IMG/VR virus record: IMGVR_UViG_3300044980_000048
Coordinates: 2,709-66,708 of that record
Strand: one strand, 5' to 3'
Length of the DNA: 64,000 bases
DNA from: a virus
In this document: in pieces, positions 1 to 64,000 of the stretch
Layout: every line of letters starts with the position of its first letter
How positions within the stretch are numbered: the first letter of the stretch is position 1
The notes under the pieces: model-generated
Told to the model about the DNA's origin: nothing
Databases searched by the model: none
Seen by the model: the letters and a program-made list of their open reading frames with translations, nothing else
Position numbers and translations under genes: made by a program

Positions 1-2
1 GC

Positions 3-305
3 GGCAAGAATGCTATACAGGGAATGGCGTCAACATTCTCATACCTTAAGCGCTACCTGACAATCATGTTGCTGAATCTGGTTTTTGAAGGCAGTGACGA
101 TGACGGCAATCGCGGCGGCATGGTATTTATTGACGACAAGAGCATTAAAACCATTGATGATCTGCTTGAAGAAACCAAGGCCGACAAAGCCCGCTTCCTG
201 CAAATGATGGAAGTGGCCGAAGTAAGCAATATTCTCGCAAAAGATTACCCGATGGCAGTTAATGCCTTGATAGCTAAACGCAACAAAATAGGAGCAACAA
301 AATGA
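3..305 (+). CDS. ERF-family ssDNA annealing protein, 5'-truncated
   Basis: Frame is open from the window edge (GKNAIQGMASTFSYLKRY...DDDGN), matching the ERF SYxKRY...DxD motif; lies upstream of a YqaJ exonuclease. Confidence 0.8.
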   Translation, partial: GKNAIQGMASTFSYLKRYLTIMLLNLVFEGSDDDGNRGGMVFIDDKSIKTIDDLLEETKADKARFLQMMEVAEVSNILAKDYPMAVNALIAKRNKIGATK

Positions 306-1420
306 GCGAAAACGCACTTGCATTGATTGAGGGTAAAAACGCCGTTGAATATTTCAAGACTGGTGGACTCAATCCTATTATCGCCAAGATACGGGAAGAG
401 GCTATGGCCCGTGCAGTGGATATTTCCACCGATAAAGGCCGCAAGGATATTGCATCGCTGGCGCACAAGATAGCGAAGTCAAAGACCGCCATTGATAAAA
501 TCGGCAAGGATTTAGGCGCTGATATGAAAGCGCAACTTAAGCTTATTGATGCAGAGCGTGGGCGTGCATGGGATGAGCTAGAGGCTTTGCAGAAGGAAGT
601 TCGTCGCCCGCTGACTGAATGGGAAGAGAAAGACGAAATCCGCACTCAGAAGCATGAAGCCGATCTTGCCATGATAGACCAGCTTTCTGTGTTCGTGACG
701 GAGCCTACTTACGCAGATGTACGGAAGCGTATGGACGCATTGCAAGCCTTTCCTGATAATCACGATTGGGAGGAATTCGCACAGCGGGCGCAGAATATCA
801 AGGATAAGTCTTTTACTATCCTAAGAGACAAGCTTGCTTTCCTGAAGAAAGTGGAAGAGGAACAAGTTGAACTAGCGCGGCTCAGAGCGGAAGAACAAGC
901 CCGCAAGCAAAAAGAGCATGAGGAACGTATAGCCGCCGAAGCCGCAGCGAAGGCGCAAGCCGAAGCAGAGGCTAAGGCGAAGAAAGCAGCAGATGAGGAA
1001 GCCGCTCGCGTCAAGGCCGCAGTAGATAAAGCCGAGCAAGAGCGCCGTAATATTGAGTTAGAGAAACAGGCCGCAGAAGACCGGGCGCAAAAGGCTGAAA
1101 ATGCTGCCAAGGAAGCTGCTAAGAAGGCGGAAGAGGCGCGCATAGCAGCGGAAGCCAAGGCAAAGCGTGATGCTGAAATCGCCGTTGAAAACGAACGGAA
1201 ACGCGCCGAAGAGGTAAAACGCCAAGAGGCCGAAGCCGCAGCGAAGCGTGAAGCTGATAAGGCTCATAAAGCTAAAATCAATAATGAAGCAATGAGCGCC
1301 GTAATTCTTACCATGTCAGAAAAACATTCCGGCAATGAGACAGAGGCTAAGGCAATAGCTAAAGACATTATTACTGCCATAGCCAGCGGTAGCGTTCCTC
1401 ACGTTAAAATCAGTTACTAA
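302..1420 (+). CDS. Conserved phage coiled-coil protein (often mis-annotated TolA-like)
   Basis: 372 aa; N-terminal DISTDKGRKDIASLAHKIAKSKT, long A/E/K-rich helix; ATGA coupling. Confidence 0.7.
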   Translation: MSENALALIEGKNAVEYFKTGGLNPIIAKIREEAMARAVDISTDKGRKDIASLAHKIAKSKTAIDKIGKDLGADMKAQLKLIDAERGRAWDELEALQKEVRRPLTEWEEKDEIRTQKHEADLAMIDQLSVFVTEPTYADVRKRMDALQAFPDNHDWEEFAQRAQNIKDKSFTILRDKLAFLKKVEEEQVELARLRAEEQARKQKEHEERIAAEAAAKAQAEAEAKAKKAADEEAARVKAAVDKAEQERRNIELEKQAAEDRAQKAENAAKEAAKKAEEARIAAEAKAKRDAEIAVENERKRAEEVKRQEAEAAAKREADKAHKAKINNEAMSAVILTMSEKHSGNETEAKAIAKDIITAIASGSVPHVKISY

Positions 1421-1421
1421 T

Positions 1422-2150
1422 ATGAAAATATACGATTGTCAGCAAGGCGATCAACAGTGGACTGACTTAAGGTTATTCACACCTACCGCCAGCAATTTTC
1501 ATAAAATTCTGACCCCGAAGAAATGGGAGTTCTCAGCATCGGCAAAACCGTATGCCTTCAGGCTTGTGGCCCAGAAGCTTCTCAATCGCACGCTTGAATC
1601 CCTTGAAGGTTTAGAGCATGTCGAGAGAGGCAAAATGGATGAACCCAAAGCACGGAAGGCTTACGAGTTCAAAAATGATGTTTTGACGAAACAAGTGGGG
1701 TTTATAACCACGGATGACGGAAAGATAGGTTGTTCGCCGGATAGTCTTGTGGGAACCGTGGGATTGGCCGAAATAAAGTGCCCGGCACCTGAGATTATGG
1801 TTAAATACCATATGAACGGCGAAATCCTTGGTAATGACAGCGAGCCATATAGCAGCTTTGATGATGCCTATATCTGCCAAAAACAAGGACAGATGCTCAT
1901 AGCCGAACGCGAATGGAATGACTTGTATGCCTTCAGTTACGAATTCCCTGATTTACAGAAACGTTTTAACCGCAATGAGAAGTTCTTAAGCGCATTAGGA
2001 AAGGCACTCCGCGAGTTTAACGACATGAAGGATCACATGCTCTCCAAAATGGAAGCCTCTGGCTACTTCGCGGAGAAACGTGAATCAATTGGTATAGCCG
2101 AGGCGGCATATCAGGATAACCTTGAAGCAATGATTGGAGCAACGGCATGA
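1422..2150 (+). CDS. YqaJ/lambda-exonuclease family nuclease
   Basis: TAS, GCSPDSLV and AEIKCP motifs, QxQxQM. Confidence 0.9.
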   Translation: MKIYDCQQGDQQWTDLRLFTPTASNFHKILTPKKWEFSASAKPYAFRLVAQKLLNRTLESLEGLEHVERGKMDEPKARKAYEFKNDVLTKQVGFITTDDGKIGCSPDSLVGTVGLAEIKCPAPEIMVKYHMNGEILGNDSEPYSSFDDAYICQKQGQMLIAEREWNDLYAFSYEFPDLQKRFNRNEKFLSALGKALREFNDMKDHMLSKMEASGYFAEKRESIGIAEAAYQDNLEAMIGATA

Positions 2151-2797
2151 CCGAAGGAAAAACTATCTATTGCATATTCGATACGGAAACCACGGGCCTG
2201 ATCGACCGCAAGAAGAAACTGGATGATCCATCACAGGCGCGTATCGTGCAACTCGCTGCCCTTTTGTGCGATGAACAAGGCAATGACCTTGAAGAATTAA
2301 ACCTTATCGCAAAGCCTGATGGCTGGACGGTTCCTGAGTTTGTCGCCAGCATTCACGGTCTGACTACCGAGATATGCGAAGCCAAGGGTGTGCCGATGCC
2401 TGAGATTCTGGCGAAGTTTAACGCCATGAAAGCCAAATGCACTGACAGGGTTGCGTACAATATCTCGTTCGATAAGACGATGCTGATGCGCGAGGAACTT
2501 GCCTACGGCATAACGCATGACTCAGAGAATAAAACCTCTCTATGCGTCATGGAGATGGCAAAGCCTATTTGCAAGATGCCAGCAACGTCAAAAATGAAGG
2601 ATTGGGATATAAACACCTTCAAGCCTCCGAAACTCAAGGAAGCATATAAATACTTCTTTGGCGAAGAGTTTGAACGCGCCCATGACGCCATGAACGATGT
2701 ACGCGCCTGCAAGAAGATATTTTTCCATATCGGAGAAATGCAGGGATGGATTAAATCAAAGAAACCCGAACCGTTAGGAGAAGCCTCCAATGGATAA
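2147..2797 (+). CDS. DEDDh 3'-5' exonuclease (DnaQ-like)
   Basis: FDTETTG, AYNISFD, AHDAMND motifs. Confidence 0.9.
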   Translation: MTEGKTIYCIFDTETTGLIDRKKKLDDPSQARIVQLAALLCDEQGNDLEELNLIAKPDGWTVPEFVASIHGLTTEICEAKGVPMPEILAKFNAMKAKCTDRVAYNISFDKTMLMREELAYGITHDSENKTSLCVMEMAKPICKMPATSKMKDWDINTFKPPKLKEAYKYFFGEEFERAHDAMNDVRACKKIFFHIGEMQGWIKSKKPEPLGEASNG

Positions 2798-3026
2798 ACG
2801 CCTAATTTCTTCAATCACTAAGAGCATTGAAAAGCTTGATAAGAAGATTTCTGCTAATGATGCTGAGAACTTCGATCTGAAAAACAAGCGCGAGAAATTT
2901 CAGGAGATGTTGGAAATGCTTTCTCCCGCTTCCGATCCCCTCCCGCAGGAGTCTGACATAGCTCCTGTAACCTTACCGGAGCCGTCTAATGAGGCGGTTC
3001 CGGCCTTTCTCAAGCACAAGGAATAA
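2790..3026 (+). CDS. Hypothetical protein
   Basis: Overlaps upstream stop; ends ...VPAFLKHKE. Confidence 0.6.
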   Translation: MDKRLISSITKSIEKLDKKISANDAENFDLKNKREKFQEMLEMLSPASDPLPQESDIAPVTLPEPSNEAVPAFLKHKE

Positions 3027-3032
3027 CCGCAA

Positions 3033-3090
3033 GGGTGCGCCGGTCATGGCTACGTGGTGTAGTCATGGCATAGTGAAAGACGGCGCACCC
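3033..3090 (+). ncRNA. Candidate structured RNA/leader
   Basis: Perfect 10-bp outer stem GGGTGCGCCG/CGGCGCACCC enclosing an 11-bp inner stem with G-U pairs. Confidence 0.45.
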
Positions 3091-3127
3091 GACTACACAA
3101 CTAGCAGTTCTGAAACCAAGGAGATTT

Positions 3128-3466
3128 ATGAAAAAGCCAAAAAACAATAAACAGACTTTACCGCCGCTTATTGAATGGGCGGTTATCGTGCAGGTTAGCC
3201 CTAAATATTCTTATGGGTCAATCACAACTCATGCATTTCCGTTTCTTACTCATGCAGATGCCTTGGCAGCTTATCGGCTTTTGCAGGGATGCCTAGAAGA
3301 AACCGATAATCAAATGGGCGAGAAAAAGACCGTGGCTATTGGGATAGAACACGCAGCGGGAAGAACTTCGCTAAAGAAGCATGAGATTTTTAGCGTCAAT
3401 CTTTCGGATCAGTATTTCAATATAGACCAGCTTAAAGCCCTTAAGAAGCGTAGCGCAACCAAGTAG
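3128..3466 (+). CDS. Hypothetical protein
   Basis: Strong AAGGAG RBS, 112 aa. Confidence 0.7.
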   Translation: MKKPKNNKQTLPPLIEWAVIVQVSPKYSYGSITTHAFPFLTHADALAAYRLLQGCLEETDNQMGEKKTVAIGIEHAAGRTSLKKHEIFSVNLSDQYFNIDQLKALKKRSATK

Positions 3467-3481
3467 CTGTAGGGTCAGAAT

Positions 3482-3700
3482 ATGCCGAAACGATTTAAAG
3501 TTTTTAGAAATATAGACATCCCACTTAAACATTCTAACTGGAATAAAAACTCTAGGATTGCCGTTCTCAGGAGAATGAAAAAAGGCGAGAGTGTATTTAT
3601 TACTACGGTCGGCGGTTTATACGGAGAAGCGCGGGCCGAAGGTATAGAAATATGCTCTAGGAAAATTGGTAAGAAAATAATGGTATGGCGGTTAAATTAG
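3482..3700 (+). CDS. Small basic, probably DNA-binding phage protein
   Basis: MKKGESVFI...IMVWRLN pattern typical of small phage DNA-binding proteins. Confidence 0.55.
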   Translation: MPKRFKVFRNIDIPLKHSNWNKNSRIAVLRRMKKGESVFITTVGGLYGEARAEGIEICSRKIGKKIMVWRLN

Positions 3701-4182
3701 CTTCTTACAGGTGTAATAAGTGTTCACATAAATGGGAGTTGCCAGTGATTATGAAAGACGCAAGAGGAAAACTTTACAATCCGGCTGATTGTTGCCCGCA
3801 ATGTGGAAACATCTATTTCACTTGGACGAACTTCAACGAAGCCGAGAATTGAGGAACAATCGACCACCATAGTCTTAACCCCTCACGGAGTATAAGACCA
3901 TGCTAAGGATAACAACGATCATGATTTTACTTTGCACAAACGCCTACGCCGATGGAGATAACGGAGCGATTGCGGCAGCGCAGCAGGCAGCATCGGCTAT
4001 GCATGATGCGGTAGCGGGGGATGATGACGACTGAGGAAAAGATACTGGCATATCTAAAGGCTGATGCAAAGAAACGCGGAATGCCTAACAAGATATTTCA
4101 GGTGGTTTGGGAACGGCAGGCTAGGGAGCTTGCCACCCTACTGGATAATGGTATGGTTTAACAATTAACGGTAGGGCAGACA

Positions 4183-4401
4183 ATGAAACTTTACAGTGTA
4201 AGAATTCCAATCGCCGGGCATGCGCTAATTGATGTTCATGCCGAGAATGGGGAAGATGCAATTAAGAAGGCTTTTGCATCAGAAATCACCAACGAGAATA
4301 TCGAATCGTGGGACACTCTGAAGCAATTTACTAAAGGCAATGTTTGTTTCTGCCCGCAGCCTTGGCAGGCAGAGGCGACACTCGAAGATGACGAAGATTA
4401 A
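4183..4401 (+). CDS. Hypothetical protein
   Basis: 72 aa, purine-rich RBS. Confidence 0.6.
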   Translation: MKLYSVRIPIAGHALIDVHAENGEDAIKKAFASEITNENIESWDTLKQFTKGNVCFCPQPWQAEATLEDDED

Positions 4402-4518
4402 CCAGCTAACACTTCAGGAGGGTAAAATGGGACTGAGTATTTTGATAATGTGGAAGACGCTAGATTTCGTGTTCCGCAAAGATTTCCCCCGTCACCGCTA
4501 GTAAATGTAGGGAAACCG

Positions 4519-4788
4519 ATGATCTGGAAAATGATGCATAAACTTTTTGGGTGGGAATATGTGCTCCTTGTTTTATGCGATGGGGATAGAGTCTTGCGTC
4601 GGGCTTATCAGCTTGGAGGTCACTGGTGGGCAAATCCGTACCTTTCAGAAACACGTACTATACTCAATGCCGATGGATCAACAACTGGCCAATGCTACGT
4701 GAATTGTTGGATGCCAATCACTAAAATTATGCAGGAATATTTTAAACCCAACCAGCCGAGGGATTTGGGTAATGAAGATAACAATTGA
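4519..4788 (+). CDS. Hypothetical protein
   Basis: ATG at 4519 after AGGGA, in frame with track ORF 4450..4788. Confidence 0.55.
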   Translation: MIWKMMHKLFGWEYVLLVLCDGDRVLRRAYQLGGHWWANPYLSETRTILNADGSTTGQCYVNCWMPITKIMQEYFKPNQPRDLGNEDNN

Positions 4789-4975
4789 AGGCCACGAAAC
4801 CGAGGTAATAAACAAACTCGCTGATAAGATTGGTTGGATACTCAATGGAGCAGGAGATGATGAGCCGAATTTTTCCGTTAAATACAGCAACGGCTCAGTG
4901 CGTCCGAATGCTTACAATAAGGGACAGGCGTTAATTGTTGTAAAACATACAAAGGGTTCTGACCATGCAGATTAA
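4772..4975 (+). CDS. Hypothetical protein
   Basis: Part of an overlapping chain of early ORFs. Confidence 0.55.
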   Translation: MKITIEGHETEVINKLADKIGWILNGAGDDEPNFSVKYSNGSVRPNAYNKGQALIVVKHTKGSDHAD

Positions 4976-5177
4976 AGACTTTCTTCCTTGGATAAGATTC
5001 CGCGAGGGCGGCGATATGCCCTACCCGGATTACTGGTTTATCCGCATTCCTCTTTTCGTAGGGCAAATAAATATCAAGCCCAAGCGTGGGAGGCTTTTCT
5101 CTGAGCGTAATGGCTATAGGCTTGGGTTCTGCTTTGCAGGTTTATATGTGTGTTGGAGGTACTGGTATCATGACTGA
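4965..5177 (+). CDS. Hypothetical protein
   Basis: Part of an overlapping chain of early ORFs. Confidence 0.5.
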   Translation: MQIKDFLPWIRFREGGDMPYPDYWFIRIPLFVGQINIKPKRGRLFSERNGYRLGFCFAGLYVCWRYWYHD

Positions 5178-5367
5178 GAGCAACGATTCGCTGAATGCGT
5201 TACCGCACGAAGAAAAATACCCCTTCCTTGGAGGTATCTACTTTCCCATTCTTCAGCAAGACGGCAGCCGCCAGATGATAAAAATCAGCAACGGCGATCT
5301 GCCAAGCGATGTGCATTTCCTAGCCTACCTCCGCCAACACGATAGACAGATAGGGCCAAACTCATGA
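5170..5367 (+). CDS. Hypothetical protein
   Basis: Internal ATG (MTESND) after GGAGG; ATGA-coupled to next gene. Confidence 0.5.
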   Translation: MTESNDSLNALPHEEKYPFLGGIYFPILQQDGSRQMIKISNGDLPSDVHFLAYLRQHDRQIGPNS

Positions 5368-5897
5368 CGGACTCCAAAGATACATTGATTGAGAGCGTAG
5401 CTAAGATTATCTCCCCGCATAGCTGGAAAGAATTAGGTAAACATGAATGGCACGCGCCGACTATAGAAAACCACAAATGGGCAAAACAGAAGTCCATTCA
5501 AGATGCCAGAGAGATACTCGCTCTTGTCGCCACTAGTGAGATGCTTGGTGACAAAGAATTAAAACAGATCGAAACTCAAATCACTCATGAGCGCATGTGC
5601 ATCAATGGCCGCTGGTGGATTCCTGTGGATGGTGAGATAGCAAACCCGAAGCGGGAAATCTGTCGGGTTACGGAGCGAGAAATATCGGAGGCTGTTTTGC
5701 GCGGTAACATCAAATATTGGGCTGATGCAAAAGCGCAAGACCATGCTTACCAAAAATGGAAGGCCGCGAATTTTGAAGGAAAGGAGCCGCAAATATCTCA
5801 AGGCTCTTTGCCTGATTACATTACGCGAGAGGTTAATGTCGTTGTATTTAATCCAACAGAAATAGAAGTACAGGAGGGTGAAAATGGTGGCGTTTAA
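5364..5897 (+). CDS. Hypothetical protein
   Basis: 177 aa, coupled on both sides. Confidence 0.65.
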   Translation: MTDSKDTLIESVAKIISPHSWKELGKHEWHAPTIENHKWAKQKSIQDAREILALVATSEMLGDKELKQIETQITHERMCINGRWWIPVDGEIANPKREICRVTEREISEAVLRGNIKYWADAKAQDHAYQKWKAANFEGKEPQISQGSLPDYITREVNVVVFNPTEIEVQEGENGGV

Positions 5898-6270
5898 CTT
5901 TCAGAAGAAATTTGCCGATGCAGTCGAGAGTGGCGCGAAGCTACAGACCATACGCCAGAAACGCCGCTGCAAGGCTGGTGATGCAGTGCAACTCTACACT
6001 TGCCAGCGAACGAAGAACAGCCGCAAGCTACGTGATGCGGTCTGCGTGGCCGTTGATTCTGTTACCCTCACAAAAGATGGGCCATTCTTCGGACAGCCGG
6101 GGTGGTGGCCGAAAGACAAAAACGTATTTGCGGAGCGCGATGGTTTTAAGAGCTATCAGGAAATGTGGGATTGGTTCTTCGTCACCTATCAAAACGAGGA
6201 AATCTTTAACGGCTATGTTTATCTATTCAGCGCAAAGTCACCGGATTCTAAAGTTCAGGAGGGCAAGTGA
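5878..6270 (+). CDS. ASCH-domain protein
   Basis: NFQKKFADAVESGAKLQTIR...GDAVQLY...FAERDGF. Confidence 0.8.
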   Translation: MKMVAFNFQKKFADAVESGAKLQTIRQKRRCKAGDAVQLYTCQRTKNSRKLRDAVCVAVDSVTLTKDGPFFGQPGWWPKDKNVFAERDGFKSYQEMWDWFFVTYQNEEIFNGYVYLFSAKSPDSKVQEGK

Positions 6271-6509
6271 AGCGCATCCCGATAAAAGCAGCCAAAGCCA
6301 TTGCCGAAGAGTATGGCTACGATCAGGTGATGATATATGCCCGCAAGGTCGGTGAGCCTCCTGCCGAGCATGGCGAACACATGACAACCTATGGCGTCAC
6401 GAAAGAGCATTGTAGTGCTATGGCGCGAATTGCCTCTTATCTGCAAAACAAGATCATGGGGTGGAACACAACTAGCTCAACCGTCGCGGTAACGGAGAAG
6501 AAAGAATGA
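6267..6509 (+). CDS. Conserved phage hypothetical protein
   Basis: IPIKAAKAIAEEYGYDQV...HMTTYG; GTGA coupling. Confidence 0.65.
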   Translation: MKRIPIKAAKAIAEEYGYDQVMIYARKVGEPPAEHGEHMTTYGVTKEHCSAMARIASYLQNKIMGWNTTSSTVAVTEKKE

Positions 6510-6865
6510 TAGTTTGTATTTGCGGATCGCGTGGCTTTACTGACTATGAGCAAATATGTGCCGTCTTAGCTACCACGCATATCGACAAAGTAATAAGCGG
6601 CGGCGCTCACGGTGCCGATAGCCTTGGAGAACGGTATGCAGAGGAACATGGTGCAGCATTAGAGATTATCAGGCCGCAGTGGAATAAGCATGGAAAAGCC
6701 GCAGGTATGATACGCAATCGGCAGATGGCGGATATGGCCGACCATGTCTTTGCCTTCTGGGATGGAAAAAGCCCCGGCACGAAGGGCATGATTGATTACT
6801 GCAAAAGTAAGAACAGACCAATTGAAGTCCACCTGTACGAGTATTCGGATAACGAGAAGAAATGA
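6506..6865 (+). CDS. SLOG/YspA (DUF2493-like) protein
   Basis: CGSRGF, ISGGAHGAD, AGMIRNRQM, FWDGKSPGT. Confidence 0.85.
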   Translation: MIVCICGSRGFTDYEQICAVLATTHIDKVISGGAHGADSLGERYAEEHGAALEIIRPQWNKHGKAAGMIRNRQMADMADHVFAFWDGKSPGTKGMIDYCKSKNRPIEVHLYEYSDNEKK

Positions 6866-7554
6866 GGGCTTTAGATTTATTCTGCGGCGCGGGTGGGGCA
6901 AGCATGGGGCTGCATCTAGCAGGGTTTGAAGTAGTTGGCGTGGATATTAAGCCTCAAAAGAATTACCCCTTTACATTTGTGCAAGCGGACGCGATGAAAC
7001 TGCCACTTCGCTTGTCGGACTTCGATTATATCTGGGCTTCTCCACCATGTCAGGAATACAGTGTCACAAAGAAACTGAGGAAAGCCATTAGTAAGAACGA
7101 ATATCCCGAAATGATAGAACCTGTACGCACCATGCTGAAAAGCAGTGGAAAACACTATACCATAGAGAACGTGCGCGGAGCGCCCTTGCATAACGCTATA
7201 ATGCTTTGCGGAACTATGTTCGGGCTGCGGGTACTGCGTCACCGCCTTTTCGAGAGCAGCTTTTTGGTGCTTGCGCCAGGCCATCCTCCACATAGAGGCG
7301 GTACTAATTCCTCTAGGGGGTATTCCACGTATGCAAACGGGGCAAAATACATTTGTGTCGCTGGGCAGAACTATATCCGCACAGAAGGCGCAGCAGCTAT
7401 GGGCATAGATTGGATGACAAACCGGAATGAATTAAGTGAGAGCATACCTCCAGCTTATTCTAAGTTTATCGCAGAAGCTTGTATTAATCAGCTAAAGCCT
7501 TCTTCAGATGCACCTCGTCATCCGAAATATGAGAATATATCTTTGCCAGCATAG
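6862..7554 (+). CDS. DNA cytosine-5 methyltransferase
   Basis: DLFCGAGG (motif I), SPPCQ (IV), IENV (VI), RHRLFE (VIII), IPPAY (X). Confidence 0.9.
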   Translation: MRALDLFCGAGGASMGLHLAGFEVVGVDIKPQKNYPFTFVQADAMKLPLRLSDFDYIWASPPCQEYSVTKKLRKAISKNEYPEMIEPVRTMLKSSGKHYTIENVRGAPLHNAIMLCGTMFGLRVLRHRLFESSFLVLAPGHPPHRGGTNSSRGYSTYANGAKYICVAGQNYIRTEGAAAMGIDWMTNRNELSESIPPAYSKFIAEACINQLKPSSDAPRHPKYENISLPA

Positions 7555-8335
7555 AGCCGTCAGTATGGCCCATGATGGCGGCGACGGTGAGGTGGTCATG
7601 CCCCTGAATCAATTTGCGCGTCCCAAACCCATGACGGGCGGCATAGGCAAACATGCGCTTGCCAGTCTTGCGCGAGATACGGATAAAGCGATTGCACACG
7701 CTGTATTTTGTCCAAGCATCGCCGCGCTTATTACGGAACAGTGCGCCTTCTGGGTTAGCAGCCAGCAGTCTCGTGATGATTTCGAGGGCTGCACCTTGCA
7801 GGTAGATAATGCGCTTCTGTCTCTTGCCCTTGCTCTCTTCAGCAGGAAATACAATGCGCTCCCGTTCAAGCTCCACATGTCGCGGTTCGATGGCTCTCGC
7901 TTCCTGCGGGCGGCAACCGGATGTCCAGATGAACACCACGAAGTCGTGGAACGGATCGCTTTGTGGAACATGCGAAAGCACTTCCTGATAGTCCTCTGGC
8001 TTCATGTATATCTCGCGGCGCTTTGCTGGCGGTTTCTTCATGCGGGCAAGCGGGGTGCTTTCAATATGGCCCTGCTCAATGCCCCAATTCCATACGCGCT
8101 GCACGGCTACGATAGCGCCTCGCGCATAGGTGCTGCCCCAAGTCGTTTTGCTATCAACCCACTCCGTAACGTGGAAAGGCTTGATAGCCGTAGCGTCCAA
8201 ATCGGCAATGCCGGGGTGCTTGATGAAATCTTTGAGATAACCATTGTACCATTCGCACGAACGCGGCGCACGATGCTTCCCGCACCAAGCGGAGTATTTG
8301 GTAACGAGTGCGTTTACTGAAAGTGTGTTTTCCAT
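7484..8335 (-). CDS. Tyrosine recombinase (core-binding and catalytic domains only)
   Basis: GCRPQE, SKGK, YAARH, MGH, KIYSH catalytic set; about 283 aa from the ATG at 8335. Confidence 0.9.
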   Translation of the reverse strand: MENTLSVNALVTKYSAWCGKHRAPRSCEWYNGYLKDFIKHPGIADLDATAIKPFHVTEWVDSKTTWGSTYARGAIVAVQRVWNWGIEQGHIESTPLARMKKPPAKRREIYMKPEDYQEVLSHVPQSDPFHDFVVFIWTSGCRPQEARAIEPRHVELERERIVFPAEESKGKRQKRIIYLQGAALEIITRLLAANPEGALFRNKRGDAWTKYSVCNRFIRISRKTGKRMFAYAARHGFGTRKLIQGHDHLTVAAIMGHTDGSMLAKIYSHISDDEVHLKKALAD

Positions 8336-8410
8336 GAAGTTTAGTGTAGACAAACCGGCAACGAAATGCTAGACCTGTGTCCTAGATAGGCAACGTAATA
8401 ATGACAAGTC

Positions 8411-8623
8411 ATGGATAAACGAACGAAAACTAAGATGCAAAATGCTCTGAAAAAGCAGATTAAGGCACATAGGAGCATGTCGAAGTGGGCAAAAAAGAAT
8501 GGTTTTCACAAGTCGTACATATCGAGAGTGCTTAGAAACGAGCGTGAGATAGAAGAGAGATTATGGGAAGCGCTTGGATTTGAGCAGTTCTGGAGATGGA
8601 AACCGATAAAGCAACCGAAGTAA
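8411..8623 (+). CDS. HTH DNA-binding protein
   Basis: SMSKWAKKNGFHKSYISRVLRNE is XRE/Cro-like; divergent from the recombinase. Confidence 0.65.
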   Translation: MDKRTKTKMQNALKKQIKAHRSMSKWAKKNGFHKSYISRVLRNEREIEERLWEALGFEQFWRWKPIKQPK

Positions 8624-8627
8624 CTAT

Positions 8628-8858
8628 ATGGCTAACTGGCAGGCAATAGCGACGGCTCCGAAAGATGGCACTAGGATTAAGGCCAAGCGTGGCTATGTGC
8701 CGCCGCATAATCGCTCGAACGGGAAGATGCGCTATGAAACGCATATTACATGGTGGGGCAAGACTTCCCATGTTCCGATGTACGGCTGGTGCTACGGGCG
8801 CGATGTCGAAAATATCAATTTGTGGCAGCCTGAAAGCTGGCAACATTTAACCGAGTAA
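8628..8858 (+). CDS. DUF551-like phage protein
   Basis: WQAIATAPKDGT...PESWQHL. Confidence 0.7.
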   Translation: MANWQAIATAPKDGTRIKAKRGYVPPHNRSNGKMRYETHITWWGKTSHVPMYGWCYGRDVENINLWQPESWQHLTE

Positions 8859-9062
8859 TGAGTGGTATATGACTAAAGGCCCGCTAAGAAAAATAGTAAG
8901 AGTTGTCCATCACGCGGATAGTATTTACGGAAAGCAGCGTGTGGAGCTTGAGTGTGGGCATGAGGTTAGTGTTTCTAGTGGCGCGATCTATAAAGGAAGA
9001 TGCCGCTGGTGCAAGAAAGAAACAGAACAAAAAGCGTAACCAATTACTTATAGGGTGAGAAT

Positions 9063-9242
9063 ATGGGGATGGATATAACACTACATTGCGCGATGTGCGG
9101 AGCTACCCATGAATTTGATGTTCCTTGCGATGAGGGTGATCCGGGTAAGAAATTGCGCGATATTATTGAAGAACAGGGATGGTTTTGCCAGCTTAACTAT
9201 CCGAACTTTGATATTTATTGCAGTAAGAAGTGTGCAGCTTAA
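9063..9242 (+). CDS. Small Cys-rich protein (below track cutoff)
   Basis: 59 aa, CAMC...YCSKKC. Confidence 0.5.
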   Translation: MGMDITLHCAMCGATHEFDVPCDEGDPGKKLRDIIEEQGWFCQLNYPNFDIYCSKKCAA

Positions 9243-9271
9243 CAACAGAACGTTCACTTCTGAAAGGTCTT

Positions 9272-9490
9272 ATGAGCAAAAGCGGAAATTATAATCTTGG
9301 GGAGATTGAGAAGCGCGATCATCTTATTCAAACGCTTGTCGAGGCTTGCGAAGCCGCTATTGAGCTTATTCAGGCTGATTACCCGGAACCAGACCAAAGC
9401 AGCGGAGAGCTTATAGACAGAGGAAAGCCGCGCAAGGTCTTTAAAATGCTTTGCGATGCTGTTGGTGATGCACAATCGCCATTAGATTAA
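9272..9490 (+). CDS. Hypothetical protein
   Basis: ATG after GAAAGG; LVEACEAA motif. Confidence 0.55.
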   Translation: MSKSGNYNLGEIEKRDHLIQTLVEACEAAIELIQADYPEPDQSSGELIDRGKPRKVFKMLCDAVGDAQSPLD

Positions 9491-9512
9491 CGAACTGTTC
9501 CTTGGGGTGTGT

Positions 9513-9722
9513 ATGAAGGCAAACTTAGAGTGGATAAATCGGGAATGGAATACATGGAAGCAAACTGGCCCCGGCAAAGCGCATACCCCTTACCACGCTT
9601 ATGATTTACAAACGGAGTTCGAGCATACAGCAAAACTATTCGCGGCTCATTGCATGGATGCTTTAATGAAACAGGCCGCACCTACCGTATGCCGCGATAT
9701 AGACATTGACGACGGCGCTTAA
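9513..9722 (+). CDS. Hypothetical protein
   Basis: ATG after GGGGTG. Confidence 0.55.
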   Translation: MKANLEWINREWNTWKQTGPGKAHTPYHAYDLQTEFEHTAKLFAAHCMDALMKQAAPTVCRDIDIDDGA

Positions 9723-9885
9723 CCAACAATCAAATCAGGGATCAGTCGCCTAAACGTACACTGGATGACTCGGGGGCCTAAGTATTCTAGATTCTGCTTA
9801 GGAGTGATGACCGAAAACTAAAACTTGGGTGCGTGACAGGCGGGAGAGACCCCACAACGCTAGCAACTGTTCTGAAGGGTAATTT

Positions 9886-10281
9886 ATGAGCCAAGTCCCA
9901 TTCGCTACAAAGTCCGATGAAGATCATATCGTGTACCGGCTGCTTGATATGGGGTGGAGCATGAGTGAGATCAATGACGGCTTTGCACATCAGGCTAAGT
10001 CTAACGGCGATTTCACGGTCGATTCAGTCATTGCAGCCATGCGGGAATTGTCCAAAATTAAACACCAACCAAAGGAGAAGCCTATGCAGCCCCATCAAGA
10101 GCGAGTCGTTACCGAGAAAAAAGAACTGGACGAAAAAATCGACAAGCTATCGGTTTTTATCAAGGGGGATATTTACAAGGCTCTTCCGGGCGCAGAGCAG
10201 ATGCGGCTCAATGTCCAACTTCAGGCAATGAATGGCTATTCCAATGTTCTTGGCGAACGCATTGCTGCGTTTCCCAAATAA
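9886..10281 (+). CDS. Protein with C-terminal crAss001_48-like domain
   Basis: MQPHQERVVTEKKELDEKIDKL...QMRLNVQLQAMNGYSNVLGERI. Confidence 0.7.
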   Translation: MSQVPFATKSDEDHIVYRLLDMGWSMSEINDGFAHQAKSNGDFTVDSVIAAMRELSKIKHQPKEKPMQPHQERVVTEKKELDEKIDKLSVFIKGDIYKALPGAEQMRLNVQLQAMNGYSNVLGERIAAFPK

Positions 10282-10667
10282 CTGGTTCGGGAAATGAGCA
10301 TTGTACCTGTTTTTAAGCATAGAGGTTTTGAGGTTTACCTTAAAGATAAACTTACAGGAGAAGAGAAAATTGCATTAAGGGAATATCTTGATTACCTACG
10401 CGATGGTGAGTGCAATCCTTGCGAAGAAAAGATTATCTCGATAGCCGATACAACCAACAACTGAGTTAGATAACATATGACAAAATACACTATAGAACGC
10501 TATCGGAACGGTAAAAAACTTGGTGCTATGATCGTAGAAGCGGATACCGCCAAACAAGCGCTAGAAGAAAACAAAAAACATTTCCTTATCCACGATGAGG
10601 AACACAAAGATGATATTTGGGAAATTCAAGAGGACTTTTGTTAACGCTACTATATGTACAGTTTTAT

Positions 10668-10764
10668 GTCTGTCTCTAGCTTAGTAGCTGCATCTGGGCA
10701 CATTAAATCGTGTAGCCGGGTGAGTCTGCCGAATAGAACGAATAAGGCAGGTCTAGGGACAGAC
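10668..10764 (+). ncRNA. Candidate multibranch structured RNA
   Basis: 12-bp closing stem with two internal stems. Confidence 0.45.
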
Positions 10765-10792
10765 GCCAACCATATCGGGTTTCAGGAGTAGT

Positions 10793-10996
10793 ATGGGAAA
10801 GATAAAACCGATACCCAAAAAACAACTCGAACAAGAGTTTCAGGAATGCGTAAAAGCAGCCTGCGTATCTCTTGCCGAGATTTGCTATCAGCGTGTGATG
10901 CGGAATCCAGAGGAAGGGATGCGTTATCTATCAGACTTGGCCCGTTCACTAGACTGTAAACTCACTGCGGATATGAAACTCGATAAACCAAGATAA
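10793..10996 (+). CDS. Hypothetical protein
   Basis: AGGAG RBS. Confidence 0.6.
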   Translation: MGKIKPIPKKQLEQEFQECVKAACVSLAEICYQRVMRNPEEGMRYLSDLARSLDCKLTADMKLDKPR

Positions 10997-10999
10997 TAT

Positions 11000-11230
11000 A
11001 TGGAAAACAGAATCAATAATACGGTGATCGCTCCTGCCGCCATGATCCACAAAAGCGGTTACGGCAACACTTGCAAATGCAGAGCGAAGCGGGCCTATAG
11101 CGAAGACTTTGATGCTTATTATTGCCCGAAGTGCAACTGGTGGCTTGAGCCTCAGTGTAAAGATGAAAAATGCCTTTTTTGTGCGGTACGGCCTAAAAGA
11201 CCGCCAAGACTAAACCCAAAGGGAGTGTGA
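11000..11230 (+). CDS. Cys-rich zinc-binding protein
   Basis: DAYYCPKCNWWLEPQCKDEKCLFC. Confidence 0.65.
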   Translation: MENRINNTVIAPAAMIHKSGYGNTCKCRAKRAYSEDFDAYYCPKCNWWLEPQCKDEKCLFCAVRPKRPPRLNPKGV

Positions 11231-11231
11231 T

Positions 11232-11570
11232 ATGCCAGAATCACCCAATAAGCTGTTGGGATGCCCTTTCTGTGGAGAAGGCAGAAGCCAAGTATCGCTA
11301 TATCAGGATGATTACGATCTCTGGACGGTCGGATGCGGCGCTTGCGGGAGTCACAGCGGGAAGGGCAAGAATAAGACCGCTATCGTAAACCTGTGGAATC
11401 GCCGTCACGATCAACAGCACAAGCATTCTGATGCTGTCATGCCTCCACAGACAGAAGAGGCCCGTAATAATTTCGTGAATTTTGTTGGAGGAGGTTGCGG
11501 TATAACTACTAAGACTAGCGTTGTGAAAGAGGAAGAAGACAAGAACCCTACGCCTTGGATGGAAATATAA
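11232..11570 (+). CDS. Lar-family (restriction alleviation-like) zinc protein
   Basis: LLGCPFCG...CGACG...AIVNLWNRR. Confidence 0.7.
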   Translation: MPESPNKLLGCPFCGEGRSQVSLYQDDYDLWTVGCGACGSHSGKGKNKTAIVNLWNRRHDQQHKHSDAVMPPQTEEARNNFVNFVGGGCGITTKTSVVKEEEDKNPTPWMEI

Positions 11571-11875
11571 TGTACGGATTTGTGGTTATGGCTTGGCTAT
11601 TAACTCCTAATTATATAGCTCCATTCTCTTCTATGGAAATCTGCAATTCTGCTAAAATAGAATATGAAAAAATTACAATGAACAGTGCGATATGTGTGAG
11701 GGCAAAATGAGTGCCTATGATACTATATTGCCGTGGAATGTATTTAGTGTAGATTATATAAAATCCTTCGTATGGAAAAGACAACAAACTCCCATGACGG
11801 CTATATGCCTTATTATAAAATGTGTTCCCGTTCCACCAGAGTTACCTTATCTTGGTGGATAACCCATCTGAGCGT

Positions 11876-11974
11876 TCAGTGAATCTTGCTGAGTAGGAAC
11901 ACAGTCAGTGAATAACCGAGCGTAGCGCCGATGCCCCAGAGAAACGCATCGAAAACCTTCATTATTAAGTCCAT
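11876..11974 (-). CDS. 32-aa single-TM peptide, last gene of the late unit
   Basis: MDLIMKVFDAFLWGIGATLGYSLTVFLLSKIH; TGATG coupling. Confidence 0.45.
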   Translation of the reverse strand: MDLIMKVFDAFLWGIGATLGYSLTVFLLSKIH

Positions 11975-12171
11975 CACTTTGTCTCCTTTTTATCTGGCGA
12001 TACCAGATCGGTTATGTGAGCCGCAAGCCATGTGTTCACCACAAGGATGTATCCCTGCGTTTCGGCGTCAATCGTGATGCCGTAGTGACTCGCCACGGAC
12101 ATTGCCGCCTTGGAAAGTATCCCGGCAGCAGCACCGATCAGCAGGTTTTTATCGGGCAACAAGTTTGTCAT
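11974..12171 (-). CDS. Holin-like two-TM membrane protein
   Basis: Two hydrophobic segments, charged C-terminus, lysis region. Confidence 0.5.
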   Translation of the reverse strand: MTNLLPDKNLLIGAAAGILSKAAMSVASHYGITIDAETQGYILVVNTWLAAHITDLVSPDKKETK

Positions 12172-12811
12172 TTTCCGCATCCTCTAAAAGTTGGCATGAA
12201 ACCATAACGGCTTGTATAGCATGAATATCCTTATCCGGCACAAGGTTTCCTGCGATAGGCTCTGAGCCTATCTGCATCAAAGCACGCGGATGCGAGGCCC
12301 ATGAGGGTAATTCCAGAACTATGTCCGAGTCGCCTTCAGGATCGGTATTGCGCGTCAGGGTGAAATCCTTAATGGGTTCCAGCAGGTCTATAGTCTTCTG
12401 CGTACAGGAACGGGGAGGCTCAAATCCGGTAATGGCGAGCCTCCAGCCGGGGAATCCGTCATGTAAGAGCAATCCGGCCTGATAGATGCCCCTAGGGCAT
12501 GAAAGGCTATGCAGTATGAAGCGTATTGGCTTTATCTGGGGAAGATATGGGTGCAGAGCGTTGTTGAAGTCATCAGCACCTAGGCTAAAGCCGTATGGAA
12601 TGGTTCCAAGTACTGGATGCTCAATCGGCAGTAGGGATTCGGCATCACGCCACCAATCCTGTTTTGTGCGACTTCCCGGCATGACAACAAGAAATTCATC
12701 GGGAGTGTCTTTTAATAGACCGTCAACGCCGCTTATAGATAGTTTCTTATCGAATTTCTCAGGACGGTAATAGCAATCGTACTGCCATTCTGCGGCGCGG
12801 GTTAATTTCAT
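12149..12811 (-). CDS. Lipase class 3-like alpha/beta hydrolase
   Basis: VVMPGS...DWWRD...GF...ILHSLS...TGFEPPR...DIVLELP...H. Confidence 0.7.
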   Translation of the reverse strand: MKLTRAAEWQYDCYYRPEKFDKKLSISGVDGLLKDTPDEFLVVMPGSRTKQDWWRDAESLLPIEHPVLGTIPYGFSLGADDFNNALHPYLPQIKPIRFILHSLSCPRGIYQAGLLLHDGFPGWRLAITGFEPPRSCTQKTIDLLEPIKDFTLTRNTDPEGDSDIVLELPSWASHPRALMQIGSEPIAGNLVPDKDIHAIQAVMVSCQLLEDAENDKLVAR

Positions 12812-12915
12812 GTGGCCCACGTAAAGCTAAAAATGCACGGCTCTTTATCATCAAGGCACTCAATGCCGCTGCCAGAGCAACCCGACAGCAGCAATGATAG
12901 CAGAAGCCAGCGCAT
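12808..12915 (-). CDS. 35-aa lipoprotein (below track cutoff)
   Basis: MRWLLLSLLLSGC lipobox; TAATG and ATGA coupling on both sides. Confidence 0.6.
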   Translation of the reverse strand: MRWLLLSLLLSGCSGSGIECLDDKEPCIFSFTWAT

Positions 12916-13146
12916 TACGGAGCGGTGGTAGGCGCGGGCGTCGGCGCAGGGGTAGAAACGGGCGGTTCGTCCACCTGTCCCTGAATGTCGGTAATGCCAG
13001 CCTGAACAGCAGCGATTGCCGTAAGTACGGGGGTGAAGTCTACCACGGGAGCCGGAATAACCGGAGGTGTGGAAACGGCGGCAAGGATCGCGTCAACTTT
13101 CTGTTCGAGATTCATAAGGAGCCTTTCTATTCGTCTGAGGTTCATA
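12915..13146 (-). CDS. Hypothetical Pro-rich protein
   Basis: ATG at 13146 directly after the upstream stop (alternative ATG at 13116). Confidence 0.55.
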
Positions 13147-13422
13147 TTAAGCGGCGGGAGGGGTGATTGTCGGCAGATGCGCCACAAGCTTTGCCTTGAG
13201 GAATGATGCCACCAGATTGATGAAAACAGCCTGCGCAGGCGCATCAAGCGTGAGAACCTGAAGCTGCACGTTCTTCGCGGCCTGAAGCACCGTGAGGAAG
13301 TTCACGGAAGGCGATTCGAGCGTAGTGAGAAAATTCACCAGCGTAGGCCCGACAACGGCAAGTTCTGCGTCCGTGATCTGCTGGCCAAGGCTAGGCGTAG
13401 TGACGTTTGTTGCTGTACCCAT
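13147..13422 (-). CDS. Hypothetical protein
   Basis: AGGAG RBS before MGTATNV. Confidence 0.6.
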   Translation of the reverse strand: MGTATNVTTPSLGQQITDAELAVVGPTLVNFLTTLESPSVNFLTVLQAAKNVQLQVLTLDAPAQAVFINLVASFLKAKLVAHLPTITPPAA

Positions 13423-13438
13423 TGGTTTTACTCCTATG

Positions 13439-13636
13439 TTAAACTGTAATATCTTTGCTAATTTCCACACCGTCTGAATCCTCCATATCGTCCGTGAGTT
13501 TTACGGTTTCGTCGGGATTCCCCGGCTTGGCGGTAATTTTAACATTACCAACAGGCTCAAGCGGCTTCGGCTCTCCTGCCATATCGCTTGCAGTGGTATC
13601 CGGCGCGAGGGTGATAATTTTTACTGAGTCCGTCAT
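13439..13636 (-). CDS. Hypothetical acidic protein
   Basis: ATGA-coupled to endolysin, GGAGG RBS. Confidence 0.55.
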   Translation of the reverse strand: MTDSVKIITLAPDTTASDMAGEPKPLEPVGNVKITAKPGNPDETVKLTDDMEDSDGVEISKDITV

Positions 13637-14085
13637 GTGGTAATTCCTCCTGCATCCTTATAAGCTGCTAGTAATGTAGCATATTTTTGTGTGGTCTGTC
13701 CATACTCCGATGAAGGGAAGCTTGCCCACCTGCTTGAACACTTTGCCACCGCAGTCTGTAAATCACCCGCCTTGATGTCTCCTATTGCATTACATTCAAG
13801 TATCATCTGGATAGCGGTAGCATCCTGAGAATTATGGCCGAAATCAGGCAGACTAAGCTGAGTTTTATAAGCGTCATAATAACGCTCCAATATCTGATAA
13901 CGTCCTGCGGCTGTTGAATATAATCCGTTACCTAAATTAACAACTATGCGCGGGTGATCGGCATATCCATAGAAAGTAGTTCCGCCAACTAAAACATCAT
14001 ACCCATCGTCTTGTGTTTCAGGACAGGTTTTCGTCCCTTCTGATACCGCTATCATTGAGAGAAACGCCGATATATTCAATGTCAT
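13633..14085 (-). CDS. Endolysin, lambda R-like lytic transglycosylase
   Basis: AFLSMIAVSEGT, YDVLVGG, HPR, STAAGRYQIL, WASFP. Confidence 0.9.
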   Translation of the reverse strand: MTLNISAFLSMIAVSEGTKTCPETQDDGYDVLVGGTTFYGYADHPRIVVNLGNGLYSTAAGRYQILERYYDAYKTQLSLPDFGHNSQDATAIQMILECNAIGDIKAGDLQTAVAKCSSRWASFPSSEYGQTTQKYATLLAAYKDAGGITT

Positions 14086-14465
14086 TTATGAAACCACCCT
14101 ATCGCCGCCATGATGCAGCCGCCTATGAAAGTGCCAAATATGCCTGAAGCCGCGACCGCTCCTTTACCCTTGTTCTTCGTGTCGTAAAGGTCATCAATCT
14201 TTGGCTCTGCATCTTTTTTCCATGTCATAAGTTCAAGCAAAGCCTGATGATGTAGGGTATCGTCCTTAATGTGCGCCTCCATGGATGCAGCAGCATCCTT
14301 GCTATCCTGCCTCATTTCCGCAAACACCTTGAGGAATTCAGCCCTGCTTGCGGCAGCAGATACATTCTGGTCATTTAATGTGCGCGTAAGGCCGTCCACC
14401 ACTCCGATGAGCTTGCCAAGCGCAAGTGCAATAGATTCAGGTGCGTCAGTCATATTATTGTTCAC
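14082..14465 (-). CDS. Putative holin/antiholin (coiled coil plus C-terminal TM)
   Basis: C-terminal hydrophobic helix, directly upstream of endolysin. Confidence 0.55.
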   Translation of the reverse strand: MNNNMTDAPESIALALGKLIGVVDGLTRTLNDQNVSAAASRAEFLKVFAEMRQDSKDAAASMEAHIKDDTLHHQALLELMTWKKDAEPKIDDLYDTKNKGKGAVAASGIFGTFIGGCIMAAIGWFHK

Positions 14466-14523
14466 CCCTGCAACCTTCTTTCACATAAAACATAAAAAGT
14501 CCGTTGTTAACCAGATTCGTTGT

Positions 14524-14970
14524 TCATTGTGTAAACATAGCGTAGCAGGTGAATGGAGTGGTGATCGTATTACCAATGGCAATTTGCAGAATATCACCCG
14601 GCCCCAGAAGTATAAAGGCATTTCCATTACTATCCGTAGGTAAGCCCACAAATGGCGGTACGGGACCGAAGCTTGCATTAAGCAAAACATTAGGAATAGG
14701 AACGCTGTTACCCCCTGCGCCCGATTCACCCTGAATACCGCAAGTAGATATATTATATGCTGTACCGTTTCTGAGTATCCATAAGGATGCCGCAACGGCA
14801 GTCACCTGACCTGCGTTGTTAAGAACGGTAACGCTATTCACCTTTGCGCCGGTAGGACCGACTACAAACGGCTGTCCATTTGGGCCTAGAAAGGACTGAG
14901 GAATACCAGTGAGAGCCTGACTCCCGATAATTACCAAGCCGACTTGTGCTGATAAACTGCTATCAAACAT
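14524..14970 (-). CDS. Virion/tail-associated beta protein
   Basis: AGGAG RBS before MFDSSL; beta-rich; fibre region. Confidence 0.55.
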   Translation of the reverse strand: MFDSSLSAQVGLVIIGSQALTGIPQSFLGPNGQPFVVGPTGAKVNSVTVLNNAGQVTAVAASLWILRNGTAYNISTCGIQGESGAGGNSVPIPNVLLNASFGPVPPFVGLPTDSNGNAFILLGPGDILQIAIGNTITTPFTCYAMFTQ

Positions 14971-14980
14971 ATTTTTTCTC

Positions 14981-16201
14981 CTAATTCGTAATGTTACCGG
15001 CAGTGGTGTTCTGCCAGACGTTAACGGTATAAACGCGTAATTCCTGTGAAGGTCCGGATGCAAAACCGGGATTGAGCAAAAGCTGAAAATGCCGGAAATC
15101 AGCAACCCCGTAAGTCCACGGAGTTGATGATGTTGGCGGTGGGGATTGGTTTTCATATTGCGTGTATGTGACGGGCAGTTGCGGCGCAGGAGCAGGCGTC
15201 ACAAACGGATTGCCGACAATCGGTATATCGTCGAGATAAAACTGGAACGATCCAAGCGCTGAAACCGTCGCCATTACTGTAGTTGTATTATCGGGGGCTG
15301 TTGTGAAACTCAGGGTCCACGCCCCAGTGGTATAATTAATCGTACCGCTGATGCCTGTGCCGGAAAGAACGCCGGAACCGTTATCTGTCCATGTCACAGG
15401 ACTTCCGCTTATAATAGCGGTGCCCGCAAAGACGCCCGCTACAACTGCACGATTAATAGTCCCGCTGAAAGTTTCAGTGCTTCCATCGCCAATTATTATT
15501 GCCTGTACGCAAGGCAACCATAGACATCCGTACCTATGTGGAAGCGTCCAATCCGTATAAGCCTTGCCATCAGTCCCCAAAGGACCGTTTGACATGTTCT
15601 GGAAGAATCCAGTAGGAAGATCGTTTACACCAAAATTTCCATACCAATCGTGCAACGTCGAGGTATAGGTATTAAAAGCCGGTAGGTTTTCTTTTGGCAA
15701 ATCCCACTCGAATATATCACATTCAACCCAGTGCCAGAAATTTGCAGGCTGTCCAATCCATTGCTGGTTAAGCGAGTTAAACTGACCATTAAGATTGCAC
15801 ATATGCTCAGTAGCGTTGAGCCACCAAGCAGGCCAACTTCCACCGCTTGCAGATTGCATGGCGGTTAATGGATTAAAGGATAAAGTAGCCTCGAAATACC
15901 CGCCGCCGCTGAAAGACGTGCCGACATAACCGGGCGATGTACTGAGTTGTCCCACAGAGCCAAATCCATTGGCTGTAGTCAGCGTCATGGAGCCGTCTGA
16001 ATTAAATGTGATACCGTTATTCGATCCGGGGTTTCCGAAGAAATTAAACGCATACATCTTGAATCCGGATGCGTATGTTAAGTTGACATCAACATTTGCC
16101 GCCGAGAAATTCCGGTTCATGGAGAAGGTATTAAGATCATATCCGGTAGCTTTTGCAGCAGCAGGCTGTACTGATCCTCCGAATCTTGGATTCCTGATCA
16201 T
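14981..16201 (-). CDS. Receptor-binding protein with GH16/ConA-like fold
   Basis: GGYFEA, WPAWW, ECDIFE (GH16 ExDxxE), HRYGCLW. Confidence 0.7.
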   Translation of the reverse strand: MIRNPRFGGSVQPAAAKATGYDLNTFSMNRNFSAANVDVNLTYASGFKMYAFNFFGNPGSNNGITFNSDGSMTLTTANGFGSVGQLSTSPGYVGTSFSGGGYFEATLSFNPLTAMQSASGGSWPAWWLNATEHMCNLNGQFNSLNQQWIGQPANFWHWVECDIFEWDLPKENLPAFNTYTSTLHDWYGNFGVNDLPTGFFQNMSNGPLGTDGKAYTDWTLPHRYGCLWLPCVQAIIIGDGSTETFSGTINRAVVAGVFAGTAIISGSPVTWTDNGSGVLSGTGISGTINYTTGAWTLSFTTAPDNTTTVMATVSALGSFQFYLDDIPIVGNPFVTPAPAPQLPVTYTQYENQSPPPTSSTPWTYGVADFRHFQLLLNPGFASGPSQELRVYTVNVWQNTTAGNITN

Positions 16202-16977
16202 GCGCCGCTCACATAGAAATTACCGTTTCCATCAGTGACAACCATGGCTAAATCTGCACCTTGAGCCTTTGTAGTGCTTGATCCTGTCGTGCCGTTCTTG
16301 GTAATCTGATCCGGGCTGGTAAGGGCGATAGTCGCTATGCCATCTACGGAAAACACATAAATTCTTCCATTAGGAGAAAGCGTCGTGCTCAGAGGCAACG
16401 TGAGAGTTTCATTTCCAGAGATGAGACAGAAAGCATTTCCCGCAGTAAAGTCCTGTTGTGTCACCGCCGTTGCGCCAGTGACCAGAATCGTATCGGAAAC
16501 AGGCACCGAATAAATAAACTGCACGCCATCATAGTAAAGCCAAGCCGGGCCTTTTACGATCTCGCCGCCAACCAATGTCAGGATATTACCGTAGGCATCA
16601 ATAACCTTGATGGGTTTTGCTGCCAACGCGCCGACGACATAATTAGCCGCGCCGGGGTTGGCTTGCGGAAAATCCACATAGAAAACCTGACCTGCGTGGA
16701 GTCCCGTGGGTAACGCCTGAATAGCGGCGGCGGCTGACGTAAAAACACCGGGGGAGCCTGCCGCAAAGGTAGTAACTCCGGTCGTATAAATGGGGCTGGT
16801 AACAACTTTTGCTATAAGTTTATTGATGACGCCTATGCTAGTGCCGCCACTAGTAGGAATGACGGTCTGGTAATCAGTACCACTTACTCCACCATTTCTT
16901 ATGGTTGGTATTTTATCAGTTGCAGAATTATAATTTCCACCATCAGGCAGAGTGCTCAATTTTTGTATATTTCCCAT
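16198..16977 (-). CDS. Tail fibre-related protein
   Basis: G/T-rich beta repeats; probable start MGNIQ. Confidence 0.6.
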   Translation of the reverse strand: MGNIQKLSTLPDGGNYNSATDKIPTIRNGGVSGTDYQTVIPTSGGTSIGVINKLIAKVVTSPIYTTGVTTFAAGSPGVFTSAAAAIQALPTGLHAGQVFYVDFPQANPGAANYVVGALAAKPIKVIDAYGNILTLVGGEIVKGPAWLYYDGVQFIYSVPVSDTILVTGATAVTQQDFTAGNAFCLISGNETLTLPLSTTLSPNGRIYVFSVDGIATIALTSPDQITKNGTTGSSTTKAQGADLAMVVTDGNGNFYVSGA

Positions 16978-16991
16978 ACATTTCCCATACA

Positions 16992-17684
16992 TTATATAAA
17001 CGGATATGCCTGCACTGGCGGATTTGACTGAAGCTTTGTGCCGTTTATGGAAATGCCATAATGATTCGGTCCCCACTCAGGTTCACCCGCGCTATTACCA
17101 AGCAAAGGCAAATAGGCCACTATTGAGGCTGGTTCTATTTTTAAAGGAGATTGCCCTTTAACAAGAGAATTAATTTCATTGGTTGTTAGAAACTTATTAT
17201 TCCAGAAGGTAAATTGAGAAAGAATCCCGCTTAATCCACGGTCGCTTGCTGACCTATTACCAATATAAACATTAATTCCGGCGGTTCCCTGAATAGTACC
17301 AACAGGAGGCGTCAGAGTTATTGTCGTTCCCTGAACTCCATCAATCCAAAAAGTCGGGACATTAGAAGTGCTAGATTGATCATATTCTACGATAACAGTA
17401 TGCCAAGAATTAGTCGAAGGAGCGGAATTGGCCGTAAATACTCCTGCTGTCGTAGAGAACGGCGCTTGAATCTCCATAAGACTTGTCGCAGAAATTTCCA
17501 ATAAATTAGCATTTGCTGTCCCGCTCACTCCGCCACCATCAAAAATTCTAGGGGCAGTCCCGATTGCAAAATTATTACTCCAAAACCAACAGAAAAATGT
17601 ATATTTTGTTGGCCATGGAAAACCATTTAATACCAAATCATCGCTGGTACTCACGCCATAGGTTGCACCAAATCCTCTCGCCAT
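16992..17684 (-). CDS. LamG/ConA-like jelly-roll virion protein
   Basis: TFFCWF, WHTVIVEYD, WIDGVQ, YIGNR, LTTNEINSL. Confidence 0.75.
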   Translation of the reverse strand: MARGFGATYGVSTSDDLVLNGFPWPTKYTFFCWFWSNNFAIGTAPRIFDGGGVSGTANANLLEISATSLMEIQAPFSTTAGVFTANSAPSTNSWHTVIVEYDQSSTSNVPTFWIDGVQGTTITLTPPVGTIQGTAGINVYIGNRSASDRGLSGILSQFTFWNNKFLTTNEINSLVKGQSPLKIEPASIVAYLPLLGNSAGEPEWGPNHYGISINGTKLQSNPPVQAYPFI

Positions 17685-18223
17685 TACTCAATCACCTCCA
17701 TCCAGCGCGTCATGAGAATCTGCGCAAGAGTCCAGTTGGTGTGATTGAAGGTAACGGCGACGACAGAAACACCATCGGCGGTTGGAACGCCAGATAAGGT
17801 GGTTTTAGAAATAATATACTGATCGGCGGTCCAAGAATTAAGCGTAACCTGAGTATCGCCCGTAAGTGTCGCGGCGGATGGCGATGCCCCACTGCCAACT
17901 ACGGCATCCGATACGGTATATTGCGCTTCATTGGAGCCTGTATAATTGGCAAGAGCATAGCTGACCAACTTAAGTGTTCCTGCCGGTATATTGGGTGGAA
18001 GCTGGAAGCGCATCTGCAAAACAACATCGGCACCAAGAGAAGCAACAACTCCCCAACCAGCATCATAAGCGGAAGCATTGCCACCAGAGCCTGCGTAAAC
18101 ATAGGGGAAGAGATTACCAGAGGTATCGGTGGTATAAGTGCTGGCGGGGAGAGCTATCCATGTGCTTTTTCCTATGCTCGTTCCGCCACTACCACTGTTG
18201 GATGTTGCCTTTAATACCGACAT
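17684..18223 (-). CDS. Virion protein
   Basis: Probable start MSVLKAT after the upstream stop. Confidence 0.55.
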   Translation of the reverse strand: MSVLKATSNSGSGGTSIGKSTWIALPASTYTTDTSGNLFPYVYAGSGGNASAYDAGWGVVASLGADVVLQMRFQLPPNIPAGTLKLVSYALANYTGSNEAQYTVSDAVVGSGASPSAATLTGDTQVTLNSWTADQYIISKTTLSGVPTADGVSVVAVTFNHTNWTLAQILMTRWMEVIE

Positions 18224-18225
18224 GC

Positions 18226-18549
18226 TTAAACTCCTTGTCCGGCAGTGAAATAAAGTTGTGAGGTTCCAGTAGATGTAATAGCCGCACATGAGAAATTTGC
18301 CTGCCCTTTAGCAAGAATCATAATCGCACCGCTTAATACGGGTGTTGCTCCTAATGTTCCTGTCGTAGAGGGCACAACGGCTGTAGCTGTCGTAGTGGCG
18401 AATGCAACAAAGGCGGTGTTAGAGCCAGCATTAGAAATCATGACATCAGGGGCTTCGCCTGATTGTGGGAGATTAAAATTTACCGAAAGTGATGATGTGC
18501 TTGAATTTAACGGAATAGTTTCAAGTGGATTAAAATTAGGGGTTGACAT
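18226..18549 (-). CDS. Small Ser/Thr-rich virion protein
   Basis: GAGG RBS; ends LYFTAGQGV. Confidence 0.6.
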   Translation of the reverse strand: MSTPNFNPLETIPLNSSTSSLSVNFNLPQSGEAPDVMISNAGSNTAFVAFATTTATAVVPSTTGTLGATPVLSGAIMILAKGQANFSCAAITSTGTSQLYFTAGQGV

Positions 18550-18662
18550 GGTATTTCCTCAAATAGTTATTAAAGGTAGCGATATGGTTTTTACGACGGT
18601 CACAAGACGCATATTTCCGCTCGCATCCAGAACGGATTCGATAGACGTGACCTGAATATTGA

Positions 18663-19019
18663 TCATGCGGTTGGAACTTGCTGGACTGTGAGAGTTCCCT
18701 GAAGAAGATTCGTCACCAAACCAGTGCCGGAAGTCATTTGCAGGTTATAAAGTCCAATTCCCGGCGTGAGTGTGGCCGTGGTTCCTCCTGATACCGCTAT
18801 AGCGATAGAACCTGTAGTGCCGCCAAGCGTTATCCCGCTTCCACTACTGATAGCAATGAAAGAACTTGTGTCCGTGAGATTATAGACTGCATCAAGTGCA
18901 GCCGTGTATGCCGTCAAATCTATCGCGTTTCCGCTGGAATCAGTCCACGTAAAATTTTCAGTCCAGTCATAGCCTTGATAGATTATTGTATTATAAGGAG
19001 CGGGAAGGGTAGTCATCAA
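18663..19019 (-). CDS. Tail-associated protein (BppU-N-like)
   Basis: IYQGYDW...IDLTAYTA...YNLQM...LLQGTLTV. Confidence 0.65.
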   Translation of the reverse strand: MMTTLPAPYNTIIYQGYDWTENFTWTDSSGNAIDLTAYTAALDAVYNLTDTSSFIAISSGSGITLGGTTGSIAIAVSGGTTATLTPGIGLYNLQMTSGTGLVTNLLQGTLTVQQVPTA

Positions 19020-20665
19020 AAATCACCTGAATAAATAAGCCCCTGAGAAGCCCCGCTGATATTAAATGTTGCAGTTGATGCCGATCCGGCCTGTTCAACC
19101 GCTTGAATGAAATTGAATCCCTTAACGGGAGAGAATGACTCTTCCACAACAAGCTGACTTATATTATCAGCCAGCGTTACTGTAGGAGATGAATTAAGTG
19201 CAATAACATTAGGACTTCCGGAAGTAGCGTTAAGCAGCATTCCAATCTGCGCCCCCGCTCCGGCCACGCTCGCTGCCCCCGAACATCCATAATGTCCTTT
19301 GAACGCGGTCTGCCCTAAACCATCTATCCATGATATACGATTTGATGCGCTATTATCGGCTTCACGCCAAACTGTAGTAGTGTACGTCCAGTTAGCCGTA
19401 TTATCGCGCGACATAGACGATACGGGAACGCGATTATATGCATTCCACAGGCCCACAATATTATTGCCACCGCCGTTTGCGGCAGCAGTCTTGAATTGTA
19501 CGGTGCATTGACCATTACCTGATGCGTACATAGTGCCAAGATAAGTCGCACTGGCGGTGGAAACCACTACCTGAGTCGTGGTGTTATCTATCTTCATGGA
19601 TATTGTTGAGGTATTCGCTGCAATGCCCTGAAGGTAGCCCACAGGCGAATTTCTCGTTGTCGCGTTAAGCCAACCGGGGCCAGTACCAAGCGTGGGCGTC
19701 GTACCATTTATGAATGCAAACAAGTCGAATATATTTCCCGAAGTCTGTGATCCGGTATGCGTAAGGCTCGTACTGCTATCTAGGACAAGCGATAATTGCG
19801 CCCCTATGCTATACGGAATCCACGAACTGCCGTTATAAATAGGGACATTGTTACCCTGATAATTTGCGTAATATATCGTCGTTCCACCGGATACGTCGGA
19901 ATTCATCAGGGGAACGCCGCTAGTGAGCGTCAATCGTCCCTGCGGAATGGGAGGACTTGGAATGCTGCTTAAAGCGATTGTAGAGTTATAGAAAAGACAT
20001 TTCCAGTTGCCCGATCCAAGGTCTTCCCAAATCGAAGTATCGCCCGGATTGGCTTGTATATTAGTCGCCGTAGGCAGAATAAGGCTTGTACTGTTATAGG
20101 TAAGAAGTGGCGATCCCGTAAAGCGCACATAGTAAATCGGCCTGTCAGGGCTGCCAAGCGAGCCAAAGGACGTGATAGTAGTGCTGCCCGCGATTTTTAC
20201 GACATTGCTGCCAACTGCGCCAAGATTTACTGTGGATGCCGTAGTAGTTGTCAGTTCGTTCTGCGATGGTTCCCACCTGCTAATCGTCGGGCCAGTCGAA
20301 TCAATGACAATCGGCACGCGCTGATTCTGCGGAATTATTACGTTACCGCTGCCGCCTGTAACTTGCGCGGTAATCGTGAAATTTCCCGTTGTCAGGTTTT
20401 CCACTACCCAGAAACCGCCTTGTGCAGGCCAGATTAAATCAATGCTGCCGGTTAATGCTCCGCTGGCATCAACCATTATGTTTTCGGCTTGCACGCCGGA
20501 TAATGTGATATTGGAATTGCCTGCCGCATTTAGAGCAAGAGTGCCACCGAGATTATTATCAAGAATTGAGATAAGATTGGCGTTCTGATCAATACCCCAT
20601 GTATTGATATTGCTCCCCGTTTGCTGAAGCACTAGATTCTTGTTGGCTGTGAACGAATCCGCCAT
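19016..20665 (-). CDS. Tail fibre protein
   Basis: N-terminal anchor GSNINTWG...LDNNLGG; PQGRLTLTSGVP. Confidence 0.75.
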   Translation of the reverse strand: MADSFTANKNLVLQQTGSNINTWGIDQNANLISILDNNLGGTLALNAAGNSNITLSGVQAENIMVDASGALTGSIDLIWPAQGGFWVVENLTTGNFTITAQVTGGSGNVIIPQNQRVPIVIDSTGPTISRWEPSQNELTTTTASTVNLGAVGSNVVKIAGSTTITSFGSLGSPDRPIYYVRFTGSPLLTYNSTSLILPTATNIQANPGDTSIWEDLGSGNWKCLFYNSTIALSSIPSPPIPQGRLTLTSGVPLMNSDVSGGTTIYYANYQGNNVPIYNGSSWIPYSIGAQLSLVLDSSTSLTHTGSQTSGNIFDLFAFINGTTPTLGTGPGWLNATTRNSPVGYLQGIAANTSTISMKIDNTTTQVVVSTASATYLGTMYASGNGQCTVQFKTAAANGGGNNIVGLWNAYNRVPVSSMSRDNTANWTYTTTVWREADNSASNRISWIDGLGQTAFKGHYGCSGAASVAGAGAQIGMLLNATSGSPNVIALNSSPTVTLADNISQLVVEESFSPVKGFNFIQAVEQAGSASTATFNISGASQGLIYSGDF

Positions 20666-22624
20666 CTATGCAACCCTTTTCATATCTTTATTCAGCCATT
20701 CTTTAAGTTGTTCAAGAGTACATTCGGTTATCGCGTGGATGCGTTTATCCGCTTTGCCATCAGAGAAAGCCTTGCGGTAGATAGCCAAGACTTGCGGCTT
20801 GCTCTTAAATCCAAGGAATGTCTTATGTTCATCGAAGCGTCCGGTGTCCGCGTCCTTCTGGTCTAGTATCCATACACGCTTGCTCTCAGGATTAGGCCCG
20901 ATATAGCAATCTACATGGTCGCCGTCAGCGCCTTCCGTTTTACGAAAGTAGCCATAAGCCGCTGGCATACGAACTTTCCATTCTTTGCCGTTTTTATCCT
21001 TACCGGAGCGGAACGAACCTTTGGGATTTTCGATAGTGATGCGCAGGCCATGTAGTTCAAGGTGTTCTTTCTTATAATTTCCAGCCTCTTTTTGGGCTTC
21101 AGAGGGAGCCGTGTTGACGGTGCCTCCCTTGGCGTAACCTGATTTCGTGGCTTGATTTGCTAAATCCACAAGCGGCGATTTTGAAGAACTAAACATAGCC
21201 TTTACAGCCGTCATAGCCGCATTAAGAGGATGTCCAGTTGCTAACTGTCCTGCGGCATTAAACAGCGATGGGGCATTACGCCTTGCATTTATAATTGCAC
21301 TACGAAGGATTGGGGTTGCTTTGTCAGGCGACAAAATTTCAGAAAGAGCCGCAGCACGTCCACCTTTTGTGCTATTCAAATTATCAAGAAAAGTAGTTGC
21401 ACGACTAATGGTGTCATTTGCAATCCCCGGATGCACCGGATCATTTATTTTGGCCTTATACGCAACGTAATCTTCGGGCTGCCATAGTGGCTTTACGGAA
21501 TCTTCTTCGTACAATCCTAACCTAGCCGCTTGTTTATTGAATTTGTCTAAATGAGCGCCAAATTCAGGAGAAACTTCAGAAGCTTTATCTAACCCATCAT
21601 TGACAATAGTTTTTAGATCAAGTAACTGACCTTTTCCCGCAGTTAAAAATTTATTTGCATTCAGGCCGGAATTTATTGACTTTCTTATACTAACTAAATC
21701 ATTAGGACTAATACCAGTTGCTTCTGTCGGAGTAGAAACAACTCCAAGATTGCCGGGTTTAAATTCAGGAGGGGCCGCATACTTCTCTTGAAGATTATCT
21801 CTTATGTCCATTAATTGTCTTAAAGCCCCTTCCTCCTGACTGCCGGGGGCTACACGATTAGATAGCGTGTCAATGGTTTTATTCAATTTATCGTAAATTT
21901 CCGGCATCTGAAGCGTGAATTTTGAACCTTCGGTCTGCAAATCACTCGCTATGCTGCTCATGACCTGTTTATCGGCATCATATGCCGCGCTAATTGCCTG
22001 ATTGCCGCGTAATCCCTCCACTAGAGCGTTTGGTTTAGAAGCAAACGCTGTCCCTTTGTTGGCTTCCTTGAGTACATCGAGTTTATCTAAACCTATCGGT
22101 GCATCTTCAGCGGTTGCCTTAGCCGCTGCATTAGCGGCACTTGCCGCCGCAAATGAATCTGCCGCTGGCTGTGTGGCGGATGTAATAGCTTTTCCTGCGC
22201 CCTTAACAGCAGTCAAATTGCCAGCAAGTTGCGCATTCTCGCCAAAAGCCGATAGGTCACGTTTCAAATCAGGATTATATGATTCTAAGTCTTCAATATT
22301 ATCACCAAGGTCTGATATAGCCTCTTTTCCAGCCATCAATTTATCGCCTATCCACTTGCCAACACCAGTTGAATCAACGGCATCAGCTACGCCTTGCGCT
22401 GGTTTTGATGCGGCAGAAGCTACTGCTCCCATAACCGGCGAAACTACGCTGTTTACAGCGGTATTTATAGGCTTCGCTACGGTATCCATTAAGCCTTGAT
22501 AGGCTGCTCTTGTTGGATCGGTCTGGTATTCTTCCTCTTTTGCAGCAGGAGGGGCTATCCAATCTCCGGGGTCTGCCGATTGTGAGGCAGGAGATACCCA
22601 ATCGCCGGGGTCTTGATCTGTCAT
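20666..22624 (-). CDS. Internal virion/ejection protein with C-terminal inorganic-pyrophosphatase-like (polyvalent-protein InPase) domain
   Basis: PSEAQKEAGNYKK...TIENPKGS...YGY...GADGDHVD...FDEHK..LGF; position after the main ejection protein. Confidence 0.75.
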   Translation of the reverse strand: MTDQDPGDWVSPASQSADPGDWIAPPAAKEEEYQTDPTRAAYQGLMDTVAKPINTAVNSVVSPVMGAVASAASKPAQGVADAVDSTGVGKWIGDKLMAGKEAISDLGDNIEDLESYNPDLKRDLSAFGENAQLAGNLTAVKGAGKAITSATQPAADSFAAASAANAAAKATAEDAPIGLDKLDVLKEANKGTAFASKPNALVEGLRGNQAISAAYDADKQVMSSIASDLQTEGSKFTLQMPEIYDKLNKTIDTLSNRVAPGSQEEGALRQLMDIRDNLQEKYAAPPEFKPGNLGVVSTPTEATGISPNDLVSIRKSINSGLNANKFLTAGKGQLLDLKTIVNDGLDKASEVSPEFGAHLDKFNKQAARLGLYEEDSVKPLWQPEDYVAYKAKINDPVHPGIANDTISRATTFLDNLNSTKGGRAAALSEILSPDKATPILRSAIINARRNAPSLFNAAGQLATGHPLNAAMTAVKAMFSSSKSPLVDLANQATKSGYAKGGTVNTAPSEAQKEAGNYKKEHLELHGLRITIENPKGSFRSGKDKNGKEWKVRMPAAYGYFRKTEGADGDHVDCYIGPNPESKRVWILDQKDADTGRFDEHKTFLGFKSKPQVLAIYRKAFSDGKADKRIHAITECTLEQLKEWLNKDMKRVA

Positions 22625-25600
22625 ATCGGTTTACCTCCGCTGTCGTAAAGCTTGCCGCCGCTATCCTTCCACATTTGTTTGCTTGGGCTGTACATGGAGC
22701 CAGCAGGTACGCCTTTGGGAACCGAAGGGATACTAGGTGTAGCTTGTGAGTTTGTGCCTTGTGACTGCCCATCAGAAGGATAAAATTTATCAATAAGTTT
22801 TCTTGCAGCAGGCGTCATGAATCTTTCACGGTAATTCGTCAGCCCGCTGCCCGCCGTATATCTCTGTTCAAGACCGTATGCTTGTCCCGCCATGTATTTT
22901 CCTGCTTCCTGAAGCTGCCCCATTGCCTGTGCACGGCTGCTGCCATTATCCATATTCTGTGTAAAAGCCTGACGATCACTCACTGCCGAGTTAGCGCCTA
23001 AAATGGCTTTTGCCATTTCGTCATAAACAATAGTTTTTCCAAGATTGAAATTTGTAGGAACGGGACTTCCAGCCTGTCTTGCCACTTCCTGAGACAAGCG
23101 GTTAAATTGCCGTACATCACCATTATTAAGGGCATTAATAGCATCCTGTAATGTTCCGATATGTTCCATGGTAACATTTTGCGCCTGCACGGTACGGGCA
23201 GTTTGTGGCCCCTTGGTAAAATCTTGTATCGTAGAATATCTCTGTCCCGTCCATGTAGGATCAGCTATAGCCGCTGCCTGTTGTGCAGCCAATAAGGTAG
23301 GTTTCGCAGCGAAACCAGTAGGGGGAGCGGCATCCCCCTTCATATAGAGTCTGGCTTGTGCAGCGATTGGAGCCGGAATTGTTTTAAGAAATTCCTCTCC
23401 CCTCAGAGGATTTCCATCTTTGTCAGTGGGTGGATTATATATATTCGCCACGGACTGCTTTGTAGCATCGCCTCCGGGCCCACCGAGATTCACAGGAGTA
23501 GGATTAGCTGGGTCTTTAGGATTGGGAATGATGAATCCTCCAAAACCATCGGGGATTGGCTTTTGATGTTCAAATGCCTGATTAGCCAATTCCCCTTGCT
23601 GATATTTGGCTTGATTTGCTATTTCCTGCGCACGTAAACCAAGTTGTCCTTGCTGGTATTGGCCAGTCTGCGCAATCTCTTTATTACGTGCCGCTAATTC
23701 ACCCTGCTGATTCTGCGCTGTCGCCTGCTGCTGCGCTTCCTCGCGCATCATAGTACGGTTTTCGTCGTATGCCTTCAGTCCCTCAAGCCCACCACGCCCG
23801 ATATTTACTGCCGCAAACGGAGATGTTCCTGACATCATGCCAAGTCCAGCGGCGATGAGTGGTTCTGCGCTCCGAAACTGCTGATCCTTCTGTGATGGAA
23901 TGCCAAGGTCTATGGATTCACCGTTTGAAGGATGTTTGACCACTACCGTATCACCCGAATGATCTACCTGCGTATCCGGGTCTTTCTGTGCTTCAATCTG
24001 TGCGGGCGTTATGCCGGTTGCAGGATTGGCACTATAATCACGCGCTTGATTATCCGGCCCACCGTCGAGCGCCGTCTGTGGGCTGCTTGCAAGGGTAGTA
24101 AGAAAATCCTGCGCATCGTTGCTGCCATCCGCAGGCTGCACAGGGCCATCAGTTGCGTATTTGCCAATGCCACCGCTTGCAAGTCCCATAGTCCCGGCAG
24201 TAGGCGCAGCAGGGGCCATAGGTGCTGTTGCGCCACCTAAGCCCTGCGCTGGGTTCATGCGCTTTGCCTGTAGTGCAGATTGCACTAATTTACCCTGTGG
24301 CGTTGAAGGTGGTATCTGGATAGCAAGCTGCTGCAATTTCTCCTGCGGCATCAGGGAAAGTTGCTGGTAATAGTTTTGCAGGTTCGGATTAGCGCCCTGC
24401 AAGGCATTCGCGGTCGGATCGTTTGTAACGCCGCCATCGTCATAATGTCCTATCGCGCCGCCTTTCTTTGATACCGCCATGGGCGTGTAAGGCGTTCCAT
24501 TGGCGTTCACCAACTGCGGATTACCGTTTAGTTGCCCATAGGAAGCACCGGGATATGCGGGAACAAAACCGGGTTTAGCAGCAGAGGGCGAAGTAGCAGC
24601 AGGTGCGGCTGTACCTGCCGCAGCGGGAATAGACGATAACGATGTACCGGCAACAGGTGCTATGGATGCGCCGGTTGTAGGCGATGGTGAAGGCGATGCT
24701 CCTGAAGATTGCTGCCCCATACTACCCATACCACCCATACCAAAGCCACCAAAACCCCTCCAACCGCCCATACCCTGATTATATCCCTGCGATGTTGCAG
24801 GATTCGTTATAGATTGTGGCGTATAGGTAGGTTGCGAATTTGAAATCTGCGGCAGTGGATTTGAGAAATTCTGCGGTGTCGTATTCTGTCCGCTCAATGC
24901 CGATTGATTAATCTGCGGTATATTAGGCCCAGTAGGATTGAATGCGCTATAAGTCGAGCCGCCTTGATTGCCGCCAAGACCTAAGCCACTCAGTAATTGC
25001 AGAAGTGAACTGACATTAAACCCCGAACTACCGCCAAGTCCACCAGCGCCACTGAAGCCACCGTAATTCATTCCATAGCCACCTTGTGACAAATAAGGCG
25101 AAGTAGCGCCACCTGCAACACGCTTAAGGGGAAAGGGCTCCATATCATCTTCGCCGGTTATATCTTTGGTCTTAATAGGCTTCTGTTTTGGGTATTGAAG
25201 ATCGGGTGCATCCATATCCGGTTCGTCGTCAGTATTATCGGCAACTCCACCGTCCGCGAATCCGCTACCACCAAGACCTTTCATGCCGCCAAGTTCCTGC
25301 ATGACATTCTGTGTGGAAAATGGATTATTCTGACTGATATTTGTCGGCTGCGGAGGACGCGGAATATTACCATGCGCTATCTGCGGCGTATTTCCCTGCG
25401 GAATGAACGACATTGACACGTTAGGAACACCGGGAAGCGGAACGTTGCCACCCATATCGCGGTGAATAGCACCGCCCTTAGCTGCTAAAGCAAGTTCAGA
25501 CGAAGCAAAAGCATCATACCCACCATCTGCCGCTGCGCTATCTCCAAGCAGACTATCAAAAGCACCCGCGTTATAAAGCCCAAGGCCCGTAAGACCCAAT

Positions 25601-26469
25601 CCTCCCACCTGACTCAGTGCGCTAGGTGAAGGTGAAGTAGTGCTGCTTGTGCCACCGGCCAAGCCGCCCGCAATCCCTGCTGCCTGTTCTAAAGCGGAGA
25701 GATTCTGATAAGGATACGCCTGCTGCTGTGCATATTGTTCATACGGCACGTTAAGCTGTTCCTGTGCGAGTTGCTGCCCAAGGCCACCAGACTGTAACTG
25801 TGCGCTTGCTGCGGAAAGCGCATTATTCTGCGCCGTCGTGCCAAGGCCGTTTTCCTGCGCTGCTGCGCCCTGTTGCAACCAGTCATTTGCCGTAGTGCCG
25901 GAAAGTTGCAACTGTTGCTGATTATTGAGTTCTCCAAGCGCCTGTGAATAGCCCTGATTCTGCAATCCTGCAACGGTCTGGTTATTCGCTAAATCCTGCT
26001 GATTCGCCAGAGTGGCTGCGGCAATACCTGCCCTATCTCCCCCAAACGGTGATGCGCCAGACTGGATAGCCTGTCCCAAAAGCTGTTGCTGTTGCTGTTC
26101 GTCATTCTGATTAAGTTGGGCCATCGTCGAGTTGACGACCTGCTGCGTATAAGGCGACTGATACTGCGAAACAGCATTAGGTGAGAATTGTTGGACACTG
26201 TTCATTACAGGTGCAGTGCCAGCCGCGATATACTGCGCTGCGGTATTCGTGTACGGAACGGATAGACCCTGCGTAGCATTTACCGTGTTCATTGCCGCGT
26301 TCTGTGTCGGATTAAACCCGGCAACCAGTGGCCCCTGATACTGCTGTAATGGCTGTCCGGTTACATTCTGCGCAGTGCTGTAAAGACCCTGTAGATTATT
26401 CTGAAGCCATTGCGGTGCTTGGGAATTCTGGACTACAGTATTTGTGCCTCCGCTACTTCCCTTACCCAC
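22621..26469 (-). CDS. Large DNA-ejection (internal virion) protein
   Basis: 1282 aa, Q/G/A-rich; GKGSSGGTNT...APQW N-terminus, YQSPYTQQVV, FGGDRAGI. Confidence 0.75.
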   Translation of the reverse strand: MGKGSSGGTNTVVQNSQAPQWLQNNLQGLYSTAQNVTGQPLQQYQGPLVAGFNPTQNAAMNTVNATQGLSVPYTNTAAQYIAAGTAPVMNSVQQFSPNAVSQYQSPYTQQVVNSTMAQLNQNDEQQQQQLLGQAIQSGASPFGGDRAGIAAATLANQQDLANNQTVAGLQNQGYSQALGELNNQQQLQLSGTTANDWLQQGAAAQENGLGTTAQNNALSAASAQLQSGGLGQQLAQEQLNVPYEQYAQQQAYPYQNLSALEQAAGIAGGLAGGTSSTTSPSPSALSQVGGLGLTGLGLYNAGAFDSLLGDSAAADGGYDAFASSELALAAKGGAIHRDMGGNVPLPGVPNVSMSFIPQGNTPQIAHGNIPRPPQPTNISQNNPFSTQNVMQELGGMKGLGGSGFADGGVADNTDDEPDMDAPDLQYPKQKPIKTKDITGEDDMEPFPLKRVAGGATSPYLSQGGYGMNYGGFSGAGGLGGSSGFNVSSLLQLLSGLGLGGNQGGSTYSAFNPTGPNIPQINQSALSGQNTTPQNFSNPLPQISNSQPTYTPQSITNPATSQGYNQGMGGWRGFGGFGMGGMGSMGQQSSGASPSPSPTTGASIAPVAGTSLSSIPAAAGTAAPAATSPSAAKPGFVPAYPGASYGQLNGNPQLVNANGTPYTPMAVSKKGGAIGHYDDGGVTNDPTANALQGANPNLQNYYQQLSLMPQEKLQQLAIQIPPSTPQGKLVQSALQAKRMNPAQGLGGATAPMAPAAPTAGTMGLASGGIGKYATDGPVQPADGSNDAQDFLTTLASSPQTALDGGPDNQARDYSANPATGITPAQIEAQKDPDTQVDHSGDTVVVKHPSNGESIDLGIPSQKDQQFRSAEPLIAAGLGMMSGTSPFAAVNIGRGGLEGLKAYDENRTMMREEAQQQATAQNQQGELAARNKEIAQTGQYQQGQLGLRAQEIANQAKYQQGELANQAFEHQKPIPDGFGGFIIPNPKDPANPTPVNLGGPGGDATKQSVANIYNPPTDKDGNPLRGEEFLKTIPAPIAAQARLYMKGDAAPPTGFAAKPTLLAAQQAAAIADPTWTGQRYSTIQDFTKGPQTARTVQAQNVTMEHIGTLQDAINALNNGDVRQFNRLSQEVARQAGSPVPTNFNLGKTIVYDEMAKAILGANSAVSDRQAFTQNMDNGSSRAQAMGQLQEAGKYMAGQAYGLEQRYTAGSGLTNYRERFMTPAARKLIDKFYPSDGQSQGTNSQATPSIPSVPKGVPAGSMYSPSKQMWKDSGGKLYDSGGKPI

Positions 26470-26962
26470 CGTTTAATCTCCTTTGAGAGTACATATCTTC
26501 AAAGTCCTTTCCAAACACGAAGTAGGCTCCAATCTGTGAAAGCTGGCGCTGATAAAGGCGCATTTTGGGCTCAAGCCGTTTTTTTGTTACAATTCCCATT
26601 ACCAATGGAATACCAAGACGCATGGCGCTCCACTTGGCGAATTCAATCAGTTTCTTTGCATGATCAGAACGCCGGTAATCAGGATGAACAAAATTCCATA
26701 GCTCATCCAAAAACCAATCATCGGTGTACCACATCTGCGAAGGACGCAGCCCTATACAACCCTCAATACGGCCATTTTTTTCAATAAGCCCTGTGACGCC
26801 GTATGCGCCTTGAATCATATTAAGACACGTCGCAATCGCCATTCTTGCCCGCTGCTCGCTTAAGGAGAATACGGAATTCTCATCATTAAGATTAAGCAGA
26901 AAGTCATAAATACGATCCGCATCGTCCGCACAGCCCATACGGACACCTTTAAATTCGAGCAT
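26462..26962 (-). CDS. GNAT-like acetyltransferase
   Basis: FVHPDYRRS motif A; usual podovirus position before ejection genes. Confidence 0.75.
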   Translation of the reverse strand: MLEFKGVRMGCADDADRIYDFLLNLNDENSVFSLSEQRARMAIATCLNMIQGAYGVTGLIEKNGRIEGCIGLRPSQMWYTDDWFLDELWNFVHPDYRRSDHAKKLIEFAKWSAMRLGIPLVMGIVTKKRLEPKMRLYQRQLSQIGAYFVFGKDFEDMYSQRRLNGG

Positions 26963-26971
26963 GTATTTCCT

Positions 26972-27670
26972 TCACTTTTTCGGGGCCGGAAGCGTCTTAA
27001 TCTTCTTAGCCGTATGTACCCTTACGCGCCGCACCATTTCATCAAGCGTGCGATGCCCCTTACGGACATCACCCTGTCCTACTCTGGTGACAACATCGGG
27101 AGGGACAATGAATTCACCACCAGCCACGATAACCGGCACATGCCCGGAACTACCACCTTTAGCCAGAGGCAGCGAAGGCCCACCATTGGCGTTAAAAGGC
27201 GCTGGCGGACGCGGAGCATCGCCACGCGATATATGAGGGCTCGCAGTAGTCCCATAAGGCCCCATACGCAGGGCTTCATTCAGGATACGCGCCCCTGACA
27301 AGCTATTTCCTTGCCCAAGCCCGCTAACAACATCTGCCGGGATTACATAGCTATCGGCAGCAACGGATTGCGGGATTCGGTCGGTTCGGCCAGCAATAGA
27401 CGAATTAAGAAACCCCCCAGAATGGGGGTTAAGCATATTCGATTCTTCACGCCGTATAAACCAAGGGCTTTCTTCATTTGGCGACAGTCCGCCCAAGGCC
27501 AGATGTTCCAATGGCAGGTTTGGCACTCCCCCCTGACTTGCGTTCGGGTGTTTCCGAGCGTTGCTGAGTGATATTGCCACTGCTTGTTTTTGTGGATACT
27601 TCCCCGTGCTCATCAACTCGCTTATGTTTTTTGATTTCACTGAGTTCGAGCTTCCGTTTTGCAGCGGCAT
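26972..27670 (-). CDS. Virion protein with duplicated (SY/EF)(V/I)(I/V)P-DVV---GQG module
   Basis: N-terminal NISELM...PQKQAVAI; DSYVIPADVVSGLGQG and GEFIVPPDVVTRVGQG. Confidence 0.65.
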   Translation of the reverse strand: MPLQNGSSNSVKSKNISELMSTGKYPQKQAVAISLSNARKHPNASQGGVPNLPLEHLALGGLSPNEESPWFIRREESNMLNPHSGGFLNSSIAGRTDRIPQSVAADSYVIPADVVSGLGQGNSLSGARILNEALRMGPYGTTASPHISRGDAPRPPAPFNANGGPSLPLAKGGSSGHVPVIVAGGEFIVPPDVVTRVGQGDVRKGHRTLDEMVRRVRVHTAKKIKTLPAPKK

Positions 27671-27935
27671 GTTCTTTTTCCTCCTGTTCGATTTCCTGTA
27701 GCGTTCTTTCTCTGGTGGGCGCTACAACCCATTCTTCACCAAAAGGCGTGTATTCCCTTCGGCAGGCGATTATCTGCCCGAATTTGTACGGATGGGATTT
27801 TGTCGCCATCGGCTCACTGCTGATTTCCACAATCACCGAGTCCTGTCCAATTACTTTCTGCACAAGTGACCGGAGTAATTCCCCCGGCAGCGAAACCGTA
27901 AGATAAGCACCGACTTTAGGCATAAACTTAGGCAT
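27474..27935 (-). CDS. Hypothetical protein
   Basis: GGAGG RBS; 3' end overlaps the next gene by about 200 nt. Confidence 0.55.
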   Translation of the reverse strand: MPKFMPKVGAYLTVSLPGELLRSLVQKVIGQDSVIVEISSEPMATKSHPYKFGQIIACRREYTPFGEEWVVAPTRERTLQEIEQEEKEHAAAKRKLELSEIKKHKRVDEHGEVSTKTSSGNITQQRSETPERKSGGSAKPAIGTSGLGRTVAK

Positions 27936-27939
27936 ATTT

Positions 27940-27965
27940 CCTCCTGCGGAGCGCCCGCGTTGAGG
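27940..27965 (-). promoter_or_regulatory. GCGCU-pentaloop hairpin sequestering an RBS
   Basis: CCTC-AAC-GCGG[GCGCT]CCGC-AG-GAGG on the - strand. Confidence 0.6.
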
Positions 27966-27966
27966 G

Positions 27967-28200
27967 TTAAGACAAGACGTGAACTACGCTTGAAAAATCT
28001 TTATAAACTAATGCGTTCTGTGTGGTGCTGTAATAAATACTGTTAGTCGGTGCCGCTGCATCCGATTCACTGAAGGGCTGATAGGCCCCCGCTGGCAACA
28101 CAGTATTAAGCGTTTTAATCAACTGCCCGATCTGCTGCGTAATATCCTGCACCGCATTAATCAGACCTGAGAAGTTCAATCCCGGCGTAACAGGGGGCAT
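27967..28200 (-). CDS. Small tail protein
   Basis: TAATG-coupled to the nozzle gene. Confidence 0.6.
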   Translation of the reverse strand: MPPVTPGLNFSGLINAVQDITQQIGQLIKTLNTVLPAGAYQPFSESDAAAPTNSIYYSTTQNALVYKDFSSVVHVLS

Positions 28201-30329
28201 TACACTCTCCCCGCAGGAGCAGAACGGATACGAAACGCCCCTATGCGCCAGAAGGTATCAATCGTGTCGCTTTCGATTTTAATCGCCATCTGCCTAGCCC
28301 TTGTCCTTATGGTTATGTACTGCGTTGTCGGTGTAATCGTATATGGCCCGAATGTTCCTATCTGCTGACTATTTATGTCACCGGGATAGTAAGCCGTATA
28401 GATAGTTATCGTCACTCTTGGCTGTGTCGTCGGCTGTATAGTTTTCCAGACAAAATCAGGAATCAGCCAATCAACAAACAGAAACATCAAGCCTTCGGAT
28501 ACATCGAAATATCCTGTCTGTGCCATAACGCCGGTCATAGGATATATACCGGCATCGTAACCTATTTCGTGCTGGAAAATCGGATTAGCAACAGGATGTG
28601 CGTCTATAATAGAATCAAGTTCCTGTCCTGTCGCTATCGGATTTCCAAGCACGCTTTGATCAATCCATGCATAACGTACCAGATTTCCGTAATCAAATTC
28701 TCCCTCAAGGACGTTATATTTCCAATAGGAATCAATTTCGCCCGGTGTGGGATTATCAGAGTCAGTTGAAGGGAAAAAACCAGCTACTTCGTTAAACAGT
28801 GAATTTGCTCCGACAAAAATCTTATCCAGATTATTATTGTCCAGCCTGTCAAATATCCAGTCCCAGATTGGGCACGGAATTGGCGTCATGCCAGCACCCG
28901 TACTAAACTGGAAGATATTTTTCTTAGACATCCAATAGACGGTGTTATTATAAAACGTCGAACCTTTTGGCGAAATAAGCCCGCAATTTTCTCCTACCGT
29001 GTTAAATCCATATACAAAGGGATAGCCTTGATAGACCACTTGCCACAAATCCAAGTCCGTCCATACATATATGAACAACGGCCCCGCCAAGCCCCCCACA
29101 ATCATAGAACCGCGCGAAAGCCTGTAGCTACCCGCCTGATTGGTGGCAGAAGCCGTCCAATCCGTTATCACTCCTACATCGCACCAGCGAATCAGCATAG
29201 GATCTTGCGTGCCGCCAGTTTCCGCCCCCAAGATCATCACCTGTTCCTGCGGAATGGCAACAAACATACCGTTACCATATAACGGCGCGTTAGATACCGC
29301 CTGTGCGACATTTCCCGGCGCAATAGGGGGAACCCACTGATAAAGCGTGCCGCCAGTCGGGAGCACAACAAGATTCTGGCCGAAATTATCCAGAAACCAG
29401 TTACGCAAAGGCGATATATAAGAACCGCCAGCGCCTTCTCCATAAGCGCCTACACCGTAAGCCCCTGTGCCATATCCGAGTGTTGTAATATCTGAGACGT
29501 TTCCGGTAGAAAGCAAGTATTGTATCTGCACTTGTCCACCATTTTCACTGGCGGTGGCACCCGAAGTGGCTGCTGAAGTTGCGGTAATAGTGAAGTCAGT
29601 ATTGTCTATAGTTGTGGCAATTAAATATTGGCCGGAAAGCGTCAATCCACCTACCGTCGTCGGAGAGTAAATTGTATAGATGCTTCCTACGCTCCATCCA
29701 AATCCAACATATCCGCCAAGGGTGACTTTTACCGAATTGCTTGATAAAGTCGTCGTAAACAGGCTTGTAACGCCAATATCTGTATTATTGGCTCCGGAAA
29801 ATGTGCCCGGAGAGATTGTGTAGTTATTAGCATCCGTGACGCCGTTTACTCGGTAGAAGCCTTGTAACAGAACAAAATTTCCGCCTCTCCCTATATTAGC
29901 GTAAGTATAAAACGGAATGTAAATCCAGTCACCGACAACAGCGCCGTGGTTAATATCCGTGACCGTAAGATTGTCGGTAACGTCGTTGCTTGTAAAAGGC
30001 GTTGTAAGATTTGAAGTCTTACGAATAGGCGTAATGTCAGTGAGCGTGCCGGTGGAGGGCGTGTAAAGCTCAAGTCTCTGTTCGCTTCCCAGAGCCAAAT
30101 AGGCTATGCTGCTTAAATCCTCAAAGGCATGCAAACCGCGTACAGTTCCTATGGTCTGAAGAACATTAGCACCTTCATTTTCACCGCCGATCCAATCCCA
30201 GCCGCCCAGTTTTTCAAGCAGACCTTCACGAAAGCGGACTAGATTGCTGGCGGATAGCCCTGAAGTATTGGCAGTTGGCGATAATTGGGTGTTAACTCCG
30301 GGCCGCAGAGACAATTTTTGTATGGCCAC
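28200..30329 (-). CDS. Tail nozzle/stabilisation protein (P22 gp10-like)
   Basis: RPGVN...NLVRFREG..EKLGGW, DPMLIRWCD, RARQMAIKIES. Confidence 0.8.
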   Translation of the reverse strand: MAIQKLSLRPGVNTQLSPTANTSGLSASNLVRFREGLLEKLGGWDWIGGENEGANVLQTIGTVRGLHAFEDLSSIAYLALGSEQRLELYTPSTGTLTDITPIRKTSNLTTPFTSNDVTDNLTVTDINHGAVVGDWIYIPFYTYANIGRGGNFVLLQGFYRVNGVTDANNYTISPGTFSGANNTDIGVTSLFTTTLSSNSVKVTLGGYVGFGWSVGSIYTIYSPTTVGGLTLSGQYLIATTIDNTDFTITATSAATSGATASENGGQVQIQYLLSTGNVSDITTLGYGTGAYGVGAYGEGAGGSYISPLRNWFLDNFGQNLVVLPTGGTLYQWVPPIAPGNVAQAVSNAPLYGNGMFVAIPQEQVMILGAETGGTQDPMLIRWCDVGVITDWTASATNQAGSYRLSRGSMIVGGLAGPLFIYVWTDLDLWQVVYQGYPFVYGFNTVGENCGLISPKGSTFYNNTVYWMSKKNIFQFSTGAGMTPIPCPIWDWIFDRLDNNNLDKIFVGANSLFNEVAGFFPSTDSDNPTPGEIDSYWKYNVLEGEFDYGNLVRYAWIDQSVLGNPIATGQELDSIIDAHPVANPIFQHEIGYDAGIYPMTGVMAQTGYFDVSEGLMFLFVDWLIPDFVWKTIQPTTQPRVTITIYTAYYPGDINSQQIGTFGPYTITPTTQYITIRTRARQMAIKIESDTIDTFWRIGAFRIRSAPAGRV

Positions 30330-30332
30330 ACG

Positions 30333-31055
30333 TTAAACCCTCTGTTGCTCAGTTTGCGGATAATATGTAAACGGCTCGTCGGACGCAGATTGTGCCTTTT
30401 TGCGCAGTTCTTCAACATTGGCTGAAGCAAATAACGTCTTGTATTGTGTTTCCCATGACTGCGCCAATTGAGGATCATCGGACTGCTGGCCAAAATCTCG
30501 CTGATAACCAGCGGCAAATACCATACTCGCAGCAAGGAATAAATCTGGCAAATACGTGGTAAGAAACGTCGTGGGATTCCCGGCTGATAAAGGTGTGGGC
30601 CGATATGTGCCAATCTGTTCAATCGCATATGTCGAATCCGGCGCGGGTGCAATCAGCATGGTGCCATTATTTCTTAGCGCATAATATTCCGCTATACTTG
30701 GCGTTAACCCTGAAGTAGTAGAACCAATACTCCATGTGTAATTTAGAAATTCCTCGCTCACCCTGCGCATTGGATTGCGTGTACCTGCATCAGGAAGTGT
30801 GTTCGCAGGAGTAATAAAATTGGCTGAATTAAGGACGATTACGCCAGTCTGCACTGCAACCGATCTCACGCCAGCAACCGTTGTGGAAGTCGTTGATGTG
30901 ATCGTGGATATTAAATCAAGCTCGCGGTAGATTCGTTGCTCGGCATAGTCAATGATGTTGGGTAACATCTGATTTAACAATGCCTGACCATTAGGATCGC
31001 TGACTACCAGCAAGCTCTGAAGAGAACTTACATAGGTAGCGTAATTGTAAGACAT
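30333..31055 (-). CDS. Head-tail adaptor protein
   Basis: IDYAEQRIYREL, IAPAPD, PDLFLAA. Confidence 0.75.
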   Translation of the reverse strand: MSYNYATYVSSLQSLLVVSDPNGQALLNQMLPNIIDYAEQRIYRELDLISTITSTTSTTVAGVRSVAVQTGVIVLNSANFITPANTLPDAGTRNPMRRVSEEFLNYTWSIGSTTSGLTPSIAEYYALRNNGTMLIAPAPDSTYAIEQIGTYRPTPLSAGNPTTFLTTYLPDLFLAASMVFAAGYQRDFGQQSDDPQLAQSWETQYKTLFASANVEELRKKAQSASDEPFTYYPQTEQQRV

Positions 31056-31435
31056 TATTCACCTACATAAACAAAGAGCCCGTCTTCAGAAACATAGTAA
31101 GATTGGCCGTCTTCTGTATAGTATGCATCATCAATTAATTGCGAGGGTGACGCTACAGAAGTTGTTCCTTCCTGCAACTGATACCAGCCGGGGCGCGGGT
31201 CTTGGATAGGTATGGGATCAGGCGGTAGTATTAGAGGACGGAGAAATTCGGCGGGAATGTCTAAATCTTCCTCTGGAACTAATAATCGTAGATTGACAAG
31301 CTGATTCCCACACCATTGGTATTGCCAATGTAAATCTTTATGAAGATATTTAAAATTACTTCTATCCGAAATTCCCGGAGGTTCTGGGTTTTCAGGATCG
31401 GTAAAAGCTCTGCCTTGAAGGCCAGCAATGCTCAT
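31055..31435 (-). CDS. Conserved virion protein
   Basis: GISDRSNF...DPIPIQDPRP. Confidence 0.65.
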   Translation of the reverse strand: MSIAGLQGRAFTDPENPEPPGISDRSNFKYLHKDLHWQYQWCGNQLVNLRLLVPEEDLDIPAEFLRPLILPPDPIPIQDPRPGWYQLQEGTTSVASPSQLIDDAYYTEDGQSYYVSEDGLFVYVGE

Positions 31436-31444
31436 AAAACTCTC

Positions 31445-32641
31445 CTATTGAAAATATCCACCCAAGTCCGGCGTAACGTACATTGTAACCCTTTCCCGAT
31501 CTTCCGCTGCTGCTTCTGCCCAAGCCGCCTGATAATCAGCCTTCAACTGTTCACTCAATGCGGGTGCCCATTTGCGCGACAGATGCCAAGAAAACTCTGC
31601 GCAGAACGCCTCAAGGAAGCGGTATGGAATATCAGGAGTCTGCCCCATTGTCGCATCAGCATCCTGCATCTGAGTGACGCTGTAATACTGCACTTCATAC
31701 GGCCCATTGCTGTCAGGAACCTGCCATAGTGTAAAATTCTGATTCAGCGTTCTATCGTACCAATACTGCGTAGGAAAACCCTGCTGCTGCTTATTAGGCT
31801 GCGAGGCATAGTCAGTGCGCGAGAGAACGCCTAGAATGCGATCAATCAATTGCGCCCCTGTATTCTGCCCCGCAATCTGCAATTGACCGCTGTTTTCACT
31901 TACTGTTGCTCCTGTGCTTGCGGCATAGGAAGCGGTGAAGGTAAATGTGTTTGCAGTCGGCACTGTGACAATCGTGTAGCTGCCAAATAGCGTTATGCCC
32001 CCTATCGCGGTCGAAACCTGTACAACGAAAGTCTGGCCAGCAACAAAACCATGATTATTAAGCGTAACGGTTACTGTCGGGGAATTGGGAGTTGTGGTGA
32101 ATGAAGGAACCGCACCGCCAGTGACGCCCGATGTAGCATTCGCGCCTGCGTTTATAGTGAAGTCGTTTACATCAGGAACGGAAACGACTTGGTAGAATCC
32201 ATAAATTATTAAACCACCTACACTAACGTAGGTAACCATGTTAATCCAGTCGCCTACCGATAAGCCATGATTAGGATAGTTTATATTTACTGAAGAAGAA
32301 TTAAGCGTAGTCGTAAGCGTAGGCGTAAGATTTACCGGACTATTCATACTATACTGCCGCACGTAGGCATCTAGCATCATCACGGTATTTTGAGGCACGC
32401 TATAGGTCGCAACGCCTTGCACTAACGGTACAGACTGAAGAACTACTTTCCAGAGATTAACGCCACGCGAAGTCCATGAGGATAGCACAAGATTCATGCT
32501 CATGCGAGCCGAATACATATGCTCTGGCGTTAGAGAAGCACTGCGAATACCGCATCTTTCATAACATTCAATCAGAAGATCGGCGTTACTTGCAGCAAAA
32601 TTATAGGTGCCACTACTGCCATTTTGGATAGTAGCGGCCAT
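31445..32641 (-). CDS. Tail tubular/adaptor protein with two inserted beta repeats
   Basis: ECYERCG...SARMSMNL...RGVNLW, GFPTQYWYDR, DIPYRF. Confidence 0.75.
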   Translation of the reverse strand: MAATIQNGSSGTYNFAASNADLLIECYERCGIRSASLTPEHMYSARMSMNLVLSSWTSRGVNLWKVVLQSVPLVQGVATYSVPQNTVMMLDAYVRQYSMNSPVNLTPTLTTTLNSSSVNINYPNHGLSVGDWINMVTYVSVGGLIIYGFYQVVSVPDVNDFTINAGANATSGVTGGAVPSFTTTPNSPTVTVTLNNHGFVAGQTFVVQVSTAIGGITLFGSYTIVTVPTANTFTFTASYAASTGATVSENSGQLQIAGQNTGAQLIDRILGVLSRTDYASQPNKQQQGFPTQYWYDRTLNQNFTLWQVPDSNGPYEVQYYSVTQMQDADATMGQTPDIPYRFLEAFCAEFSWHLSRKWAPALSEQLKADYQAAWAEAAAEDRERVTMYVTPDLGGYFQ

Positions 32642-32652
32642 GATATTTTACC

Positions 32653-32871
32653 TTAAGTATTTTGTTTTATTTCCGGGTATTTGCTGTGAACTTTAGCGCG
32701 CACTTTAGCTTTCAATTCCGGGCTTCCAAACTGGCTGATGCGGGCAAGTGCGTTCCTAGCGTGGCTTTTATCCTCAATTGGATATGACCTGTCAGGGCCA
32801 GCAAATTCTTCGCTAGGAAGTGCATTGCGAGTCTTAGCCGTTAGTTTTCCGCCTTCTTTGAAACCGCTGTC
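32653..32871 (-). CDS. DUF6582-like basic domain, probably expressed by +1 frameshift from 32870..33226
   Basis: LTAKTRNALPSEEFAGPDRSYPIEDKSHARNALARISQ; no start of its own near the domain. Confidence 0.6.
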   Translation of the reverse strand, partial: DSGFKEGGKLTAKTRNALPSEEFAGPDRSYPIEDKSHARNALARISQFGSPELKAKVRAKVHSKYPEIKQNT

Positions 32872-33226
32872 AGGGGCCTTCTCCGGCCTTCGGGTCTTGC
32901 GACTTCTTATCCATCTTCGTACCACCGACGCGATCATGGCCTTCGCCATCACCGGAGTTGGAATACGGCGTGCGATGGGCTGCGGCGGTAAATGGCGAGC
33001 CGCCAGCGGCATGTTTGCCTATCTTGCCGCCACGCTTGGCCTTGTCAAGACGATGATGGGATTTCGCGCCATCGGCATGACCGCCCTTCTTCATCTTGCC
33101 GCCCTTTTTGAAGCCAGCTTCTTCGTTCTTCGCTTCCTTTACTTCAGGCGAGCCAACAGCATTATACTCATTGACCTTTCCGCCCTTCGCCTTCTTGTGC
33201 ATTTCAAGCTTGTGTTTTGCACTCAT
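32870..33226 (-). CDS. Small basic K-x-G-G-repeat virion protein
   Basis: AAGGAG RBS; five x-[AK]-x-GG motifs. Confidence 0.7.
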   Translation of the reverse strand: MSAKHKLEMHKKAKGGKVNEYNAVGSPEVKEAKNEEAGFKKGGKMKKGGHADGAKSHHRLDKAKRGGKIGKHAAGGSPFTAAAHRTPYSNSGDGEGHDRVGGTKMDKKSQDPKAGEGP

Positions 33227-33250
33227 ATCAGTCTCTCCTTAAAAATGTTT

Positions 33251-33904
33251 CTAGCCACGGCCTGCAATAAACGCCTGTCGGAAATTGGCCGTGACTGAGC
33301 CAGTTCCGCTATTAACGGTGACTCGCGCCATCGTTATGGGTTGATTCGTAAAATCGTTATTATTCGTCGTGATCGCATCAAATCCGTTCATGGGATACCA
33401 TGTCGGTGGATTGAGCGTGATATTCCACTGCGGCGAATAGTCATTGTAGGAATTTTCAATCGTGTAGGTCACAGGCAATGAGCCAACCGTCGTTCCCACC
33501 CCTATGCTTGCCGGGTTCACCCACTGATCAACCACCCACGGCGGCGATGAGCCTACGCCAGTCGTTCCGGCCTGTACGGTGCTAGACGTTGTAGAACTAG
33601 GGGTAATAGCCGTGACAGTGGAAAAATCCCGCACTGTCTGCGCAACAGAAGTACCAGCACCAGTAAGCGTCTCGGTCTGAGGATTACCCCAATAATCCGT
33701 TCCCGCTATCTTAAACGTAATAGCAGAATCATTGCCAGCAGAAGTAACTCCAACACGGCGAGGAACGTCAAATACGGCAATTCCACCTGATACAAGTCCG
33801 CCATTTAATGTCAGTGCTGTATTAGGTGTTCCGTTCTGTGCCTGTGCTATTCCCGAAGTGCTTGATGCGACCAGTACAAGGGATATTTGTTTTGTGAAGG
33901 CCAT
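33251..33904 (-). CDS. Virion structural protein
   Basis: PRRVGVTSAGND...GTDYWGNPQTETLTG...DFSTVT. Confidence 0.7.
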   Translation of the reverse strand: MAFTKQISLVLVASSTSGIAQAQNGTPNTALTLNGGLVSGGIAVFDVPRRVGVTSAGNDSAITFKIAGTDYWGNPQTETLTGAGTSVAQTVRDFSTVTAITPSSTTSSTVQAGTTGVGSSPPWVVDQWVNPASIGVGTTVGSLPVTYTIENSYNDYSPQWNITLNPPTWYPMNGFDAITTNNNDFTNQPITMARVTVNSGTGSVTANFRQAFIAGRG

Positions 33905-33917
33905 TCATATCCCTACA

Positions 33918-34853
33918 TTATGCCGGTGGCACTCCGAAAAGGCCCGTTGAAGAAGTCAGGTTAACAGGGCGAGGCGTCTGAAAAACCTGCAAGACGTTTG
34001 AGTAATTGGATGCGGTCTGCAATGCATAAGTGCCGCGAATGTCGCCAGTAGACGACGTTGCAGTAATCGTGCTCGATGCAGTGAACCCCGTGCTCGAAGT
34101 AATAAGGGCGATATAAGAGATAAGCACATCGCCAAAACTCTGCGCCTGTAGGGGGAAGCCGAATGTATCCTGCGTACCAGCCGATACAGAAGTAGAATTG
34201 ATACCGCCAGTAGGAGTGATGGACGTGACGAACTTAAACGCTTTCTTGCCAAGCAGGATAGAACCAGTGGACGTAGCAGTACCCGCAAGGCTCTCCGTCT
34301 GAGGATAGCCGTAAAGGTCATAACCACTTACTAAATACGATCCTGTGCTATCCGCACCGTTCGTCTGAATACGCACCGCACGGGCAAGTGCCTTGGTAGG
34401 ATCGTAAAATGCCACAGCGCCAGTAGTAGACGTGCTAAACTGAGTATTCTGATAAGTCTGTATACCCGGAACGCCGTCAAGCGCAATGGACTTTGCAGGC
34501 ACAATATTAAGCGACGGATAGACGGTAAGCGCCGTCGATAGCACTGTCATACCCGTGGAGCTTTGCGTAGCAAGCGTAAGAGCCGTTCCCGAAGCCGGAG
34601 CCTGTGCAGCAGCTATGATGCTCGTTGATGCCGTTGAAGGTGTTGCATTGATCGTCGGAATAGATGTGTTGCTCTGGAAGCCCAATATTTCCGGCGAATT
34701 GCTAGGACGGTATCCCCACCGCATGTCAACCATTCCAGCGCCACCGTAGAAGATGCTCGGATTTGGCGTGGAATTATAATCGGGAACATAGTTATTAATC
34801 GGCGGATTCTGCCCGTAAGCTATAATTGGGCCGGGAGTTGCATTTGCGGTCAT
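33918..34853 (-). CDS. Virion structural protein, Ser/Thr-rich
   Basis: SGYDLYGYPQTE...GKKAFK...GDIRGTY; immediately after the capsid gene. Confidence 0.7.
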   Translation of the reverse strand: MTANATPGPIIAYGQNPPINNYVPDYNSTPNPSIFYGGAGMVDMRWGYRPSNSPEILGFQSNTSIPTINATPSTASTSIIAAAQAPASGTALTLATQSSTGMTVLSTALTVYPSLNIVPAKSIALDGVPGIQTYQNTQFSTSTTGAVAFYDPTKALARAVRIQTNGADSTGSYLVSGYDLYGYPQTESLAGTATSTGSILLGKKAFKFVTSITPTGGINSTSVSAGTQDTFGFPLQAQSFGDVLISYIALITSSTGFTASSTITATSSTGDIRGTYALQTASNYSNVLQVFQTPRPVNLTSSTGLFGVPPA

Positions 34854-34868
34854 TTTGTGGCTCCAAAA

Positions 34869-35777
34869 TTAACTTGAAGGGGTTGAGCCGAAGAGCGACT
34901 TGCTATCATTGTAGCCCCCGCTGTAGCGTTCATAACCAATGACTAACAGGTTTCCCGTAATCGGATCAACCTGCATATCAGTCTCGTAAGGAATACGCTG
35001 CATGTAATTGAGCCCTTCCTTATCGGTACGGATGAACCAAATGTAACTGGACGTAAGGAAGTCCATCACCTGATAGCCTTCAGGCAGAAGACCCATGGAC
35101 GGAATAACGCCGATGTCGTTGTTATTAGTGCCGGGGCGCAGTTCGGTCTTGCAAAGACGCTCTGCAATGTAGCGAAGCTGGATAGGAACCACGAGTTTGC
35201 GCGCGCGGGCGAAGATTTTGGTATTCGCCTGATCGACAAACTGACGGATGATGGTGCAGCCGGATTCGATTGAGGATTCGTTTAAGTCCAACTGCGTAGA
35301 GAACGTATTGGCAAACGTGCCGCCGTCAACCGGATGCAAAGCACTCAGAAGCGGAACACCGTCACCTACAATGGCTGAATTATACGTGGTGGCGGTATTG
35401 AGGACGTTCGCCATGATGATTTCCTTGGTCTGGCGGAACGAACGTGCCAAGCCGAGGTTCATCGGATTGAACTTCTCTTTATACAGGTTATCGTCAATGG
35501 CTTTGCGGGTAATCGCGTAGCCAAGGCCGATTTCCAGATGCGACTGGTTATAAAGGAAGCGCTGACCGGCTGCGTTATCGAACTTTGTGGGGCCACCTTC
35601 ATTTTTGATTGCGGCCAGACCGAGATAACGCATTTCCTCCGAACGCTCAAGAGCCATCTTGGATACGCCCATATCGAAAACATGGGTGTACTGCGTCGGG
35701 ATTTCATCGTATTGTCCCGTGATAGCGAAGAGGCCGGGGAAGAGTAACTGTTGGATTGCTGAGATTGCTATAGCCAT
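34869..35777 (-). CDS. Major capsid protein (HK97 fold, Mu gpT-like)
   Basis: LFPGL, KNEGG, GYAITRKAIDDNLY, LARSFRQTKE, GDGVPL, ERYSGG. Confidence 0.9.
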   Translation of the reverse strand: MAIAISAIQQLLFPGLFAITGQYDEIPTQYTHVFDMGVSKMALERSEEMRYLGLAAIKNEGGPTKFDNAAGQRFLYNQSHLEIGLGYAITRKAIDDNLYKEKFNPMNLGLARSFRQTKEIIMANVLNTATTYNSAIVGDGVPLLSALHPVDGGTFANTFSTQLDLNESSIESGCTIIRQFVDQANTKIFARARKLVVPIQLRYIAERLCKTELRPGTNNNDIGVIPSMGLLPEGYQVMDFLTSSYIWFIRTDKEGLNYMQRIPYETDMQVDPITGNLLVIGYERYSGGYNDSKSLFGSTPSS

Positions 35778-35781
35778 GTGA

Positions 35782-36390
35782 TTACACTCCCGTCAGTGAA
35801 TTAATGTCAGCGGAGTTTAGAATCACGTTGACGATTGGGTTTGCCGATGTCGGGTCATTCGCAGCGCCGTTGAAGTAGCCCTGACTGAATGCCTGAATGC
35901 GGAATGGGAGTGTGTTCGTGGTCTGGATAGTAGCGCCGTCGATATAGGCCGTACTGATGCCTGAAGTCGTGGTTGGCGTCCCTGCCCCACCGAATGCCGC
36001 ATTAAGACCGATTGAGGTCTGCGTAATGGCGGTTGTTAGGTTGCCAATCTGCACTTCAAACTGCGCATCCCGATCACCGATGAACTTTCCCTGACAGGTA
36101 TTGATAAGCGCGGTAGTGGGCGCATTCCAATACTTGTTTTCGACATACCCAAGGTTGCTATCCGTGTAATAGCACCCGATGAAAATCCCAAGAACCTGAG
36201 TGTTCGTGGTGCCTAGGGTCATATAACCCTGATTAGCGCCCGTTGCTGAAACCGTCTTTACCGGATCACCAAAGGCAATCTTGTTGCTGTCGGTGTAGTA
36301 AATCTGCTTGTAAGAGATTGCGTAATTAGGCTGTGCGCCATCGTCGCGGCCTATATAACGGAAGCCAAACGGCGCAAGAGTATTGCTCAT
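35782..36390 (-). CDS. Capsid-associated (decoration/cement) protein
   Basis: NTLAPFGFR...IAFGDPV...GIFIGCYY; directly upstream of the capsid gene. Confidence 0.75.
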   Translation of the reverse strand: MSNTLAPFGFRYIGRDDGAQPNYAISYKQIYYTDSNKIAFGDPVKTVSATGANQGYMTLGTTNTQVLGIFIGCYYTDSNLGYVENKYWNAPTTALINTCQGKFIGDRDAQFEVQIGNLTTAITQTSIGLNAAFGGAGTPTTTSGISTAYIDGATIQTTNTLPFRIQAFSQGYFNGAANDPTSANPIVNVILNSADINSLTGV

Positions 36391-36417
36391 GGCAAAATTC
36401 CTCTGCTGAGAAACTTT

Positions 36418-36436
36418 TTACCAGAGCGCCCGGTAA
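36418..36436 (-). promoter_or_regulatory. GCGCU-pentaloop hairpin
   Basis: TTACCGG[GCGCT]CTGGTAA on the - strand. Confidence 0.6.
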
Positions 36437-36467
36437 TACATTTCGGGGGTTAAACCTTTGTGGCCTT

Positions 36468-36492
36468 CAAGAATCTGAGCGCCAGACTCTTG
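36468..36492 (-). promoter_or_regulatory. GCGCU-pentaloop hairpin
   Basis: CAAGAGTCTG[GCGCT]CAGATTCTTG on the - strand. Confidence 0.65.
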
Positions 36493-36498
36493 TAAACT

Positions 36499-37044
36499 TT
36501 AGGCAGGAATAATGGACGGGTCTGCGGGGCCGTATTCCTGCGTTATCTTGGCGATCTTGTCCAGCTTGCCGCCTTTGCGCGGGAACAACGTATCGCCTTC
36601 TTCCTGTATCTTTTCCAACTGTGCGCCGATTAAGGCGGCGTTGGCTCTTTCTTCTCTTTTACGTGTCTGCTGTCCATAATACACGTGTCTTTCCATTAAT
36701 GCAAGCCCATTAATGAGAATGATCTTATCTGCCGGATCGTCGGTGGCGCATTCAGGATGCCTGTCACGCGGTACGAATGTCCATCCGAGGCGTTTCATAT
36801 CGGCCTGATGTTTGCGCGCTTCAAGGCCAACATAGGTCATGAGTTTTCCGTGATATTCAAATTCGGGCGGACGCAGGGCTTCGTCATAACCGAAGTAGTC
36901 AGTCACCTGTCCTACCTCGTTGATAGCGTCCACCACTCGCGGATCAGGACGGAATTCAGCGCGTAAATCAGGGCGCGGCGCTTCCTCACGTATAGCGGGA
37001 CGCTCACCACTTAAGCCAAGTTTAGTTTTCTGTGTGTTTTCCAT
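36499..37044 (-). CDS. Conserved head-module protein
   Basis: GWTFVPRDRHPE...INGLALME. Confidence 0.7.
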   Translation of the reverse strand: MENTQKTKLGLSGERPAIREEAPRPDLRAEFRPDPRVVDAINEVGQVTDYFGYDEALRPPEFEYHGKLMTYVGLEARKHQADMKRLGWTFVPRDRHPECATDDPADKIILINGLALMERHVYYGQQTRKREERANAALIGAQLEKIQEEGDTLFPRKGGKLDKIAKITQEYGPADPSIIPA

Positions 37045-37049
37045 TGGGA

Positions 37050-38003
37050 TTATCCTTCATACACGGGTTTGCCAGCGGCTTTCGCTGCGAGTTTGCCTTC
37101 ATAGTATTTCTTCTGGGCTTCGGCTGCTGTGAGTTTCGGGAACATGGCAACGGCATGTTCCGCCTCAATTGCGGACAAGCGATTATCGCTCTGAGTGCGT
37201 GTGCTAGACATGGTGTTATTTCCTCTGGATGGCGGGGCAGCTACCCGGCTGGATGATACTTTCGTAGGCTGCGGTTCAATGTCAATGTGCTTGCCGTTCG
37301 TCTCTTGTGTATCTCTAGCGGGCGGCGGTTTATCATCAATATTTTCGTTGATGTAATTGAAATATTCATCGCTCTCTTCCGTGATGCCTTCTGCCACAGC
37401 CAACTGGTGAAGATAGTTAGCTTTCGCCTGAAACTTGTTATCCGTCAGGTACTGCGGGTGATGGCGAATCCATTCGCGCACACGGGGTTTGAAACGTTCA
37501 AGCGATGCCTCAAGTGGATCGGCTGTTGCAGTGGGCTTTGGCTTCGCGGCTTCAGTGGCTTTGAACTGCTCAAATTGCTGCTTGCGGCCTTCCCATGCGT
37601 CAATCTTGGTCTGGGCCGAGGCAAGCTGGCGGGCAATCCGTGCGGCATCAGCGAATTTGCCACCTTCCTGCGCAGCGATATATTCCTTTTCCAAGGATTC
37701 TGCCTGCGAGGTAGCCGCCGCTATAGCGTTAGTTATGGCAGTTTCTTCAGCGGCAAAGCGGTTGCTGGTTTCCGTCTGCACCTGCCGGTTAGCCTCATTG
37801 CGCTGTGTTTCGGCGGAATTGGCGCGAATCAGGGCTTCTGCCTTTTCCTTCTTTGTTTTTTCAAGTTCTTTGCGAAGATTCTCAAGTTCCGAGTCATTTA
37901 CGGAAGGCTCGTCTTCTTTCGGTTTATCCACGGCACGCACACCTTTGAATACTACGTCATCATCGTCTTTGTCATCTTTCTGAGCGCCAGAAGATTCAGC
38001 CAT
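37050..38003 (-). CDS. Scaffolding protein
   Basis: Acidic N-terminus, coiled coil, SDEYFNYI, VAAPPSR; between portal and capsid genes. Confidence 0.75.
   Translation of the reverse strand: MAESSGAQKDDKDDDDVVFKGVRAVDKPKEDEPSVNDSELENLRKELEKTKKEKAEALIRANSAETQRNEANRQVQTETSNRFAAEETAITNAIAAATSQAESLEKEYIAAQEGGKFADAARIARQLASAQTKIDAWEGRKQQFEQFKATEAAKPKPTATADPLEASLERFKPRVREWIRHHPQYLTDNKFQAKANYLHQLAVAEGITEESDEYFNYINENIDDKPPPARDTQETNGKHIDIEPQPTKVSSSRVAAPPSRGNNTMSSTRTQSDNRLSAIEAEHAVAMFPKLTAAEAQKKYYEGKLAAKAAGKPVYEG
37974..37995 (-). promoter_or_regulatory. GCGCU-pentaloop hairpin in the first codons of the scaffold gene
   Basis: ATC-TTCTG[GCGCT]CAGAA-A-GAT on the - strand. Confidence 0.55.
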
Positions 38004-38007
38004 AAAA

Positions 38008-38241
38008 TCACCTATTGTTAAGGATTGAAGAAAGATACTTGTAGTGCCTGCTGCTGATAAAACACCGATTAGGGTCTTTTACCGGCTCAAGTTCGAGTAG
38101 TCGTTTCTGGGCGTCACGCTTCAATTGAGTTCCTTCAGCGCATTTGCCCTTGAATATCTGCATCACAATAGAGTGCGAACCCTGTCCAAGCACATCTGAT
38201 GCGTAGCAGCGACCGAGATAATAATTAAGCAGATCGGACAT
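38008..38241 (-). CDS. Hypothetical protein
   Basis: Fills the gap between GroES and scaffold genes. Confidence 0.5.
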   Translation of the reverse strand: MSDLLNYYLGRCYASDVLGQGSHSIVMQIFKGKCAEGTQLKRDAQKRLLELEPVKDPNRCFISSRHYKYLSSILNNR

Positions 38242-38242
38242 T

Positions 38243-38674
38243 TTACCAAAGCTGATCGGGACTTTTCACACGCCCGTCGATATGCCGCCTATCATGCAGC
38301 AACCGGCATTCCCACTGGTTTTTTCCGCCAACAGGTTTCGTGGTAACGAGCGCAACATGATCGCCGTTTGTCAGGCGAATCTTCACCCAATCGCCTACCT
38401 TCGGGATATTATCCTTGCCTCCAAAATAAGCGTAATCTTCTTCATCAAAAGGAATCGGCCCCATGCGGACGACAAGCCATGCCTTGCCCTGAATGCCCTC
38501 TTCATCGCGTATCTGATCCGGCAGAAGGATACCACCCTTGGTTTTTTCGGGTCTTGCATAAGAGGCAAGCAATACTTTGCTGCCAAAGATTTCAAAATCC
38601 TCTACCGATTTCTTGATATGCTGAAAAACATAGTCAGCCGGTAGAATATCGTGGTGCATCTGCATCAGAGCCAT
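38243..38674 (-). CDS. groES: GroES-like co-chaperonin
   Basis: EKTKGGILLPD mobile loop, VVRMGP, PKVGDWV; AAGGAG RBS before MALMQ. Confidence 0.8.
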   Translation of the reverse strand: MALMQMHHDILPADYVFQHIKKSVEDFEIFGSKVLLASYARPEKTKGGILLPDQIRDEEGIQGKAWLVVRMGPIPFDEEDYAYFGGKDNIPKVGDWVKIRLTNGDHVALVTTKPVGGKNQWECRLLHDRRHIDGRVKSPDQLW

Positions 38675-38675
38675 G

Positions 38676-38807
38676 TTATTCAGACTCCTTGGCAGTTTTA
38701 CGTGTATTTTCTGTGGATTCAATCAAGGATTTTAACGGATAATCCTTGTATTTTTCCTGATCGATATAAGCCTTCTGCCATTTCGTATCAGTAAAATTAA
38801 CAGCCAT
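38676..38807 (-). CDS. 43-aa hypothetical protein (below track cutoff)
   Basis: MAVNFTDTKWQKAY...; fills the gap exactly. Confidence 0.45.
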   Translation of the reverse strand: MAVNFTDTKWQKAYIDQEKYKDYPLKSLIESTENTRKTAKESE

Positions 38808-38808
38808 A

Positions 38809-39024
38809 TTAATCCTCTTCTGTTTCAGGTTTATAATTACGTTGCGATCTCTTTCGTGCTTCGGCTATACGTTCCTCAAAGAACTTGAGTCCCTTCAGAA
38901 AACCAACTCTTTCGCCATACATATGCGGCTCAAAACAAGAGCCACCCTCAAGCATGTCCCGTTCTGCTTTGCGGCGTTCTTCTACCTCTTCAAAGACCGA
39001 TTCCCACGCTTCCTTGGTAAGCAT
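38809..39024 (-). CDS. Conserved small head-module protein
   Basis: LEGG...YGERVGFLKGL. Confidence 0.65.
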   Translation of the reverse strand: MLTKEAWESVFEEVEERRKAERDMLEGGSCFEPHMYGERVGFLKGLKFFEERIAEARKRSQRNYKPETEED

Positions 39025-39599
39025 TACTTTTTCTTAGCCGCACTTTTACCGTATTCATCTATCTTTTCGAGTCTTCCCTCGCCGGATAACGAACCCGCAT
39101 CCATATGAGGTACACCGCCTTTGGCGCATTTATCAACCGCACCGCCTTTCTTCATGCCCGGAGGACGCATCGGCATACCACCCGGAGCGCCACCCATAGG
39201 CGGTGCGCCACCGGCCATAGGAGGCATCGGAGGGCGAGGCGGCGGCATTGACGGAGCCATAGCGGGAGGCATAGAAGGCGGAATCATGGGTTTATTGCCA
39301 CCCTGCGGAACAACTACATTTACATGCACATGAGAGCCTTTTGTCTTGCCGCCACGCGCATGCTTATCAAGACGTTCATGGCTTTTCTCACCATGAGCCG
39401 CACCGCCATCCTTCAATTTAAGCTGAGTGATTTTCTTACCGGGATGATCGTGCTTTTCATGTTGATGCACGCCCTCTTCAACGGCTTTCTTAATGGCGCT
39501 CTTGACACCCTTATTCTGCTTGCCGGTGGAATATTCGCCTGATTTCATCACATGCCGAACCTTGGCCAGATGATCGCTATTGTGTACGCTGTGAAGCAT
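39024..39599 (-). CDS. Basic, Pro-rich K-x-G-G-repeat virion protein
   Basis: VHQHEKHDHPGK, MKKGG, AGSLSGEGRLEK. Confidence 0.7.
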   Translation of the reverse strand: MLHSVHNSDHLAKVRHVMKSGEYSTGKQNKGVKSAIKKAVEEGVHQHEKHDHPGKKITQLKLKDGGAAHGEKSHERLDKHARGGKTKGSHVHVNVVVPQGGNKPMIPPSMPPAMAPSMPPPRPPMPPMAGGAPPMGGAPGGMPMRPPGMKKGGAVDKCAKGGVPHMDAGSLSGEGRLEKIDEYGKSAAKKK

Positions 39600-41805
39600 C
39601 GGAATCTCCAAAATTAGGTGGGTTGAAATGTTGAATCAAGTCACTCGCTCTGTCATGCGCTGCATTGCGAGATTCGGCATCAAGTTTTATGCGTGCAGTT
39701 TCTTCTTTCATCTGCGCGATGCGCTCACGAGACTGCATTTCCGCCGCATCGGCCTGCGTCTGTACTGCAAGTTTTTTCTGTTCAGTTTGCGCCTGCACTA
39801 CCCTGTCAGCGGCTTCGCGCTGCTGCTGCTGTGAATCCTGCTGCAACTCAGCCTGCTTAATCTGCATATTCTGCTGCAATTCCTGCTGCTTTAATTGCGC
39901 CTGCATCTGTGCTGCAATAACGGCAGGATCGGGGGGTGCCTGCTGTGGCGGCGGCTGGTGGATTATCTCTTCAGGATTACTGATGCCGATAGTCTTAAGC
40001 GCGTGCTCATGTACCTTGAACTGGTCATAAAGCATCGGTGCCTGCTGCGCCAAGGTAATCAACGCCGTTGCCTGCATGATGCGGTGCATCTGTGCGGGTA
40101 CGTTTGGATCGCTATTGGGTACGATATTCAGGTTTGTCAATTCAGCAGCCTGCCATTGCCGCGCTTTTGGATTGCTGCGGTAAAGCGGCTCCGGGTCTTG
40201 CATGAATAGCTTTTTCAGTTTCATCAACTCGCGCTTTTGCGACTGATGCAGGCGCTTATGCACAGCAGCCATGGTCTTTGTCTGCTGCTCTATCATGGCC
40301 AGCATAGTGCCAACCGGCACGTTCTGCCTGCCTTCGCCTATCTCAAGATTAACCGCGCCGCCTATCTTTTCCGCCCCTTGCGCTATAATTTCCGCAAGCT
40401 GGATAAATACAGCGCTTGGCTCCTTATACGGCATCGGCATAAATGCCTTGCGTATATCATCCATCGGGCCGGTATCGACTTCAGGCCATTCGCCGGGGCC
40501 GGGATTAATCTCGTTTGTGCTTTGCCGCGTTCCCTTAACCCGCATGCCACCGGGGAAGTTATTAAACATCCCGGCATCCACCAGAATGCGCCAGATGGCC
40601 GTAAGCGCCATGGTCTGATTGCCAAGCAGGTGTAGATACCCAAGGCCAAGATAACCCATACCCGGTACTAGCATGTAATCGACAAACGGGAGGTCTTTCT
40701 TGTATTCCTTATCGTTCTCATCCCAATTGCGGCGTACATCAAGGATTATCTGTGAATCCTTGTCTATCGTAACGCGGTATGGCAGCGGCAGGTCTTCAGG
40801 AGCGCCTTTTTCATCGAATCCATAGTCTTCTGGTACAATCTCGCAGCAGCATTCGTAAACCGTATGCGGTATATCGCGTGGGCGCGGGCCAGTCGAATTG
40901 AGTCCCTGAGTCTGCTTTTCCTTCTGTTTTGTCGGATCGGCAGGTAACGAAGGGGTTGAAAGCTTTACATCCCGCCAGACTTTAGCCAACTGCATGCGGC
41001 GCACCTGAGACTGAGACATCTCAATCTTGTGCGTGACGCGCAATGCATTATCAAGGTCGGTGGCGCTTTCAGAAACAATCAAATCCGTAAGGTAGACGCA
41101 TTCAATTACAGGACGTTTACGGAGCGGGCACTTATAGATTTTCTTAAACAACGTGCCACCATAACCAAGATAAAATGCACCCCTGTCCGTATCCGGATAA
41201 TATTCCGTCGCCGTTGTAGTCAGGTAATGATTGAAATCCTCTTCAAGCTGCTGCGCAAGTTCATCATCCTGTCCTGAAGGACTGCCGCCCTCAACGACGC
41301 CCTTGCAAGGCCCGCTGGCAGGTAACATCTCTCCGACAAAGGAAGACTGAAAATCCACGACAGCAGCCAGTAATACCGGATGCCGTACCGTGGAAACATT
41401 CTTTCTCTGCCTGCGCCCGGAGCGATCCTCCATCTTCAGACCAAGCAGATCAATGCCCTTGTTGTACATCGCAACCATGGCGCTACGGCTGCGAATATCG
41501 GTTTCTATGCCGTCCAGCAAATCAGCGGAAAGTGCGCTTAATTGCTGCGGTGGGATAGCCTTTATAGCAAGGTTATCGTCAAAGCTTGACGGTTCGTTGT
41601 CGTCATTTGCAGCACCAAGGCCCGTGCCGCCTTGGCCGATAATAACATCGCCATTATCAAGCGTCGTAACCGTAGTGCCGTCTTCAGTCTGCACTACATT
41701 AGGTTTTGAATAATCCTCTGGCGCACCCAAGTCTATAGGCTCAACAGAAACCTGCGGCGCATCCTGAAAAACAGGCGCACCTTTCCAGTCGCGGGCGATT
41801 GGCAT
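39577..41805 (-). CDS. Portal protein
   Basis: 742 aa; HPVLLAAVVDFQ, GTLFKKIY, PVGTMLA...AVHKRLH, Q-rich barrel. Confidence 0.9.
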   Translation of the reverse strand: MPIARDWKGAPVFQDAPQVSVEPIDLGAPEDYSKPNVVQTEDGTTVTTLDNGDVIIGQGGTGLGAANDDNEPSSFDDNLAIKAIPPQQLSALSADLLDGIETDIRSRSAMVAMYNKGIDLLGLKMEDRSGRRQRKNVSTVRHPVLLAAVVDFQSSFVGEMLPASGPCKGVVEGGSPSGQDDELAQQLEEDFNHYLTTTATEYYPDTDRGAFYLGYGGTLFKKIYKCPLRKRPVIECVYLTDLIVSESATDLDNALRVTHKIEMSQSQVRRMQLAKVWRDVKLSTPSLPADPTKQKEKQTQGLNSTGPRPRDIPHTVYECCCEIVPEDYGFDEKGAPEDLPLPYRVTIDKDSQIILDVRRNWDENDKEYKKDLPFVDYMLVPGMGYLGLGYLHLLGNQTMALTAIWRILVDAGMFNNFPGGMRVKGTRQSTNEINPGPGEWPEVDTGPMDDIRKAFMPMPYKEPSAVFIQLAEIIAQGAEKIGGAVNLEIGEGRQNVPVGTMLAMIEQQTKTMAAVHKRLHQSQKRELMKLKKLFMQDPEPLYRSNPKARQWQAAELTNLNIVPNSDPNVPAQMHRIMQATALITLAQQAPMLYDQFKVHEHALKTIGISNPEEIIHQPPPQQAPPDPAVIAAQMQAQLKQQELQQNMQIKQAELQQDSQQQQREAADRVVQAQTEQKKLAVQTQADAAEMQSRERIAQMKEETARIKLDAESRNAAHDRASDLIQHFNPPNFGDSDASQRTQ

Positions 41806-41891
41806 TTATGATGATTCTAATATAGTGTGGGGAGGCGCATGAGCGCAGAAAGGACGAATTTATATTACGTTAGCATTAAATCCGCTTTTTA

Positions 41892-42386
41892 TCAAGCGGG
41901 TAATTTTACATTCCATCCCGCAATTAAGCACCATTCAAGTAAACCCACTCGCAAAAGTCCAATGATATTGTTATACCGTTCGCTTCGTTCTCCATGCTCT
42001 ATGGCAAGCTCTGCAAAAGTCTTATCGTTGTCACATATAGCCTTACAAACTGAAAATGCTACAGTATGATCTTTAGCCATTAATTCTTGCCATACCCTGA
42101 ATCTTTTTAGAACATCCAACACAAAATCATTGTATTCGCTTGCGCTGATTCCGGGCAATTCCCCATACTTAAATTGACGATAATTAACCAAACCGCCATA
42201 TGACACGCGAATCCCTATAGCTATTTGAATCATTGCATCAATTTCCTGATCGGTAAGCCTCTCCATAAGCCTGTGGACTGACTTGCGCATGAAGAACGCA
42301 CGATATGTCCGTGCCTGAGAAAGTTTCCGTAAGGCAGGGACTACACTATCAACGGGTGAAAACTTCTTTTTGGGGAGTTTTTTCAT
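41892..42386 (-). CDS. Putative late transcription regulator (C-terminal HTH, DUF6456/Q-like)
   Basis: ICDNDKTFAELAIEHG...LLRVGL; between terL and portal. Confidence 0.45.
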   Translation of the reverse strand: MKKLPKKKFSPVDSVVPALRKLSQARTYRAFFMRKSVHRLMERLTDQEIDAMIQIAIGIRVSYGGLVNYRQFKYGELPGISASEYNDFVLDVLKRFRVWQELMAKDHTVAFSVCKAICDNDKTFAELAIEHGERSERYNNIIGLLRVGLLEWCLIAGWNVKLPA

Positions 42387-44011
42387 ACGGGATAAAGCGG
42401 GTCGGGATCGTTTCCGGTGAATATTGAAGATTCCATTTCGGCACGTTGCGTTTCTTCCGGCATAAGCGCAAGACCGAGTTTGCGGAGATACCCAAGGCCC
42501 ATGGTAAGGGCGTCTACCATATCATCGTGTTTTGCCTTGGGAAAGCTACTGCATTGGTTAATGCATGCATCTACCCAACTCCTGTCAGGAGCATAGACGC
42601 AATTCGCTGAGAATAGTGGAACAACGGCATGAGCGCGCGCCGTCTTGCTGGTATCGGCGGGATAGGGGAAAATCTGAAATTCCTGTGGACTGCAAATGCG
42701 TTGCATCTCCTGCAATATACTCTGCCCGCTGGCCTTATCTTCAATGATTGCAACATCCACTTTCCTTCTGCGACAAGTGGCAATCGTTTTTTCCAGCAGG
42801 TCATTAAAAGCAAGACGCTCATTCCATACTTCCACTAGCATGATTTTGCTTAATCCCTGCCTGTTTTTGAATACACCAAGCACTACGCAAGCGGATGGAT
42901 CGTTTTCTTCTTTCTCCTTAAAAGCGGTATCGAACGAAGCCACTACATATTCAAAATCAGGGTAACTCGGCTGCATGGCAACTTTCATCGTGCCATCCTT
43001 GCCGCGCCATTTTACCTGTTTCATCCATATTTCCTCTTCACCTTCAGGGGGCCATAACTGCCACCATTCACGCTTGATGATGCCGCCCCCGCGCGGTGCT
43101 GGAATTTGCTGATATTGGCCAGCATACGCATATGGCCCTTTGATTTTCTGAAGGCCCTTAACAACATCGTAAGAAAATCTTTCTTCCCACGCCAACTCGC
43201 CCTCTTCAGTGCGCGGGTCTTCCCATCCGATGTCTGTAGAGCATTTACGCATCGAATCAAATTCCATCGGAACCATGACATGAACATATCCCGTGCCATA
43301 TTCCAAAAGTGTGTTCGTCGCGTCATCTTCGCTGGTGCGCTGCTGAATATTCACTATTACGCCCGTCTGCATATTATTAAGACGATCAGGCATCGTTTCG
43401 CGTAACCATGTATTTGTTGTCAACATCACGGCTTCTGATTCTGAATCATCCGTTGAATTTGCATCGTCTATCAATATACGGTCTGCACGCTCGCCAGTAC
43501 CCATGCCGCCTATAGAACTGGCTATTTTCCATCCCGTCTTATCGTTTGAAACCTTGATAACGCTTTCCTGTTCCACCTGAAATACATCTCCCCACTTTGC
43601 CTGATAATCGTCATGAAGGATTATTTTAAGAAAACGTCCGTTATCACGTACTGTGAGGCGTTGCGAGTAGGAAAAATTTAAATAACGCAGATGCGGCATC
43701 TTTTGCGGCCCCCATTCCCACGCGGGCCAAAAGACGCATACACAAAGGCTTTTCATAAATCCGGGGGGCACATTAAAAATCACTTTCCTGATAATACCGA
43801 ACGTAATCGCTTCAAGGTGCAAGCATATCGCATCCAATGGCCATCCCCACACTAAAGGCGTTTCAGGTTCAACGATATGCCAATGTTTCTTGATAAATTC
43901 CGCTAATGATTCCTCACATGCCTCTTTTTCACGAACAATCTCCAACCTTTCCTTCAGGGATTGAAGAAGCGCATTATCAGGAAGCGGTTGTAGAATCTGT
44001 TGCTTTGCCAT
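42383..44011 (-). CDS. terL: Terminase large subunit
   Basis: NVPPGFMKS (Walker A), ILIDD (Walker B), YQQIP, SFDTA, IEDKASG, FP..KHDDMVDA. Confidence 0.93.
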   Translation of the reverse strand: MAKQQILQPLPDNALLQSLKERLEIVREKEACEESLAEFIKKHWHIVEPETPLVWGWPLDAICLHLEAITFGIIRKVIFNVPPGFMKSLCVCVFWPAWEWGPQKMPHLRYLNFSYSQRLTVRDNGRFLKIILHDDYQAKWGDVFQVEQESVIKVSNDKTGWKIASSIGGMGTGERADRILIDDANSTDDSESEAVMLTTNTWLRETMPDRLNNMQTGVIVNIQQRTSEDDATNTLLEYGTGYVHVMVPMEFDSMRKCSTDIGWEDPRTEEGELAWEERFSYDVVKGLQKIKGPYAYAGQYQQIPAPRGGGIIKREWWQLWPPEGEEEIWMKQVKWRGKDGTMKVAMQPSYPDFEYVVASFDTAFKEKEENDPSACVVLGVFKNRQGLSKIMLVEVWNERLAFNDLLEKTIATCRRRKVDVAIIEDKASGQSILQEMQRICSPQEFQIFPYPADTSKTARAHAVVPLFSANCVYAPDRSWVDACINQCSSFPKAKHDDMVDALTMGLGYLRKLGLALMPEETQRAEMESSIFTGNDPDPLYPV

Positions 44012-44969
44012 CTTCTTTAATCGTATTCGGCTTTATGTAGAATGTCTTTTCGCCCACATGGCCTAGCTGCGTAGACATATCAAAATCCATCCATATCTTG
44101 AAGCCGGATTTGCGTACAAGCTTACAGAAGGTAATATCCTCTCCAAACGCATCACCATCTGCGTAGTTAGGGGGCTCATAGAAAGCTGGCATACCAATTG
44201 TCTGAAATACAGTAAGCTTGATAAGCTGGCAGCAGGAGCCGATTAAAGCCATTTCCACTAATCCTTGGCCTGCGCTTATTATCTTATGTGTTCCCGTTGA
44301 ATCAGGAGGCGCAACGGCAACACCTATGGGAGTGCCGGTTTCATCGCCGCGTTTGCAGGCCGTTGCTGAGATTATATCAAGATTGTAGGAAAGAAACCTG
44401 TGCAGCAGAAACGAGGGAAACACCATATCGTTATCGAGGAAAAGTATGTGTGTAGCGCCATTCTTCATGGCGTCCTGCACCAAGCGATTACGGTTACTCG
44501 TAATGCGACTGCCCATACAATCGCGGATAATAAACTGGATATTATCTTGCTGTTTTATCGTCAGAAGCATGGCAATAAGGCTTTGCATGAATTCCGCCTT
44601 CATGGAACCGTAATGTGGCAATCCGATATAAACTACGCGCTTGGGCGGCCTTACATCCGGTATCTGCGCATCGGGTATAATTTCCTTGACGCGGGCAAAC
44701 ATCTTCTCAGCTTCATCGTATTGCCCGGTAATACGGTAAATGTTACCCCAATTATACATCGCTCTGTCATGGCGCGGGTCTAGCTCTATCGCTTTCTTAA
44801 AGCACATACCCGCATAGTCCTGATCGCCCTTGGCCATCTTGAGACAGCCCATATAATGCCAACCGTTAGCAAGTTCTGGATTTTCCTCAAGTATAGAAGC
44901 CAGAAGCGAAAAAGCTTCATCGGATTTATTCTCGCGCAGGAGGGATTCTATGAAGGAGAAATCGGTCAC
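43977..44969 (-). CDS. TPR-repeat plus GT-A glycosyltransferase
   Basis: N-terminal TPRs; HILFLDNDM, GEDITFC, LGHVG. Confidence 0.75.
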   Translation of the reverse strand: MTDFSFIESLLRENKSDEAFSLLASILEENPELANGWHYMGCLKMAKGDQDYAGMCFKKAIELDPRHDRAMYNWGNIYRITGQYDEAEKMFARVKEIIPDAQIPDVRPPKRVVYIGLPHYGSMKAEFMQSLIAMLLTIKQQDNIQFIIRDCMGSRITSNRNRLVQDAMKNGATHILFLDNDMVFPSFLLHRFLSYNLDIISATACKRGDETGTPIGVAVAPPDSTGTHKIISAGQGLVEMALIGSCCQLIKLTVFQTIGMPAFYEPPNYADGDAFGEDITFCKLVRKSGFKIWMDFDMSTQLGHVGEKTFYIKPNTIKEDGKATDSTTAS

Positions 44970-45628
44970 AGTTTTAACCTCTCTCTAACACGTTTCAAAT
45001 CTTCTTGGTACTTCGGCCCGTTGATATATGCCTTATATGCCGCACCGTCATCCGTATGCGAAGGCTGCGTTGCGTAGGTAGTATCAAATTCGGCTTTCCC
45101 TACCTGCCAGTGGCGATGCTCAAGCAATACGTCGCTGCAATATCGTGCCAAACCTAATTCAAGAGCGAATGTGCGCCATATCAAGTCAGCGCTGCCCCGT
45201 TTTATGTATGGCGGGCATAGCCATCCCCATGCGCGTACCAGATCGCCGCCAATAAAGGGATGCGTTGCAGCAAACCTGTCCTGATGAATTCCATCATCGC
45301 CCCATGCCACGCAATAGGGAATACAGGCGTCACGCAACCGAACATCCCATTTTTCCGTCATAGGAGCTACATCATCGGCAATCAGCGCATACCACGGCTC
45401 ATTTGGGTTTTCTTCAACCACGCCATTCATTGCCGCCGCTAAATCACGGCATTTTTTATTAATCTTAAAATTCCAAGTAGCAGGAAAATTCCTTATGATT
45501 CTTTCGTAAACAACAAAATTATCCTCGTCGATCACTACGGTAACGGGCAGAGTTGCAGCAGTGACTTCATACGCCTTAATAAAGCGATTCAGGCTATCAG
45601 GACGGCCACGGGTAGGAAGGATAATCAC
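44966..45628 (-). CDS. GT2-like glycosyltransferase
   Basis: ILPTRGRP, ALIADD, LEHRH. Confidence 0.75.
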   Translation of the reverse strand: MIILPTRGRPDSLNRFIKAYEVTAATLPVTVVIDEDNFVVYERIIRNFPATWNFKINKKCRDLAAAMNGVVEENPNEPWYALIADDVAPMTEKWDVRLRDACIPYCVAWGDDGIHQDRFAATHPFIGGDLVRAWGWLCPPYIKRGSADLIWRTFALELGLARYCSDVLLEHRHWQVGKAEFDTTYATQPSHTDDGAAYKAYINGPKYQEDLKRVRERLKL

Positions 45629-46452
45629 AACAGCCCTCTTTCCTGTAAAATATGCTTCTGCGTCACTTTGGAGAATATCTCAAAACCTGCTTCTGCAACA
45701 TTCTGTACACCATCCTGCAACTTCAAGACAGTGTGGCAGGTTTCAACAATATTATCATAATTGCAAAACAGCGCTGCGTTATAGTAAGGCTTCTCAAGTT
45801 CCTTGTCTGCACCATACTCGGAAACCACGCATACCTTATTCGCAAACAGGTGGGAGCAGCGGATAATCTCAAAAATAGCAGCCTGATAGTAGTGAAGGTT
45901 TAGCACCAATTTGCTCTGCGCAATATACTTATCCCGTTCTGCGCCGTACTTTCCAAATAGCGTAAAAATATTAAGTCCGGTTTTCTTCAGGTCATTGAGG
46001 ATTCTTTCACGGCGAATATTGAGCGACCCATAGAAAAGAACGTCTATTTTCTTTTCCTGATCTAACTCTATATTGCCCATGGACGGACAATATCCAATCG
46101 GCACGTACTTGGCCTCAATGCCAAATCCTTTGAGTCTTTGCACGTTTAAATGCGAGTAATCCCATACTTCATGCTCGCGGAGCATCTGAAGGTAATGATT
46201 CGTCATCCAAGCGTTGCCGGTGAGCGTATCAATTTGCTCGGTCTGATAGATAACGGCATCGGCAGGTAGTTTTATAATCTCTCCATCAGTCAAATGTGCG
46301 CCGAAGACAAGCGGCGCACTGTAATGTGTCTTCGGATCAATCGCCATGGGAACGTTAAGTGCGTAATAAAAACCTGTAGCAACTTCCCTGAAAGCCTCGC
46401 TATGGATATATCCTTCAGGCTTAACAAGCCATACAGATTTCACCGTGCTCAT
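45625..46452 (-). CDS. GT-B type glycosyltransferase
   Basis: IDVLFYGSLNIRR, SKLVLNLH, FEIIR, VVSE. Confidence 0.7.
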   Translation of the reverse strand: MSTVKSVWLVKPEGYIHSEAFREVATGFYYALNVPMAIDPKTHYSAPLVFGAHLTDGEIIKLPADAVIYQTEQIDTLTGNAWMTNHYLQMLREHEVWDYSHLNVQRLKGFGIEAKYVPIGYCPSMGNIELDQEKKIDVLFYGSLNIRRERILNDLKKTGLNIFTLFGKYGAERDKYIAQSKLVLNLHYYQAAIFEIIRCSHLFANKVCVVSEYGADKELEKPYYNAALFCNYDNIVETCHTVLKLQDGVQNVAEAGFEIFSKVTQKHILQERGLL

Positions 46453-47432
46453 TGATACGCCTCATCATTGAAGGCGATATACCTATTCTTCGCGGCATCA
46501 CGGTTAGCGCCATACCAAGCAATCGTGTCGCGTATGCCGTCTTCAAGGCCCACCCGCGCATGAAATCCATAGCCCGCAGCCTTGGTCATATCCATCACGC
46601 GCTGATTATCGCCTCCCGGCATCGTCTGATCCCATACTATCTCACGCGGCCCACCGGGAGCATGTTTGGCTACAAGCTCTGCTACATCGGCAATCGTCAC
46701 GGGATTGCCGCTGCCTAAGTTTATAGGTTCATGAATACCTTTCTCAACGGCAAGCATCGTCCCCGCTGCAACGTCTTCTGCATGGATGAAATCACGGTAT
46801 GCCGCACCGCTTCCCCAGACCGTCAAAGGCCCATCGTTCTCCACTACGCGGGCAATTAGAGAGGGCAATACCATAGCCGTTTCCGAGTCAAAGTTATCCC
46901 ATGGCCCATACACATTGGCTGGCCTCACAATAGATGTCCTGAAGCCAAACTCTTCTGCATAGGCAGCCGCCTGCAATTCTCCCATCCGCTTCGCCCATCC
47001 CGCATACCAGTCATTAGGCGACGGAAAGCCATCCCACATATCGCCCTCATGAAAGACTTCCGCAGGCGGATAGACCCCTACGGTGCTGGTATAAAGATAA
47101 TGCTTCACCTTGGCGCGTCTGGCCGCCTCCATCATGTTGATGGAAGTCTGTAATATCGGAGTGAAAAACCTCGCCGGATATTTCTTTGTGGCAGAAGGCG
47201 AACCCTTAACGCCTACAAGGTTAAATACAATATCCTTGCCTTGGCATGCGCTCTCGCAATTCGAGAATTCCCTTAAGTCGCACCTGTGGTTGCCATCCAT
47301 GGAGGCATTGTAAACAATAGCATCACGCCTGCGCAGCATTTCTACCAGCGGACGGCCTATAAGGCCGGTGCCGCCTGCTACCAATACTTTCTTGCCCTCA
47401 TAGAAGTTTTTCACGCGAAATTTTCCCGTCAT
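46449..47432 (-). CDS. NDP-sugar epimerase/reductase (GDP-fucose synthase-like SDR)
   Basis: GGTGLIG, YAGWAK, RPANVYGP, RDFIH. Confidence 0.85.
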   Translation of the reverse strand: MTGKFRVKNFYEGKKVLVAGGTGLIGRPLVEMLRRRDAIVYNASMDGNHRCDLREFSNCESACQGKDIVFNLVGVKGSPSATKKYPARFFTPILQTSINMMEAARRAKVKHYLYTSTVGVYPPAEVFHEGDMWDGFPSPNDWYAGWAKRMGELQAAAYAEEFGFRTSIVRPANVYGPWDNFDSETAMVLPSLIARVVENDGPLTVWGSGAAYRDFIHAEDVAAGTMLAVEKGIHEPINLGSGNPVTIADVAELVAKHAPGGPREIVWDQTMPGGDNQRVMDMTKAAGYGFHARVGLEDGIRDTIAWYGANRDAAKNRYIAFNDEAYQ

Positions 47433-48364
47433 TTATTTTCCTGAAACCACTTCCACGTTTTATGGATGCCCTGTTCCAGCATCGTTATCGGATGCCAGCC
47501 AATCTGTTCCTGCGCATAGGAACAGTCCAGCGACACACTCATGTCAATCGTTGGCTTACTTGTATCGTAGGTTATATTGATTTTCTTTCCCGATGCCTCA
47601 ATTATCTTGGCCACAAGTTCATTGATCGGCGTTGCCGTTCCACTGCCGCAGTTGAATAATTCATAGGAATTTTTCTGCCGTTCTATGGCGCACTGGACGA
47701 ATGAAACCAAGTCGTCAATGTAAAGTAAATCCCGCGCCTCGGTGCCGTTGCCCCATACAATAATATCCTTATCGGCCTGCGCAACCTTCGTCATCGTAGC
47801 GCCAAACACATGCGTGCGCTCAAGATCAAATTTATCGTAAGGCCCGTAAAAGTTACTTCCGCGTATCACGGTAAACTTTGTTTCGCCAAGGCCAGCGTAA
47901 AAGGCGCACATTTTTTCATTGTACAGCTTGGTATTCACCATCCCAAAATAGCGCGGATGCGGGAAGACTTCCGCCATCTCGTTTACATGGCCACCGCTGT
48001 ACATCGTCGAGCAACTGAAATAAACGACCTGCTTAACCTTATGCTCGAATGCCGAACGGAATATATAGGCATTCATCACCGCGTTATCCGTCACGTGAAT
48101 CCAAGGCTTGCCAAACGTGTCCTGACAGCCCGACGTTACCGCCGCAGCCTGAATGACAATATCCTTGTCCTGCATAACGGCATCGACATTCTCAGGATCG
48201 CACAAATCCGCATGCAACCATTTTACGTTAATATGCCTCCATGGAAGCTTTTCATGAACCACACACGTAACATCATAGCCGGGATGTTCAGCGAGTCGCT
48301 TTGCAATATTGCGTCCAAGGAAACCCGTTGCGCCTAATACCAAAACCTTCTGTTTCATAGCCAA
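47429..48364 (-). CDS. NDP-sugar epimerase/reductase (SDR)
   Basis: GATGFLG, NFYGPYDKFD, RDLLY. Confidence 0.85.
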   Translation of the reverse strand: MAMKQKVLVLGATGFLGRNIAKRLAEHPGYDVTCVVHEKLPWRHINVKWLHADLCDPENVDAVMQDKDIVIQAAAVTSGCQDTFGKPWIHVTDNAVMNAYIFRSAFEHKVKQVVYFSCSTMYSGGHVNEMAEVFPHPRYFGMVNTKLYNEKMCAFYAGLGETKFTVIRGSNFYGPYDKFDLERTHVFGATMTKVAQADKDIIVWGNGTEARDLLYIDDLVSFVQCAIERQKNSYELFNCGSGTATPINELVAKIIEASGKKINITYDTSKPTIDMSVSLDCSYAQEQIGWHPITMLEQGIHKTWKWFQENK

Positions 48365-49182
48365 CCTATTTCCTTTGCTGCATCCTGAAAATAACCGGGA
48401 AAGAATTTCTTTGGGTCAATGCGCTCTGTGACGGTGCCGCGATTAAATAGATCAGCGCCGGTCTTCAGGCATTCAGCGATGTGATCGGGAGATTTGAATT
48501 CATCGCTGTTTAACTCCTGATGCGAAAAATTCTCCACCTTGTTCCTGATTGCCTTCTCGCCGCCCATATAACTAAGATGCCAGCCGCCATCCGGCACAAA
48601 ACCGCACATATTACGCCTATTACGCATCTCCTGCGCCCCTGTCAGCAAGGCCATCCGCACGGTAGTCAGTATCGTTCCGTGCCAATGCTCATGCCGCAGG
48701 TTCGTCAAGTCGTAATAGAAAAACGCCTGCCTGCATGCCACGATAGCATCCGCCGTAATCCATTCCGTTGCCCACTCTATCGCCTTGCGCGAAGGGAATT
48801 CGTCCACATCCCCCATCATGAACGTATCTTCCTGCTTGATGCCAAGTTCCAATATATCCTTGCGCGGTGCAGTCAGAATATCGGTAAGGGAATTGCGTTG
48901 AGTCTTCTCCACGTGCCACCAGACGGAATTAGGATCAAACTGCTTGGGCTTCTCGGAAAAGTCCAGATGCGATACATCTATCCGGACTGGATGATGGATA
49001 ATCTTATGCTTCCACGGCGCAAAGCGTTCGCGGTTGTCCCAATAATGAAACGGCTTATCCTTGCCGCTAAAAGTCTTATCAGCTTCGCAAATGATAAACT
49101 TATCGACATAGGGGGAAAGAAGACGAAGACGAAACTCTAGTATGTCCAATTCCGAGTCAAACAACACCGCATCCAAAAGCAT
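48355..49182 (-). CDS. GT17-like glycosyltransferase
   Basis: ELDILEFRL, EADKTFSG, QRN, GDVDEFP, GGWHLSY, NFSHQE. Confidence 0.8.
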   Translation of the reverse strand: MLLDAVLFDSELDILEFRLRLLSPYVDKFIICEADKTFSGKDKPFHYWDNRERFAPWKHKIIHHPVRIDVSHLDFSEKPKQFDPNSVWWHVEKTQRNSLTDILTAPRKDILELGIKQEDTFMMGDVDEFPSRKAIEWATEWITADAIVACRQAFFYYDLTNLRHEHWHGTILTTVRMALLTGAQEMRNRRNMCGFVPDGGWHLSYMGGEKAIRNKVENFSHQELNSDEFKSPDHIAECLKTGADLFNRGTVTERIDPKKFFPGYFQDAAKEIGWL

Positions 49183-49427
49183 TACAACGTCCTTACGATA
49201 AGATAGTTTTGATAACTAAGAGGCCAGACACGATATTGGCTATCCACCATCGTCGGGACTCCATGGCAATTCTTCAACAAATCATCCGCCAGCAGCTTAT
49301 CAATTATAAAATCATCAACATGCGTCAGCGGATGCGCGGTGCAATTCGGGCCAATTGCATATACTCGCGGAAATAAAAACGCGGGGGAAAAATCTTTTAC
49401 TTTAGGGGGATTTTCTTCTGAAGACAT
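49182..49427 (-). CDS. Hypothetical protein
   Basis: 81 aa; start codon lies inside a GCGCU hairpin. Confidence 0.45.
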   Translation of the reverse strand: MSSEENPPKVKDFSPAFLFPRVYAIGPNCTAHPLTHVDDFIIDKLLADDLLKNCHGVPTMVDSQYRVWPLSYQNYLIVRTL

Positions 49428-49444
49428 CGGAGCGCCCGGTGTTT
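49422..49444 (-). promoter_or_regulatory. GCGCU-pentaloop hairpin overlapping a start codon
   Basis: ACA-C-CGG[GCGCT]CCG-A-TGT on the - strand. Confidence 0.55.
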
Positions 49445-49462
49445 GAGTTGCAGTATATTAAT

Positions 49463-50674
49463 CTAAGTCGTCTGAAATTTCAACATGAATTCATCAAAGC
49501 AGTCTCCGACATACTCACAATCATCGCGCGACACGCCCTGATGACAGCCTATGGCAAAGCCTCTGTCCATGATCGTGTTGCTGTTTTCGAGGCTGCCTGA
49601 AACGCGATGCTCATACATTTTCATGGCCGGTTGCCGCGCCATATTACCCGCGATGATAGGCCGCGTCTCTATGCCTTTCGCGTTCAGGAACCTTACAATC
49701 TCTGCCCGCGTGAACGGCGTATCCTTAAGTATGATCCCGAATCCAAACCAACTGCTTAATCCAAAGATTTGCTGTTGCTGCAATATAAAATAATCCGAAT
49801 ACCTCTCAAGGCGGTTTCTATAGGCATGCGTCACATTACATCTATCCTGTACAAAGCCATACAGCTTCGGTAACTGTACCATGCCCATTGCGGCCTGTAT
49901 CTCGGTTGGCCGCAGGTTATAGCCGATATTCACAAACAGGAAGCGCGGATCGATGTTCGGATACAAGTCTGCATATTTCTGGCTATTATCCGCCTCGCGT
50001 GACCAGCCGTGCGCCCTGAGTATCCGCATCAAATCGGCAAACTCTGCGTTATCCGTCAGGCACAGACCCCCTTCAAACGTGGTAATGTGATGCGAGTAGT
50101 ACAGGCTCATGGTGCCGACAATACCAAAACTGCCGGTATATTTATTATCTATGCCCGCACCCATAGACTCGCAGGAATCCTCAATAACATATAAGCCATG
50201 CTTCCCGGCCACCTGCATTATACCGTCATGGAAACTACCATTCATGTGGCACGGATTGCCGTACACATGCACCAGCATGATAGCCTTGGTTTTATCGGTG
50301 ATCGCCGCTTCAATCGCCTGCGGCGTGACGTTGAATGTGTTTATATCGCAGTCCACAAACACCGGCACAAGGCCGTGCTGTATCAGCGGCCATACGCTCG
50401 TTGCCCATGACAGCGCGGGCACAATCACTTCATCTCCGGGTTTCAGCCTGTCATTCCACGCGGGATTACTGAGCGCGGCAACCGCAAGCAGGTTAGCCGA
50501 CGATCCGGAGTTACACATCACGCAATGCCTGACGCCGAAATACTCTGCGCACATTTGCTCGAACCTGCGCACCTGCCTGCCCATGGTGACATCGCCGGTA
50601 CGCATCTGCGCTACCATGGCGGAGATTTCCTCTTCGCCAAAGGTGGGAGCGTGAAGTTTTACACTGCGTTCCAT
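49463..50674 (-). CDS. PLP-dependent NDP-4-keto-6-deoxysugar 3-dehydratase (ColD-like)
   Basis: DegT fold; SLYYSHHITTFEGG has His where aminotransferases have the Schiff-base Lys. Confidence 0.85.
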   Translation of the reverse strand: MERSVKLHAPTFGEEEISAMVAQMRTGDVTMGRQVRRFEQMCAEYFGVRHCVMCNSGSSANLLAVAALSNPAWNDRLKPGDEVIVPALSWATSVWPLIQHGLVPVFVDCDINTFNVTPQAIEAAITDKTKAIMLVHVYGNPCHMNGSFHDGIMQVAGKHGLYVIEDSCESMGAGIDNKYTGSFGIVGTMSLYYSHHITTFEGGLCLTDNAEFADLMRILRAHGWSREADNSQKYADLYPNIDPRFLFVNIGYNLRPTEIQAAMGMVQLPKLYGFVQDRCNVTHAYRNRLERYSDYFILQQQQIFGLSSWFGFGIILKDTPFTRAEIVRFLNAKGIETRPIIAGNMARQPAMKMYEHRVSGSLENSNTIMDRGFAIGCHQGVSRDDCEYVGDCFDEFMLKFQTT

Positions 50675-50835
50675 TGTCTCTCCAATTGTTCCAATCGTCT
50701 CTGCATCGGCGCTATCCCCAGAATCTCCCGCGCCTGAATATCGCTGCAAGGCGCATATCCTTCTATCTTCACGATGCCCGGATGAACGCGGGTTACGATA
50801 TATCCGTTCACGGTATGTTTTACCTCGTCAGGCAT
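50659..50835 (-). CDS. 58-aa hypothetical protein (below track cutoff)
   Basis: MPDEVKHTVNGY...; bridges the gmd-like and colD-like genes. Confidence 0.4.
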   Translation of the reverse strand: MPDEVKHTVNGYIVTRVHPGIVKIEGYAPCSDIQAREILGIAPMQRRLEQLERQWNAV

Positions 50836-51863
50836 GGCGTCCTCTTCACCTTATCGCGCCAGTATTGTAATAAATCCTGCATGGTAGTCTCAAAGGGTAT
50901 CTCTGGTTTCCAGCCGCTATGATTACGAAACTTACTGGTATCGAATTTTTGCAAGTCCGCATCAATAGGCCGCAAGCGTTCCGGGTCTATCTCAACATAT
51001 ATCTCGCTACCATCTCCGGGCCCCTGAAATTTATTGCGGGTTTTGCGCTCTGAAAGCGACAATAAATAACCAAGCATATGCCCGACGCTGCGATATTCAT
51101 CGCCTGCAATATTGTAATATTCCCCGGCAACAGGATTGATTGTTACCAGCATATGATATGCCCGTACCGCATCCCGTACATCGGCATAGGTGCGCAGAGA
51201 ATCTACATTACCAACTTTCACCACTGAAGGTATCTGACCCGCTTCAATCATCGCTATCTGCTTGGCAAACGATGACTCCGCGAATACATCGCCGCGCCTT
51301 GGGCCGGTATGAGTTCCCATCCGCGTCACCATCACGCACATGCTGTAAGCTTCCGCGTAGTGCCGCGCAATCAATTCCGTTCCCACCTTTGAAATCGCAT
51401 ACGGGCTGGATGGGTGAAAACTACACTCTTCGTCAATCGGCAGCTTCTCTTCAGGCACTCGGCCAAACACTTCCGACGACCCGCATACATGAATCACGGC
51501 GCTACATGCATCCGCCTTGCACGCCTCAAGCACCCTGTGCGTGCCTTGTACGTTCGTCTCGTAGGTATCAAGCGCCGCCGTGAACGATGTTTTCGGATAC
51601 GACTGCGCCGCCAGATGAAACACGTAATCGGGAGCCGCTTCACGCACTGCCGCGTTTATCGAATCGGAATCCCGCAAGTCGCCGTACAGCAGCTTCACCC
51701 TCCCGCCTTTATTTACTTCCGGCAGAAGATGTGCTATGTTATCCAGAGGCGAACGCCATCTGATTAATCCGTAAATATCCCAATCGGTGTGCCCAAGCAG
51801 GTAATCCGCAAGATGCGACCCCACCATTCCCGATATGCCCGTAATGAAGCAGCGCGCTTTCAT
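50820..51863 (-). CDS. gmd: GDP-mannose/GDP-manno-heptose 4,6-dehydratase
   Basis: GISGMVG, HLAAQS, SSEVFG, PYAISK, KQIAMIEAG. Confidence 0.88.
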   Translation of the reverse strand: MKARCFITGISGMVGSHLADYLLGHTDWDIYGLIRWRSPLDNIAHLLPEVNKGGRVKLLYGDLRDSDSINAAVREAAPDYVFHLAAQSYPKTSFTAALDTYETNVQGTHRVLEACKADACSAVIHVCGSSEVFGRVPEEKLPIDEECSFHPSSPYAISKVGTELIARHYAEAYSMCVMVTRMGTHTGPRRGDVFAESSFAKQIAMIEAGQIPSVVKVGNVDSLRTYADVRDAVRAYHMLVTINPVAGEYYNIAGDEYRSVGHMLGYLLSLSERKTRNKFQGPGDGSEIYVEIDPERLRPIDADLQKFDTSKFRNHSGWKPEIPFETTMQDLLQYWRDKVKRTPCLTR

Positions 51864-51865
51864 TC

Positions 51866-51875
51866 TCAACTAATA
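51866..51875 (+). repeat. Left 10-bp inverted repeat TCAACTAATA
   Basis: Exact reverse complement of 54374..54383. Confidence 0.7.
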
Positions 51876-51877
51876 AC

Positions 51878-52852
51878 ATGATACTCTCCAAGACGCCATA
51901 CCGTATTTCCTTCTTCGGCGGCGGCTCGGACTTCCGCGAGTTCTATGAACAACACGGCGGCAAGGTGCTATCGGCCACGATCAACCACTACTGCCGCATC
52001 ATGGTGCGCAGGCTACCCCCGTTCTTTACCGAGAAGTCCCGCGTCATCTGGTCGCAGATAGAAAACGTATCCGACATCTGCTACATCACCCACCCTGCGG
52101 CACGGGCCATCCTTTATCACATGGCCGAAGACCGTATCGAAATCATCCACTCAGGCGACCTGCCAGCCCGTTCAGGACTAGGCTCAAGCTCGGCCTTCAC
52201 GGTGGGGCTACTCAATGCCATGCATGCACTCAGGATGCCCCACTATGCCTTGCCCGACCTTAACGGACTGTCACTTGCTCCCAAGCATCTCGCCACCGAA
52301 GCAATCTGCATCGAACGCGACATCCTGCGCGAAAACGTAGGCATCCAAGACCAGATTGCCTGCACATACGGGGGCTTCAACAAGACCACCATCCATACGG
52401 ACGGGGCATTTACGCTTGACCCCCTGAAGCCCGACAAGGCGCTGCAAGACCACCTGCTGCTGTTCTTCACCGGCATCACGCGCAACTCTTCCGATATTGC
52501 CGCCCAGCAGATAAAGGAAATCCACACCAAGACCGCCGACCTGAAGCATCTCATGTCGCTTGTCGATACCGCACTCGCCTCTCCCCTTGAAGACTTCGGC
52601 AGACTCCTGCATGAAAGCTGGCTCATCAAGCGCAAACTGTCGCCGTCAATCACTACGGATTTTATCGACGGCATATACACGAAGGCTCTCAATGCCGGTG
52701 CAGAGGGAGGTAAGCTGCTCGGTGCCGGTGGGGGTGGGTTCATGCTGTTCTTCGCCAAGCCTGAGTATCATAAACATATCATAAAATCGTTAGGACTGCT
52801 GCACGTCCCGTTTCAATTCGAGAGCAAGGGTTCACACATATGTCACGCATAG
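51878..52852 (+). CDS. hddA: GHMP sugar kinase, D-glycero-D-manno-heptose-7-phosphate kinase-like
   Basis: TPYRISFFGGGSD, DLPARSGLGSSS, GIQDQ, GKLLGAGGGG. Confidence 0.85.
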   Translation: MILSKTPYRISFFGGGSDFREFYEQHGGKVLSATINHYCRIMVRRLPPFFTEKSRVIWSQIENVSDICYITHPAARAILYHMAEDRIEIIHSGDLPARSGLGSSSAFTVGLLNAMHALRMPHYALPDLNGLSLAPKHLATEAICIERDILRENVGIQDQIACTYGGFNKTTIHTDGAFTLDPLKPDKALQDHLLLFFTGITRNSSDIAAQQIKEIHTKTADLKHLMSLVDTALASPLEDFGRLLHESWLIKRKLSPSITTDFIDGIYTKALNAGAEGGKLLGAGGGGFMLFFAKPEYHKHIIKSLGLLHVPFQFESKGSHICHA

Positions 52853-53256
52853 TATGCTGTAGCGGTGGGTTCGATCCGCTCACTTCAGGCCACATAGACT
52901 ACATCGAAGACGCCGCCAACTACGGCAGGGTTATCGTCATTCTTAATTCAGATGAGTGGCTCATACGAAAGAAGGGCTACCTGTTCATGCCTTGGCCGCA
53001 GCGGGCAAAGATACTATGCGCCCTTCGCGCAGTATATGGGGTAATCTCGGTAGATGACTCAGACGGCTCTGTATCTTCCGCGCTACGCCACAGCGGCGCG
53101 TCATACTTCGCCAACGGCGGCGACCGCACGGCAGATAATACGTTAGAGTTAGACGTATGCCGCGAACTTGGCATTACACCGTTGTTTAACATCGGCGGGG
53201 GAAAAACGGCCTCAAGCAGCGAACTGGTGAGGGCGGCATGCAGGCAGATGAACTGA
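52840..53256 (+). CDS. Cytidylyltransferase-like nucleotidyltransferase
   Basis: SGGFDPLTSGH, LNSD, FANGGDR, KTASSS. Confidence 0.85.
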   Translation: MSRIVCCSGGFDPLTSGHIDYIEDAANYGRVIVILNSDEWLIRKKGYLFMPWPQRAKILCALRAVYGVISVDDSDGSVSSALRHSGASYFANGGDRTADNTLELDVCRELGITPLFNIGGGKTASSSELVRAACRQMN

Positions 53257-53831
53257 TAGCTTTCGAGCGTGACATAGCCAGCCTGTACAACGCGGGTGCC
53301 ATACGCGCCCCCATCCACCTGTCGTCCGGTAATGAGCAGCAGTTGATTGAAGCGTTCAAAGGCTTCAAACAAAACGACTGGTGCTACTGTACATGGCGTT
53401 CCCATCTGCATGCCCTGCTGGCCGGTGTACCCGCAGCCAAGGTCAAGGCCGCTATCATGGCAGGCAGGTCTATGACGCTCTGCTTTCCGGAGCATCGGTT
53501 CTTTTCATCAGCCATCGTCGCCGGGTGTTGCCCTATCGCGGTGGGTACGGCATGGCAGATCAGGCAGCGGGGCGGGAAAGAGCGCGTGTTTTGCTTCCTT
53601 GGCGACATGGCTGCATTGACAGGACTTGCCTTTGAATGCGGCAACTATGCCAAGTGGCATGACCTGCCGATAACATGGGTAGTGGAAGACAACGGCATGA
53701 GTGTATGTACCGATACGCTTGACGCATGGGGCTGCAAAGAACCACGGCAACAGACGCAGGCCATCGCTACAGGATACAACTACGTTTTGGGCTATCCTCA
53801 CTCAGGCGCGGGCAGGCGCGTGAATTTTTGA
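53238..53831 (+). CDS. TPP-dependent enzyme, E1 alpha-like (minimal)
   Basis: PIHLSSG, TWRSH, SAIVAG, LGDM...EDNG TPP motif. Confidence 0.85.
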   Translation: MQADELIAFERDIASLYNAGAIRAPIHLSSGNEQQLIEAFKGFKQNDWCYCTWRSHLHALLAGVPAAKVKAAIMAGRSMTLCFPEHRFFSSAIVAGCCPIAVGTAWQIRQRGGKERVFCFLGDMAALTGLAFECGNYAKWHDLPITWVVEDNGMSVCTDTLDAWGCKEPRQQTQAIATGYNYVLGYPHSGAGRRVNF

Positions 53832-54355
53832 CAGGAAACTCCGCATATTCTGACAACCTCTGCAAGGCTATGGCTTTATTCGCCTCACAGCCTAACGCCG
53901 TAGTGGTGGGGCAGGCCGTGGCATGTCCGGGTACTGCTATGTTCAACACGCTCCGTGACGTTCCCATGTCGCAGCGCCTTGAGTTTCCGGTCGCGGAAAT
54001 CTTCCAGCTTGGCTTCTGCACCGGCATCGCATTGTCTGGTGGACTGCCGTTGTGCATCTTCCCCCGTATCAACTTCATGCTTGAGGCCATCAGCCAGCTT
54101 GTGCAGCATCTGGACAAGATACCGCTATTCAGCGACTACCGGCCTAAAGTGCTGATTCGCACCGCCATCGCAACCCCGATACCGCTAGACGCAGGCCCGC
54201 AGCATCTTGGCGATTACACGGATGCGGTGAAGGCGATGCTGTCAACAGTGCGGGTTGTGAGACTAACAACAGCGGAAAGCGTGCTTCCGGCCTATCAGGA
54301 AGCCATAAACTGTGCTGATTCTGTGATTCTGGTTGAGGACATGGGTTTATATTGA
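53828..54355 (+). CDS. TPP-dependent enzyme, E1 beta-like (pyrimidine-binding domain only)
   Basis: VGQAV, EFPVAE..QLG...GIAL, GPQH; probable TTG start overlapping the alpha stop. Confidence 0.8.
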   Translation: MTGNSAYSDNLCKAMALFASQPNAVVVGQAVACPGTAMFNTLRDVPMSQRLEFPVAEIFQLGFCTGIALSGGLPLCIFPRINFMLEAISQLVQHLDKIPLFSDYRPKVLIRTAIATPIPLDAGPQHLGDYTDAVKAMLSTVRVVRLTTAESVLPAYQEAINCADSVILVEDMGLY

Positions 54356-54373
54356 ACGTGCATTCAGTTTATC

Positions 54374-54383
54374 TATTAGTTGA
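54374..54383 (-). repeat. Right 10-bp inverted repeat
   Basis: TATTAGTTGA on the + strand, 18 nt after the E1 beta stop. Confidence 0.7.
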
Positions 54384-54431
54384 TTTATCATGTGCATGAG
54401 AAATAAATACCAATATATTACAAACACTTAA

Positions 54432-54459
54432 ATATCGTGTAATATTTATTATGTAATAG
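54432..54459. other. dif-like XerCD site candidate
   Basis: ATATCGTGTAA-TATTTA-TTATGTAATAG, 11-6-11 layout. Confidence 0.4.
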
Positions 54460-54554
54460 GATACTTTATATACTATGTATAAAAAACATTTGTTTCCTAT
54501 TTCCAATATAAATCATTTTCTAGCTATGGTTTGAGATTTCCGCTACCACCCTAC

Positions 54555-55013
54555 CTAACCACCGCTCTCAACAAACCCTATAAGAGCCTCTAGCTCCCTG
54601 CTGCCCATTTTCTCAATCCCCTTTTGCAGCATTGAGCGCTTATCGTTTATCTCGGCCATTATCGCCTGACGCTGAATGCTCTTCCCCTGCTTTCTATCCA
54701 ACCACTCCCGTATGGCGTTTAAAACGGCCTTATCGTCATCGCTGGTAAGCGCCATGATAGCCAGAGCGTCTAGCATAGCCTGAGCCTGTTCTTCCTCGCT
54801 CATGGCAAGCACACGCAGTTTATCCGGGTTTATGCGCTCAAGTAACGTTCTGAGTTCTGCACGTGGCATTTCTTCGAGGCGAGATAGAAGGGAAGCGTCG
54901 ATGGACGCGGGGTTGGTTGCGCTTTGTGCCGTAGCTTGGCTATTAGAGCCAGTTTCACGCTTGTTTGTCTTAGGCAGCGGATCGCCGGTCAATGGGTCAA
55001 ATTCATCGCTCAT
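54555..55013 (-). CDS. Terminase small subunit-like protein
   Basis: Helical; AIREWLDRKQGKSIQ; first gene of the late unit. Confidence 0.6.
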   Translation of the reverse strand: MSDEFDPLTGDPLPKTNKRETGSNSQATAQSATNPASIDASLLSRLEEMPRAELRTLLERINPDKLRVLAMSEEEQAQAMLDALAIMALTSDDDKAVLNAIREWLDRKQGKSIQRQAIMAEINDKRSMLQKGIEKMGSRELEALIGFVESGG

Positions 55014-55050
55014 AAGCGGGATTATAGCATAATAATGCCATTTATCAATG

Positions 55051-55319
55051 AGGTAACGGAAATATGGCGTTGTTACCTCTTTGTTACCTATTTGTTACCT
55101 AACTATATATATATATTACAATAACATATTAATAATAATCATAAAGGTAACATAGGTAACAATTATCATATACACACGCGCACACGCGCACACGTATACC
55201 TTTTGGGATTTCTGTTACCTCTTAAACACTAGGCTCACAGCCACTTCCAAGGTAACAATGGCTCAAAACCTCACTTTTGTCATAATCATCATTGATATGT
55301 AATGATAAAATAGGTAACA
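55051..55319. repeat. Iteron-like array (TGTTACCT/AGGTAACA x9), putative replication origin
   Basis: Forward copies at 55071, 55082, 55093, 55213; reverse copies at 55051 (7/8), 55145, 55154, 55250, 55312; AT-rich core. Confidence 0.7.
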
Positions 55320-55428
55320 GGTTTTATTTTCACGTACCATGTACGATTTATCTTGTGTTATTCCTATATCCGTATATTGTACGTCACATAAGCAATTAAG
55401 CTTATGAATAACAACTAGGAGAGTTTTT

Positions 55429-56673
55429 ATGTCAGTCGTTTCCAATTTAATCACCGATGCTTCTTTCACCGTCATCAATGGCGCTGCCGATGCGCTGCCG
55501 GTAATCGGTGCAACGTATCGCACTGCCGCAACATCCAAGGGCCAGATGGACGGACGTTTATCGCGCCAGTGGTCATCGCGCCCGGACGATCAGCGCTTCA
55601 CGTCTTTGCAGGACTTGCGCGATTTTGTCGCCCATCGTACTGAATTATCGCGTGCGAGCGTGATTGATACAGCAGGTATCCGCGTGCTGCCGGATGCTGA
55701 GACGAACAACATCACGCTTGACCTTGGCAACGGCGAGCGGCCCATGGAAATGTCGCACTGGTCTTTCGGGCAGATTTGCCAGTTGACGGGCATTCCTGCA
55801 GAGTATCTTCGGAAACTGCCTGCCAAGCTTGCTGCGATTAATCTTCAGCATGGCACTATGGCTTATGCGGGCAATCAGTTGCAGGCTTACACCTACCACA
55901 ACGGCTCTGATACGGTTCGTTCGTTCAACGGTGCTGGTTATGGCCGTCTGTTTGACCTGCAATTCATTGACCAGTTGCTTGTACTCTCGCAGCAGTATGG
56001 CCTTAAGACTCCGGGGCAACTTGATTGGGCTTCACAGTCAGGCGGGACTGTTGCCTATAACCCCTACGTCGATACCACGAAAGACAATACCACGCTGTTT
56101 GCTTCCGACAGGGATTTCTTTGTTTTCCTTTGCGACGATACTCGCCCGATTGAGATTGGCAAGCTGGCGGACGGTTCTCCTGATCTGGTGTTCAAGGGCA
56201 TCATGGCGTGGAATTCCGAAGTAGGTGCGGCAACGGGCGGTTACGATACCTTCCTGCTGCGCGGTGTGTGCTGCAATCGCAATCTCTGGGGTTGCGAGCA
56301 GTTGACCAAGTTCAAGCTTCGCCATACCAAGAATGCGCCCGTGCGTTTCGATCAGGAAGCCCAGCCGATGCTCAATCAGTTCGTCAACGGCTCTTCGCTG
56401 GGGATTATCTCCAAGGTGCGTGTTGCCAAGGAAACGATTGTGGCCAGCAATGACGACGAACGGAAGGATTTCCTGCGTGATAAGGCGAACGTCACGGCGA
56501 GCATAGCGGATCGTGCCTTGAAGGCTGTATTGCAGGAGGAAGGGCACCCGGCAGCATCCGTATGGGATATGGTGCAAGGCTTGACCGCAACGGCGCGTAA
56601 AATGCAGCATCAGGATGCGAGGGTTGACCTTGAAGAGAAGGCAGGCAAGCTCATGAGCAAGCTTTCCGCTTAG
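55429..56673 (+). CDS. DUF932-family protein
   Basis: QWSSRPDDQRFTSL, HWSFGQ, TTLFASDRD, WNSEVG, VCCNRNLWG; GGAG RBS. Confidence 0.8.
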   Translation: MSVVSNLITDASFTVINGAADALPVIGATYRTAATSKGQMDGRLSRQWSSRPDDQRFTSLQDLRDFVAHRTELSRASVIDTAGIRVLPDAETNNITLDLGNGERPMEMSHWSFGQICQLTGIPAEYLRKLPAKLAAINLQHGTMAYAGNQLQAYTYHNGSDTVRSFNGAGYGRLFDLQFIDQLLVLSQQYGLKTPGQLDWASQSGGTVAYNPYVDTTKDNTTLFASDRDFFVFLCDDTRPIEIGKLADGSPDLVFKGIMAWNSEVGAATGGYDTFLLRGVCCNRNLWGCEQLTKFKLRHTKNAPVRFDQEAQPMLNQFVNGSSLGIISKVRVAKETIVASNDDERKDFLRDKANVTASIADRALKAVLQEEGHPAASVWDMVQGLTATARKMQHQDARVDLEEKAGKLMSKLSA

Positions 56674-56684
56674 TTACCAGCACA

Positions 56685-56712
56685 GAGGGGCAAGGCTTAG
56701 GCTTTGCCCCTC
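56685..56712 (+). terminator. Stem-loop after the DUF932 gene
   Basis: GAGGGGCAAGGC/GCTTTGCCCCTC; no clear U-tract. Confidence 0.45.
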
Positions 56713-56752
56713 GATGCTGGCAATCAAGCACAGCGATTTTACAGGGGTTTTT

Positions 56753-57181
56753 ATGTACGAAGTACGCTCATATCTGACAACGGAAACATGCGAGGGTTAT
56801 TTCGATATGACTGAATGCCAAACGAAAAAGGATGCAATCGGACGCGCTAAACAAGCTCTTACGGAGGCTTATCAGATTGCCAATGAAGTGCCGGTTAAGT
56901 TGGTAACAATCGTCAAAGCCGGAACTGACGATGTAATTGAAGAGTTTCACTATGAAGATGCAGCGCAGCATTTTGAATACCCTCCGAAGACAAAACAAAA
57001 CGCAATCGACGCCTATATAGAAAAAACCGCCTATGCGAATGAATTGGTACAAATACTAAAAGACCGCATTGGGGATCACATGGGAACCGACCCGGACGAT
57101 ATTACATGGGCGCATGTCGGTACGCTTAACAAGGTGATTGCCGACACGAAAGAGATTCTTAAATTCATAAACGCAATATAA
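56753..57181 (+). CDS. Hypothetical protein
   Basis: AGGGG RBS; C-terminal DPDDITWAHVGTL. Confidence 0.6.
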   Translation: MYEVRSYLTTETCEGYFDMTECQTKKDAIGRAKQALTEAYQIANEVPVKLVTIVKAGTDDVIEEFHYEDAAQHFEYPPKTKQNAIDAYIEKTAYANELVQILKDRIGDHMGTDPDDITWAHVGTLNKVIADTKEILKFINAI

Positions 57182-57253
57182 TTAGCATCGCGTAAGCCAC
57201 TCTTGACGGGGTGGCTTATCGCTGGTAGTTATCGTACAAACTACGGGGTATAT

Positions 57254-57427
57254 ATGACCAAGGAAGAACTAATCGAGTTACGCAAAAAACTGCATATGAC
57301 GCAAGAAGAGTTCGCCCCATTGCTAGGCGTCAAGATGGATGCTCTATCGGCATGGGAGCGCGGTAAAACCCCAATAAGTCGCCCCTCTGAAATGCTGGCG
57401 TTGCAACTTAAAGAAGCTGCGGTGTAA
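57254..57427 (+). CDS. XRE-family HTH protein
   Basis: LRKKLHMTQEEFAPLLGV...WERGKTPI. Confidence 0.8.
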   Translation: MTKEELIELRKKLHMTQEEFAPLLGVKMDALSAWERGKTPISRPSEMLALQLKEAAV

Positions 57428-59156
57428 CTTCTTCATCTTCAAATATTACCTCGCCTATAGGCAATAAAATCGCACGGACTTTACACCCATGCGCGAAGTG
57501 CTCATTGCTCTTGCTAGGAATGGCAAACGTCAAGCGTTTAAGCGTTTGTTGCCAGTTATGAGGCCAGCGCGAATTTTTAAGAATTTCGGCAAGATGATTA
57601 TTGGCATTTGCAATATAAATAAAATTATCTTTCACCTTGATGCCAGTGTTACCTAGAATTGTTCTGCATTCCGCAATATTAGACCGTCCCTTGTGAACAC
57701 AATAGCACATTTCTGCAATGCTTAATTCTTCAAAGCCTCGCTCTTTCGGAACGCGCATTACATGCTGCATAATTTTATCTAAAAGCGAGTGCTGATCATT
57801 TGTCCCGTTCGCGTTTTCTTTCTCGGTGCTGAAAGTCAGATCGTCAATAATCCATTGCGCATCTTCTGGGGTGTATTCTTTGATTTCATAAAAGCTTTTA
57901 TGTCCGGCAAGCAATGCGCCATACTGATCGCCTAATCGCCTGTCACCTGTCTTTGCCTCAATCGCATGTGCAAAGGTTTTTGCGTTCGCCACTATCAAGG
58001 GAACGGCGGAAAATATACGCTGGTAAAGCGCCTGGACATATTCATCTGTAAGCAGGGTATCCATTTGCAAGGTCCATGCCTTATAGACATCACCTGCAAG
58101 TTTATTGCTTGATAGTTCAATATTAGTAAAGCGCGTGCGATCCGCTGTCTGTACAAGAGCAGAATTGATACTGCTTAAACAAAAGGGCGAGCGTATTTGA
58201 AAATTGAGCGCGTTTCCTGTCGGCGTACCTTTTACAATGCGGCTGTCATCGTCACTGCTTGCCTGCCTTGCGAGTGTAAGAATTGATTGCACGCGGCTAT
58301 GACTGGTAGCGTCTTCGCGCTCCGCTTCATCCATCACCACGGCAAGGCAATCAGCTTTAAGCGTTTGCCTTATACCTGCCTCTGTGCTTACGGATTTAAT
58401 ATAAAGGCAATTGTTAAGAAGTATTCGCTTGATGATGCCGCTCAATGTGGTCTTACCGCTTTGCGCTGCCCCTGTAAGCCAGATATGAGGCCGCCAAGGG
58501 AGGGCACCGCCTATCAAGGCGCACACAAGCCAGCCTGAAAGCCAGATCGCTTGCTCCGGTACTTCCCAATTTAATTGCTTTATGAGATCGGGAAATATCG
58601 CGCCTTGAACATCGCCAAGCGGATCGCATGTATCAAAACCTAACGCCTCGGCAAGTTCATAGACATGCTTCCCCGGTGTCAGGAATGGCTTATACTCAAT
58701 GCCTGCGATTGAAACCTTATCCCCGTAATGGATAACAAGCCCTTCTTTGTTAAGCCAAACGCCACGACCTCGGACGCGGTTTATATTGAAAATCCCTGCT
58801 TTCTGGCAAGATGCCATAAGCGAAGATGCAGCGGCGTTTTCGTCAAAGTCACCTTGCTTTGTCGTCGGGAAGTTACCAGCCCAATAGGTATTAGGCGCAA
58901 GGCGGTATAGGTTCTTTTTGCCATGCGATCCCGCGCCAAGCGCAACAACTGCTTGCTCCCCGCGTGAATAGTAGTAATAGATGCCTACGCCTCCTGCTGA
59001 ATAACCTAAACACCTATAAGGGGGCGGCTCTACTGCTGCCCGTTGTTCCGGTGTTTCAGCAGGCGTGTCTTTTTCTTCAGCGGGAGCGGATTTTGTCGCC
59101 TTAGCTTTTCGCGGTTTCTTAGGCTTCTCTTCTTTGATTTCTAGGACTTCGGCCAC
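57408..59156 (-). CDS. Replicative helicase/ATPase (DUF927/P4-alpha-like), no primase domain
   Basis: LPWRPHIWLTGAAQSGKT (Walker A), VMDEAE (Walker B), ADRTRF. Confidence 0.8.
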   Translation of the reverse strand: MAEVLEIKEEKPKKPRKAKATKSAPAEEKDTPAETPEQRAAVEPPPYRCLGYSAGGVGIYYYYSRGEQAVVALGAGSHGKKNLYRLAPNTYWAGNFPTTKQGDFDENAAASSLMASCQKAGIFNINRVRGRGVWLNKEGLVIHYGDKVSIAGIEYKPFLTPGKHVYELAEALGFDTCDPLGDVQGAIFPDLIKQLNWEVPEQAIWLSGWLVCALIGGALPWRPHIWLTGAAQSGKTTLSGIIKRILLNNCLYIKSVSTEAGIRQTLKADCLAVVMDEAEREDATSHSRVQSILTLARQASSDDDSRIVKGTPTGNALNFQIRSPFCLSSINSALVQTADRTRFTNIELSSNKLAGDVYKAWTLQMDTLLTDEYVQALYQRIFSAVPLIVANAKTFAHAIEAKTGDRRLGDQYGALLAGHKSFYEIKEYTPEDAQWIIDDLTFSTEKENANGTNDQHSLLDKIMQHVMRVPKERGFEELSIAEMCYCVHKGRSNIAECRTILGNTGIKVKDNFIYIANANNHLAEILKNSRWPHNWQQTLKRLTFAIPSKSNEHFAHGCKVRAILLPIGEVIFEDEEVTPQLL

Positions 59157-59157
59157 A

Positions 59158-59484
59158 TTATGCGCCTTTTGATAAAGACGCCATCATATAAGGCTTGAAT
59201 AATCGGATCATCTCTTGGCAAAATGTTCGGACTTTCGTAAGCTTTTCCAATGAGACATATTCAGGAGTAGGGAAGCAATCCAAAGCAAAGAGGATGCCTA
59301 ATAGCATTCCATAAACTGCATCTTTGTTCCCAAGTAAAAAATCGGCATCCTTATATTTCGGAATTGCATCCATGATAATCGTTTTAAGATCACCAAGGCT
59401 ATGCTCAATATCCCTGATATGATAAAACTCTTCGCTTGCTGAAACGAAACTGATCCAGAAAGTCTTAAATTCGTCAAAATCCAT
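59158..59484 (-). CDS. Hypothetical protein
   Basis: 108 aa, GGGG RBS. Confidence 0.55.
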   Translation of the reverse strand: MDFDEFKTFWISFVSASEEFYHIRDIEHSLGDLKTIIMDAIPKYKDADFLLGNKDAVYGMLLGILFALDCFPTPEYVSLEKLTKVRTFCQEMIRLFKPYMMASLSKGA

Positions 59485-59499
59485 AATACTACCCCAATT

Positions 59500-59673
59500 T
59501 CATACTGATTTTGCGATAGCGCCATCAATGCCGCAACCAAAGCAATGATAATGTTCTAAGCTTTTATCAACTGTGAAAGAGGGAGTTTTCTCAGAATGGA
59601 AAGGACATAAGCCGATATATTCTTTGCCGTGTTTGGTGATTTCTACTTTTTTACCTTGAATTGTAATTTTCAT
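59500..59673 (-). CDS. Stand-alone CHC2 primase zinc finger
   Basis: GLCPFHSEKTPSFTV...YHCFGCG in a 57-aa ORF. Confidence 0.75.
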   Translation of the reverse strand: MKITIQGKKVEITKHGKEYIGLCPFHSEKTPSFTVDKSLEHYHCFGCGIDGAIAKSV

Positions 59674-59890
59674 TTGAATGATCCCTTTTGGTGGGATGCC
59701 ACAGGCAGCGCGATTGGGGCCGCGACTAACTATCCTGCGACACCCCATAAAGATTAAGCTGAGTGAGATTTTCCATAATGCCCCAATTTCATTACAGCAA
59801 AAACGCTACGCTTGATTTAAGTCAAATGCAAGGTACAAATGATACCGCACCGCAGCAAAGTGCAGTTGCGATCAACGATTCAGATAATGG

Positions 59891-60133
59891 TTATGAATCT
59901 TGGAAAGGTATCTCAGAAAGCTTATGAGCCGTGACAGCCGCAACTAATGCTTTGCCGTATTCATGCGTTTCATGATAGCCGCAATCGCATCGCACGCTAA
60001 TTTTCCCGTTCCATTGGTCATCACTTAATCCAGCGCATTGCTTGCATGATGGACATTCAAAAAGAAACTTTCGCGTCTTACCGTCCATAATGGTGCGGAA
60101 ACGGCAAAGCGCTGATGGTATAAACTGGCTCAT
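59891..60133 (-). CDS. Zinc-ribbon protein
   Basis: CPSC...CDCGYHE. Confidence 0.6.
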   Translation of the reverse strand: MSQFIPSALCRFRTIMDGKTRKFLFECPSCKQCAGLSDDQWNGKISVRCDCGYHETHEYGKALVAAVTAHKLSEIPFQDS

Positions 60134-60507
60134 GCTGCTGCCCTATGAATAATCACAACGTGCTTATACAATGGCTTCTTGCGAGCGAATACAAGCTGAT
60201 TCTTGCTTTCTGCCAGTATGCGGTCAACAGTCATTGAAACGATGTTGTAGCCCATACGCCTGAGTCTTTCCTGCTCATTTGCTGAGAACCACTTATTTAT
60301 TTCTGGCAGTGTTCTTACTGCCGATCCGTAATGCTCGCCGGGAAAACCTAGGCGTTCCACTAAATCATGGCCAAATTCTTCTATCCATGTTGGCATCGCC
60401 TCAACGCCGGGGACAAAGAATTCATCACTCCATATAGCAGAAAATCCCGGTTTGAATTGCCCGCGCCCTTCATGATCTTGAATACGATATACGCTTATGT
60501 TTCCCAT
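60130..60507 (-). CDS. Conserved phage hypothetical protein
   Basis: VYRIQDHEGRG...KWF. Confidence 0.6.
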   Translation of the reverse strand: MGNISVYRIQDHEGRGQFKPGFSAIWSDEFFVPGVEAMPTWIEEFGHDLVERLGFPGEHYGSAVRTLPEINKWFSANEQERLRRMGYNIVSMTVDRILAESKNQLVFARKKPLYKHVVIIHRAAA

Positions 60508-60531
60508 ATAGGTATTTCTGTTTGTATTCTA

Positions 60532-60723
60532 TTACTCATCATCCTGCTTCACATGCCCGCGTAACCGGCGTATCTCGGCAAGCGCCAGTCCTAGACCTTC
60601 CACAAGCGTCAAGATGTTTTTTTCCAGCGTATCTAATCGCTCACAGATATTTGTAATATCCTGATAAGCGTTAGACACCGTATATTCAGGCGGTGCGGCG
60701 GAAAGACTAAGCGGGATTTTCAT
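60532..60723 (-). CDS. Hypothetical coiled-coil protein
   Basis: ATGA-coupled start MKIPLS. Confidence 0.5.
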   Translation of the reverse strand: MKIPLSLSAAPPEYTVSNAYQDITNICERLDTLEKNILTLVEGLGLALAEIRRLRGHVKQDDE

Positions 60724-60857
60724 AGTATCTGCACCCCGCGCTCTTGGGCTGCCATGTAGCCTTGTAGATACCATTGGCGATCATGCCAGTCAGGAAATGG
60801 GCATTTGCATGCACGTTTCATCATGTAATCGGTTTCGCCATGTCTATATGCTTTCAT
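60720..60857 (-). CDS. Rmf/CrpP-like 45-aa peptide (below track cutoff)
   Basis: AYRHG...CPF...RQWYLQGY; ATGA-coupled on both sides. Confidence 0.55.
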   Translation of the reverse strand: MKAYRHGETDYMMKRACKCPFPDWHDRQWYLQGYMAAQERGVQIL

Positions 60858-61075
60858 AACTTCTCCGATGAAATAGTACAGTTGTGCGACTGCGCCTCGC
60901 GGAATATGGCATCCTCTAAGAGTTTGCGGGCCAGAGCCGCCATAGTCATATTGTGTTTAGCCGCGCAAGTCTTCAAAGCGCGATTACTGGATTGTTTTAT
61001 CCATACTATACGCTTTACCTCGGCGGGAATGAATTTCTCTTCCCCTGAGCGGCCTATTGCGAGCGGTGGGATCAT
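60854..61075 (-). CDS. Ribbon-helix-helix-like protein
   Basis: IVWIK...ALKTCAAKHNMTMAALARKLLEDAI. Confidence 0.55.
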   Translation of the reverse strand: MIPPLAIGRSGEEKFIPAEVKRIVWIKQSSNRALKTCAAKHNMTMAALARKLLEDAIFREAQSHNCTISSEKL

Positions 61076-61196
61076 GAGAACCTGCCTCCCTTGCGCTTCT
61101 GCTGGCGTTTACGGACATGAAGGGGATTAGAGCGACCTCCCTCCCACATGCCCGCGAAGAACACCAACAGGCAGAAGCATATCCACGGGAAAAGCA

Positions 61197-61547
61197 TTAT
61201 CCCTCCGCCATATCAGACGCACTTGAAGCATACCGCAGCGGCGAATTATAAGCCCGGTGATACGTGCCTTTTTCGTCGTTCGTTTCCGCGTCCTCGAACT
61301 GCATCACAGGCCAAGGGCGCTTTTGCTCCGGTATATATCTGCCCGCAATGCTAGGGCCATCCTTGCAATAATTATCCTTTGCGTTTCTGGTTTTCCCGGC
61401 AGGATTAGGATTGCAGCTAGAGCATCTATGTCCGCGCACGTAATACATATGACCGCCACAGAGCATACACGGCTTGCTTTTGAAGTAGGAAGCATCGCCA
61501 GCGAGTTTTGCTTCGGTGAAGCCGCGTTTTACGAGGGGAATTATCAT
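61197..61547 (-). CDS. Zinc-binding hypothetical protein
   Basis: YFKSKPCMLCG...CSSC. Confidence 0.55.
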   Translation of the reverse strand: MIIPLVKRGFTEAKLAGDASYFKSKPCMLCGGHMYYVRGHRCSSCNPNPAGKTRNAKDNYCKDGPSIAGRYIPEQKRPWPVMQFEDAETNDEKGTYHRAYNSPLRYASSASDMAEG

Positions 61548-61975
61548 GCGAGTATTTCCGCCTTTCGCTTCTCTATGTCTTCAACGCTGTAAAAAAGTAT
61601 GTAGATTCCGCCGTGGCTTTCGACTTTCTTCTGGTGCTCAATCTGGTATTCGCTTTGCTTATTATTTCCGTATTTTCCTTCCCCTTCGATGTAGGTTCCG
61701 CGTGGTGTCATGCCGACTATATCTCCGCTCCCTGTTTTGCCGTAGCGTATAACCCGCTCACTATCCTGATAAGGCTTGAATGCCCCTGTCTTATTTTTCC
61801 ATACATAGCAGCCAAGCAAGCGAAGATAATCTAACCCGGCATTTACAACCGCGTTCTCTGGCTGGCCCTTTTTACCCTTGCACGGTGCTTTCGGCTTACG
61901 CGGATCGCCTTTTGCCGTATTCTTAAAAGACGCCTCGTAGGCAGCTTGCACGCGCTTTTTATATTCGTCATCCAT
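61544..61975 (-). CDS. VRR-NUC-like PD-(D/E)xK nuclease
   Basis: WKNKTG...GSGDIVG...IEGEGK...QSEYQ...GGIY. Confidence 0.75.
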   Translation of the reverse strand: MDDEYKKRVQAAYEASFKNTAKGDPRKPKAPCKGKKGQPENAVVNAGLDYLRLLGCYVWKNKTGAFKPYQDSERVIRYGKTGSGDIVGMTPRGTYIEGEGKYGNNKQSEYQIEHQKKVESHGGIYILFYSVEDIEKRKAEILA

Positions 61976-62144
61976 TATCACGTGCCTTTTTAAGAAAATT
62001 GGCAAGCCATTCACTACGGGATTTATGTCCTGCTTTGGTTGCATTAGTAGCGATCCATGCGATAATACTATCTGGAAGATTATATGAAACTGGCGAGTAT
62101 TTTTCTTTTATTTGGCTGTTTTCTGCGGTCTTTGGCTTGTTCAT
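61968..62144 (-). CDS. Ribbon-helix-helix regulator
   Basis: VSYNLPDSIIAWI...SRSEWLANFL. Confidence 0.6.
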   Translation of the reverse strand: MNKPKTAENSQIKEKYSPVSYNLPDSIIAWIATNATKAGHKSRSEWLANFLKKARDNG

Positions 62145-62163
62145 AAGATTTCTGAAAATAATT

Positions 62164-62214
62164 GTTGCGCTTCGTAATTTTTCTGATAATATCACAAATA
62201 TTACGAAAGTCAAC
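62164..62214. promoter_or_regulatory. Symmetric pair of overlapping divergent sigma70-like promoters/operator
   Basis: + strand TTGCGC-16-TAATAT; - strand TTGACT-16-TATTAT; both with TGn and TTCGTAAT half-sites. Confidence 0.6.
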
Positions 62215-62248
62215 CGGCCATAAAGGCCACAACGAATAGGGGAATGAT

Positions 62249-62440
62249 ATGACAAACCGCATATACCCATCATATACCACCAAGCAGTTGAAAGAAATTG
62301 TTGCAGTGGGCAACCTCTCGGACGATATGACCGCTCAAATGAATGCAGAGATTGAGGCCCGCGAATCCGGCTTGTCCGTAACGAAAGTCACGCCTCAGAT
62401 TATGGGTGGCATCGTTCAGGCCAAAGTTGGAAGGCTCTAA
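62249..62440 (+). CDS. Hypothetical early protein
   Basis: GGGGA RBS; first rightward gene. Confidence 0.65.
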   Translation: MTNRIYPSYTTKQLKEIVAVGNLSDDMTAQMNAEIEARESGLSVTKVTPQIMGGIVQAKVGRL

Positions 62441-62442
62441 TT

Positions 62443-62721
62443 ATGACAAATTTAAACACAATCAATGCCGAGTTAAACTCTTTGCCTTGGGAACCTGCAT
62501 TAGAAAACCGCATTGTTAACGTAGGGTTGCGCTTTAACCATGCCCGCGTCCTCGACACGGCTAAATTTGATGGCAAGACCCCACAGCTTTACGAGGTCAC
62601 GAAGATAGCAAGGGGAACTATTTGGTACGCTCCGATCTATGACGCTGGCATTGCCGGAAGCGAAAGGCGCGGTAAGTCTGAGCATTGCCAGCTTGATTAC
62701 TTTTATAAAATTGCAAAATAA
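62443..62721 (+). CDS. Hypothetical early protein
   Basis: Tightly packed ORF. Confidence 0.6.
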   Translation: MTNLNTINAELNSLPWEPALENRIVNVGLRFNHARVLDTAKFDGKTPQLYEVTKIARGTIWYAPIYDAGIAGSERRGKSEHCQLDYFYKIAK

Positions 62722-62727
62722 GGATCA

Positions 62728-62910
62728 GTGAAAATGCGATACACAAAAGAACAGGTCGAGAAAGTTCATGATGCAATAGTGGAATTTTCTCACGAATTAG
62801 ATGAGATTTTCGGCTATCCACACAGCGTCAAAGCGTTTCCTAGCAAGTTTTTATACGAACTTGAACGCATGGTTATAAATGGCATTTCCAAAGTTCAGGA
62901 GACTGCATAA
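62728..62910 (+). CDS. Hypothetical early protein
   Basis: AAGGA RBS. Confidence 0.5.
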   Translation: MKMRYTKEQVEKVHDAIVEFSHELDEIFGYPHSVKAFPSKFLYELERMVINGISKVQETA

Positions 62911-63185
62911 TGGCAAAGCACACACAAGGCGAATGGAAAAGAAAAACCATCGGCAATGACGTTGTGATCTATTCCGGCGATTATTACGGCGCTGAGGATA
63001 GCTTTACGGTGGCGGTGTTTAAAGATGCCACAGAAGAAGATAAAGCAAACGCCGCCATAATATCCTACGCGCCATTGCTTCTGAAGCATCTTAAGCACTT
63101 GGCGGGCGCGTGTGAACGTTTTGCCCCGCAGATACTTACCGACGAAGCAAACGCTGTAATTAATGCTGTGGAGATCGAAGCATGA
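62910..63185 (+). CDS. Conserved phage protein (HTxGxW...ANA.I..AP family)
   Basis: KHTQGEW...ANAAIISYAPLLL. Confidence 0.7.
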   Translation: MAKHTQGEWKRKTIGNDVVIYSGDYYGAEDSFTVAVFKDATEEDKANAAIISYAPLLLKHLKHLAGACERFAPQILTDEANAVINAVEIEA

Positions 63186-63382
63186 CTCATTCAGGCGGCG
63201 AACTTCATAACGTGGGCGATAAAGGGCAACGTTACGCGGTATTTTATCAGAAAACAGAAGAGTCGGCGTTTGAGCCTTTCGGATATTCCGACACTTATGA
63301 GGGAGCGCGGCAGATGCTCGACTCAATCGCATTGTGGCCTGCCGCTCGTGCCGGAATGTTTGTTGATAGAGATTCAAATTAA
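63182..63382 (+). CDS. Hypothetical early protein
   Basis: ATGA coupling. Confidence 0.55.
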   Translation: MTHSGGELHNVGDKGQRYAVFYQKTEESAFEPFGYSDTYEGARQMLDSIALWPAARAGMFVDRDSN

Positions 63383-63407
63383 CCCAACCGAGCGAGGAGT
63401 AGAGTAA

Positions 63408-64000
63408 ATGGCCAAAGCCAAAAAGAAGACCGAAGAATCTGCCATTACCGCTCCTGCGCAGGTAATAACGGCATATAAAGGTTTTAAAATCGGTATGACT
63501 TGCCAACCGCAAGGGGTTTCTGAGCCTTTTAAATTCGAGGTAGGCGGAAGTTATGAGCATGCTGGCGCTGTCAAAGCTTGTAATTCCGGATTTCACGCCT
63601 GCGAATATCCCTTAGATGTTTTTGGTTATTATGAACCCACATTATCTGAATATGCGCTTGTCGAGCAAAGTGGCACGATAGATAAAAATGAAAGTGATTC
63701 AAAAGTTGCCAGTTCGCATATAAGCGTCAAAGCCAAACTCAGTCTTGGCGATTTAATTAAGGCGGCGATAGATTTTACGTTTAGCCGGGTAAAAGATACC
63801 GGAGCGGCCAGCAACAGCGGCGACTACGGAGCGGCCAGCAACAGCGGCGACTACGGAGCGGCCAGCAACAGCGGCACTCGCGGAGCGGCCAGCAACAGCG
63901 GCACTCGCGGAGCGGCCAGCAACAGCGGCGACTACGGAGCGGCCAGCAACAGCGGCACTCGCGGAGCGGCCAGCAACAGCGGCACTCGCGGAGCGGCCAG
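63408..64000 (+). CDS. DUF7666-like phage protein with GAASNSG(DY/TR) repeats, 3'-truncated
   Basis: GAGGAG RBS; AYKGF...CNSGFHACEYPLDVFGYY...DSKVAS; runs off the window. Confidence 0.8.
   Translation, partial: MAKAKKKTEESAITAPAQVITAYKGFKIGMTCQPQGVSEPFKFEVGGSYEHAGAVKACNSGFHACEYPLDVFGYYEPTLSEYALVEQSGTIDKNESDSKVASSHISVKAKLSLGDLIKAAIDFTFSRVKDTGAASNSGDYGAASNSGDYGAASNSGTRGAASNSGTRGAASNSGDYGAASNSGTRGAASNSGTRGAA
63801..64000 (+). repeat. Coding 27-bp tandem repeat
   Basis: GGAGCGGCCAGCAACAGCGGC plus GACTAC or ACTCGC; 7 full copies and one partial. Confidence 0.95.

Follow-up and report, generated by a model that had tools for sequence, protein, structure and literature searches.

The 64,000-nucleotide stretch of viral DNA analyzed here (positions 2,709 to 66,708 of IMG/VR record IMGVR_UViG_3300044980_000048; hereafter, the window) carries on its − strand a gene for a 202-aa protein with the N-terminus MSNTLAPFGF (35782..36390) and, starting 5 nt past it, the gene for the major capsid protein (34869..35777; phrog_371, E 9.6e-6). 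The major capsid protein is 50-62% identical to proteins from 17 viral contigs, and the nearest records label its homologue as a capsid protein. The 202-aa protein had no match in Pfam or PHROG. Its AlphaFold model (pLDDT 78.8) matches decoration/cement proteins of HFTV1, FCWL1, T1, Sf11, TW1, SHP, and lambda (gpD) with Z scores from 8.6 to 4.4, and based on this model, the product is a probable capsid decoration/cement protein. The region directly upstream of this gene, here referred to as the leader, is adjoined on its 5' side by a 181-aa gene (36499..37044, − strand) that is kept in the family. For the 181-aa protein, structure comparison gave no assignable fold; its N-terminus is AT-hook-like (RGRP) in most relatives, a feature absent in the window.

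The leader contains two hairpins with the loop GCGCU on the − strand. The distal hairpin (HP1; 36468..36492) begins 6 nt past the stop codon of the 181-aa gene, has a 10-bp stem with one G-U pair (−13.0 kcal/mol, z −4.2), and its loop starts 92 nt 5' of the AUG of the 202-aa gene. The proximal hairpin (HP2; 36418..36436) has a 7-bp stem, also with one G-U pair (−7.3 kcal/mol, z −2.2), and a loop that starts 39 nt 5' of this AUG. The spacer between them holds a C-rich single-stranded box, UUAACCCCC (36445..36453, − strand). Thermodynamic prediction adds a third − strand hairpin (HP3; 36391..36422), in which UUUCUC (36408-36413) pairs with the Shine-Dalgarno (SD) sequence GAGGAA (36398-36403). 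The lower helix of HP3 in the predicted fold, GGUAAAA:UUUUGCC, overlaps the 3' arm of HP2, and HP2 and the fully closed form are, therefore, mutually exclusive. For the region from −50 to +12 in the window, the minimum free energy (MFE) is −20.2 kcal/mol without HP2 (closed) versus −16.0 kcal/mol with HP2 enforced, and the predicted equilibrium probability of HP2 is near zero. A switch between HP2 and the closed form is a prediction for the window.

The leader is a conserved structured RNA in a large group of uncultured tailed phages

At least 472 relatives of the 202-aa gene were confirmed in IMG/VR by tblastn, and we read 97 of these loci. Hairpins with covarying stems are present at both leader positions in these relatives. 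Their loops are of at least three types, each fixed per lineage, i.e., CCCGGYGY, GCGCY, and RGGCC. A hairpin of type I, I', II, or III was located at most 130 nt from the start in 68 of 85 protein rows. Among 76 distinct leaders, 32 had at least two hairpins of a single loop type and 24 had one hairpin, while loop types were mixed in only 2, and there only via 3-bp hits. The proximal loop starts at −46 to −38 in relatives (n=41; −39 in the window) and the distal loop at a median of −83 (n=53; −92 in the window). The earlier note on this DNA, which was made from the window alone, overlooked that the leader is family-wide and that GCGCU is only one of its loop types, of which there are at least three, each specific to a lineage. 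All three types contain a self-complementary GC tetramer (CCGG, GCGC, or GGCC), with which protein-free loop-loop kissing would also fit.

To quantify covariation, we used 27 GCGCY hairpins from relatives and left out the window. In these hairpins, 84.3% of cells were paired compared to 44.4% after shuffling, with none of 500 shuffles reaching as high a value, and to 34-48% in slid comparisons. Among the five outer pairs, none of which had entered into selection, pairing was seen in 18-24 of the 27 hairpins, and GCGC was invariant in all 27 loops. In the CCCGGYGY leaders (n=28), pairing reached 91% in HP1 and 93% in HP2, and double changes were seen at all 6 pairs of HP1 and at 4 of the 5 pairs of HP2. 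The helix that connects the start codon with the sequence 3' of HP2 was weak (69% paired, few double changes). Among 12 folded GCGCY-type leaders, the overlap of HP2 with the closed form was found in 2, L003 being a relative that shows it, and HP2 was retained in the MFE structure of most of the others. The spacer of relatives with either of these two loop types contains an unpaired C-rich box (CCCCCG or CCCGGUU).

Several features indicate that the leader acts as RNA. G-U pairs are frequent in both the GCGCY and the CCCGGYGY hairpins of relatives. A terminator-like hairpin is present upstream of 44 of 79 leaders compared to 3 in coding controls, and a sigma70-like promoter upstream of 17 of 79 compared to 1; where there is a promoter, the −10 element ends at a median of 114 nt before the AUG, i.e., ~10 nt before HP1. 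The mean pairing probability of the SD sequence is 0.79 at the decoration-like gene (n=64) but 0.55 at the adjacent capsid gene (n=66; P 5e-9). Moreover, 19 GCGCT hairpins of relatives are on the late strand and 4 on the opposite strand. The earlier note had proposed a strand-specific hairpin in the transcript with a conserved loop and variable stem, and this proposal is supported by the kept position of the tandem pair, the covarying stems, and the common G-U pairs. These data show the structure, conservation, strand, and position of an RNA leader before the decoration/major capsid genes.

We found no family matching the leader in Rfam 15, in line with the earlier suggestion that the motif is undescribed, and the RNA family is apparently uncatalogued so far. 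Fremin et al. 2023 (PMC10690425) reported candidate structured RNAs from IMG/VR, five of them upstream of a major capsid protein domain. The leader resembles these candidates in source and in being a covarying structure directly 5' of phage genes; the main text of that report names no motif resembling it.

GCGCT hairpins at other positions in the window

The earlier note listed five hairpins on the − strand, and all were found: GGCGCTC is present at 49430, 37982, 36477, 36424, and 27949 with complementary flanks at each position. The G-U pairs it described at both 36.4-kb copies and the A-C mismatch at 49.4 kb were also correct. It missed a sixth − strand GCGCT hairpin at 51847-51859, which has an AAGC/GCTT stem and a C-G closure. 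The remaining seven − strand GGCGCTC heptamers in the window lack a stem of at least 3 bp, as had been claimed for those inside genes. On the + strand of the window, none of five GCGCT hairpins with a stem of at least 3 bp has the G-C closure.

GCGCT hairpins with stems of at least 4 bp are in excess on the late strand (6 versus 2.0 in 300 dinucleotide shuffles, P 0.017), as are those of at least 7 bp (2 versus 0.10 in 300 such shuffles, P 0.003). The GGCGCTC heptamer itself is not enriched in the window (15 observed versus 10.7 expected; a count of 15 is reached in 11 of 100 shuffles). When all pentaloops carried by stems of at least 4 bp were counted across the window, GCGCT (6) was not the commonest and ranked below GGATA (9). 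Both 36.4-kb hairpins fold better than shuffled sequences and are the only ones among the six sites to do so. The stems do pair, as the earlier note held, but they differ less freely than it implied: they fall into two classes within the window, each with long shared strings, 13 nt (TCTGGCGCTCAGA) being common to the 36.48- and 37.98-kb hairpins and 11 nt (CGGGCGCTCCG) to the 49.43- and 27.95-kb hairpins. The copies in the window, thus, resemble paralogues rather than five independent covariation events. A model built from relatives scored each of the six sites at only E 0.99-5.4 and gave its best window score to a mid-gene site at 29274-29298. Taken alone, the window makes a modest case for a hairpin element.

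The four copies outside the leader, all on the − strand, are close to gene starts. Copy C (37974..37995; −5.7 kcal/mol, z −0.8) has a 5-bp core stem (37978-37992) with the loop GCGCU at +9 to +23 of a 317-aa putative scaffold gene and has 13 nt in common with HP1 (UCUGGCGCUCAGA). Copy F (27938..27972; −12.1 kcal/mol, z −1.3) consists of a UUAACCC box and a 4-bp hairpin (27946-27958) with the loop GCGCU; beyond an internal loop, a lower helix, CCUC:GAGG, covers the SD sequence of a 153-aa gene (27474-27935). TTAACCC is present in the C-rich box of the leader and again 5' of this hairpin, and its occurrence just upstream of two of seven hairpins has a P value of 4.7e-5. In copy B (49422..49444; −4.8 kcal/mol, z −0.6), 3 bp enclose the loop GCGCU (49428-49438) and are followed by a C-A mismatch and three further pairs; the 3' strand includes the AUG of an 81-aa gene (49182-49427) with no visible SD sequence. 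Copy A, the sixth hairpin (51847..51859; AAGC[GCGCU]GCUU; −3.6 kcal/mol, z −0.2), is at +14 of a GDP-mannose 4,6-dehydratase gene, with which the − strand block begins.

Outside the leader, 3 of 4 late-strand hairpins with stems of at least 4 bp (P 0.003) and 4 of 6 with stems of at least 3 bp (P 0.0008) are located within −45 to +30 of a gene start, and 3 of 10 bare heptamers are near gene starts (P 0.016-0.05). In relatives L037, L038, and L041, a module of TAACCC, GCGCU hairpin, and SD, with the hairpin just 5' of the SD, precedes the homologue of the putative scaffold gene, in a register different from that of copy C; in one relative, ACGG[GCGCU]CCGU is immediately ahead of the terminase large-subunit start. 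A search of 15 other genomes for the genes beside the extra copies gave one weak hit and otherwise nothing. In relatives with GCGCY loops, nonleader hairpins show no general excess at gene starts (3 of 19 versus ~1.7 expected), and in CCCGGYGY genomes the copies are almost confined to the leader. The earlier note had united its five sites in one candidate regulon. The pair in the leader is conserved; the other copies are weak, lie beside genes that relatives lack, and have few counterparts at gene starts in relatives. These copies may, with much less certainty, be extra sites of the control element in the leader, and a regulon in the window phage is possible.

Proposed function of the leader

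The best explanation for the leader, and one we advance tentatively, is that it is an operator that controls translation or message stability and is read by a trans-acting factor. The order of distal hairpin, C-rich single-stranded box, proximal hairpin, and SD-occluding hairpin would make up a cis-acting operator within the mRNA. Both identical loops, and probably also the C-rich box, would be bound by a putative trans-acting factor, most likely phage encoded, and binding would set the translation level or the lifetime of the decoration/capsid message. In the window, the predicted closed structure would bury the SD sequence and the AUG and exclude the proximal hairpin; because the two are exclusive, a factor holding this hairpin would open the start site. 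The lineage of the window would have copied the hairpin to the starts of three to four other genes, once together with the UUAACCC box. At these genes, the copies overlap the ribosome-binding region and would, with about even chances, serve as repressor sites. We infer that there is a reader, in which direction it would act, and that there is a regulon. Translational control as proposed in the earlier note gains partial support from the unusual occlusion of the SD sequence of the downstream gene.

Both hairpins of one genome share a loop type and the types differ among lineages, which suggests one reader per lineage. No gene cluster or protein tracked loop type in 16 genomes. Of the three candidate readers named in the earlier note, the protein encoded at 41892-42386 had no family match; its gene occupies the position of a small-terminase gene.

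Phage translational operators include the coat-protein hairpins of MS2 and PP7, the T4 gp43 and gp32 operators, and RegA sites. As in these operators, a short hairpin with a specific loop and a free stem is found at or near the ribosome-binding region, and four copies in the window are on an SD sequence, an AUG, or first codons. Unlike them, the pair in the leader is 39 and 92 nt upstream, off the ribosome-binding site, and comprises two identical loops and a C-rich box; the loop sequence switches among lineages, the reader is putative, and the target is the decoration/capsid operon of a double-stranded DNA phage. In Com-mom regulation of phage Mu, a hairpin is upstream of a start-hiding structure, and binding shifts the fold and opens the start. 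The predicted exclusive folds of the window and L003 are similar, but no Com-like zinc-finger protein was identified, and the switch is predicted in 2 of the 12 folded GCGCY leaders.

The leader might instead function without a factor, with the hairpins acting through their own folding as a 5' stabilizer of a transcript that begins a short way upstream, a processing or 3'-end barrier separating the capsid message from the one before it, and a guide for the tightness of SD occlusion, possibly with loops that kiss via the self-complementary GC tetramers. We consider this unlikely, even though HP1 is ~10 nt past the predicted transcription start in relatives with a promoter and in the window is very stable and comes directly after the stop codon of the preceding gene, a CCGG, GCGC, or GGCC tetramer is found in each of the three loop types, and no reader was found. 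An invariant loop is not needed for stability or a barrier, yet GCGC is present in 27 of 27 hairpins, and the C-rich box is conserved and unpaired. GC-only loops often hold such tetramers by chance, and a CCCGTTG loop variant lacks a self-complementary tetramer in either loop while both hairpins are kept.

Processive antitermination, in which a box and hairpin in nascent RNA load a factor or bind RNA polymerase for read-through along the 25-40 kb late operon and the copies permit reloading, appears distinctly improbable. In lambda, nut consists of boxA and boxB and acts with N, and HK022 put RNA consists of two tandem hairpins. The leader likewise has a single-stranded box followed by a small pentaloop hairpin, or tandem hairpins, just past a promoter in nascent RNA; its box-spacer-hairpin order is like that of boxA-boxB, it is just 3' of a promoter and terminator in many relatives, the copies in the window are scattered along one long − strand block, and a terminator-like hairpin follows the 153-aa gene. 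However, GCGCU falls outside the GNRA-like pentaloops, there is no boxA consensus 5' of the hairpin, and the operon is late rather than early, so that the boxB-like signal considered in the earlier note does not extend to strict nut membership. Several copies on ribosome-binding sites or within first codons, as well as the conserved SD occlusion, fit translation better; terminator-like sites in the late region are not in excess (18 versus 20.3 in shuffles), and CCCGGYGY genomes have a single site.

A signal at the DNA level is the least credible reading and very improbable; it could be an N4-like hairpin or cruciform promoter, a site for the C5-cytosine methylase of the phage or for a host restriction system, or an operator for a dimeric DNA-binding protein. 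GCGC, CCGG, and GGCC are classic 4-bp methylase/restriction targets, and the loop cores are such GC palindromes; moreover, a C5-methylase domain is encoded in the window, and in one relative, loss of CCGG from the loops coincides with genome-wide CCGG depletion. That relative aside, none of four tetramers deviates from its expected count in step with loop type in the 16 genomes, and a conserved center with variable arms is the opposite of a dimeric operator. The N4 virion RNA polymerase uses promoters at early genes that are DNA hairpins with loops of 3 nt. The hairpins described here are also small, have conserved loops, and are ahead of phage genes on a single strand, but they precede late genes, and scans of part of the window proteins found neither a giant virion nor a T7-like RNA polymerase. 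On the template strand, the sense-strand G-U pairs turn into A-C mismatches, which also counts against the DNA-hairpin promoter raised in the earlier note. The genome with the CCCGTTG variant is the one depleted in CCGG (0.33 of expectation), and part of the concerted loop change may, therefore, reflect DNA-level restriction avoidance rather than co-evolution with a reader.

The last alternative concerns only the extra copies and is compatible with the operator reading of the leader itself. The pair in the leader would alone be functional, while the copies at 49.4, 37.98, 27.95, and 51.85 kb would have arisen by chance or be relics, i.e., short strings spread by intergenic-cassette recombination during accessory-gene gain, without shared regulation. 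We regard this as a serious possibility, a little short of an even chance: the four copies are no more stable than shuffled sequences, each has an E value of ~1-5 with the model from relatives, the flanking genes are missing from the other genomes searched apart from the one weak hit, start proximity of bare heptamers has a P value of only 0.016-0.05, and strings of 11-13 nt are shared with the leader hairpins, as expected of copies. Against it, four of the six nonleader hairpins are close to a start, TTAACCC is found 5' of two hairpins, and the module recurs, in another register, at the putative scaffold gene of an independent lineage.

The tandem hairpins form a conserved leader of the capsid genes

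The window spans bases 2709-66708 of a 66,708-base IMG/VR virus record. On its − strand, a tight gene block runs from ~52 kb down to 12 kb and contains sugar-nucleotide and glycosyltransferase genes together with those for the terminase large subunit, the portal, and the major capsid protein; many proteins encoded in this block have no family matches. The sugar-nucleotide genes (43977-52852) adjoin the terminase genes, encode a GDP-mannose 4,6-dehydratase, a DegT-type aminotransferase, two epimerases, a GT17-like transferase, and a TPR protein, and were not found in 15 other genomes searched; a GHMP kinase gene is divergent relative to them. The major capsid gene (34869-35777) is preceded by a 202-aa gene (35782-36390). 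A search with the capsid protein returned 17 viral contigs at 50-62% identity, and an alignment search with the 202-aa protein returned at least 472 confirmed relatives, 80 loci of which were examined. The relatives keep the order putative scaffold gene, gene for a ~180-aa protein, gap, ~200-aa gene with the MxNTxAPFGF motif, and capsid gene. With a pLDDT of 78.8, the structural model of the 202-aa protein resembles capsid decoration/cement proteins at Z scores from 8.6 down to about 4, a coherent list with middling scores, and the gene is probably decoration-like. No near-identical phage was found among 50,697 phage records by megablast of 35500-39500. The nearest isolates, which include Pelagibacter phage HTVC023P and Roseobacter phage CRP-902, have 36-40% capsid identity; we set these cultured relatives aside as a model system, as their gene order is the same but their gaps are short, AT-rich, and devoid of such a leader.

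We defined the family leader as two hairpins ~40 and ~80 nt 5' of the MxNTxAPFGF gene, the gene ahead of that for the major capsid protein. In the window, these are HP1 (36468-36492) and HP2 (36418-36436), with loops starting at −92 and −39; among relatives with the same synteny, the proximal loop starts at −46 to −38 (n = 41) and the distal loop at a median of −83 (n = 53). The loop type varies with lineage: CCCGGYGY is the majority type, CCCGTTG is a variant, RGGCC characterizes one clade, and GCGCY is shared by the window with 17 other protein rows. At least two hairpins of a single type were found in 32 of 76 distinct leaders, and both window hairpins have GCGCU; only 2 leaders are mixed, both through weak 3-bp matches. 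In a tree of the 202-aa protein, built quickly and rooted at the midpoint, with long branches that make placements unsure, GCGCY lies on deep long branches and CCCGGYGY fills large derived clades.

The stems covary around these loops. In 27 GCGCY hairpins from relatives, 84% of stem cells were paired, compared to 44% after shuffling (0 of 500 shuffles reached the observed value) and 34-48% when the stems were slid; five outer pairs, which lie outside the criteria used to select the hairpins, formed in 18-24 of the 27. In 28 CCCGGYGY leaders, HP1 and HP2 were 91% and 93% paired, respectively, and 10 of the 11 pairs showed double changes. G-U pairs are frequent in the leader stems of relatives, which supports that the structure belongs to the sense RNA. 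Both the GCGCY and the CCCGGYGY type have an unpaired C-rich box between the hairpins.

Searches with Rfam 15 gave no matches at the gathering threshold in the whole window and 20 relatives' loci (117,600 bases), none on 36300-36600 at permissive E-values, and only chance-level matches on a CCCGGYGY leader (10-21 bits compared to gathering scores of 44-123). The earlier note had recognized its motif from no described family, and for the 36.4-kb pair this holds within Rfam 15. These data provide solid support for the tandem pair as an RNA leader that is conserved and apparently undescribed. A full-text literature search returned no description of the element. A 2023 catalogue, based on IMG/VR, lists 8,495 candidate structured RNAs, some of them 5' of capsid genes (PMC10690425), and the leader may be among the entries in its supplementary tables, without a description. 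Even if it is already catalogued, its anatomy, its loop types, and the link to SD occlusion would be additions of this analysis.

GCGCU hairpins outside the leader

The earlier note had proposed that HP1 and HP2 belong to a regulon of five GCGCU hairpins, together with copies at 49.43 kb (49422-49444), 37.98 kb (37974-37995), and 27.95 kb (27940-27965). The heptamer GGCGCTC occurs 15 times in the window, 12 times on the − strand (shuffle expectation 10.7; 11 of 100 shuffles reach 15). In an unbiased listing of the whole window, GCGCT with at least three flanking pairs was found eight times on the − strand and five times on the + strand, and the five hairpins are indeed the complete set with G-C closure, all on the − strand and none on the + strand. 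A sixth hairpin, with C-G closure, is located at 51847-51859 on the − strand, at +14 of the GDP-mannose dehydratase gene. The G-U pairs described for the 36.4-kb copies, the C-A mismatch and the AUG within the 3' strand at 49.4 kb, and the RBS within the lower stem at 27.95 kb were all recovered. Late-strand GCGCT hairpins exceeded 300 dinucleotide shuffles at ≥4 bp (6 compared to 2.0 expected, P = 0.017) and at ≥7 bp (2 compared to 0.10, P = 0.003). GCGCT was not the commonest loop in a window-wide tally of pentaloops. Among the six window hairpins, only the 36.4-kb pair folds better than its shuffled self (z of −4.2 and −2.2; −0.2 to −1.3 for the other four). The five stems, described in the earlier note as different yet still paired, are not independent of one another, as strings are shared between the copies at 36.48 and 37.98 kb (13 nt), 49.43 and 27.95 kb (11 nt), and 36.42 and 49.43 kb (10 nt). 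The evidence for a GCGCU element from the window alone is modest.

The position relative to gene starts speaks for the GCGCT hairpins. Three of the four non-leader hairpins of ≥4 bp (P = 0.003), and four of six of ≥3 bp (P = 0.0008), lie between −45 and +30 of a − strand start; for bare heptamers, the proportion is only 3 of 10 (P = 0.016-0.05). Moreover, GCGCY relatives carry a few extra copies outside the leader. In one complete 71-kb genome, ACGG[GCGCU]CCGU lies directly 5' of the start of the terminase large-subunit gene, and in the lineage of loci L037, L038, and L041, a TAACCC box, a GCGCU hairpin, and an SD are found at the homologue of the putative scaffold gene of the window, where the window copy is in another register (+9 to +23). 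The 27.95-kb copy is arranged like the L037 site, and its TTAACCC is common to the leader spacer. TTAACCC occurs four times on the late strand of the window (12799-12805, 27426-27432, 27964-27970, and 36447-36453), each time at a gene boundary and twice just 5' of a GCGCU hairpin (P = 4.7e-5). One TTAACCC copy also contributes the 5' strand to a terminator-like hairpin at 27411-27430 (AACCCCC-AUUCU-GGGGGUU with a U-rich tail), just 3' of a 153-aa gene, so that this gene looks self-contained between the 27.95-kb hairpin and the terminator.

Several observations argue against a regulon. By our own tally in four relatives, 3 of 19 non-leader hairpins are near starts, and the genes that flank the 27.95-, 49.43-, and 51.85-kb copies are missing from 15 other genomes, except for one weak match. 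A covariance model built from relatives only gave 14 matches in the window at E up to 10, of which 12 were on the − strand; these included all six sites, each at E of 0.99-5.4, and a mid-gene site ranked first. In five CCCGGYGY genomes, hairpins with this loop are nearly confined to the leader, with 2-6 late-strand matches per genome, mostly 4-bp and intragenic, and 0-2 on the other strand. At three relatives' loci (L002, 4387-4399; L008, 10211-10225; L040, ~3815-3829), a GCGCT "hairpin," GGCGA[GCGCT]TCGTC, is present at +215 of the capsid gene; we rejected it as conserved coding sequence, and this case calls for caution in tallying intragenic GCGCT hairpins.

Of the proposed regulon, the tandem pair stands as conserved, and the five-site grouping stays a candidate; the initial observation is real yet over-read. 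The extra copies could equally well be functional or not. A bolder joint reading, which seems doubtful, is that the family controls its decoration and capsid genes by means of a two-hairpin RNA operator whose loop "word" (GCGCY, CCCGGYGY, or RGGCC) changed two or more times in concert with a phage-encoded RNA-binding regulator, and that the window's lineage copied this operator, as a portable UUAACCC-box/hairpin module, onto the putative scaffold gene, one gene for a virion-associated protein, and genes for sugar modification, giving a small post-transcriptional morphogenesis regulon. If the extra copies do answer to the same factor, they would constitute a rare post-transcriptional morphogenesis regulon.

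A different small structure, a GCGC-UCAU-GCGC mini-hairpin, is found within CUGCGCUCAUGCGCC in the 86-nt gap preceding the portal gene (41806-41891); CUGCGCUCAUGCGCC differs by one base from the string CUGGCGCUCAG, and the gap also contains a GC hairpin between A and T runs.

Transcription and translation context of the leader

Terminator-like hairpins and sigma70-like promoters were found 5' of the leader in 44 and 17, respectively, of 79 distinct intervals compared to 3 and 1 in coding controls. In relatives with a predicted promoter, the −10 element ends a median of 114 nt ahead of the AUG, which places the beginning of HP1 ~10 nt into the predicted transcript. At L145 (MW202675.1, CCCGGYGY type), a sequence that looks tRNA-like by eye, with a CAT anticodon, lies at ~3150-3230 between the putative scaffold region and the terminator-promoter-leader. 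Upstream of the window leader, the scan detected neither a terminator nor a promoter, and HP1 lies directly 3' of the upstream stop codon.

Sigma70-like promoters in the window are at chance level (29 compared to 28.8 in shuffled sequence; 13 compared to 12.9), and TTGAAA-17-TAATAT just 5' of the 49.43-kb hairpin was set aside as one of these chance-level matches. At 55167-55199 (− strand) and 55021-55048, a long GT/GC-repeat hairpin, GTATACGTGTGCGCGTGTGCGCGTGTGTATAT, adjoins the best sigma70-like match of its region (11/12, with TG). At 27.96 kb, TTAACCCTCA resembles the T3 promoter; this candidate was rejected, as its downstream part is GC-rich and no T7-like polymerase domain was present among the proteins scanned. 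The sequencing runs containing 28100-38090 comprised two DNA runs, of which one is probably the source, and no RNA run.

Across the family, the SD of the decoration-like gene is unusually occluded, with a mean pairing probability of 0.79; that of the neighboring capsid gene has 0.55 (P = 5e-9). In the window leader, the SD GAGGAA is paired to UUUCUC, and the 3' arm of HP2 doubles as the 5' strand of a helix, GGUAAAA:UUUUGCC, that lengthens the SD hairpin to the AUG. This closed form is the MFE structure (−20.2 kcal/mol), and the form with HP2 costs 4.2 kcal/mol more. Locus L003 has the same overlap of HP2 and SD helix in a different sequence. Most other GCGCY leaders retain HP2 in the MFE structure; therefore, folding predictions suggest a switch between HP2 and the closed form in the window's lineage rather than as a rule of the family.

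The leader as a candidate RNA operator

To our knowledge, how the timing and amount of capsid protein are set in tailed phages without their own RNA polymerase is little understood. Here, across hundreds of environmental phage genomes, one conserved and strongly covarying RNA structure fronts the genes for the most abundant virion proteins. Its loops are fixed on stems of free sequence, each genome uses one loop in both hairpins, the unpaired box is conserved, the element heads the capsid message, and the SD is occluded. These features are best explained by a cis-acting RNA operator that would control the translation, the stability, or both of the decoration/capsid message and that one factor would read in each lineage. 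The lineage-varying loop is a defined object for seeking a new RNA-protein pair or a new leader switch, and loop type, C-box, and SD hairpin together provide a sequence handle by which the beginning of the capsid operon can be annotated in phage contigs from metagenomes. Phage translational operators would be similar in action, perhaps also Com-mom of Mu; the classical cases (P22 scaffold, T4 operators, and Mu Com) each come from one model phage. The copies at 49.43, 37.98, 27.95, and 51.85 kb resemble operators of the coat-protein or T4 type in overlapping an SD, an AUG, or first codons, whereas HP1 and HP2 differ in lying 5' of the RBS.

No candidate for the cognate protein of the loop emerged from phyletic profiles or from the fold of the adjacent protein. 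In an all-against-all BLAST of 6,154 ORFs from 16 genomes, no cluster tracked loop type and included the window. The ~180-aa family just 5' of the leader is represented by the 181-aa protein in the window (36499-37044) and by homologues at loci L010, L075, L061, L053, L040, L059, L088, L071, and others, most of which have an AT-hook-like RGRP(P)R N-terminus that the window protein lacks. The 181-aa protein had no Pfam match, only hypothetical viral clusters in the Atlas, and nothing below an E of 0.66 in Foldseek; the KH domains in the top Foldseek rows (probability 0.11-0.15) were dismissed as meaningless. Its model has a core (residues 50-150) with pLDDT >90 and an unrecognizable fold.

Folding without any factor, or kissing between the loops, is a possible alternative to an operator read by a factor, since each of the three loop cores is a GC tetramer complementary to itself. 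Some MFE folds also pair the loops with the start of the gene (GGUGY/ACACC, CGCY/GGCG, and GCGC with the Ala-Pro codons GCGCC); synonymous changes in the Ala codons are uncompensated in the loops, and we treat this pairing as no more than a candidate. A signal acting in DNA is the least likely reading because the stems contain G-U pairs. In particular, promoters of the N4 type are hairpins in template-strand DNA with a 3-nt loop, whereas the loops here have 5 nt (or, read otherwise, are CGC triloops with G-Y closure) and the sense G-U pairs become A-C mismatches in the template strand; the DNA-hairpin promoter suggested in the earlier note is thus disfavored.

A nut-like or put-like antitermination signal remains an alternative to the operator. 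The leader is similar to nut sites in layout, and the features that define them fail. BoxB has a 5-bp stem and a GNRA-like pentaloop (GAAAA/GAAGA type), and boxA, which is CGCUCUUA-like, lies a few nt 5' of the hairpin. In contrast, all six window copies have the loop GCGCU, and relatives have GCGCY, CCCGGYGY, or RGGCC; where a box precedes the hairpin at all, it reads UUAACCC(C/U)C, and CGCUCU is found only inside HP2. Taken strictly, the boxB-like reading of the earlier note accordingly fails on both loop and boxA. Intrinsic termination, which takes a GC-rich hairpin with a U tract behind it, was rejected, as none of the six window hairpins appeared in the terminator scan and HP1 is followed by AAGGCC; the homologous hairpin at L008 is followed by UUCCUUUU.

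CCGG depletion and loop sequence in one genome

A general link between the loops and restriction or methylation was rejected, as tetranucleotide ratios were untied to loop type, except for CCGG in one genome. In this genome (G008, the record of L106, with loci L123-L125), CCGG is at 0.33 of the Markov expectation, and the leader loops are CCCGTTG or CCAGTTG in place of CCCGGYG. This coincidence suggests restriction avoidance at a regulatory RNA loop in G008, and part of the loop change may be of this origin. In the window, a C5-cytosine DNA methylase domain on the + strand (6862-7554) corresponds to the N-terminal third of the profile, and the overlapping ORF at 7508-8320 may be its continuation.

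Follow-up and report, generated by a model that had tools for sequence, protein, structure and literature searches.

What does a temperate tailed phage make with a large set of sugar enzymes encoded next to its terminase gene, and where does it put the product? In the window (the whole 64,000-nt stretch of viral DNA that was analysed), positions 43977-54355 form a 10.4-kb block packed with 13 open reading frames, A to M. The window is part of a 66.7-kb contig with a CheckV completeness of 47%, which makes absences from the contig provisional. We found no published description of this enzyme module.

The cassette lies against terL

The block is flanked by the following features.

42383-44011, minus strand: terL, 542 aa, directly downstream of the cassette
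54555-55013, minus strand: N, a 152-aa open reading frame without a family match
55021-55048, minus strand: the region's best sigma-70-like promoter match, just upstream of N

The terL protein matches Terminase_6C (3.1e-12) and TIGR01630 (53.1 bits, over its cut-off), and its top phage match has 41% identity. The cassette adjoins and overlaps terL, as the stop region of A runs 35 nt into the terL start, and the cassette, terL, portal and head genes share an orientation. Within the cassette, J, K, L and M are on the strand opposite to the other genes. This kinase/nucleotidyltransferase/E1 block has a G+C content of 55-56%, compared with 43-53% in the rest of the cassette. The first start codon of the block is 14 nt from the start codon of I. 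Given the opposite strand, the distinct G+C and the 14-nt start spacing, it is not evident that the whole cassette is transcribed together as a simple late operon. The promoter match upstream of N (TTGATA, 16 nt, TATAAT, with TG) agrees at 11 of 12 positions, and the 30 promoter-like sites in the region do not exceed those in shuffled sequences (24.0, s.d. 4.5). A tyrosine integrase is encoded at 7484-8353 (phrog_1, 2.1e-39). Our tentative reading is that the block is an accessory glycan module inserted in front of the terL gene of a temperate tailed phage.

An earlier note, made from the sequence alone, had labelled N as terS. This label does not hold up well: N has no match in Pfam, NCBIfam or PHROGs and no similarity to the annotated terS of three phages with a related terL. 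The sole hint is structural, an Atlas match that stays below threshold (TM 0.40), and the terS identity of N is unproven.

Sugar activation and deoxygenation

Four genes are predicted to activate and deoxygenate a sugar.

51878-52852, plus strand: J, predicted HddA-like GHMP sugar kinase, 324 aa
52840-53256, plus strand: K, small cytidylyltransferase-fold nucleotidyltransferase, 138 aa
50820-51869, minus strand: I, predicted heptose-type NDP-sugar 4,6-dehydratase, 349 aa (alternative start ATG at 51863)
49463-50749, minus strand: H, predicted ColD-type PLP-dependent sugar 3-dehydratase, 428 aa

Pfam recognises GHMP kinase, CTP_transf_like, GDP_Man_Dehyd, DegT, E1_dh, Epimerase (twice), Glyco_transf_17 and TPR domains on the cassette, and none of J, I, H, D and E reaches an NCBIfam equivalog cut-off. 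J carries the Pfam GHMP domains, its top NCBIfam match is HddA (121.9 bits against a cut-off of 600), and it matches the PDB entries 3k85, 4usk and 4n3o; its sequence identifies it as a predicted anomeric sugar kinase of the HddA type. The top PDB match of I is 7us5, the Campylobacter GDP-D-glycero-D-manno-heptose 4,6-dehydratase (1.9e-96, 326.5 bits), whereas GDP-mannose dehydratases reach ~138 bits, and this identifies I as a predicted heptose-type enzyme. H (DegT Pfam, 1.6e-89) matches ColD (2gms, 1.4e-85) ahead of the enzyme E1 of entry 3bcx (1.4e-80) and lacks the Cys-rich Fe-S loop of the latter. The histidine of its SHHITT motif, His220, falls in the alignment column of ColD His188, the lysine position, which is the column altered in the H188N and H188K mutant entries. 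H is accordingly classed as a putative ColD-type 3-dehydratase.

K is less easily placed. It matches CTP_transf_like (4.6e-8), scores 42 bits with rfaE domain II (cut-off 181), has no PDB match that we could find, and has at least 2092 homologues, the best 120 of which show 56-74% identity. An HddC-like assignment was rejected; K weakly resembles the ADP-heptose branch instead. GDP is therefore not secure as the nucleotide, and the logic of anomer and nucleotide fits the GDP pathway poorly. As the earlier note had stated, neither GmhA nor GmhB is visible: family searches of the 66.7-kb contig, 47% complete, returned neither of them and no HddC-type family.

PMC10440746 describes a route in which the enzyme types of I and H take GDP-heptose to 3,6-dideoxy-4-keto-heptose. 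Conversion by I and H to an NDP-3,6-dideoxy-4-keto-heptose would match the Campylobacter capsule pathways.

A minimal ThDP pair and two atypical SDR enzymes

The remaining enzymes of sugar synthesis, and a small open reading frame among them, are as follows.

53238-53831, plus strand: L, putative minimal ThDP E1 alpha, 197 aa, PP domain only
53726-54355, plus strand: M, putative minimal ThDP E1 beta, Pyr domain only (the true start may be downstream of 53726)
46449-47432, minus strand: D, Fcl-like extended SDR with an atypical active site, 327 aa
47429-48364, minus strand: E, Fcl-like extended SDR with an atypical active site, 311 aa
49182-49427, minus strand: G, an 81-aa open reading frame filling the gap between F and H

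L matches E1_dh (7.1e-15) over profile positions 5-182 of 300, and M matches Transket_pyr with 26.5 bits, slightly short of the 27-bit cut-off. Glu91 of M, which falls in the alignment column of the Glu in human E1 beta, is kept in all 79 viral and all 9 other loci compared. Glu150 and Asn152 of L are kept in 80/80 viral and 9/9 other loci, and Asp123 is D or E in all of them. Such conservation marks L and M as a stripped-down E1 alpha/beta pair that is predicted to be cofactor-competent. PDH-type E1 is much longer, with further domains that L and M lack; no E2 was found in the 47%-complete contig. An E1 alpha-beta fusion also exists (P0148). According to PMC12247030 and PMC4753412, alphaKADH2 pairs introduce C2 branches into deoxy-keto sugars, either at C3 or at C4. 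By analogy with these enzymes of antibiotic pathways, we infer that L and M may carry out C-branching.

The earlier note had listed an HddA-like kinase, a nucleotidyltransferase, a 4,6-dehydratase, a His-type ColD enzyme and an E1 alpha/beta pair, and this gene content is confirmed. In the route that it proposed, heptose entry, 4,6-dehydration, ColD-type 3-deoxygenation and a ThDP step on the 4-keto sugar are well supported at the level of sequence, and the two-carbon branch still stands by analogy.

It had also named two SDR reductases. Both D (Epimerase Pfam, 4.5e-44) and E (2.2e-42) are Fcl-like SDRs, but "reductase" is a loose term for them, because they lack the canonical YxxxK spacing and the epimerase Cys of E. 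coli Fcl. In D, whose top NCBIfam and PDB match is GDP-L-fucose synthase (below the curated cut-off), the Tyr is moved by one residue and the equivalents of Cys109 and His179 are missing. E has GDP-fucose synthetase as its top PDB match, retains the His179 equivalent, and has a Tyr-Lys spacing of 7 rather than 4. G has no match in Pfam, NCBIfam or PHROGs, and none of the 80 viral E1 alpha loci encodes a homologue of G.

Four candidate glycosyltransferases

43977-44969, minus strand: A, TPR-fused GT-A glycosyltransferase, 330 aa
44966-45628, minus strand: B, small glycosyltransferase-like protein, 220 aa
45625-46452, minus strand: C, compact GT-B (GT4-like) glycosyltransferase, 275 aa
48355-49182, minus strand: F, GT17-family glycosyltransferase, 275 aa

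Each of the four glycosyltransferases counted in the earlier note has some support. F matches Pfam Glyco_transf_17 (1.5e-29, 103.6 bits, cut-off 26), and its homologues occur in seven phage records, mainly of cyanophages. C has no Pfam match, although some of its 775 homologues carry PF13524; its model (pLDDT 95.2) is a GT-B fold with ManT, BshA, SenB, SdgB, WaaG and PimA as top Foldseek matches. A combines Pfam TPR with phrog_1574 (residues 110-310) and a DxD motif (D179, D181) that is invariant in 14 homologues, and its model (pLDDT 83) matches GT-A enzymes and the TPRs of SPY/OGT; the fold matches of both A and C are generic. B is a putative glycosyltransferase from phrog_14945 ("glycosyltransferase", 8.3e-31) and from homologues so called in 71 phage records, 63 of them from Streptomyces phages. 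Weak matches of B are to phrog_2675 and to positions 1-235 of a PHROG that bears the name DNA methyltransferase. All cassette proteins lack transmembrane segments, and multi-pass membrane proteins are absent from the whole window.

Proposed pathway and its acceptor

From these assignments, we propose a possible pathway. Host GmhA and GmhB would provide a heptose phosphate, which J and K would turn into NDP-heptose and I and H into NDP-3,6-dideoxy-4-keto-heptose. L and M would then add the C2 unit of pyruvate to the keto carbon, as alphaKADH2 enzymes do in antibiotic sugar pathways, D and E would reduce or epimerise the branched product, and A, B, C and F would build a short glycan on a cytoplasmic acceptor. 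Virion proteins of the phage itself, which would be produced late along with the packaging and head genes, may be this acceptor, and the TPR domain of A could be the protein-recognition part. As a whole, a branched deoxy-heptose glycan on virion proteins is a plausible candidate that falls short of being probable, and the acceptor is its weakest step.

Our leading guess of a virion protein follows from the late position, the TPR-fused GT-A, the lack of membrane machinery and a capsid protein ending GSTPSS. Among 46 proteins examined, five Ser/Thr within the final 10 residues occur only in this major capsid protein and in A. For the catalytic domain of A, there are 212 viral relatives. Of the best 80 loci, 26, which may be close relatives of one another, have this domain 1-7.5 kb upstream of a homologue of the phage's 709-aa virion structural protein and on the same strand as it. 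Where the locus extends at least 6 kb downstream, this arrangement is present in 22 of 28. The Ser/Thr-rich structural proteins, which the earlier note took to favour virion glycosylation, are a weak guide. Several do contain 23-28% Ser+Thr, but the relative L007, in which the 10 kb upstream of terL contain no cassette, shares the capsid tail STPSS, and its homologue of the Ser/Thr-rich protein also has 21% Ser+Thr.

The same sugar chemistry could instead serve the host envelope, with soluble transferases feeding host lipid-linked assembly of LPS, capsule or a similar glycan. Lysogens or infected cells would then have an altered surface, and superinfection would be blocked. The integrase speaks for this, as do the bacterial cassette homologues, which are situated in surface-glycan loci; one of them (L034) has GmhA, an HddC-like NTP_transferase fused to a HAD phosphatase domain, a GT4 initiating transferase and a GT2. 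In the cultured cyanophage P-TIM68, a fused E1 alpha-beta lies by a kinase, a nucleotidyltransferase, a phosphoheptose isomerase and glycosyltransferases in a block apart from the head genes, and the nearest isolate-phage matches of K and F are from cyanophages. However, the window contains no flippase, polymerase, initiating transferase or multi-pass membrane protein, the cassette runs into terL on the late strand, unlike a separately oriented moron, and lipid-linked acceptors would not be expected for a TPR-fused transferase. We consider the envelope somewhat unlikely as the destination.

Whatever the acceptor, L and M might not branch an NDP-4-keto sugar at all. They could act earlier or differently, by DXS- or transketolase-like building or trimming of a sugar-phosphate chain before J phosphorylates and K activates it, or as a decarboxylase or a cleavage enzyme. 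The short E1 alpha occurs in at least 525 viral stretches, and in the best 80 loci, from which neighbourhoods were taken, E1 beta adjoins in 79; a DegT enzyme is present in 59 of these loci, and 32 contain an HddA-like kinase. In bacteria, the J-type kinase is the gene most closely tied to E1 alpha, adjoining it in all seven close loci. This link, the separate strand and G+C of J to M, the weak DXP-synthase Pfam matches of L and the missing PDH-type domains would all suit an earlier step. Against it, in 57/57 viral and 6/6 other loci the neighbouring DegT enzyme carries the His of ColD, which points to a 3-deoxy-4-keto substrate, and L034 has the full GDP-heptose genes beside the pair, which suggests a carbon skeleton already supplied. 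Furthermore, the stand-alone E1 alpha/beta pairs of sugar pathways described in PMC12247030 are branching enzymes. The comparative data support the predicted sugar chemistry, and we regard a non-branching role as unlikely.

Least probable, and in our view quite improbable, is that this sugar, or a simpler heptose from J and K, hypermodifies phage DNA bases against host nucleases. The earlier note's preference for virions over DNA keeps the late position and the TPR-fused A on its side, but is not established, given the integrase, published DNA heptosylation and the context of B-like genes in Streptomyces phages. There, B-like transferases are found in the midst of DnaE, RecA, DnaQ, dNMP kinase and ThyX genes, together with another GT and a nucleotidyltransferase. 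A preprint (10.1101/2023.12.21.572611) reports that 5hmC receives one or two heptoses through three phage proteins, a HAD/APH-like bifunctional enzyme, a cytidylyltransferase and a GT-B, and that such clusters can be close to structural genes. The methyltransferase match of B, an E1 alpha homologue fused to an APH-type kinase and a C5 cytosine methyltransferase of the phage (6862-7554) fit a DNA target as well. On the other hand, no ThyA-like hydroxymethylase, TET/5mYOX or 2OG-oxygenase family was found in the 47%-complete contig (the TET control was also silent in control genomes), and the fold matches listed for C do not include T4 beta-GT. The methyltransferase is 36 kb from the cassette, and K shares 29-32% identity with the Streptomyces phage enzymes over part of its length.

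Genomic setting of the cassette

The window, 64,000 nt long, comes from a linear IMG/VR virus record of 66,708 bases that CheckV estimates to be 47% complete.

Main features of the window
6862-7554, plus strand: C5 cytosine DNA methyltransferase, 230 aa (phrog_363 at 9e-38)
7484-8353, minus strand: tyrosine integrase (phrog_1, 2.1e-39)
39577-41805, minus strand: SU10-type portal
42383-44011, minus strand: terL, the large terminase
43977-51869, minus strand: cassette ORFs A to I, nine ORFs
51878-54355, plus strand: cassette ORFs J to M, four ORFs

Head and tail genes come after the portal gene, all on the minus strand, and a primase and a YqaJ exonuclease are also encoded. The integrase occurs together with terminase, portal, head and tail genes, and we therefore consider the virus to be a temperate tailed phage. 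The top match of its terL is 41% identical among 50,697 phage records and 38% identical among IMG/VR contigs; as judged from sequence, the phage has no close cultured relative. The integrase ORF is masked by an overlapping plus-strand ORF (7508-8320) without family matches. We also noticed a 195-aa protein just after the portal (39024-39611, minus strand) that is without family matches and contains a long stretch of low complexity rich in Pro, Met, Ala and Gly, and an ORF running off the window end (63408-63998, plus strand) that combines DUF7666 (4.1e-31) with collagen-like repeats.

The cassette consists of thirteen ORFs that fill 43977-54355, and its minus-strand block ends in a 35-nt overlap with the start of terL. 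In MW202675, the nearest phage record, terS lies immediately before terL, and in L007, an IMG/VR relative whose capsid protein is 52% identical to that of the phage studied here, no cassette gene was found within 10 kb upstream of terL; thus, the cassette is an accessory insert. The J-K-L-M block has a G+C content of 55-56% versus 43-53% in the other cassette genes, and this distinct composition, together with the inverted strand, suggests that J-K-L-M is a separately acquired, inverted module. The start codons of I (minus) and J (plus) are placed head to head, 14 nt apart (51863-51878), too close for divergent promoters of the conventional kind to fit between them. Just upstream of ORF N (54555-55013), which borders the cassette, lies the region's best sigma-70-like site, on the minus strand.

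The earlier note had listed sugar-synthesis genes and transferases for this interval, from a kinase through four glycosyltransferases, and the family searches agree with that list except for the terS label of N. We do not adopt this label, which is unproven: N has no family matches, three annotated terS proteins of terL relatives are dissimilar, their pairwise comparisons with N being empty, and the Atlas search gave only sub-threshold structural hints.

Sugar-nucleotide enzymes related to heptose pathways

The kinase J, the 4,6-dehydratase I, the PLP enzyme H and the reductases D and E all score below the NCBI equivalog cut-offs, so their assignments are at the family level. J is a GHMP kinase whose closest NCBIfam and PDB entries are HddA-type heptose kinases, with 121.9 bits against a cut-off of 600 for the HddA NCBIfam model. 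I is an SDR 4,6-dehydratase whose match to PDB 7us5, the solved GDP-D-glycero-D-manno-heptose 4,6-dehydratase of Campylobacter, reaches 326.5 bits (1.9e-96), versus ~138 bits for GDP-mannose dehydratases. As to whether I is of the DmhA or the Gmd type, these scores place it, at the sequence level, with the heptose-type 4,6-dehydratases.

H belongs to the DegT family and matches both ColD (2gms; 1.4e-85, 290.8 bits) and the CDP-sugar dehydrase E1 (1.4e-80, 274 bits), while it reaches 354.8 bits against the RfbH equivalog, whose cut-off is 423. It had been described as a ColD-like PLP enzyme with an active-site His in the motif SHHITT, and the alignment bears this out. His220 falls in the column of ColD His188, which is the position of the PLP-binding lysine and exactly the column at which the mutant entries 3b8x and 2r0t (H188N and H188K) differ, and the Cys-rich insertion of dehydrase E1 (3bcx), which binds the Fe-S cluster, appears as gaps in the aligned H. 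H is therefore ColD-type. No E3-type reductase partner was found among the cassette Pfam matches. Like ColD of the colitose pathway (2gms, 3gr9), H has the His188 equivalent and is without the Fe-S loop of E1/DdhC; unlike ColD, it probably acts on a heptose, judged from its partner dehydratase I.

K is a 138-aa protein of the cytidylyltransferase fold from a well-conserved and very large family of ~135-aa enzymes with at least 2092 matches, the best 120 of which are 56-74% identical to it. Its sequence is not HddC-like, and no PF00483 (NTP_transferase, HddC-type) match was found anywhere in the contig. The lack of a visible GmhA or GmhB, already remarked on in the earlier note, extends to the whole contig, in which SIS_2 and TIGR00213 searches were empty with positive controls. 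A cupin C5-epimerase (dTDP_sugar_isom family) was likewise not found in the contig.

D and E (46449-48364, minus strand) are extended SDRs with GDP-L-fucose synthase as the nearest family. Aligned to E. coli Fcl, neither has the canonical YxxxK spacing: in D the Tyr is one residue early, and in E the Tyr-Lys spacing is 7. We take Cys109 and His179 to be the active-site residues of Fcl, the numbers being verified by counting along the aligned E. coli sequence. The His179 equivalent is kept in E only, not in D, and the Cys109 equivalent is missing from all four phage SDRs aligned. The active-site alignment does not support reading either protein as a ColC/Fcl epimerase-reductase of the canonical kind. 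In L003, a locus of a second phage lineage, the D-like protein has a Phe where Fcl has the Tyr.

In the Campylobacter route (Ghosh, Xiang and Raushel 2023; PMC10440746), a 4,6-dehydratase and a PLP C3-dehydratase turn GDP-heptose into GDP-3,6-dideoxy-4-keto-heptose, and a C5-epimerase and a C4-reductase act next. As in the Campylobacter jejuni HS:5/HS:11 loci described there, the phage cassette has a heptose 4,6-dehydratase followed by a PLP C3-dehydratase, and a putative HddA-type kinase is present. Unlike those loci, the contig is without a cupin C5-epimerase, GmhA, GmhB and HddC, its nucleotidyltransferase belongs to a different fold family, the gene set also includes an E1 alpha/beta ThDP pair, and the setting is a phage rather than a capsule locus.

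A minimal two-subunit E1 pair with 3-dehydratase partners

L is an E1 alpha cut down to the PP domain (197 aa, E1_dh match) and M is an E1 beta cut down to the Pyr domain (~170-209 aa, Transket_pyr match), and no E2 component (2-oxoacid_dh family) was found in the contig. The only solved relatives found for L and M are human PDH and BCKDH E1, at 1.6e-5 and weaker. The short E1 alpha family is large: it has 1943 cluster representatives at E<=0.001, of which 431 still pass a limit of 1e-10 and 91 a limit of 1e-30, and most members are ~200 aa long. Some of the longer homologues (among P0014, P0045, P0128 and P0148) carry a LAGLIDADG or intein insert; P0148 is an alpha-beta fusion and P0128 an APH-kinase fusion.

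A profile scan of IMG/VR gave at least 525 confirmed E1 alpha relatives among the 600 stretches listed, and we counted the neighbouring genes in the best 80 of these loci.

Genes near E1 alpha in the best 80 of at least 525 viral loci, many of them on short contigs
E1 beta: 79 of 80
DegT-family enzyme: 59 of 80
HddA-like kinase: 32 of 80
I-like dehydratase: 22 of 80
E-like SDR: 18 of 80
D-like SDR: 17 of 80
B-like transferase: 10 of 80
K-like transferase: 7 of 80
A, C or F (the other cassette glycosyltransferases): 0 of 80

The DegT neighbour has a His at position 220 in all 57 viral loci with an alignment covering it, and also in 6/6 loci of another set (five bacterial loci and L003). Of the residues related to ThDP, Glu91 of the beta subunit is conserved in 79/79 viral loci, and Asn152 and Glu150 of the alpha subunit are conserved in 80/80.

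Close E1 alpha homologues (43-54% identity) were also present in seven bacterial loci from species-representative genomes, derived from Verrucomicrobia, SAR116, Pelagibacteraceae, a gammaproteobacterial MAG and an unclassified MAG, and in all seven an HddA-like kinase and E1 beta adjoin E1 alpha. The Pelagibacteraceae locus (L034) contains a GT4 initiating transferase, GmhA, E1 alpha, E1 beta, the kinase and a DegT enzyme, followed by a B12 radical SAM protein, an RmlC-like epimerase, an SDR, an NTP_transferase-HAD fusion and a GT2. This gene set ties the E1 pair to a heptose and a 3-deoxy-4-keto intermediate. The B12-binding radical SAM gene (L034:13313-14869) lies directly after the His-type DegT gene and has no counterpart in the phage cassette.

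Among phages, the second lineage (L003 and L004) combines the E1 pair with a methyltransferase and with SDRs that resemble D and E. It also has a His-type DegT enzyme, a 4,6-dehydratase, and a PfkB kinase with a cytidylyltransferase. The cyanophages S-SM2 and P-TIM68, both cultured, bear a fused E1 alpha-beta. In P-TIM68 (L276) the fusion is annotated 'transketolase central region-containing protein', and in record positions 167767-172261 it lies next to genes for a carbohydrate kinase, sugar epimerases, a heptose-type nucleotidyltransferase and a phosphoheptose isomerase.

According to PMC12247030 and PMC4753412, stand-alone E1 alpha/beta pairs of the alphaKADH2 group, known from about 120 gene clusters, are credited with attaching pyruvate-derived C2 branches to deoxy-keto sugars, at either C3 or C4, in pathways to antibiotics such as aldgamycin, avilamycin, paulomycin and kibdelomycin. 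Compared by these published descriptions rather than by sequence, L and M are like AviB1/AviB2, Pau11/Pau12 and KbDH-alpha/beta from antibiotic pathways of actinomycetes in forming a two-subunit E1 without E2/E3 in a deoxy-keto-sugar pathway, and their predicted ThDP-binding residues are intact. Unlike those pairs, L and M retain only the PP and Pyr domains and occur in a heptose context; the short pair is carried by phages and, in uncultured bacteria, by surface-glycan loci, in contrast to the secondary-metabolite clusters of the alphaKADH2 pairs. Phages and heptoses are unmentioned in the available text of either account (PMC12247030, PMC4753412), and our literature searches, of partial coverage, found no paper on the E1 pair in phages or heptose pathways; therefore, we infer by analogy that L and M may catalyze two-carbon branching of an NDP-keto-sugar. 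The partnership with His-type 3-dehydratases strengthens this analogy.

For LPS sugars such as yersiniose, the same two sources, in their available text, describe the single-chain YerE instead of an E1 pair, a ThDP-dependent flavoprotein of the decarboxylase superfamily that uses CDP-3,6-dideoxy-4-keto-glucose and pyruvate (PMC4753412, PMC12247030). The order proposed here, from 4,6-dehydration through 3-deoxygenation to ThDP-dependent C4 branching, would be like that of the yersiniose route in outline. The 3-dehydratase of the yersiniose route is of the E1/E3 Fe-S type, unlike the phage cassette, in which we found a ColD-type 3-dehydratase and the two-subunit E1 type.

A proposed product and its significance

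The existence of the cassette is confirmed; its chemical interpretation is plausible and has support from comparison with related sequences, and we regard it as a variant form of established sugar-branching chemistry with an unusual carrier. In its most complete form, which we consider unlikely to hold in every part, the temperate phage would make a novel nine-carbon C-branched 3,6-dideoxy-heptose, and the TPR-guided GT-A enzyme A with three further transferases would O-glycosylate the Ser/Thr tail of the capsid protein. The key branching enzyme would come from a minimal two-subunit ThDP family that is widespread in phages, the sugar would be one not yet described, and O-glycosylation of the C-terminal capsid tail would give the virion a bespoke glycan coat.

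If this is true, the E1 pair, very common in phages and bacteria and annotated at best as 'transketolase', would be a new compact class of sugar C-branching catalysts acting on heptoses. C-branching by such pairs has so far been documented for antibiotic pathways, and yersiniose-type LPS sugars use a different enzyme, according to the available text of PMC12247030 and PMC4753412. It would further show that a whole pathway to a custom-made rare sugar can be encoded by phages, which raises the question of whether the sugar is placed onto virions, host surfaces or DNA. The cultured P-TIM68 and S-SM2 carry the fused E1 pair, so this question is open to bench work.

Glycosyltransferases and the candidate acceptors

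The four transferases differ in type. A has three TPRs followed by a GT-A domain with an invariant DxD; B matches a PHROG family named 'glycosyltransferase' and annotated phage homologues only; C, without a Pfam match, is modeled as a compact GT-B (pLDDT 95.2) with GT4-type fold matches; and F is a GT17 by Pfam. A fold search with A and C gave generic GT-A and GT-B matches directed to proteins, lipids, small molecules and wall polymers, and we drew no conclusion on the acceptor from it. Single-protein scans of viral contigs found no relative of A and one locus for B, and alignment-based scans then revealed 212 viral relatives of the A catalytic domain.

A virion protein comes first in our ranking of the candidate acceptors, followed by a host glycan and then by DNA. 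The best 80 A-domain loci include 26 in which a homologue of this phage's 709-aa virion structural protein is encoded 1-7.5 kb downstream of the A-domain gene and in the same orientation, an arrangement seen in 22/28 loci with enough downstream sequence, although these loci may be non-independent. Points that we counted for a virion protein are the place of the cassette on the late strand with its overlap into terL, the TPR domain of A, and the predicted solubility of all cassette proteins in a window that shows no multi-pass membrane protein. Of 46 C-termini compared, those of A and of the major capsid protein (34869-35777, minus strand) alone contain five Ser/Thr among the last ten residues. 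The tail of the capsid protein reads GSTPSS and that of its L007 counterpart (19143-20051) reads ASTPSS, so the Ser/Thr/Pro tail is conserved. The A-relative loci, the position at terL and the capsid tail are all circumstantial evidence for virion glycosylation.

The earlier note had further counted very Ser/Thr-rich structural proteins in favor of virion glycosylation, an argument that proved weak. These proteins contain 23-28% Ser+Thr here, while the homologue in L007, which has no visible cassette, also contains 21%, and the STPSS tail is common to both phages; we therefore set Ser/Thr-richness aside as evidence, and both observations on L007 count against a virion protein as the acceptor. 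Downstream of the capsid gene (33251-34853, minus strand), two adjacent proteins of 217 and 311 aa with 25-27% Ser+Thr share an internal motif and look like paralogues, the longer one having a 50%-identical homologue in L007.

By description rather than sequence, the phage resembles mycobacteriophages in having glycosyltransferases in or next to late and structural genes and a Ser/Thr-rich capsid tail. The mycobacteriophage virion glycosylation cassettes of Freeman et al. 2023 are said to hold transferases and no full bespoke nucleotide-sugar pathway. The host of the present phage is probably Gram-negative.

The second-ranked acceptor is a host surface glycan, which would be modified by the phage-made sugar. 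The phage encodes an integrase, the bacterial homologues of the cassette lie in surface-glycan loci, and the fused E1 alpha-beta of P-TIM68 sits in its sugar block with phosphoheptose isomerase, away from the head genes. However, the cassette proteins are all predicted to be soluble, and the hydropathy scan of the window showed one 98-aa frame with two hydrophobic segments and none with more, that is, no membrane-embedded transferase, flippase or polymerase as in seroconverting O-antigen modification of the Gtr or the Wzx/Wzy-dependent type.

DNA ranks third. A preprint (10.1101/2023.12.21.572611) on phage DNA hypermodification clusters shows that no more than a cytidylyltransferase, a GT-B and a kinase/phosphatase are needed to place heptose on 5hmC, and our phage is like these clusters in having kinase, cytidylyltransferase and GT genes, apparent heptose use and a C5 methyltransferase. 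Unlike in those clusters as described, no 5mYOX or hydroxymethylase was found in the contig, the methyltransferase is non-adjacent, and the phage cassette adds deoxygenation and ThDP enzymes. The methyltransferase gene adjoins the integrase gene, 36 kb from the cassette, and its Pfam match spans only positions 1-114 of 324. TET, ThyA-like and 2OG-oxygenase families (PF12851, PF00303, PF13640) gave no match in the contig, which may be incomplete (47% by the CheckV estimate), and the PF12851 negative is weak in that control genomes gave no match either. B-like transferases occur in 63 Streptomyces phage records; in both of the records examined in detail, the B-like gene is surrounded by replication genes and accompanied by a nucleotidyltransferase and another GT, a point in favor of DNA as the acceptor. 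In these two ~130-kb Streptomyces phages, Daubenski (L194) and MeganTheeKilla (L195), the trio of a GT, a B-like GT and a small nucleotidyltransferase is conserved among DNA replication and nucleotide metabolism genes, which hints at DNA glycosylation in those phages.
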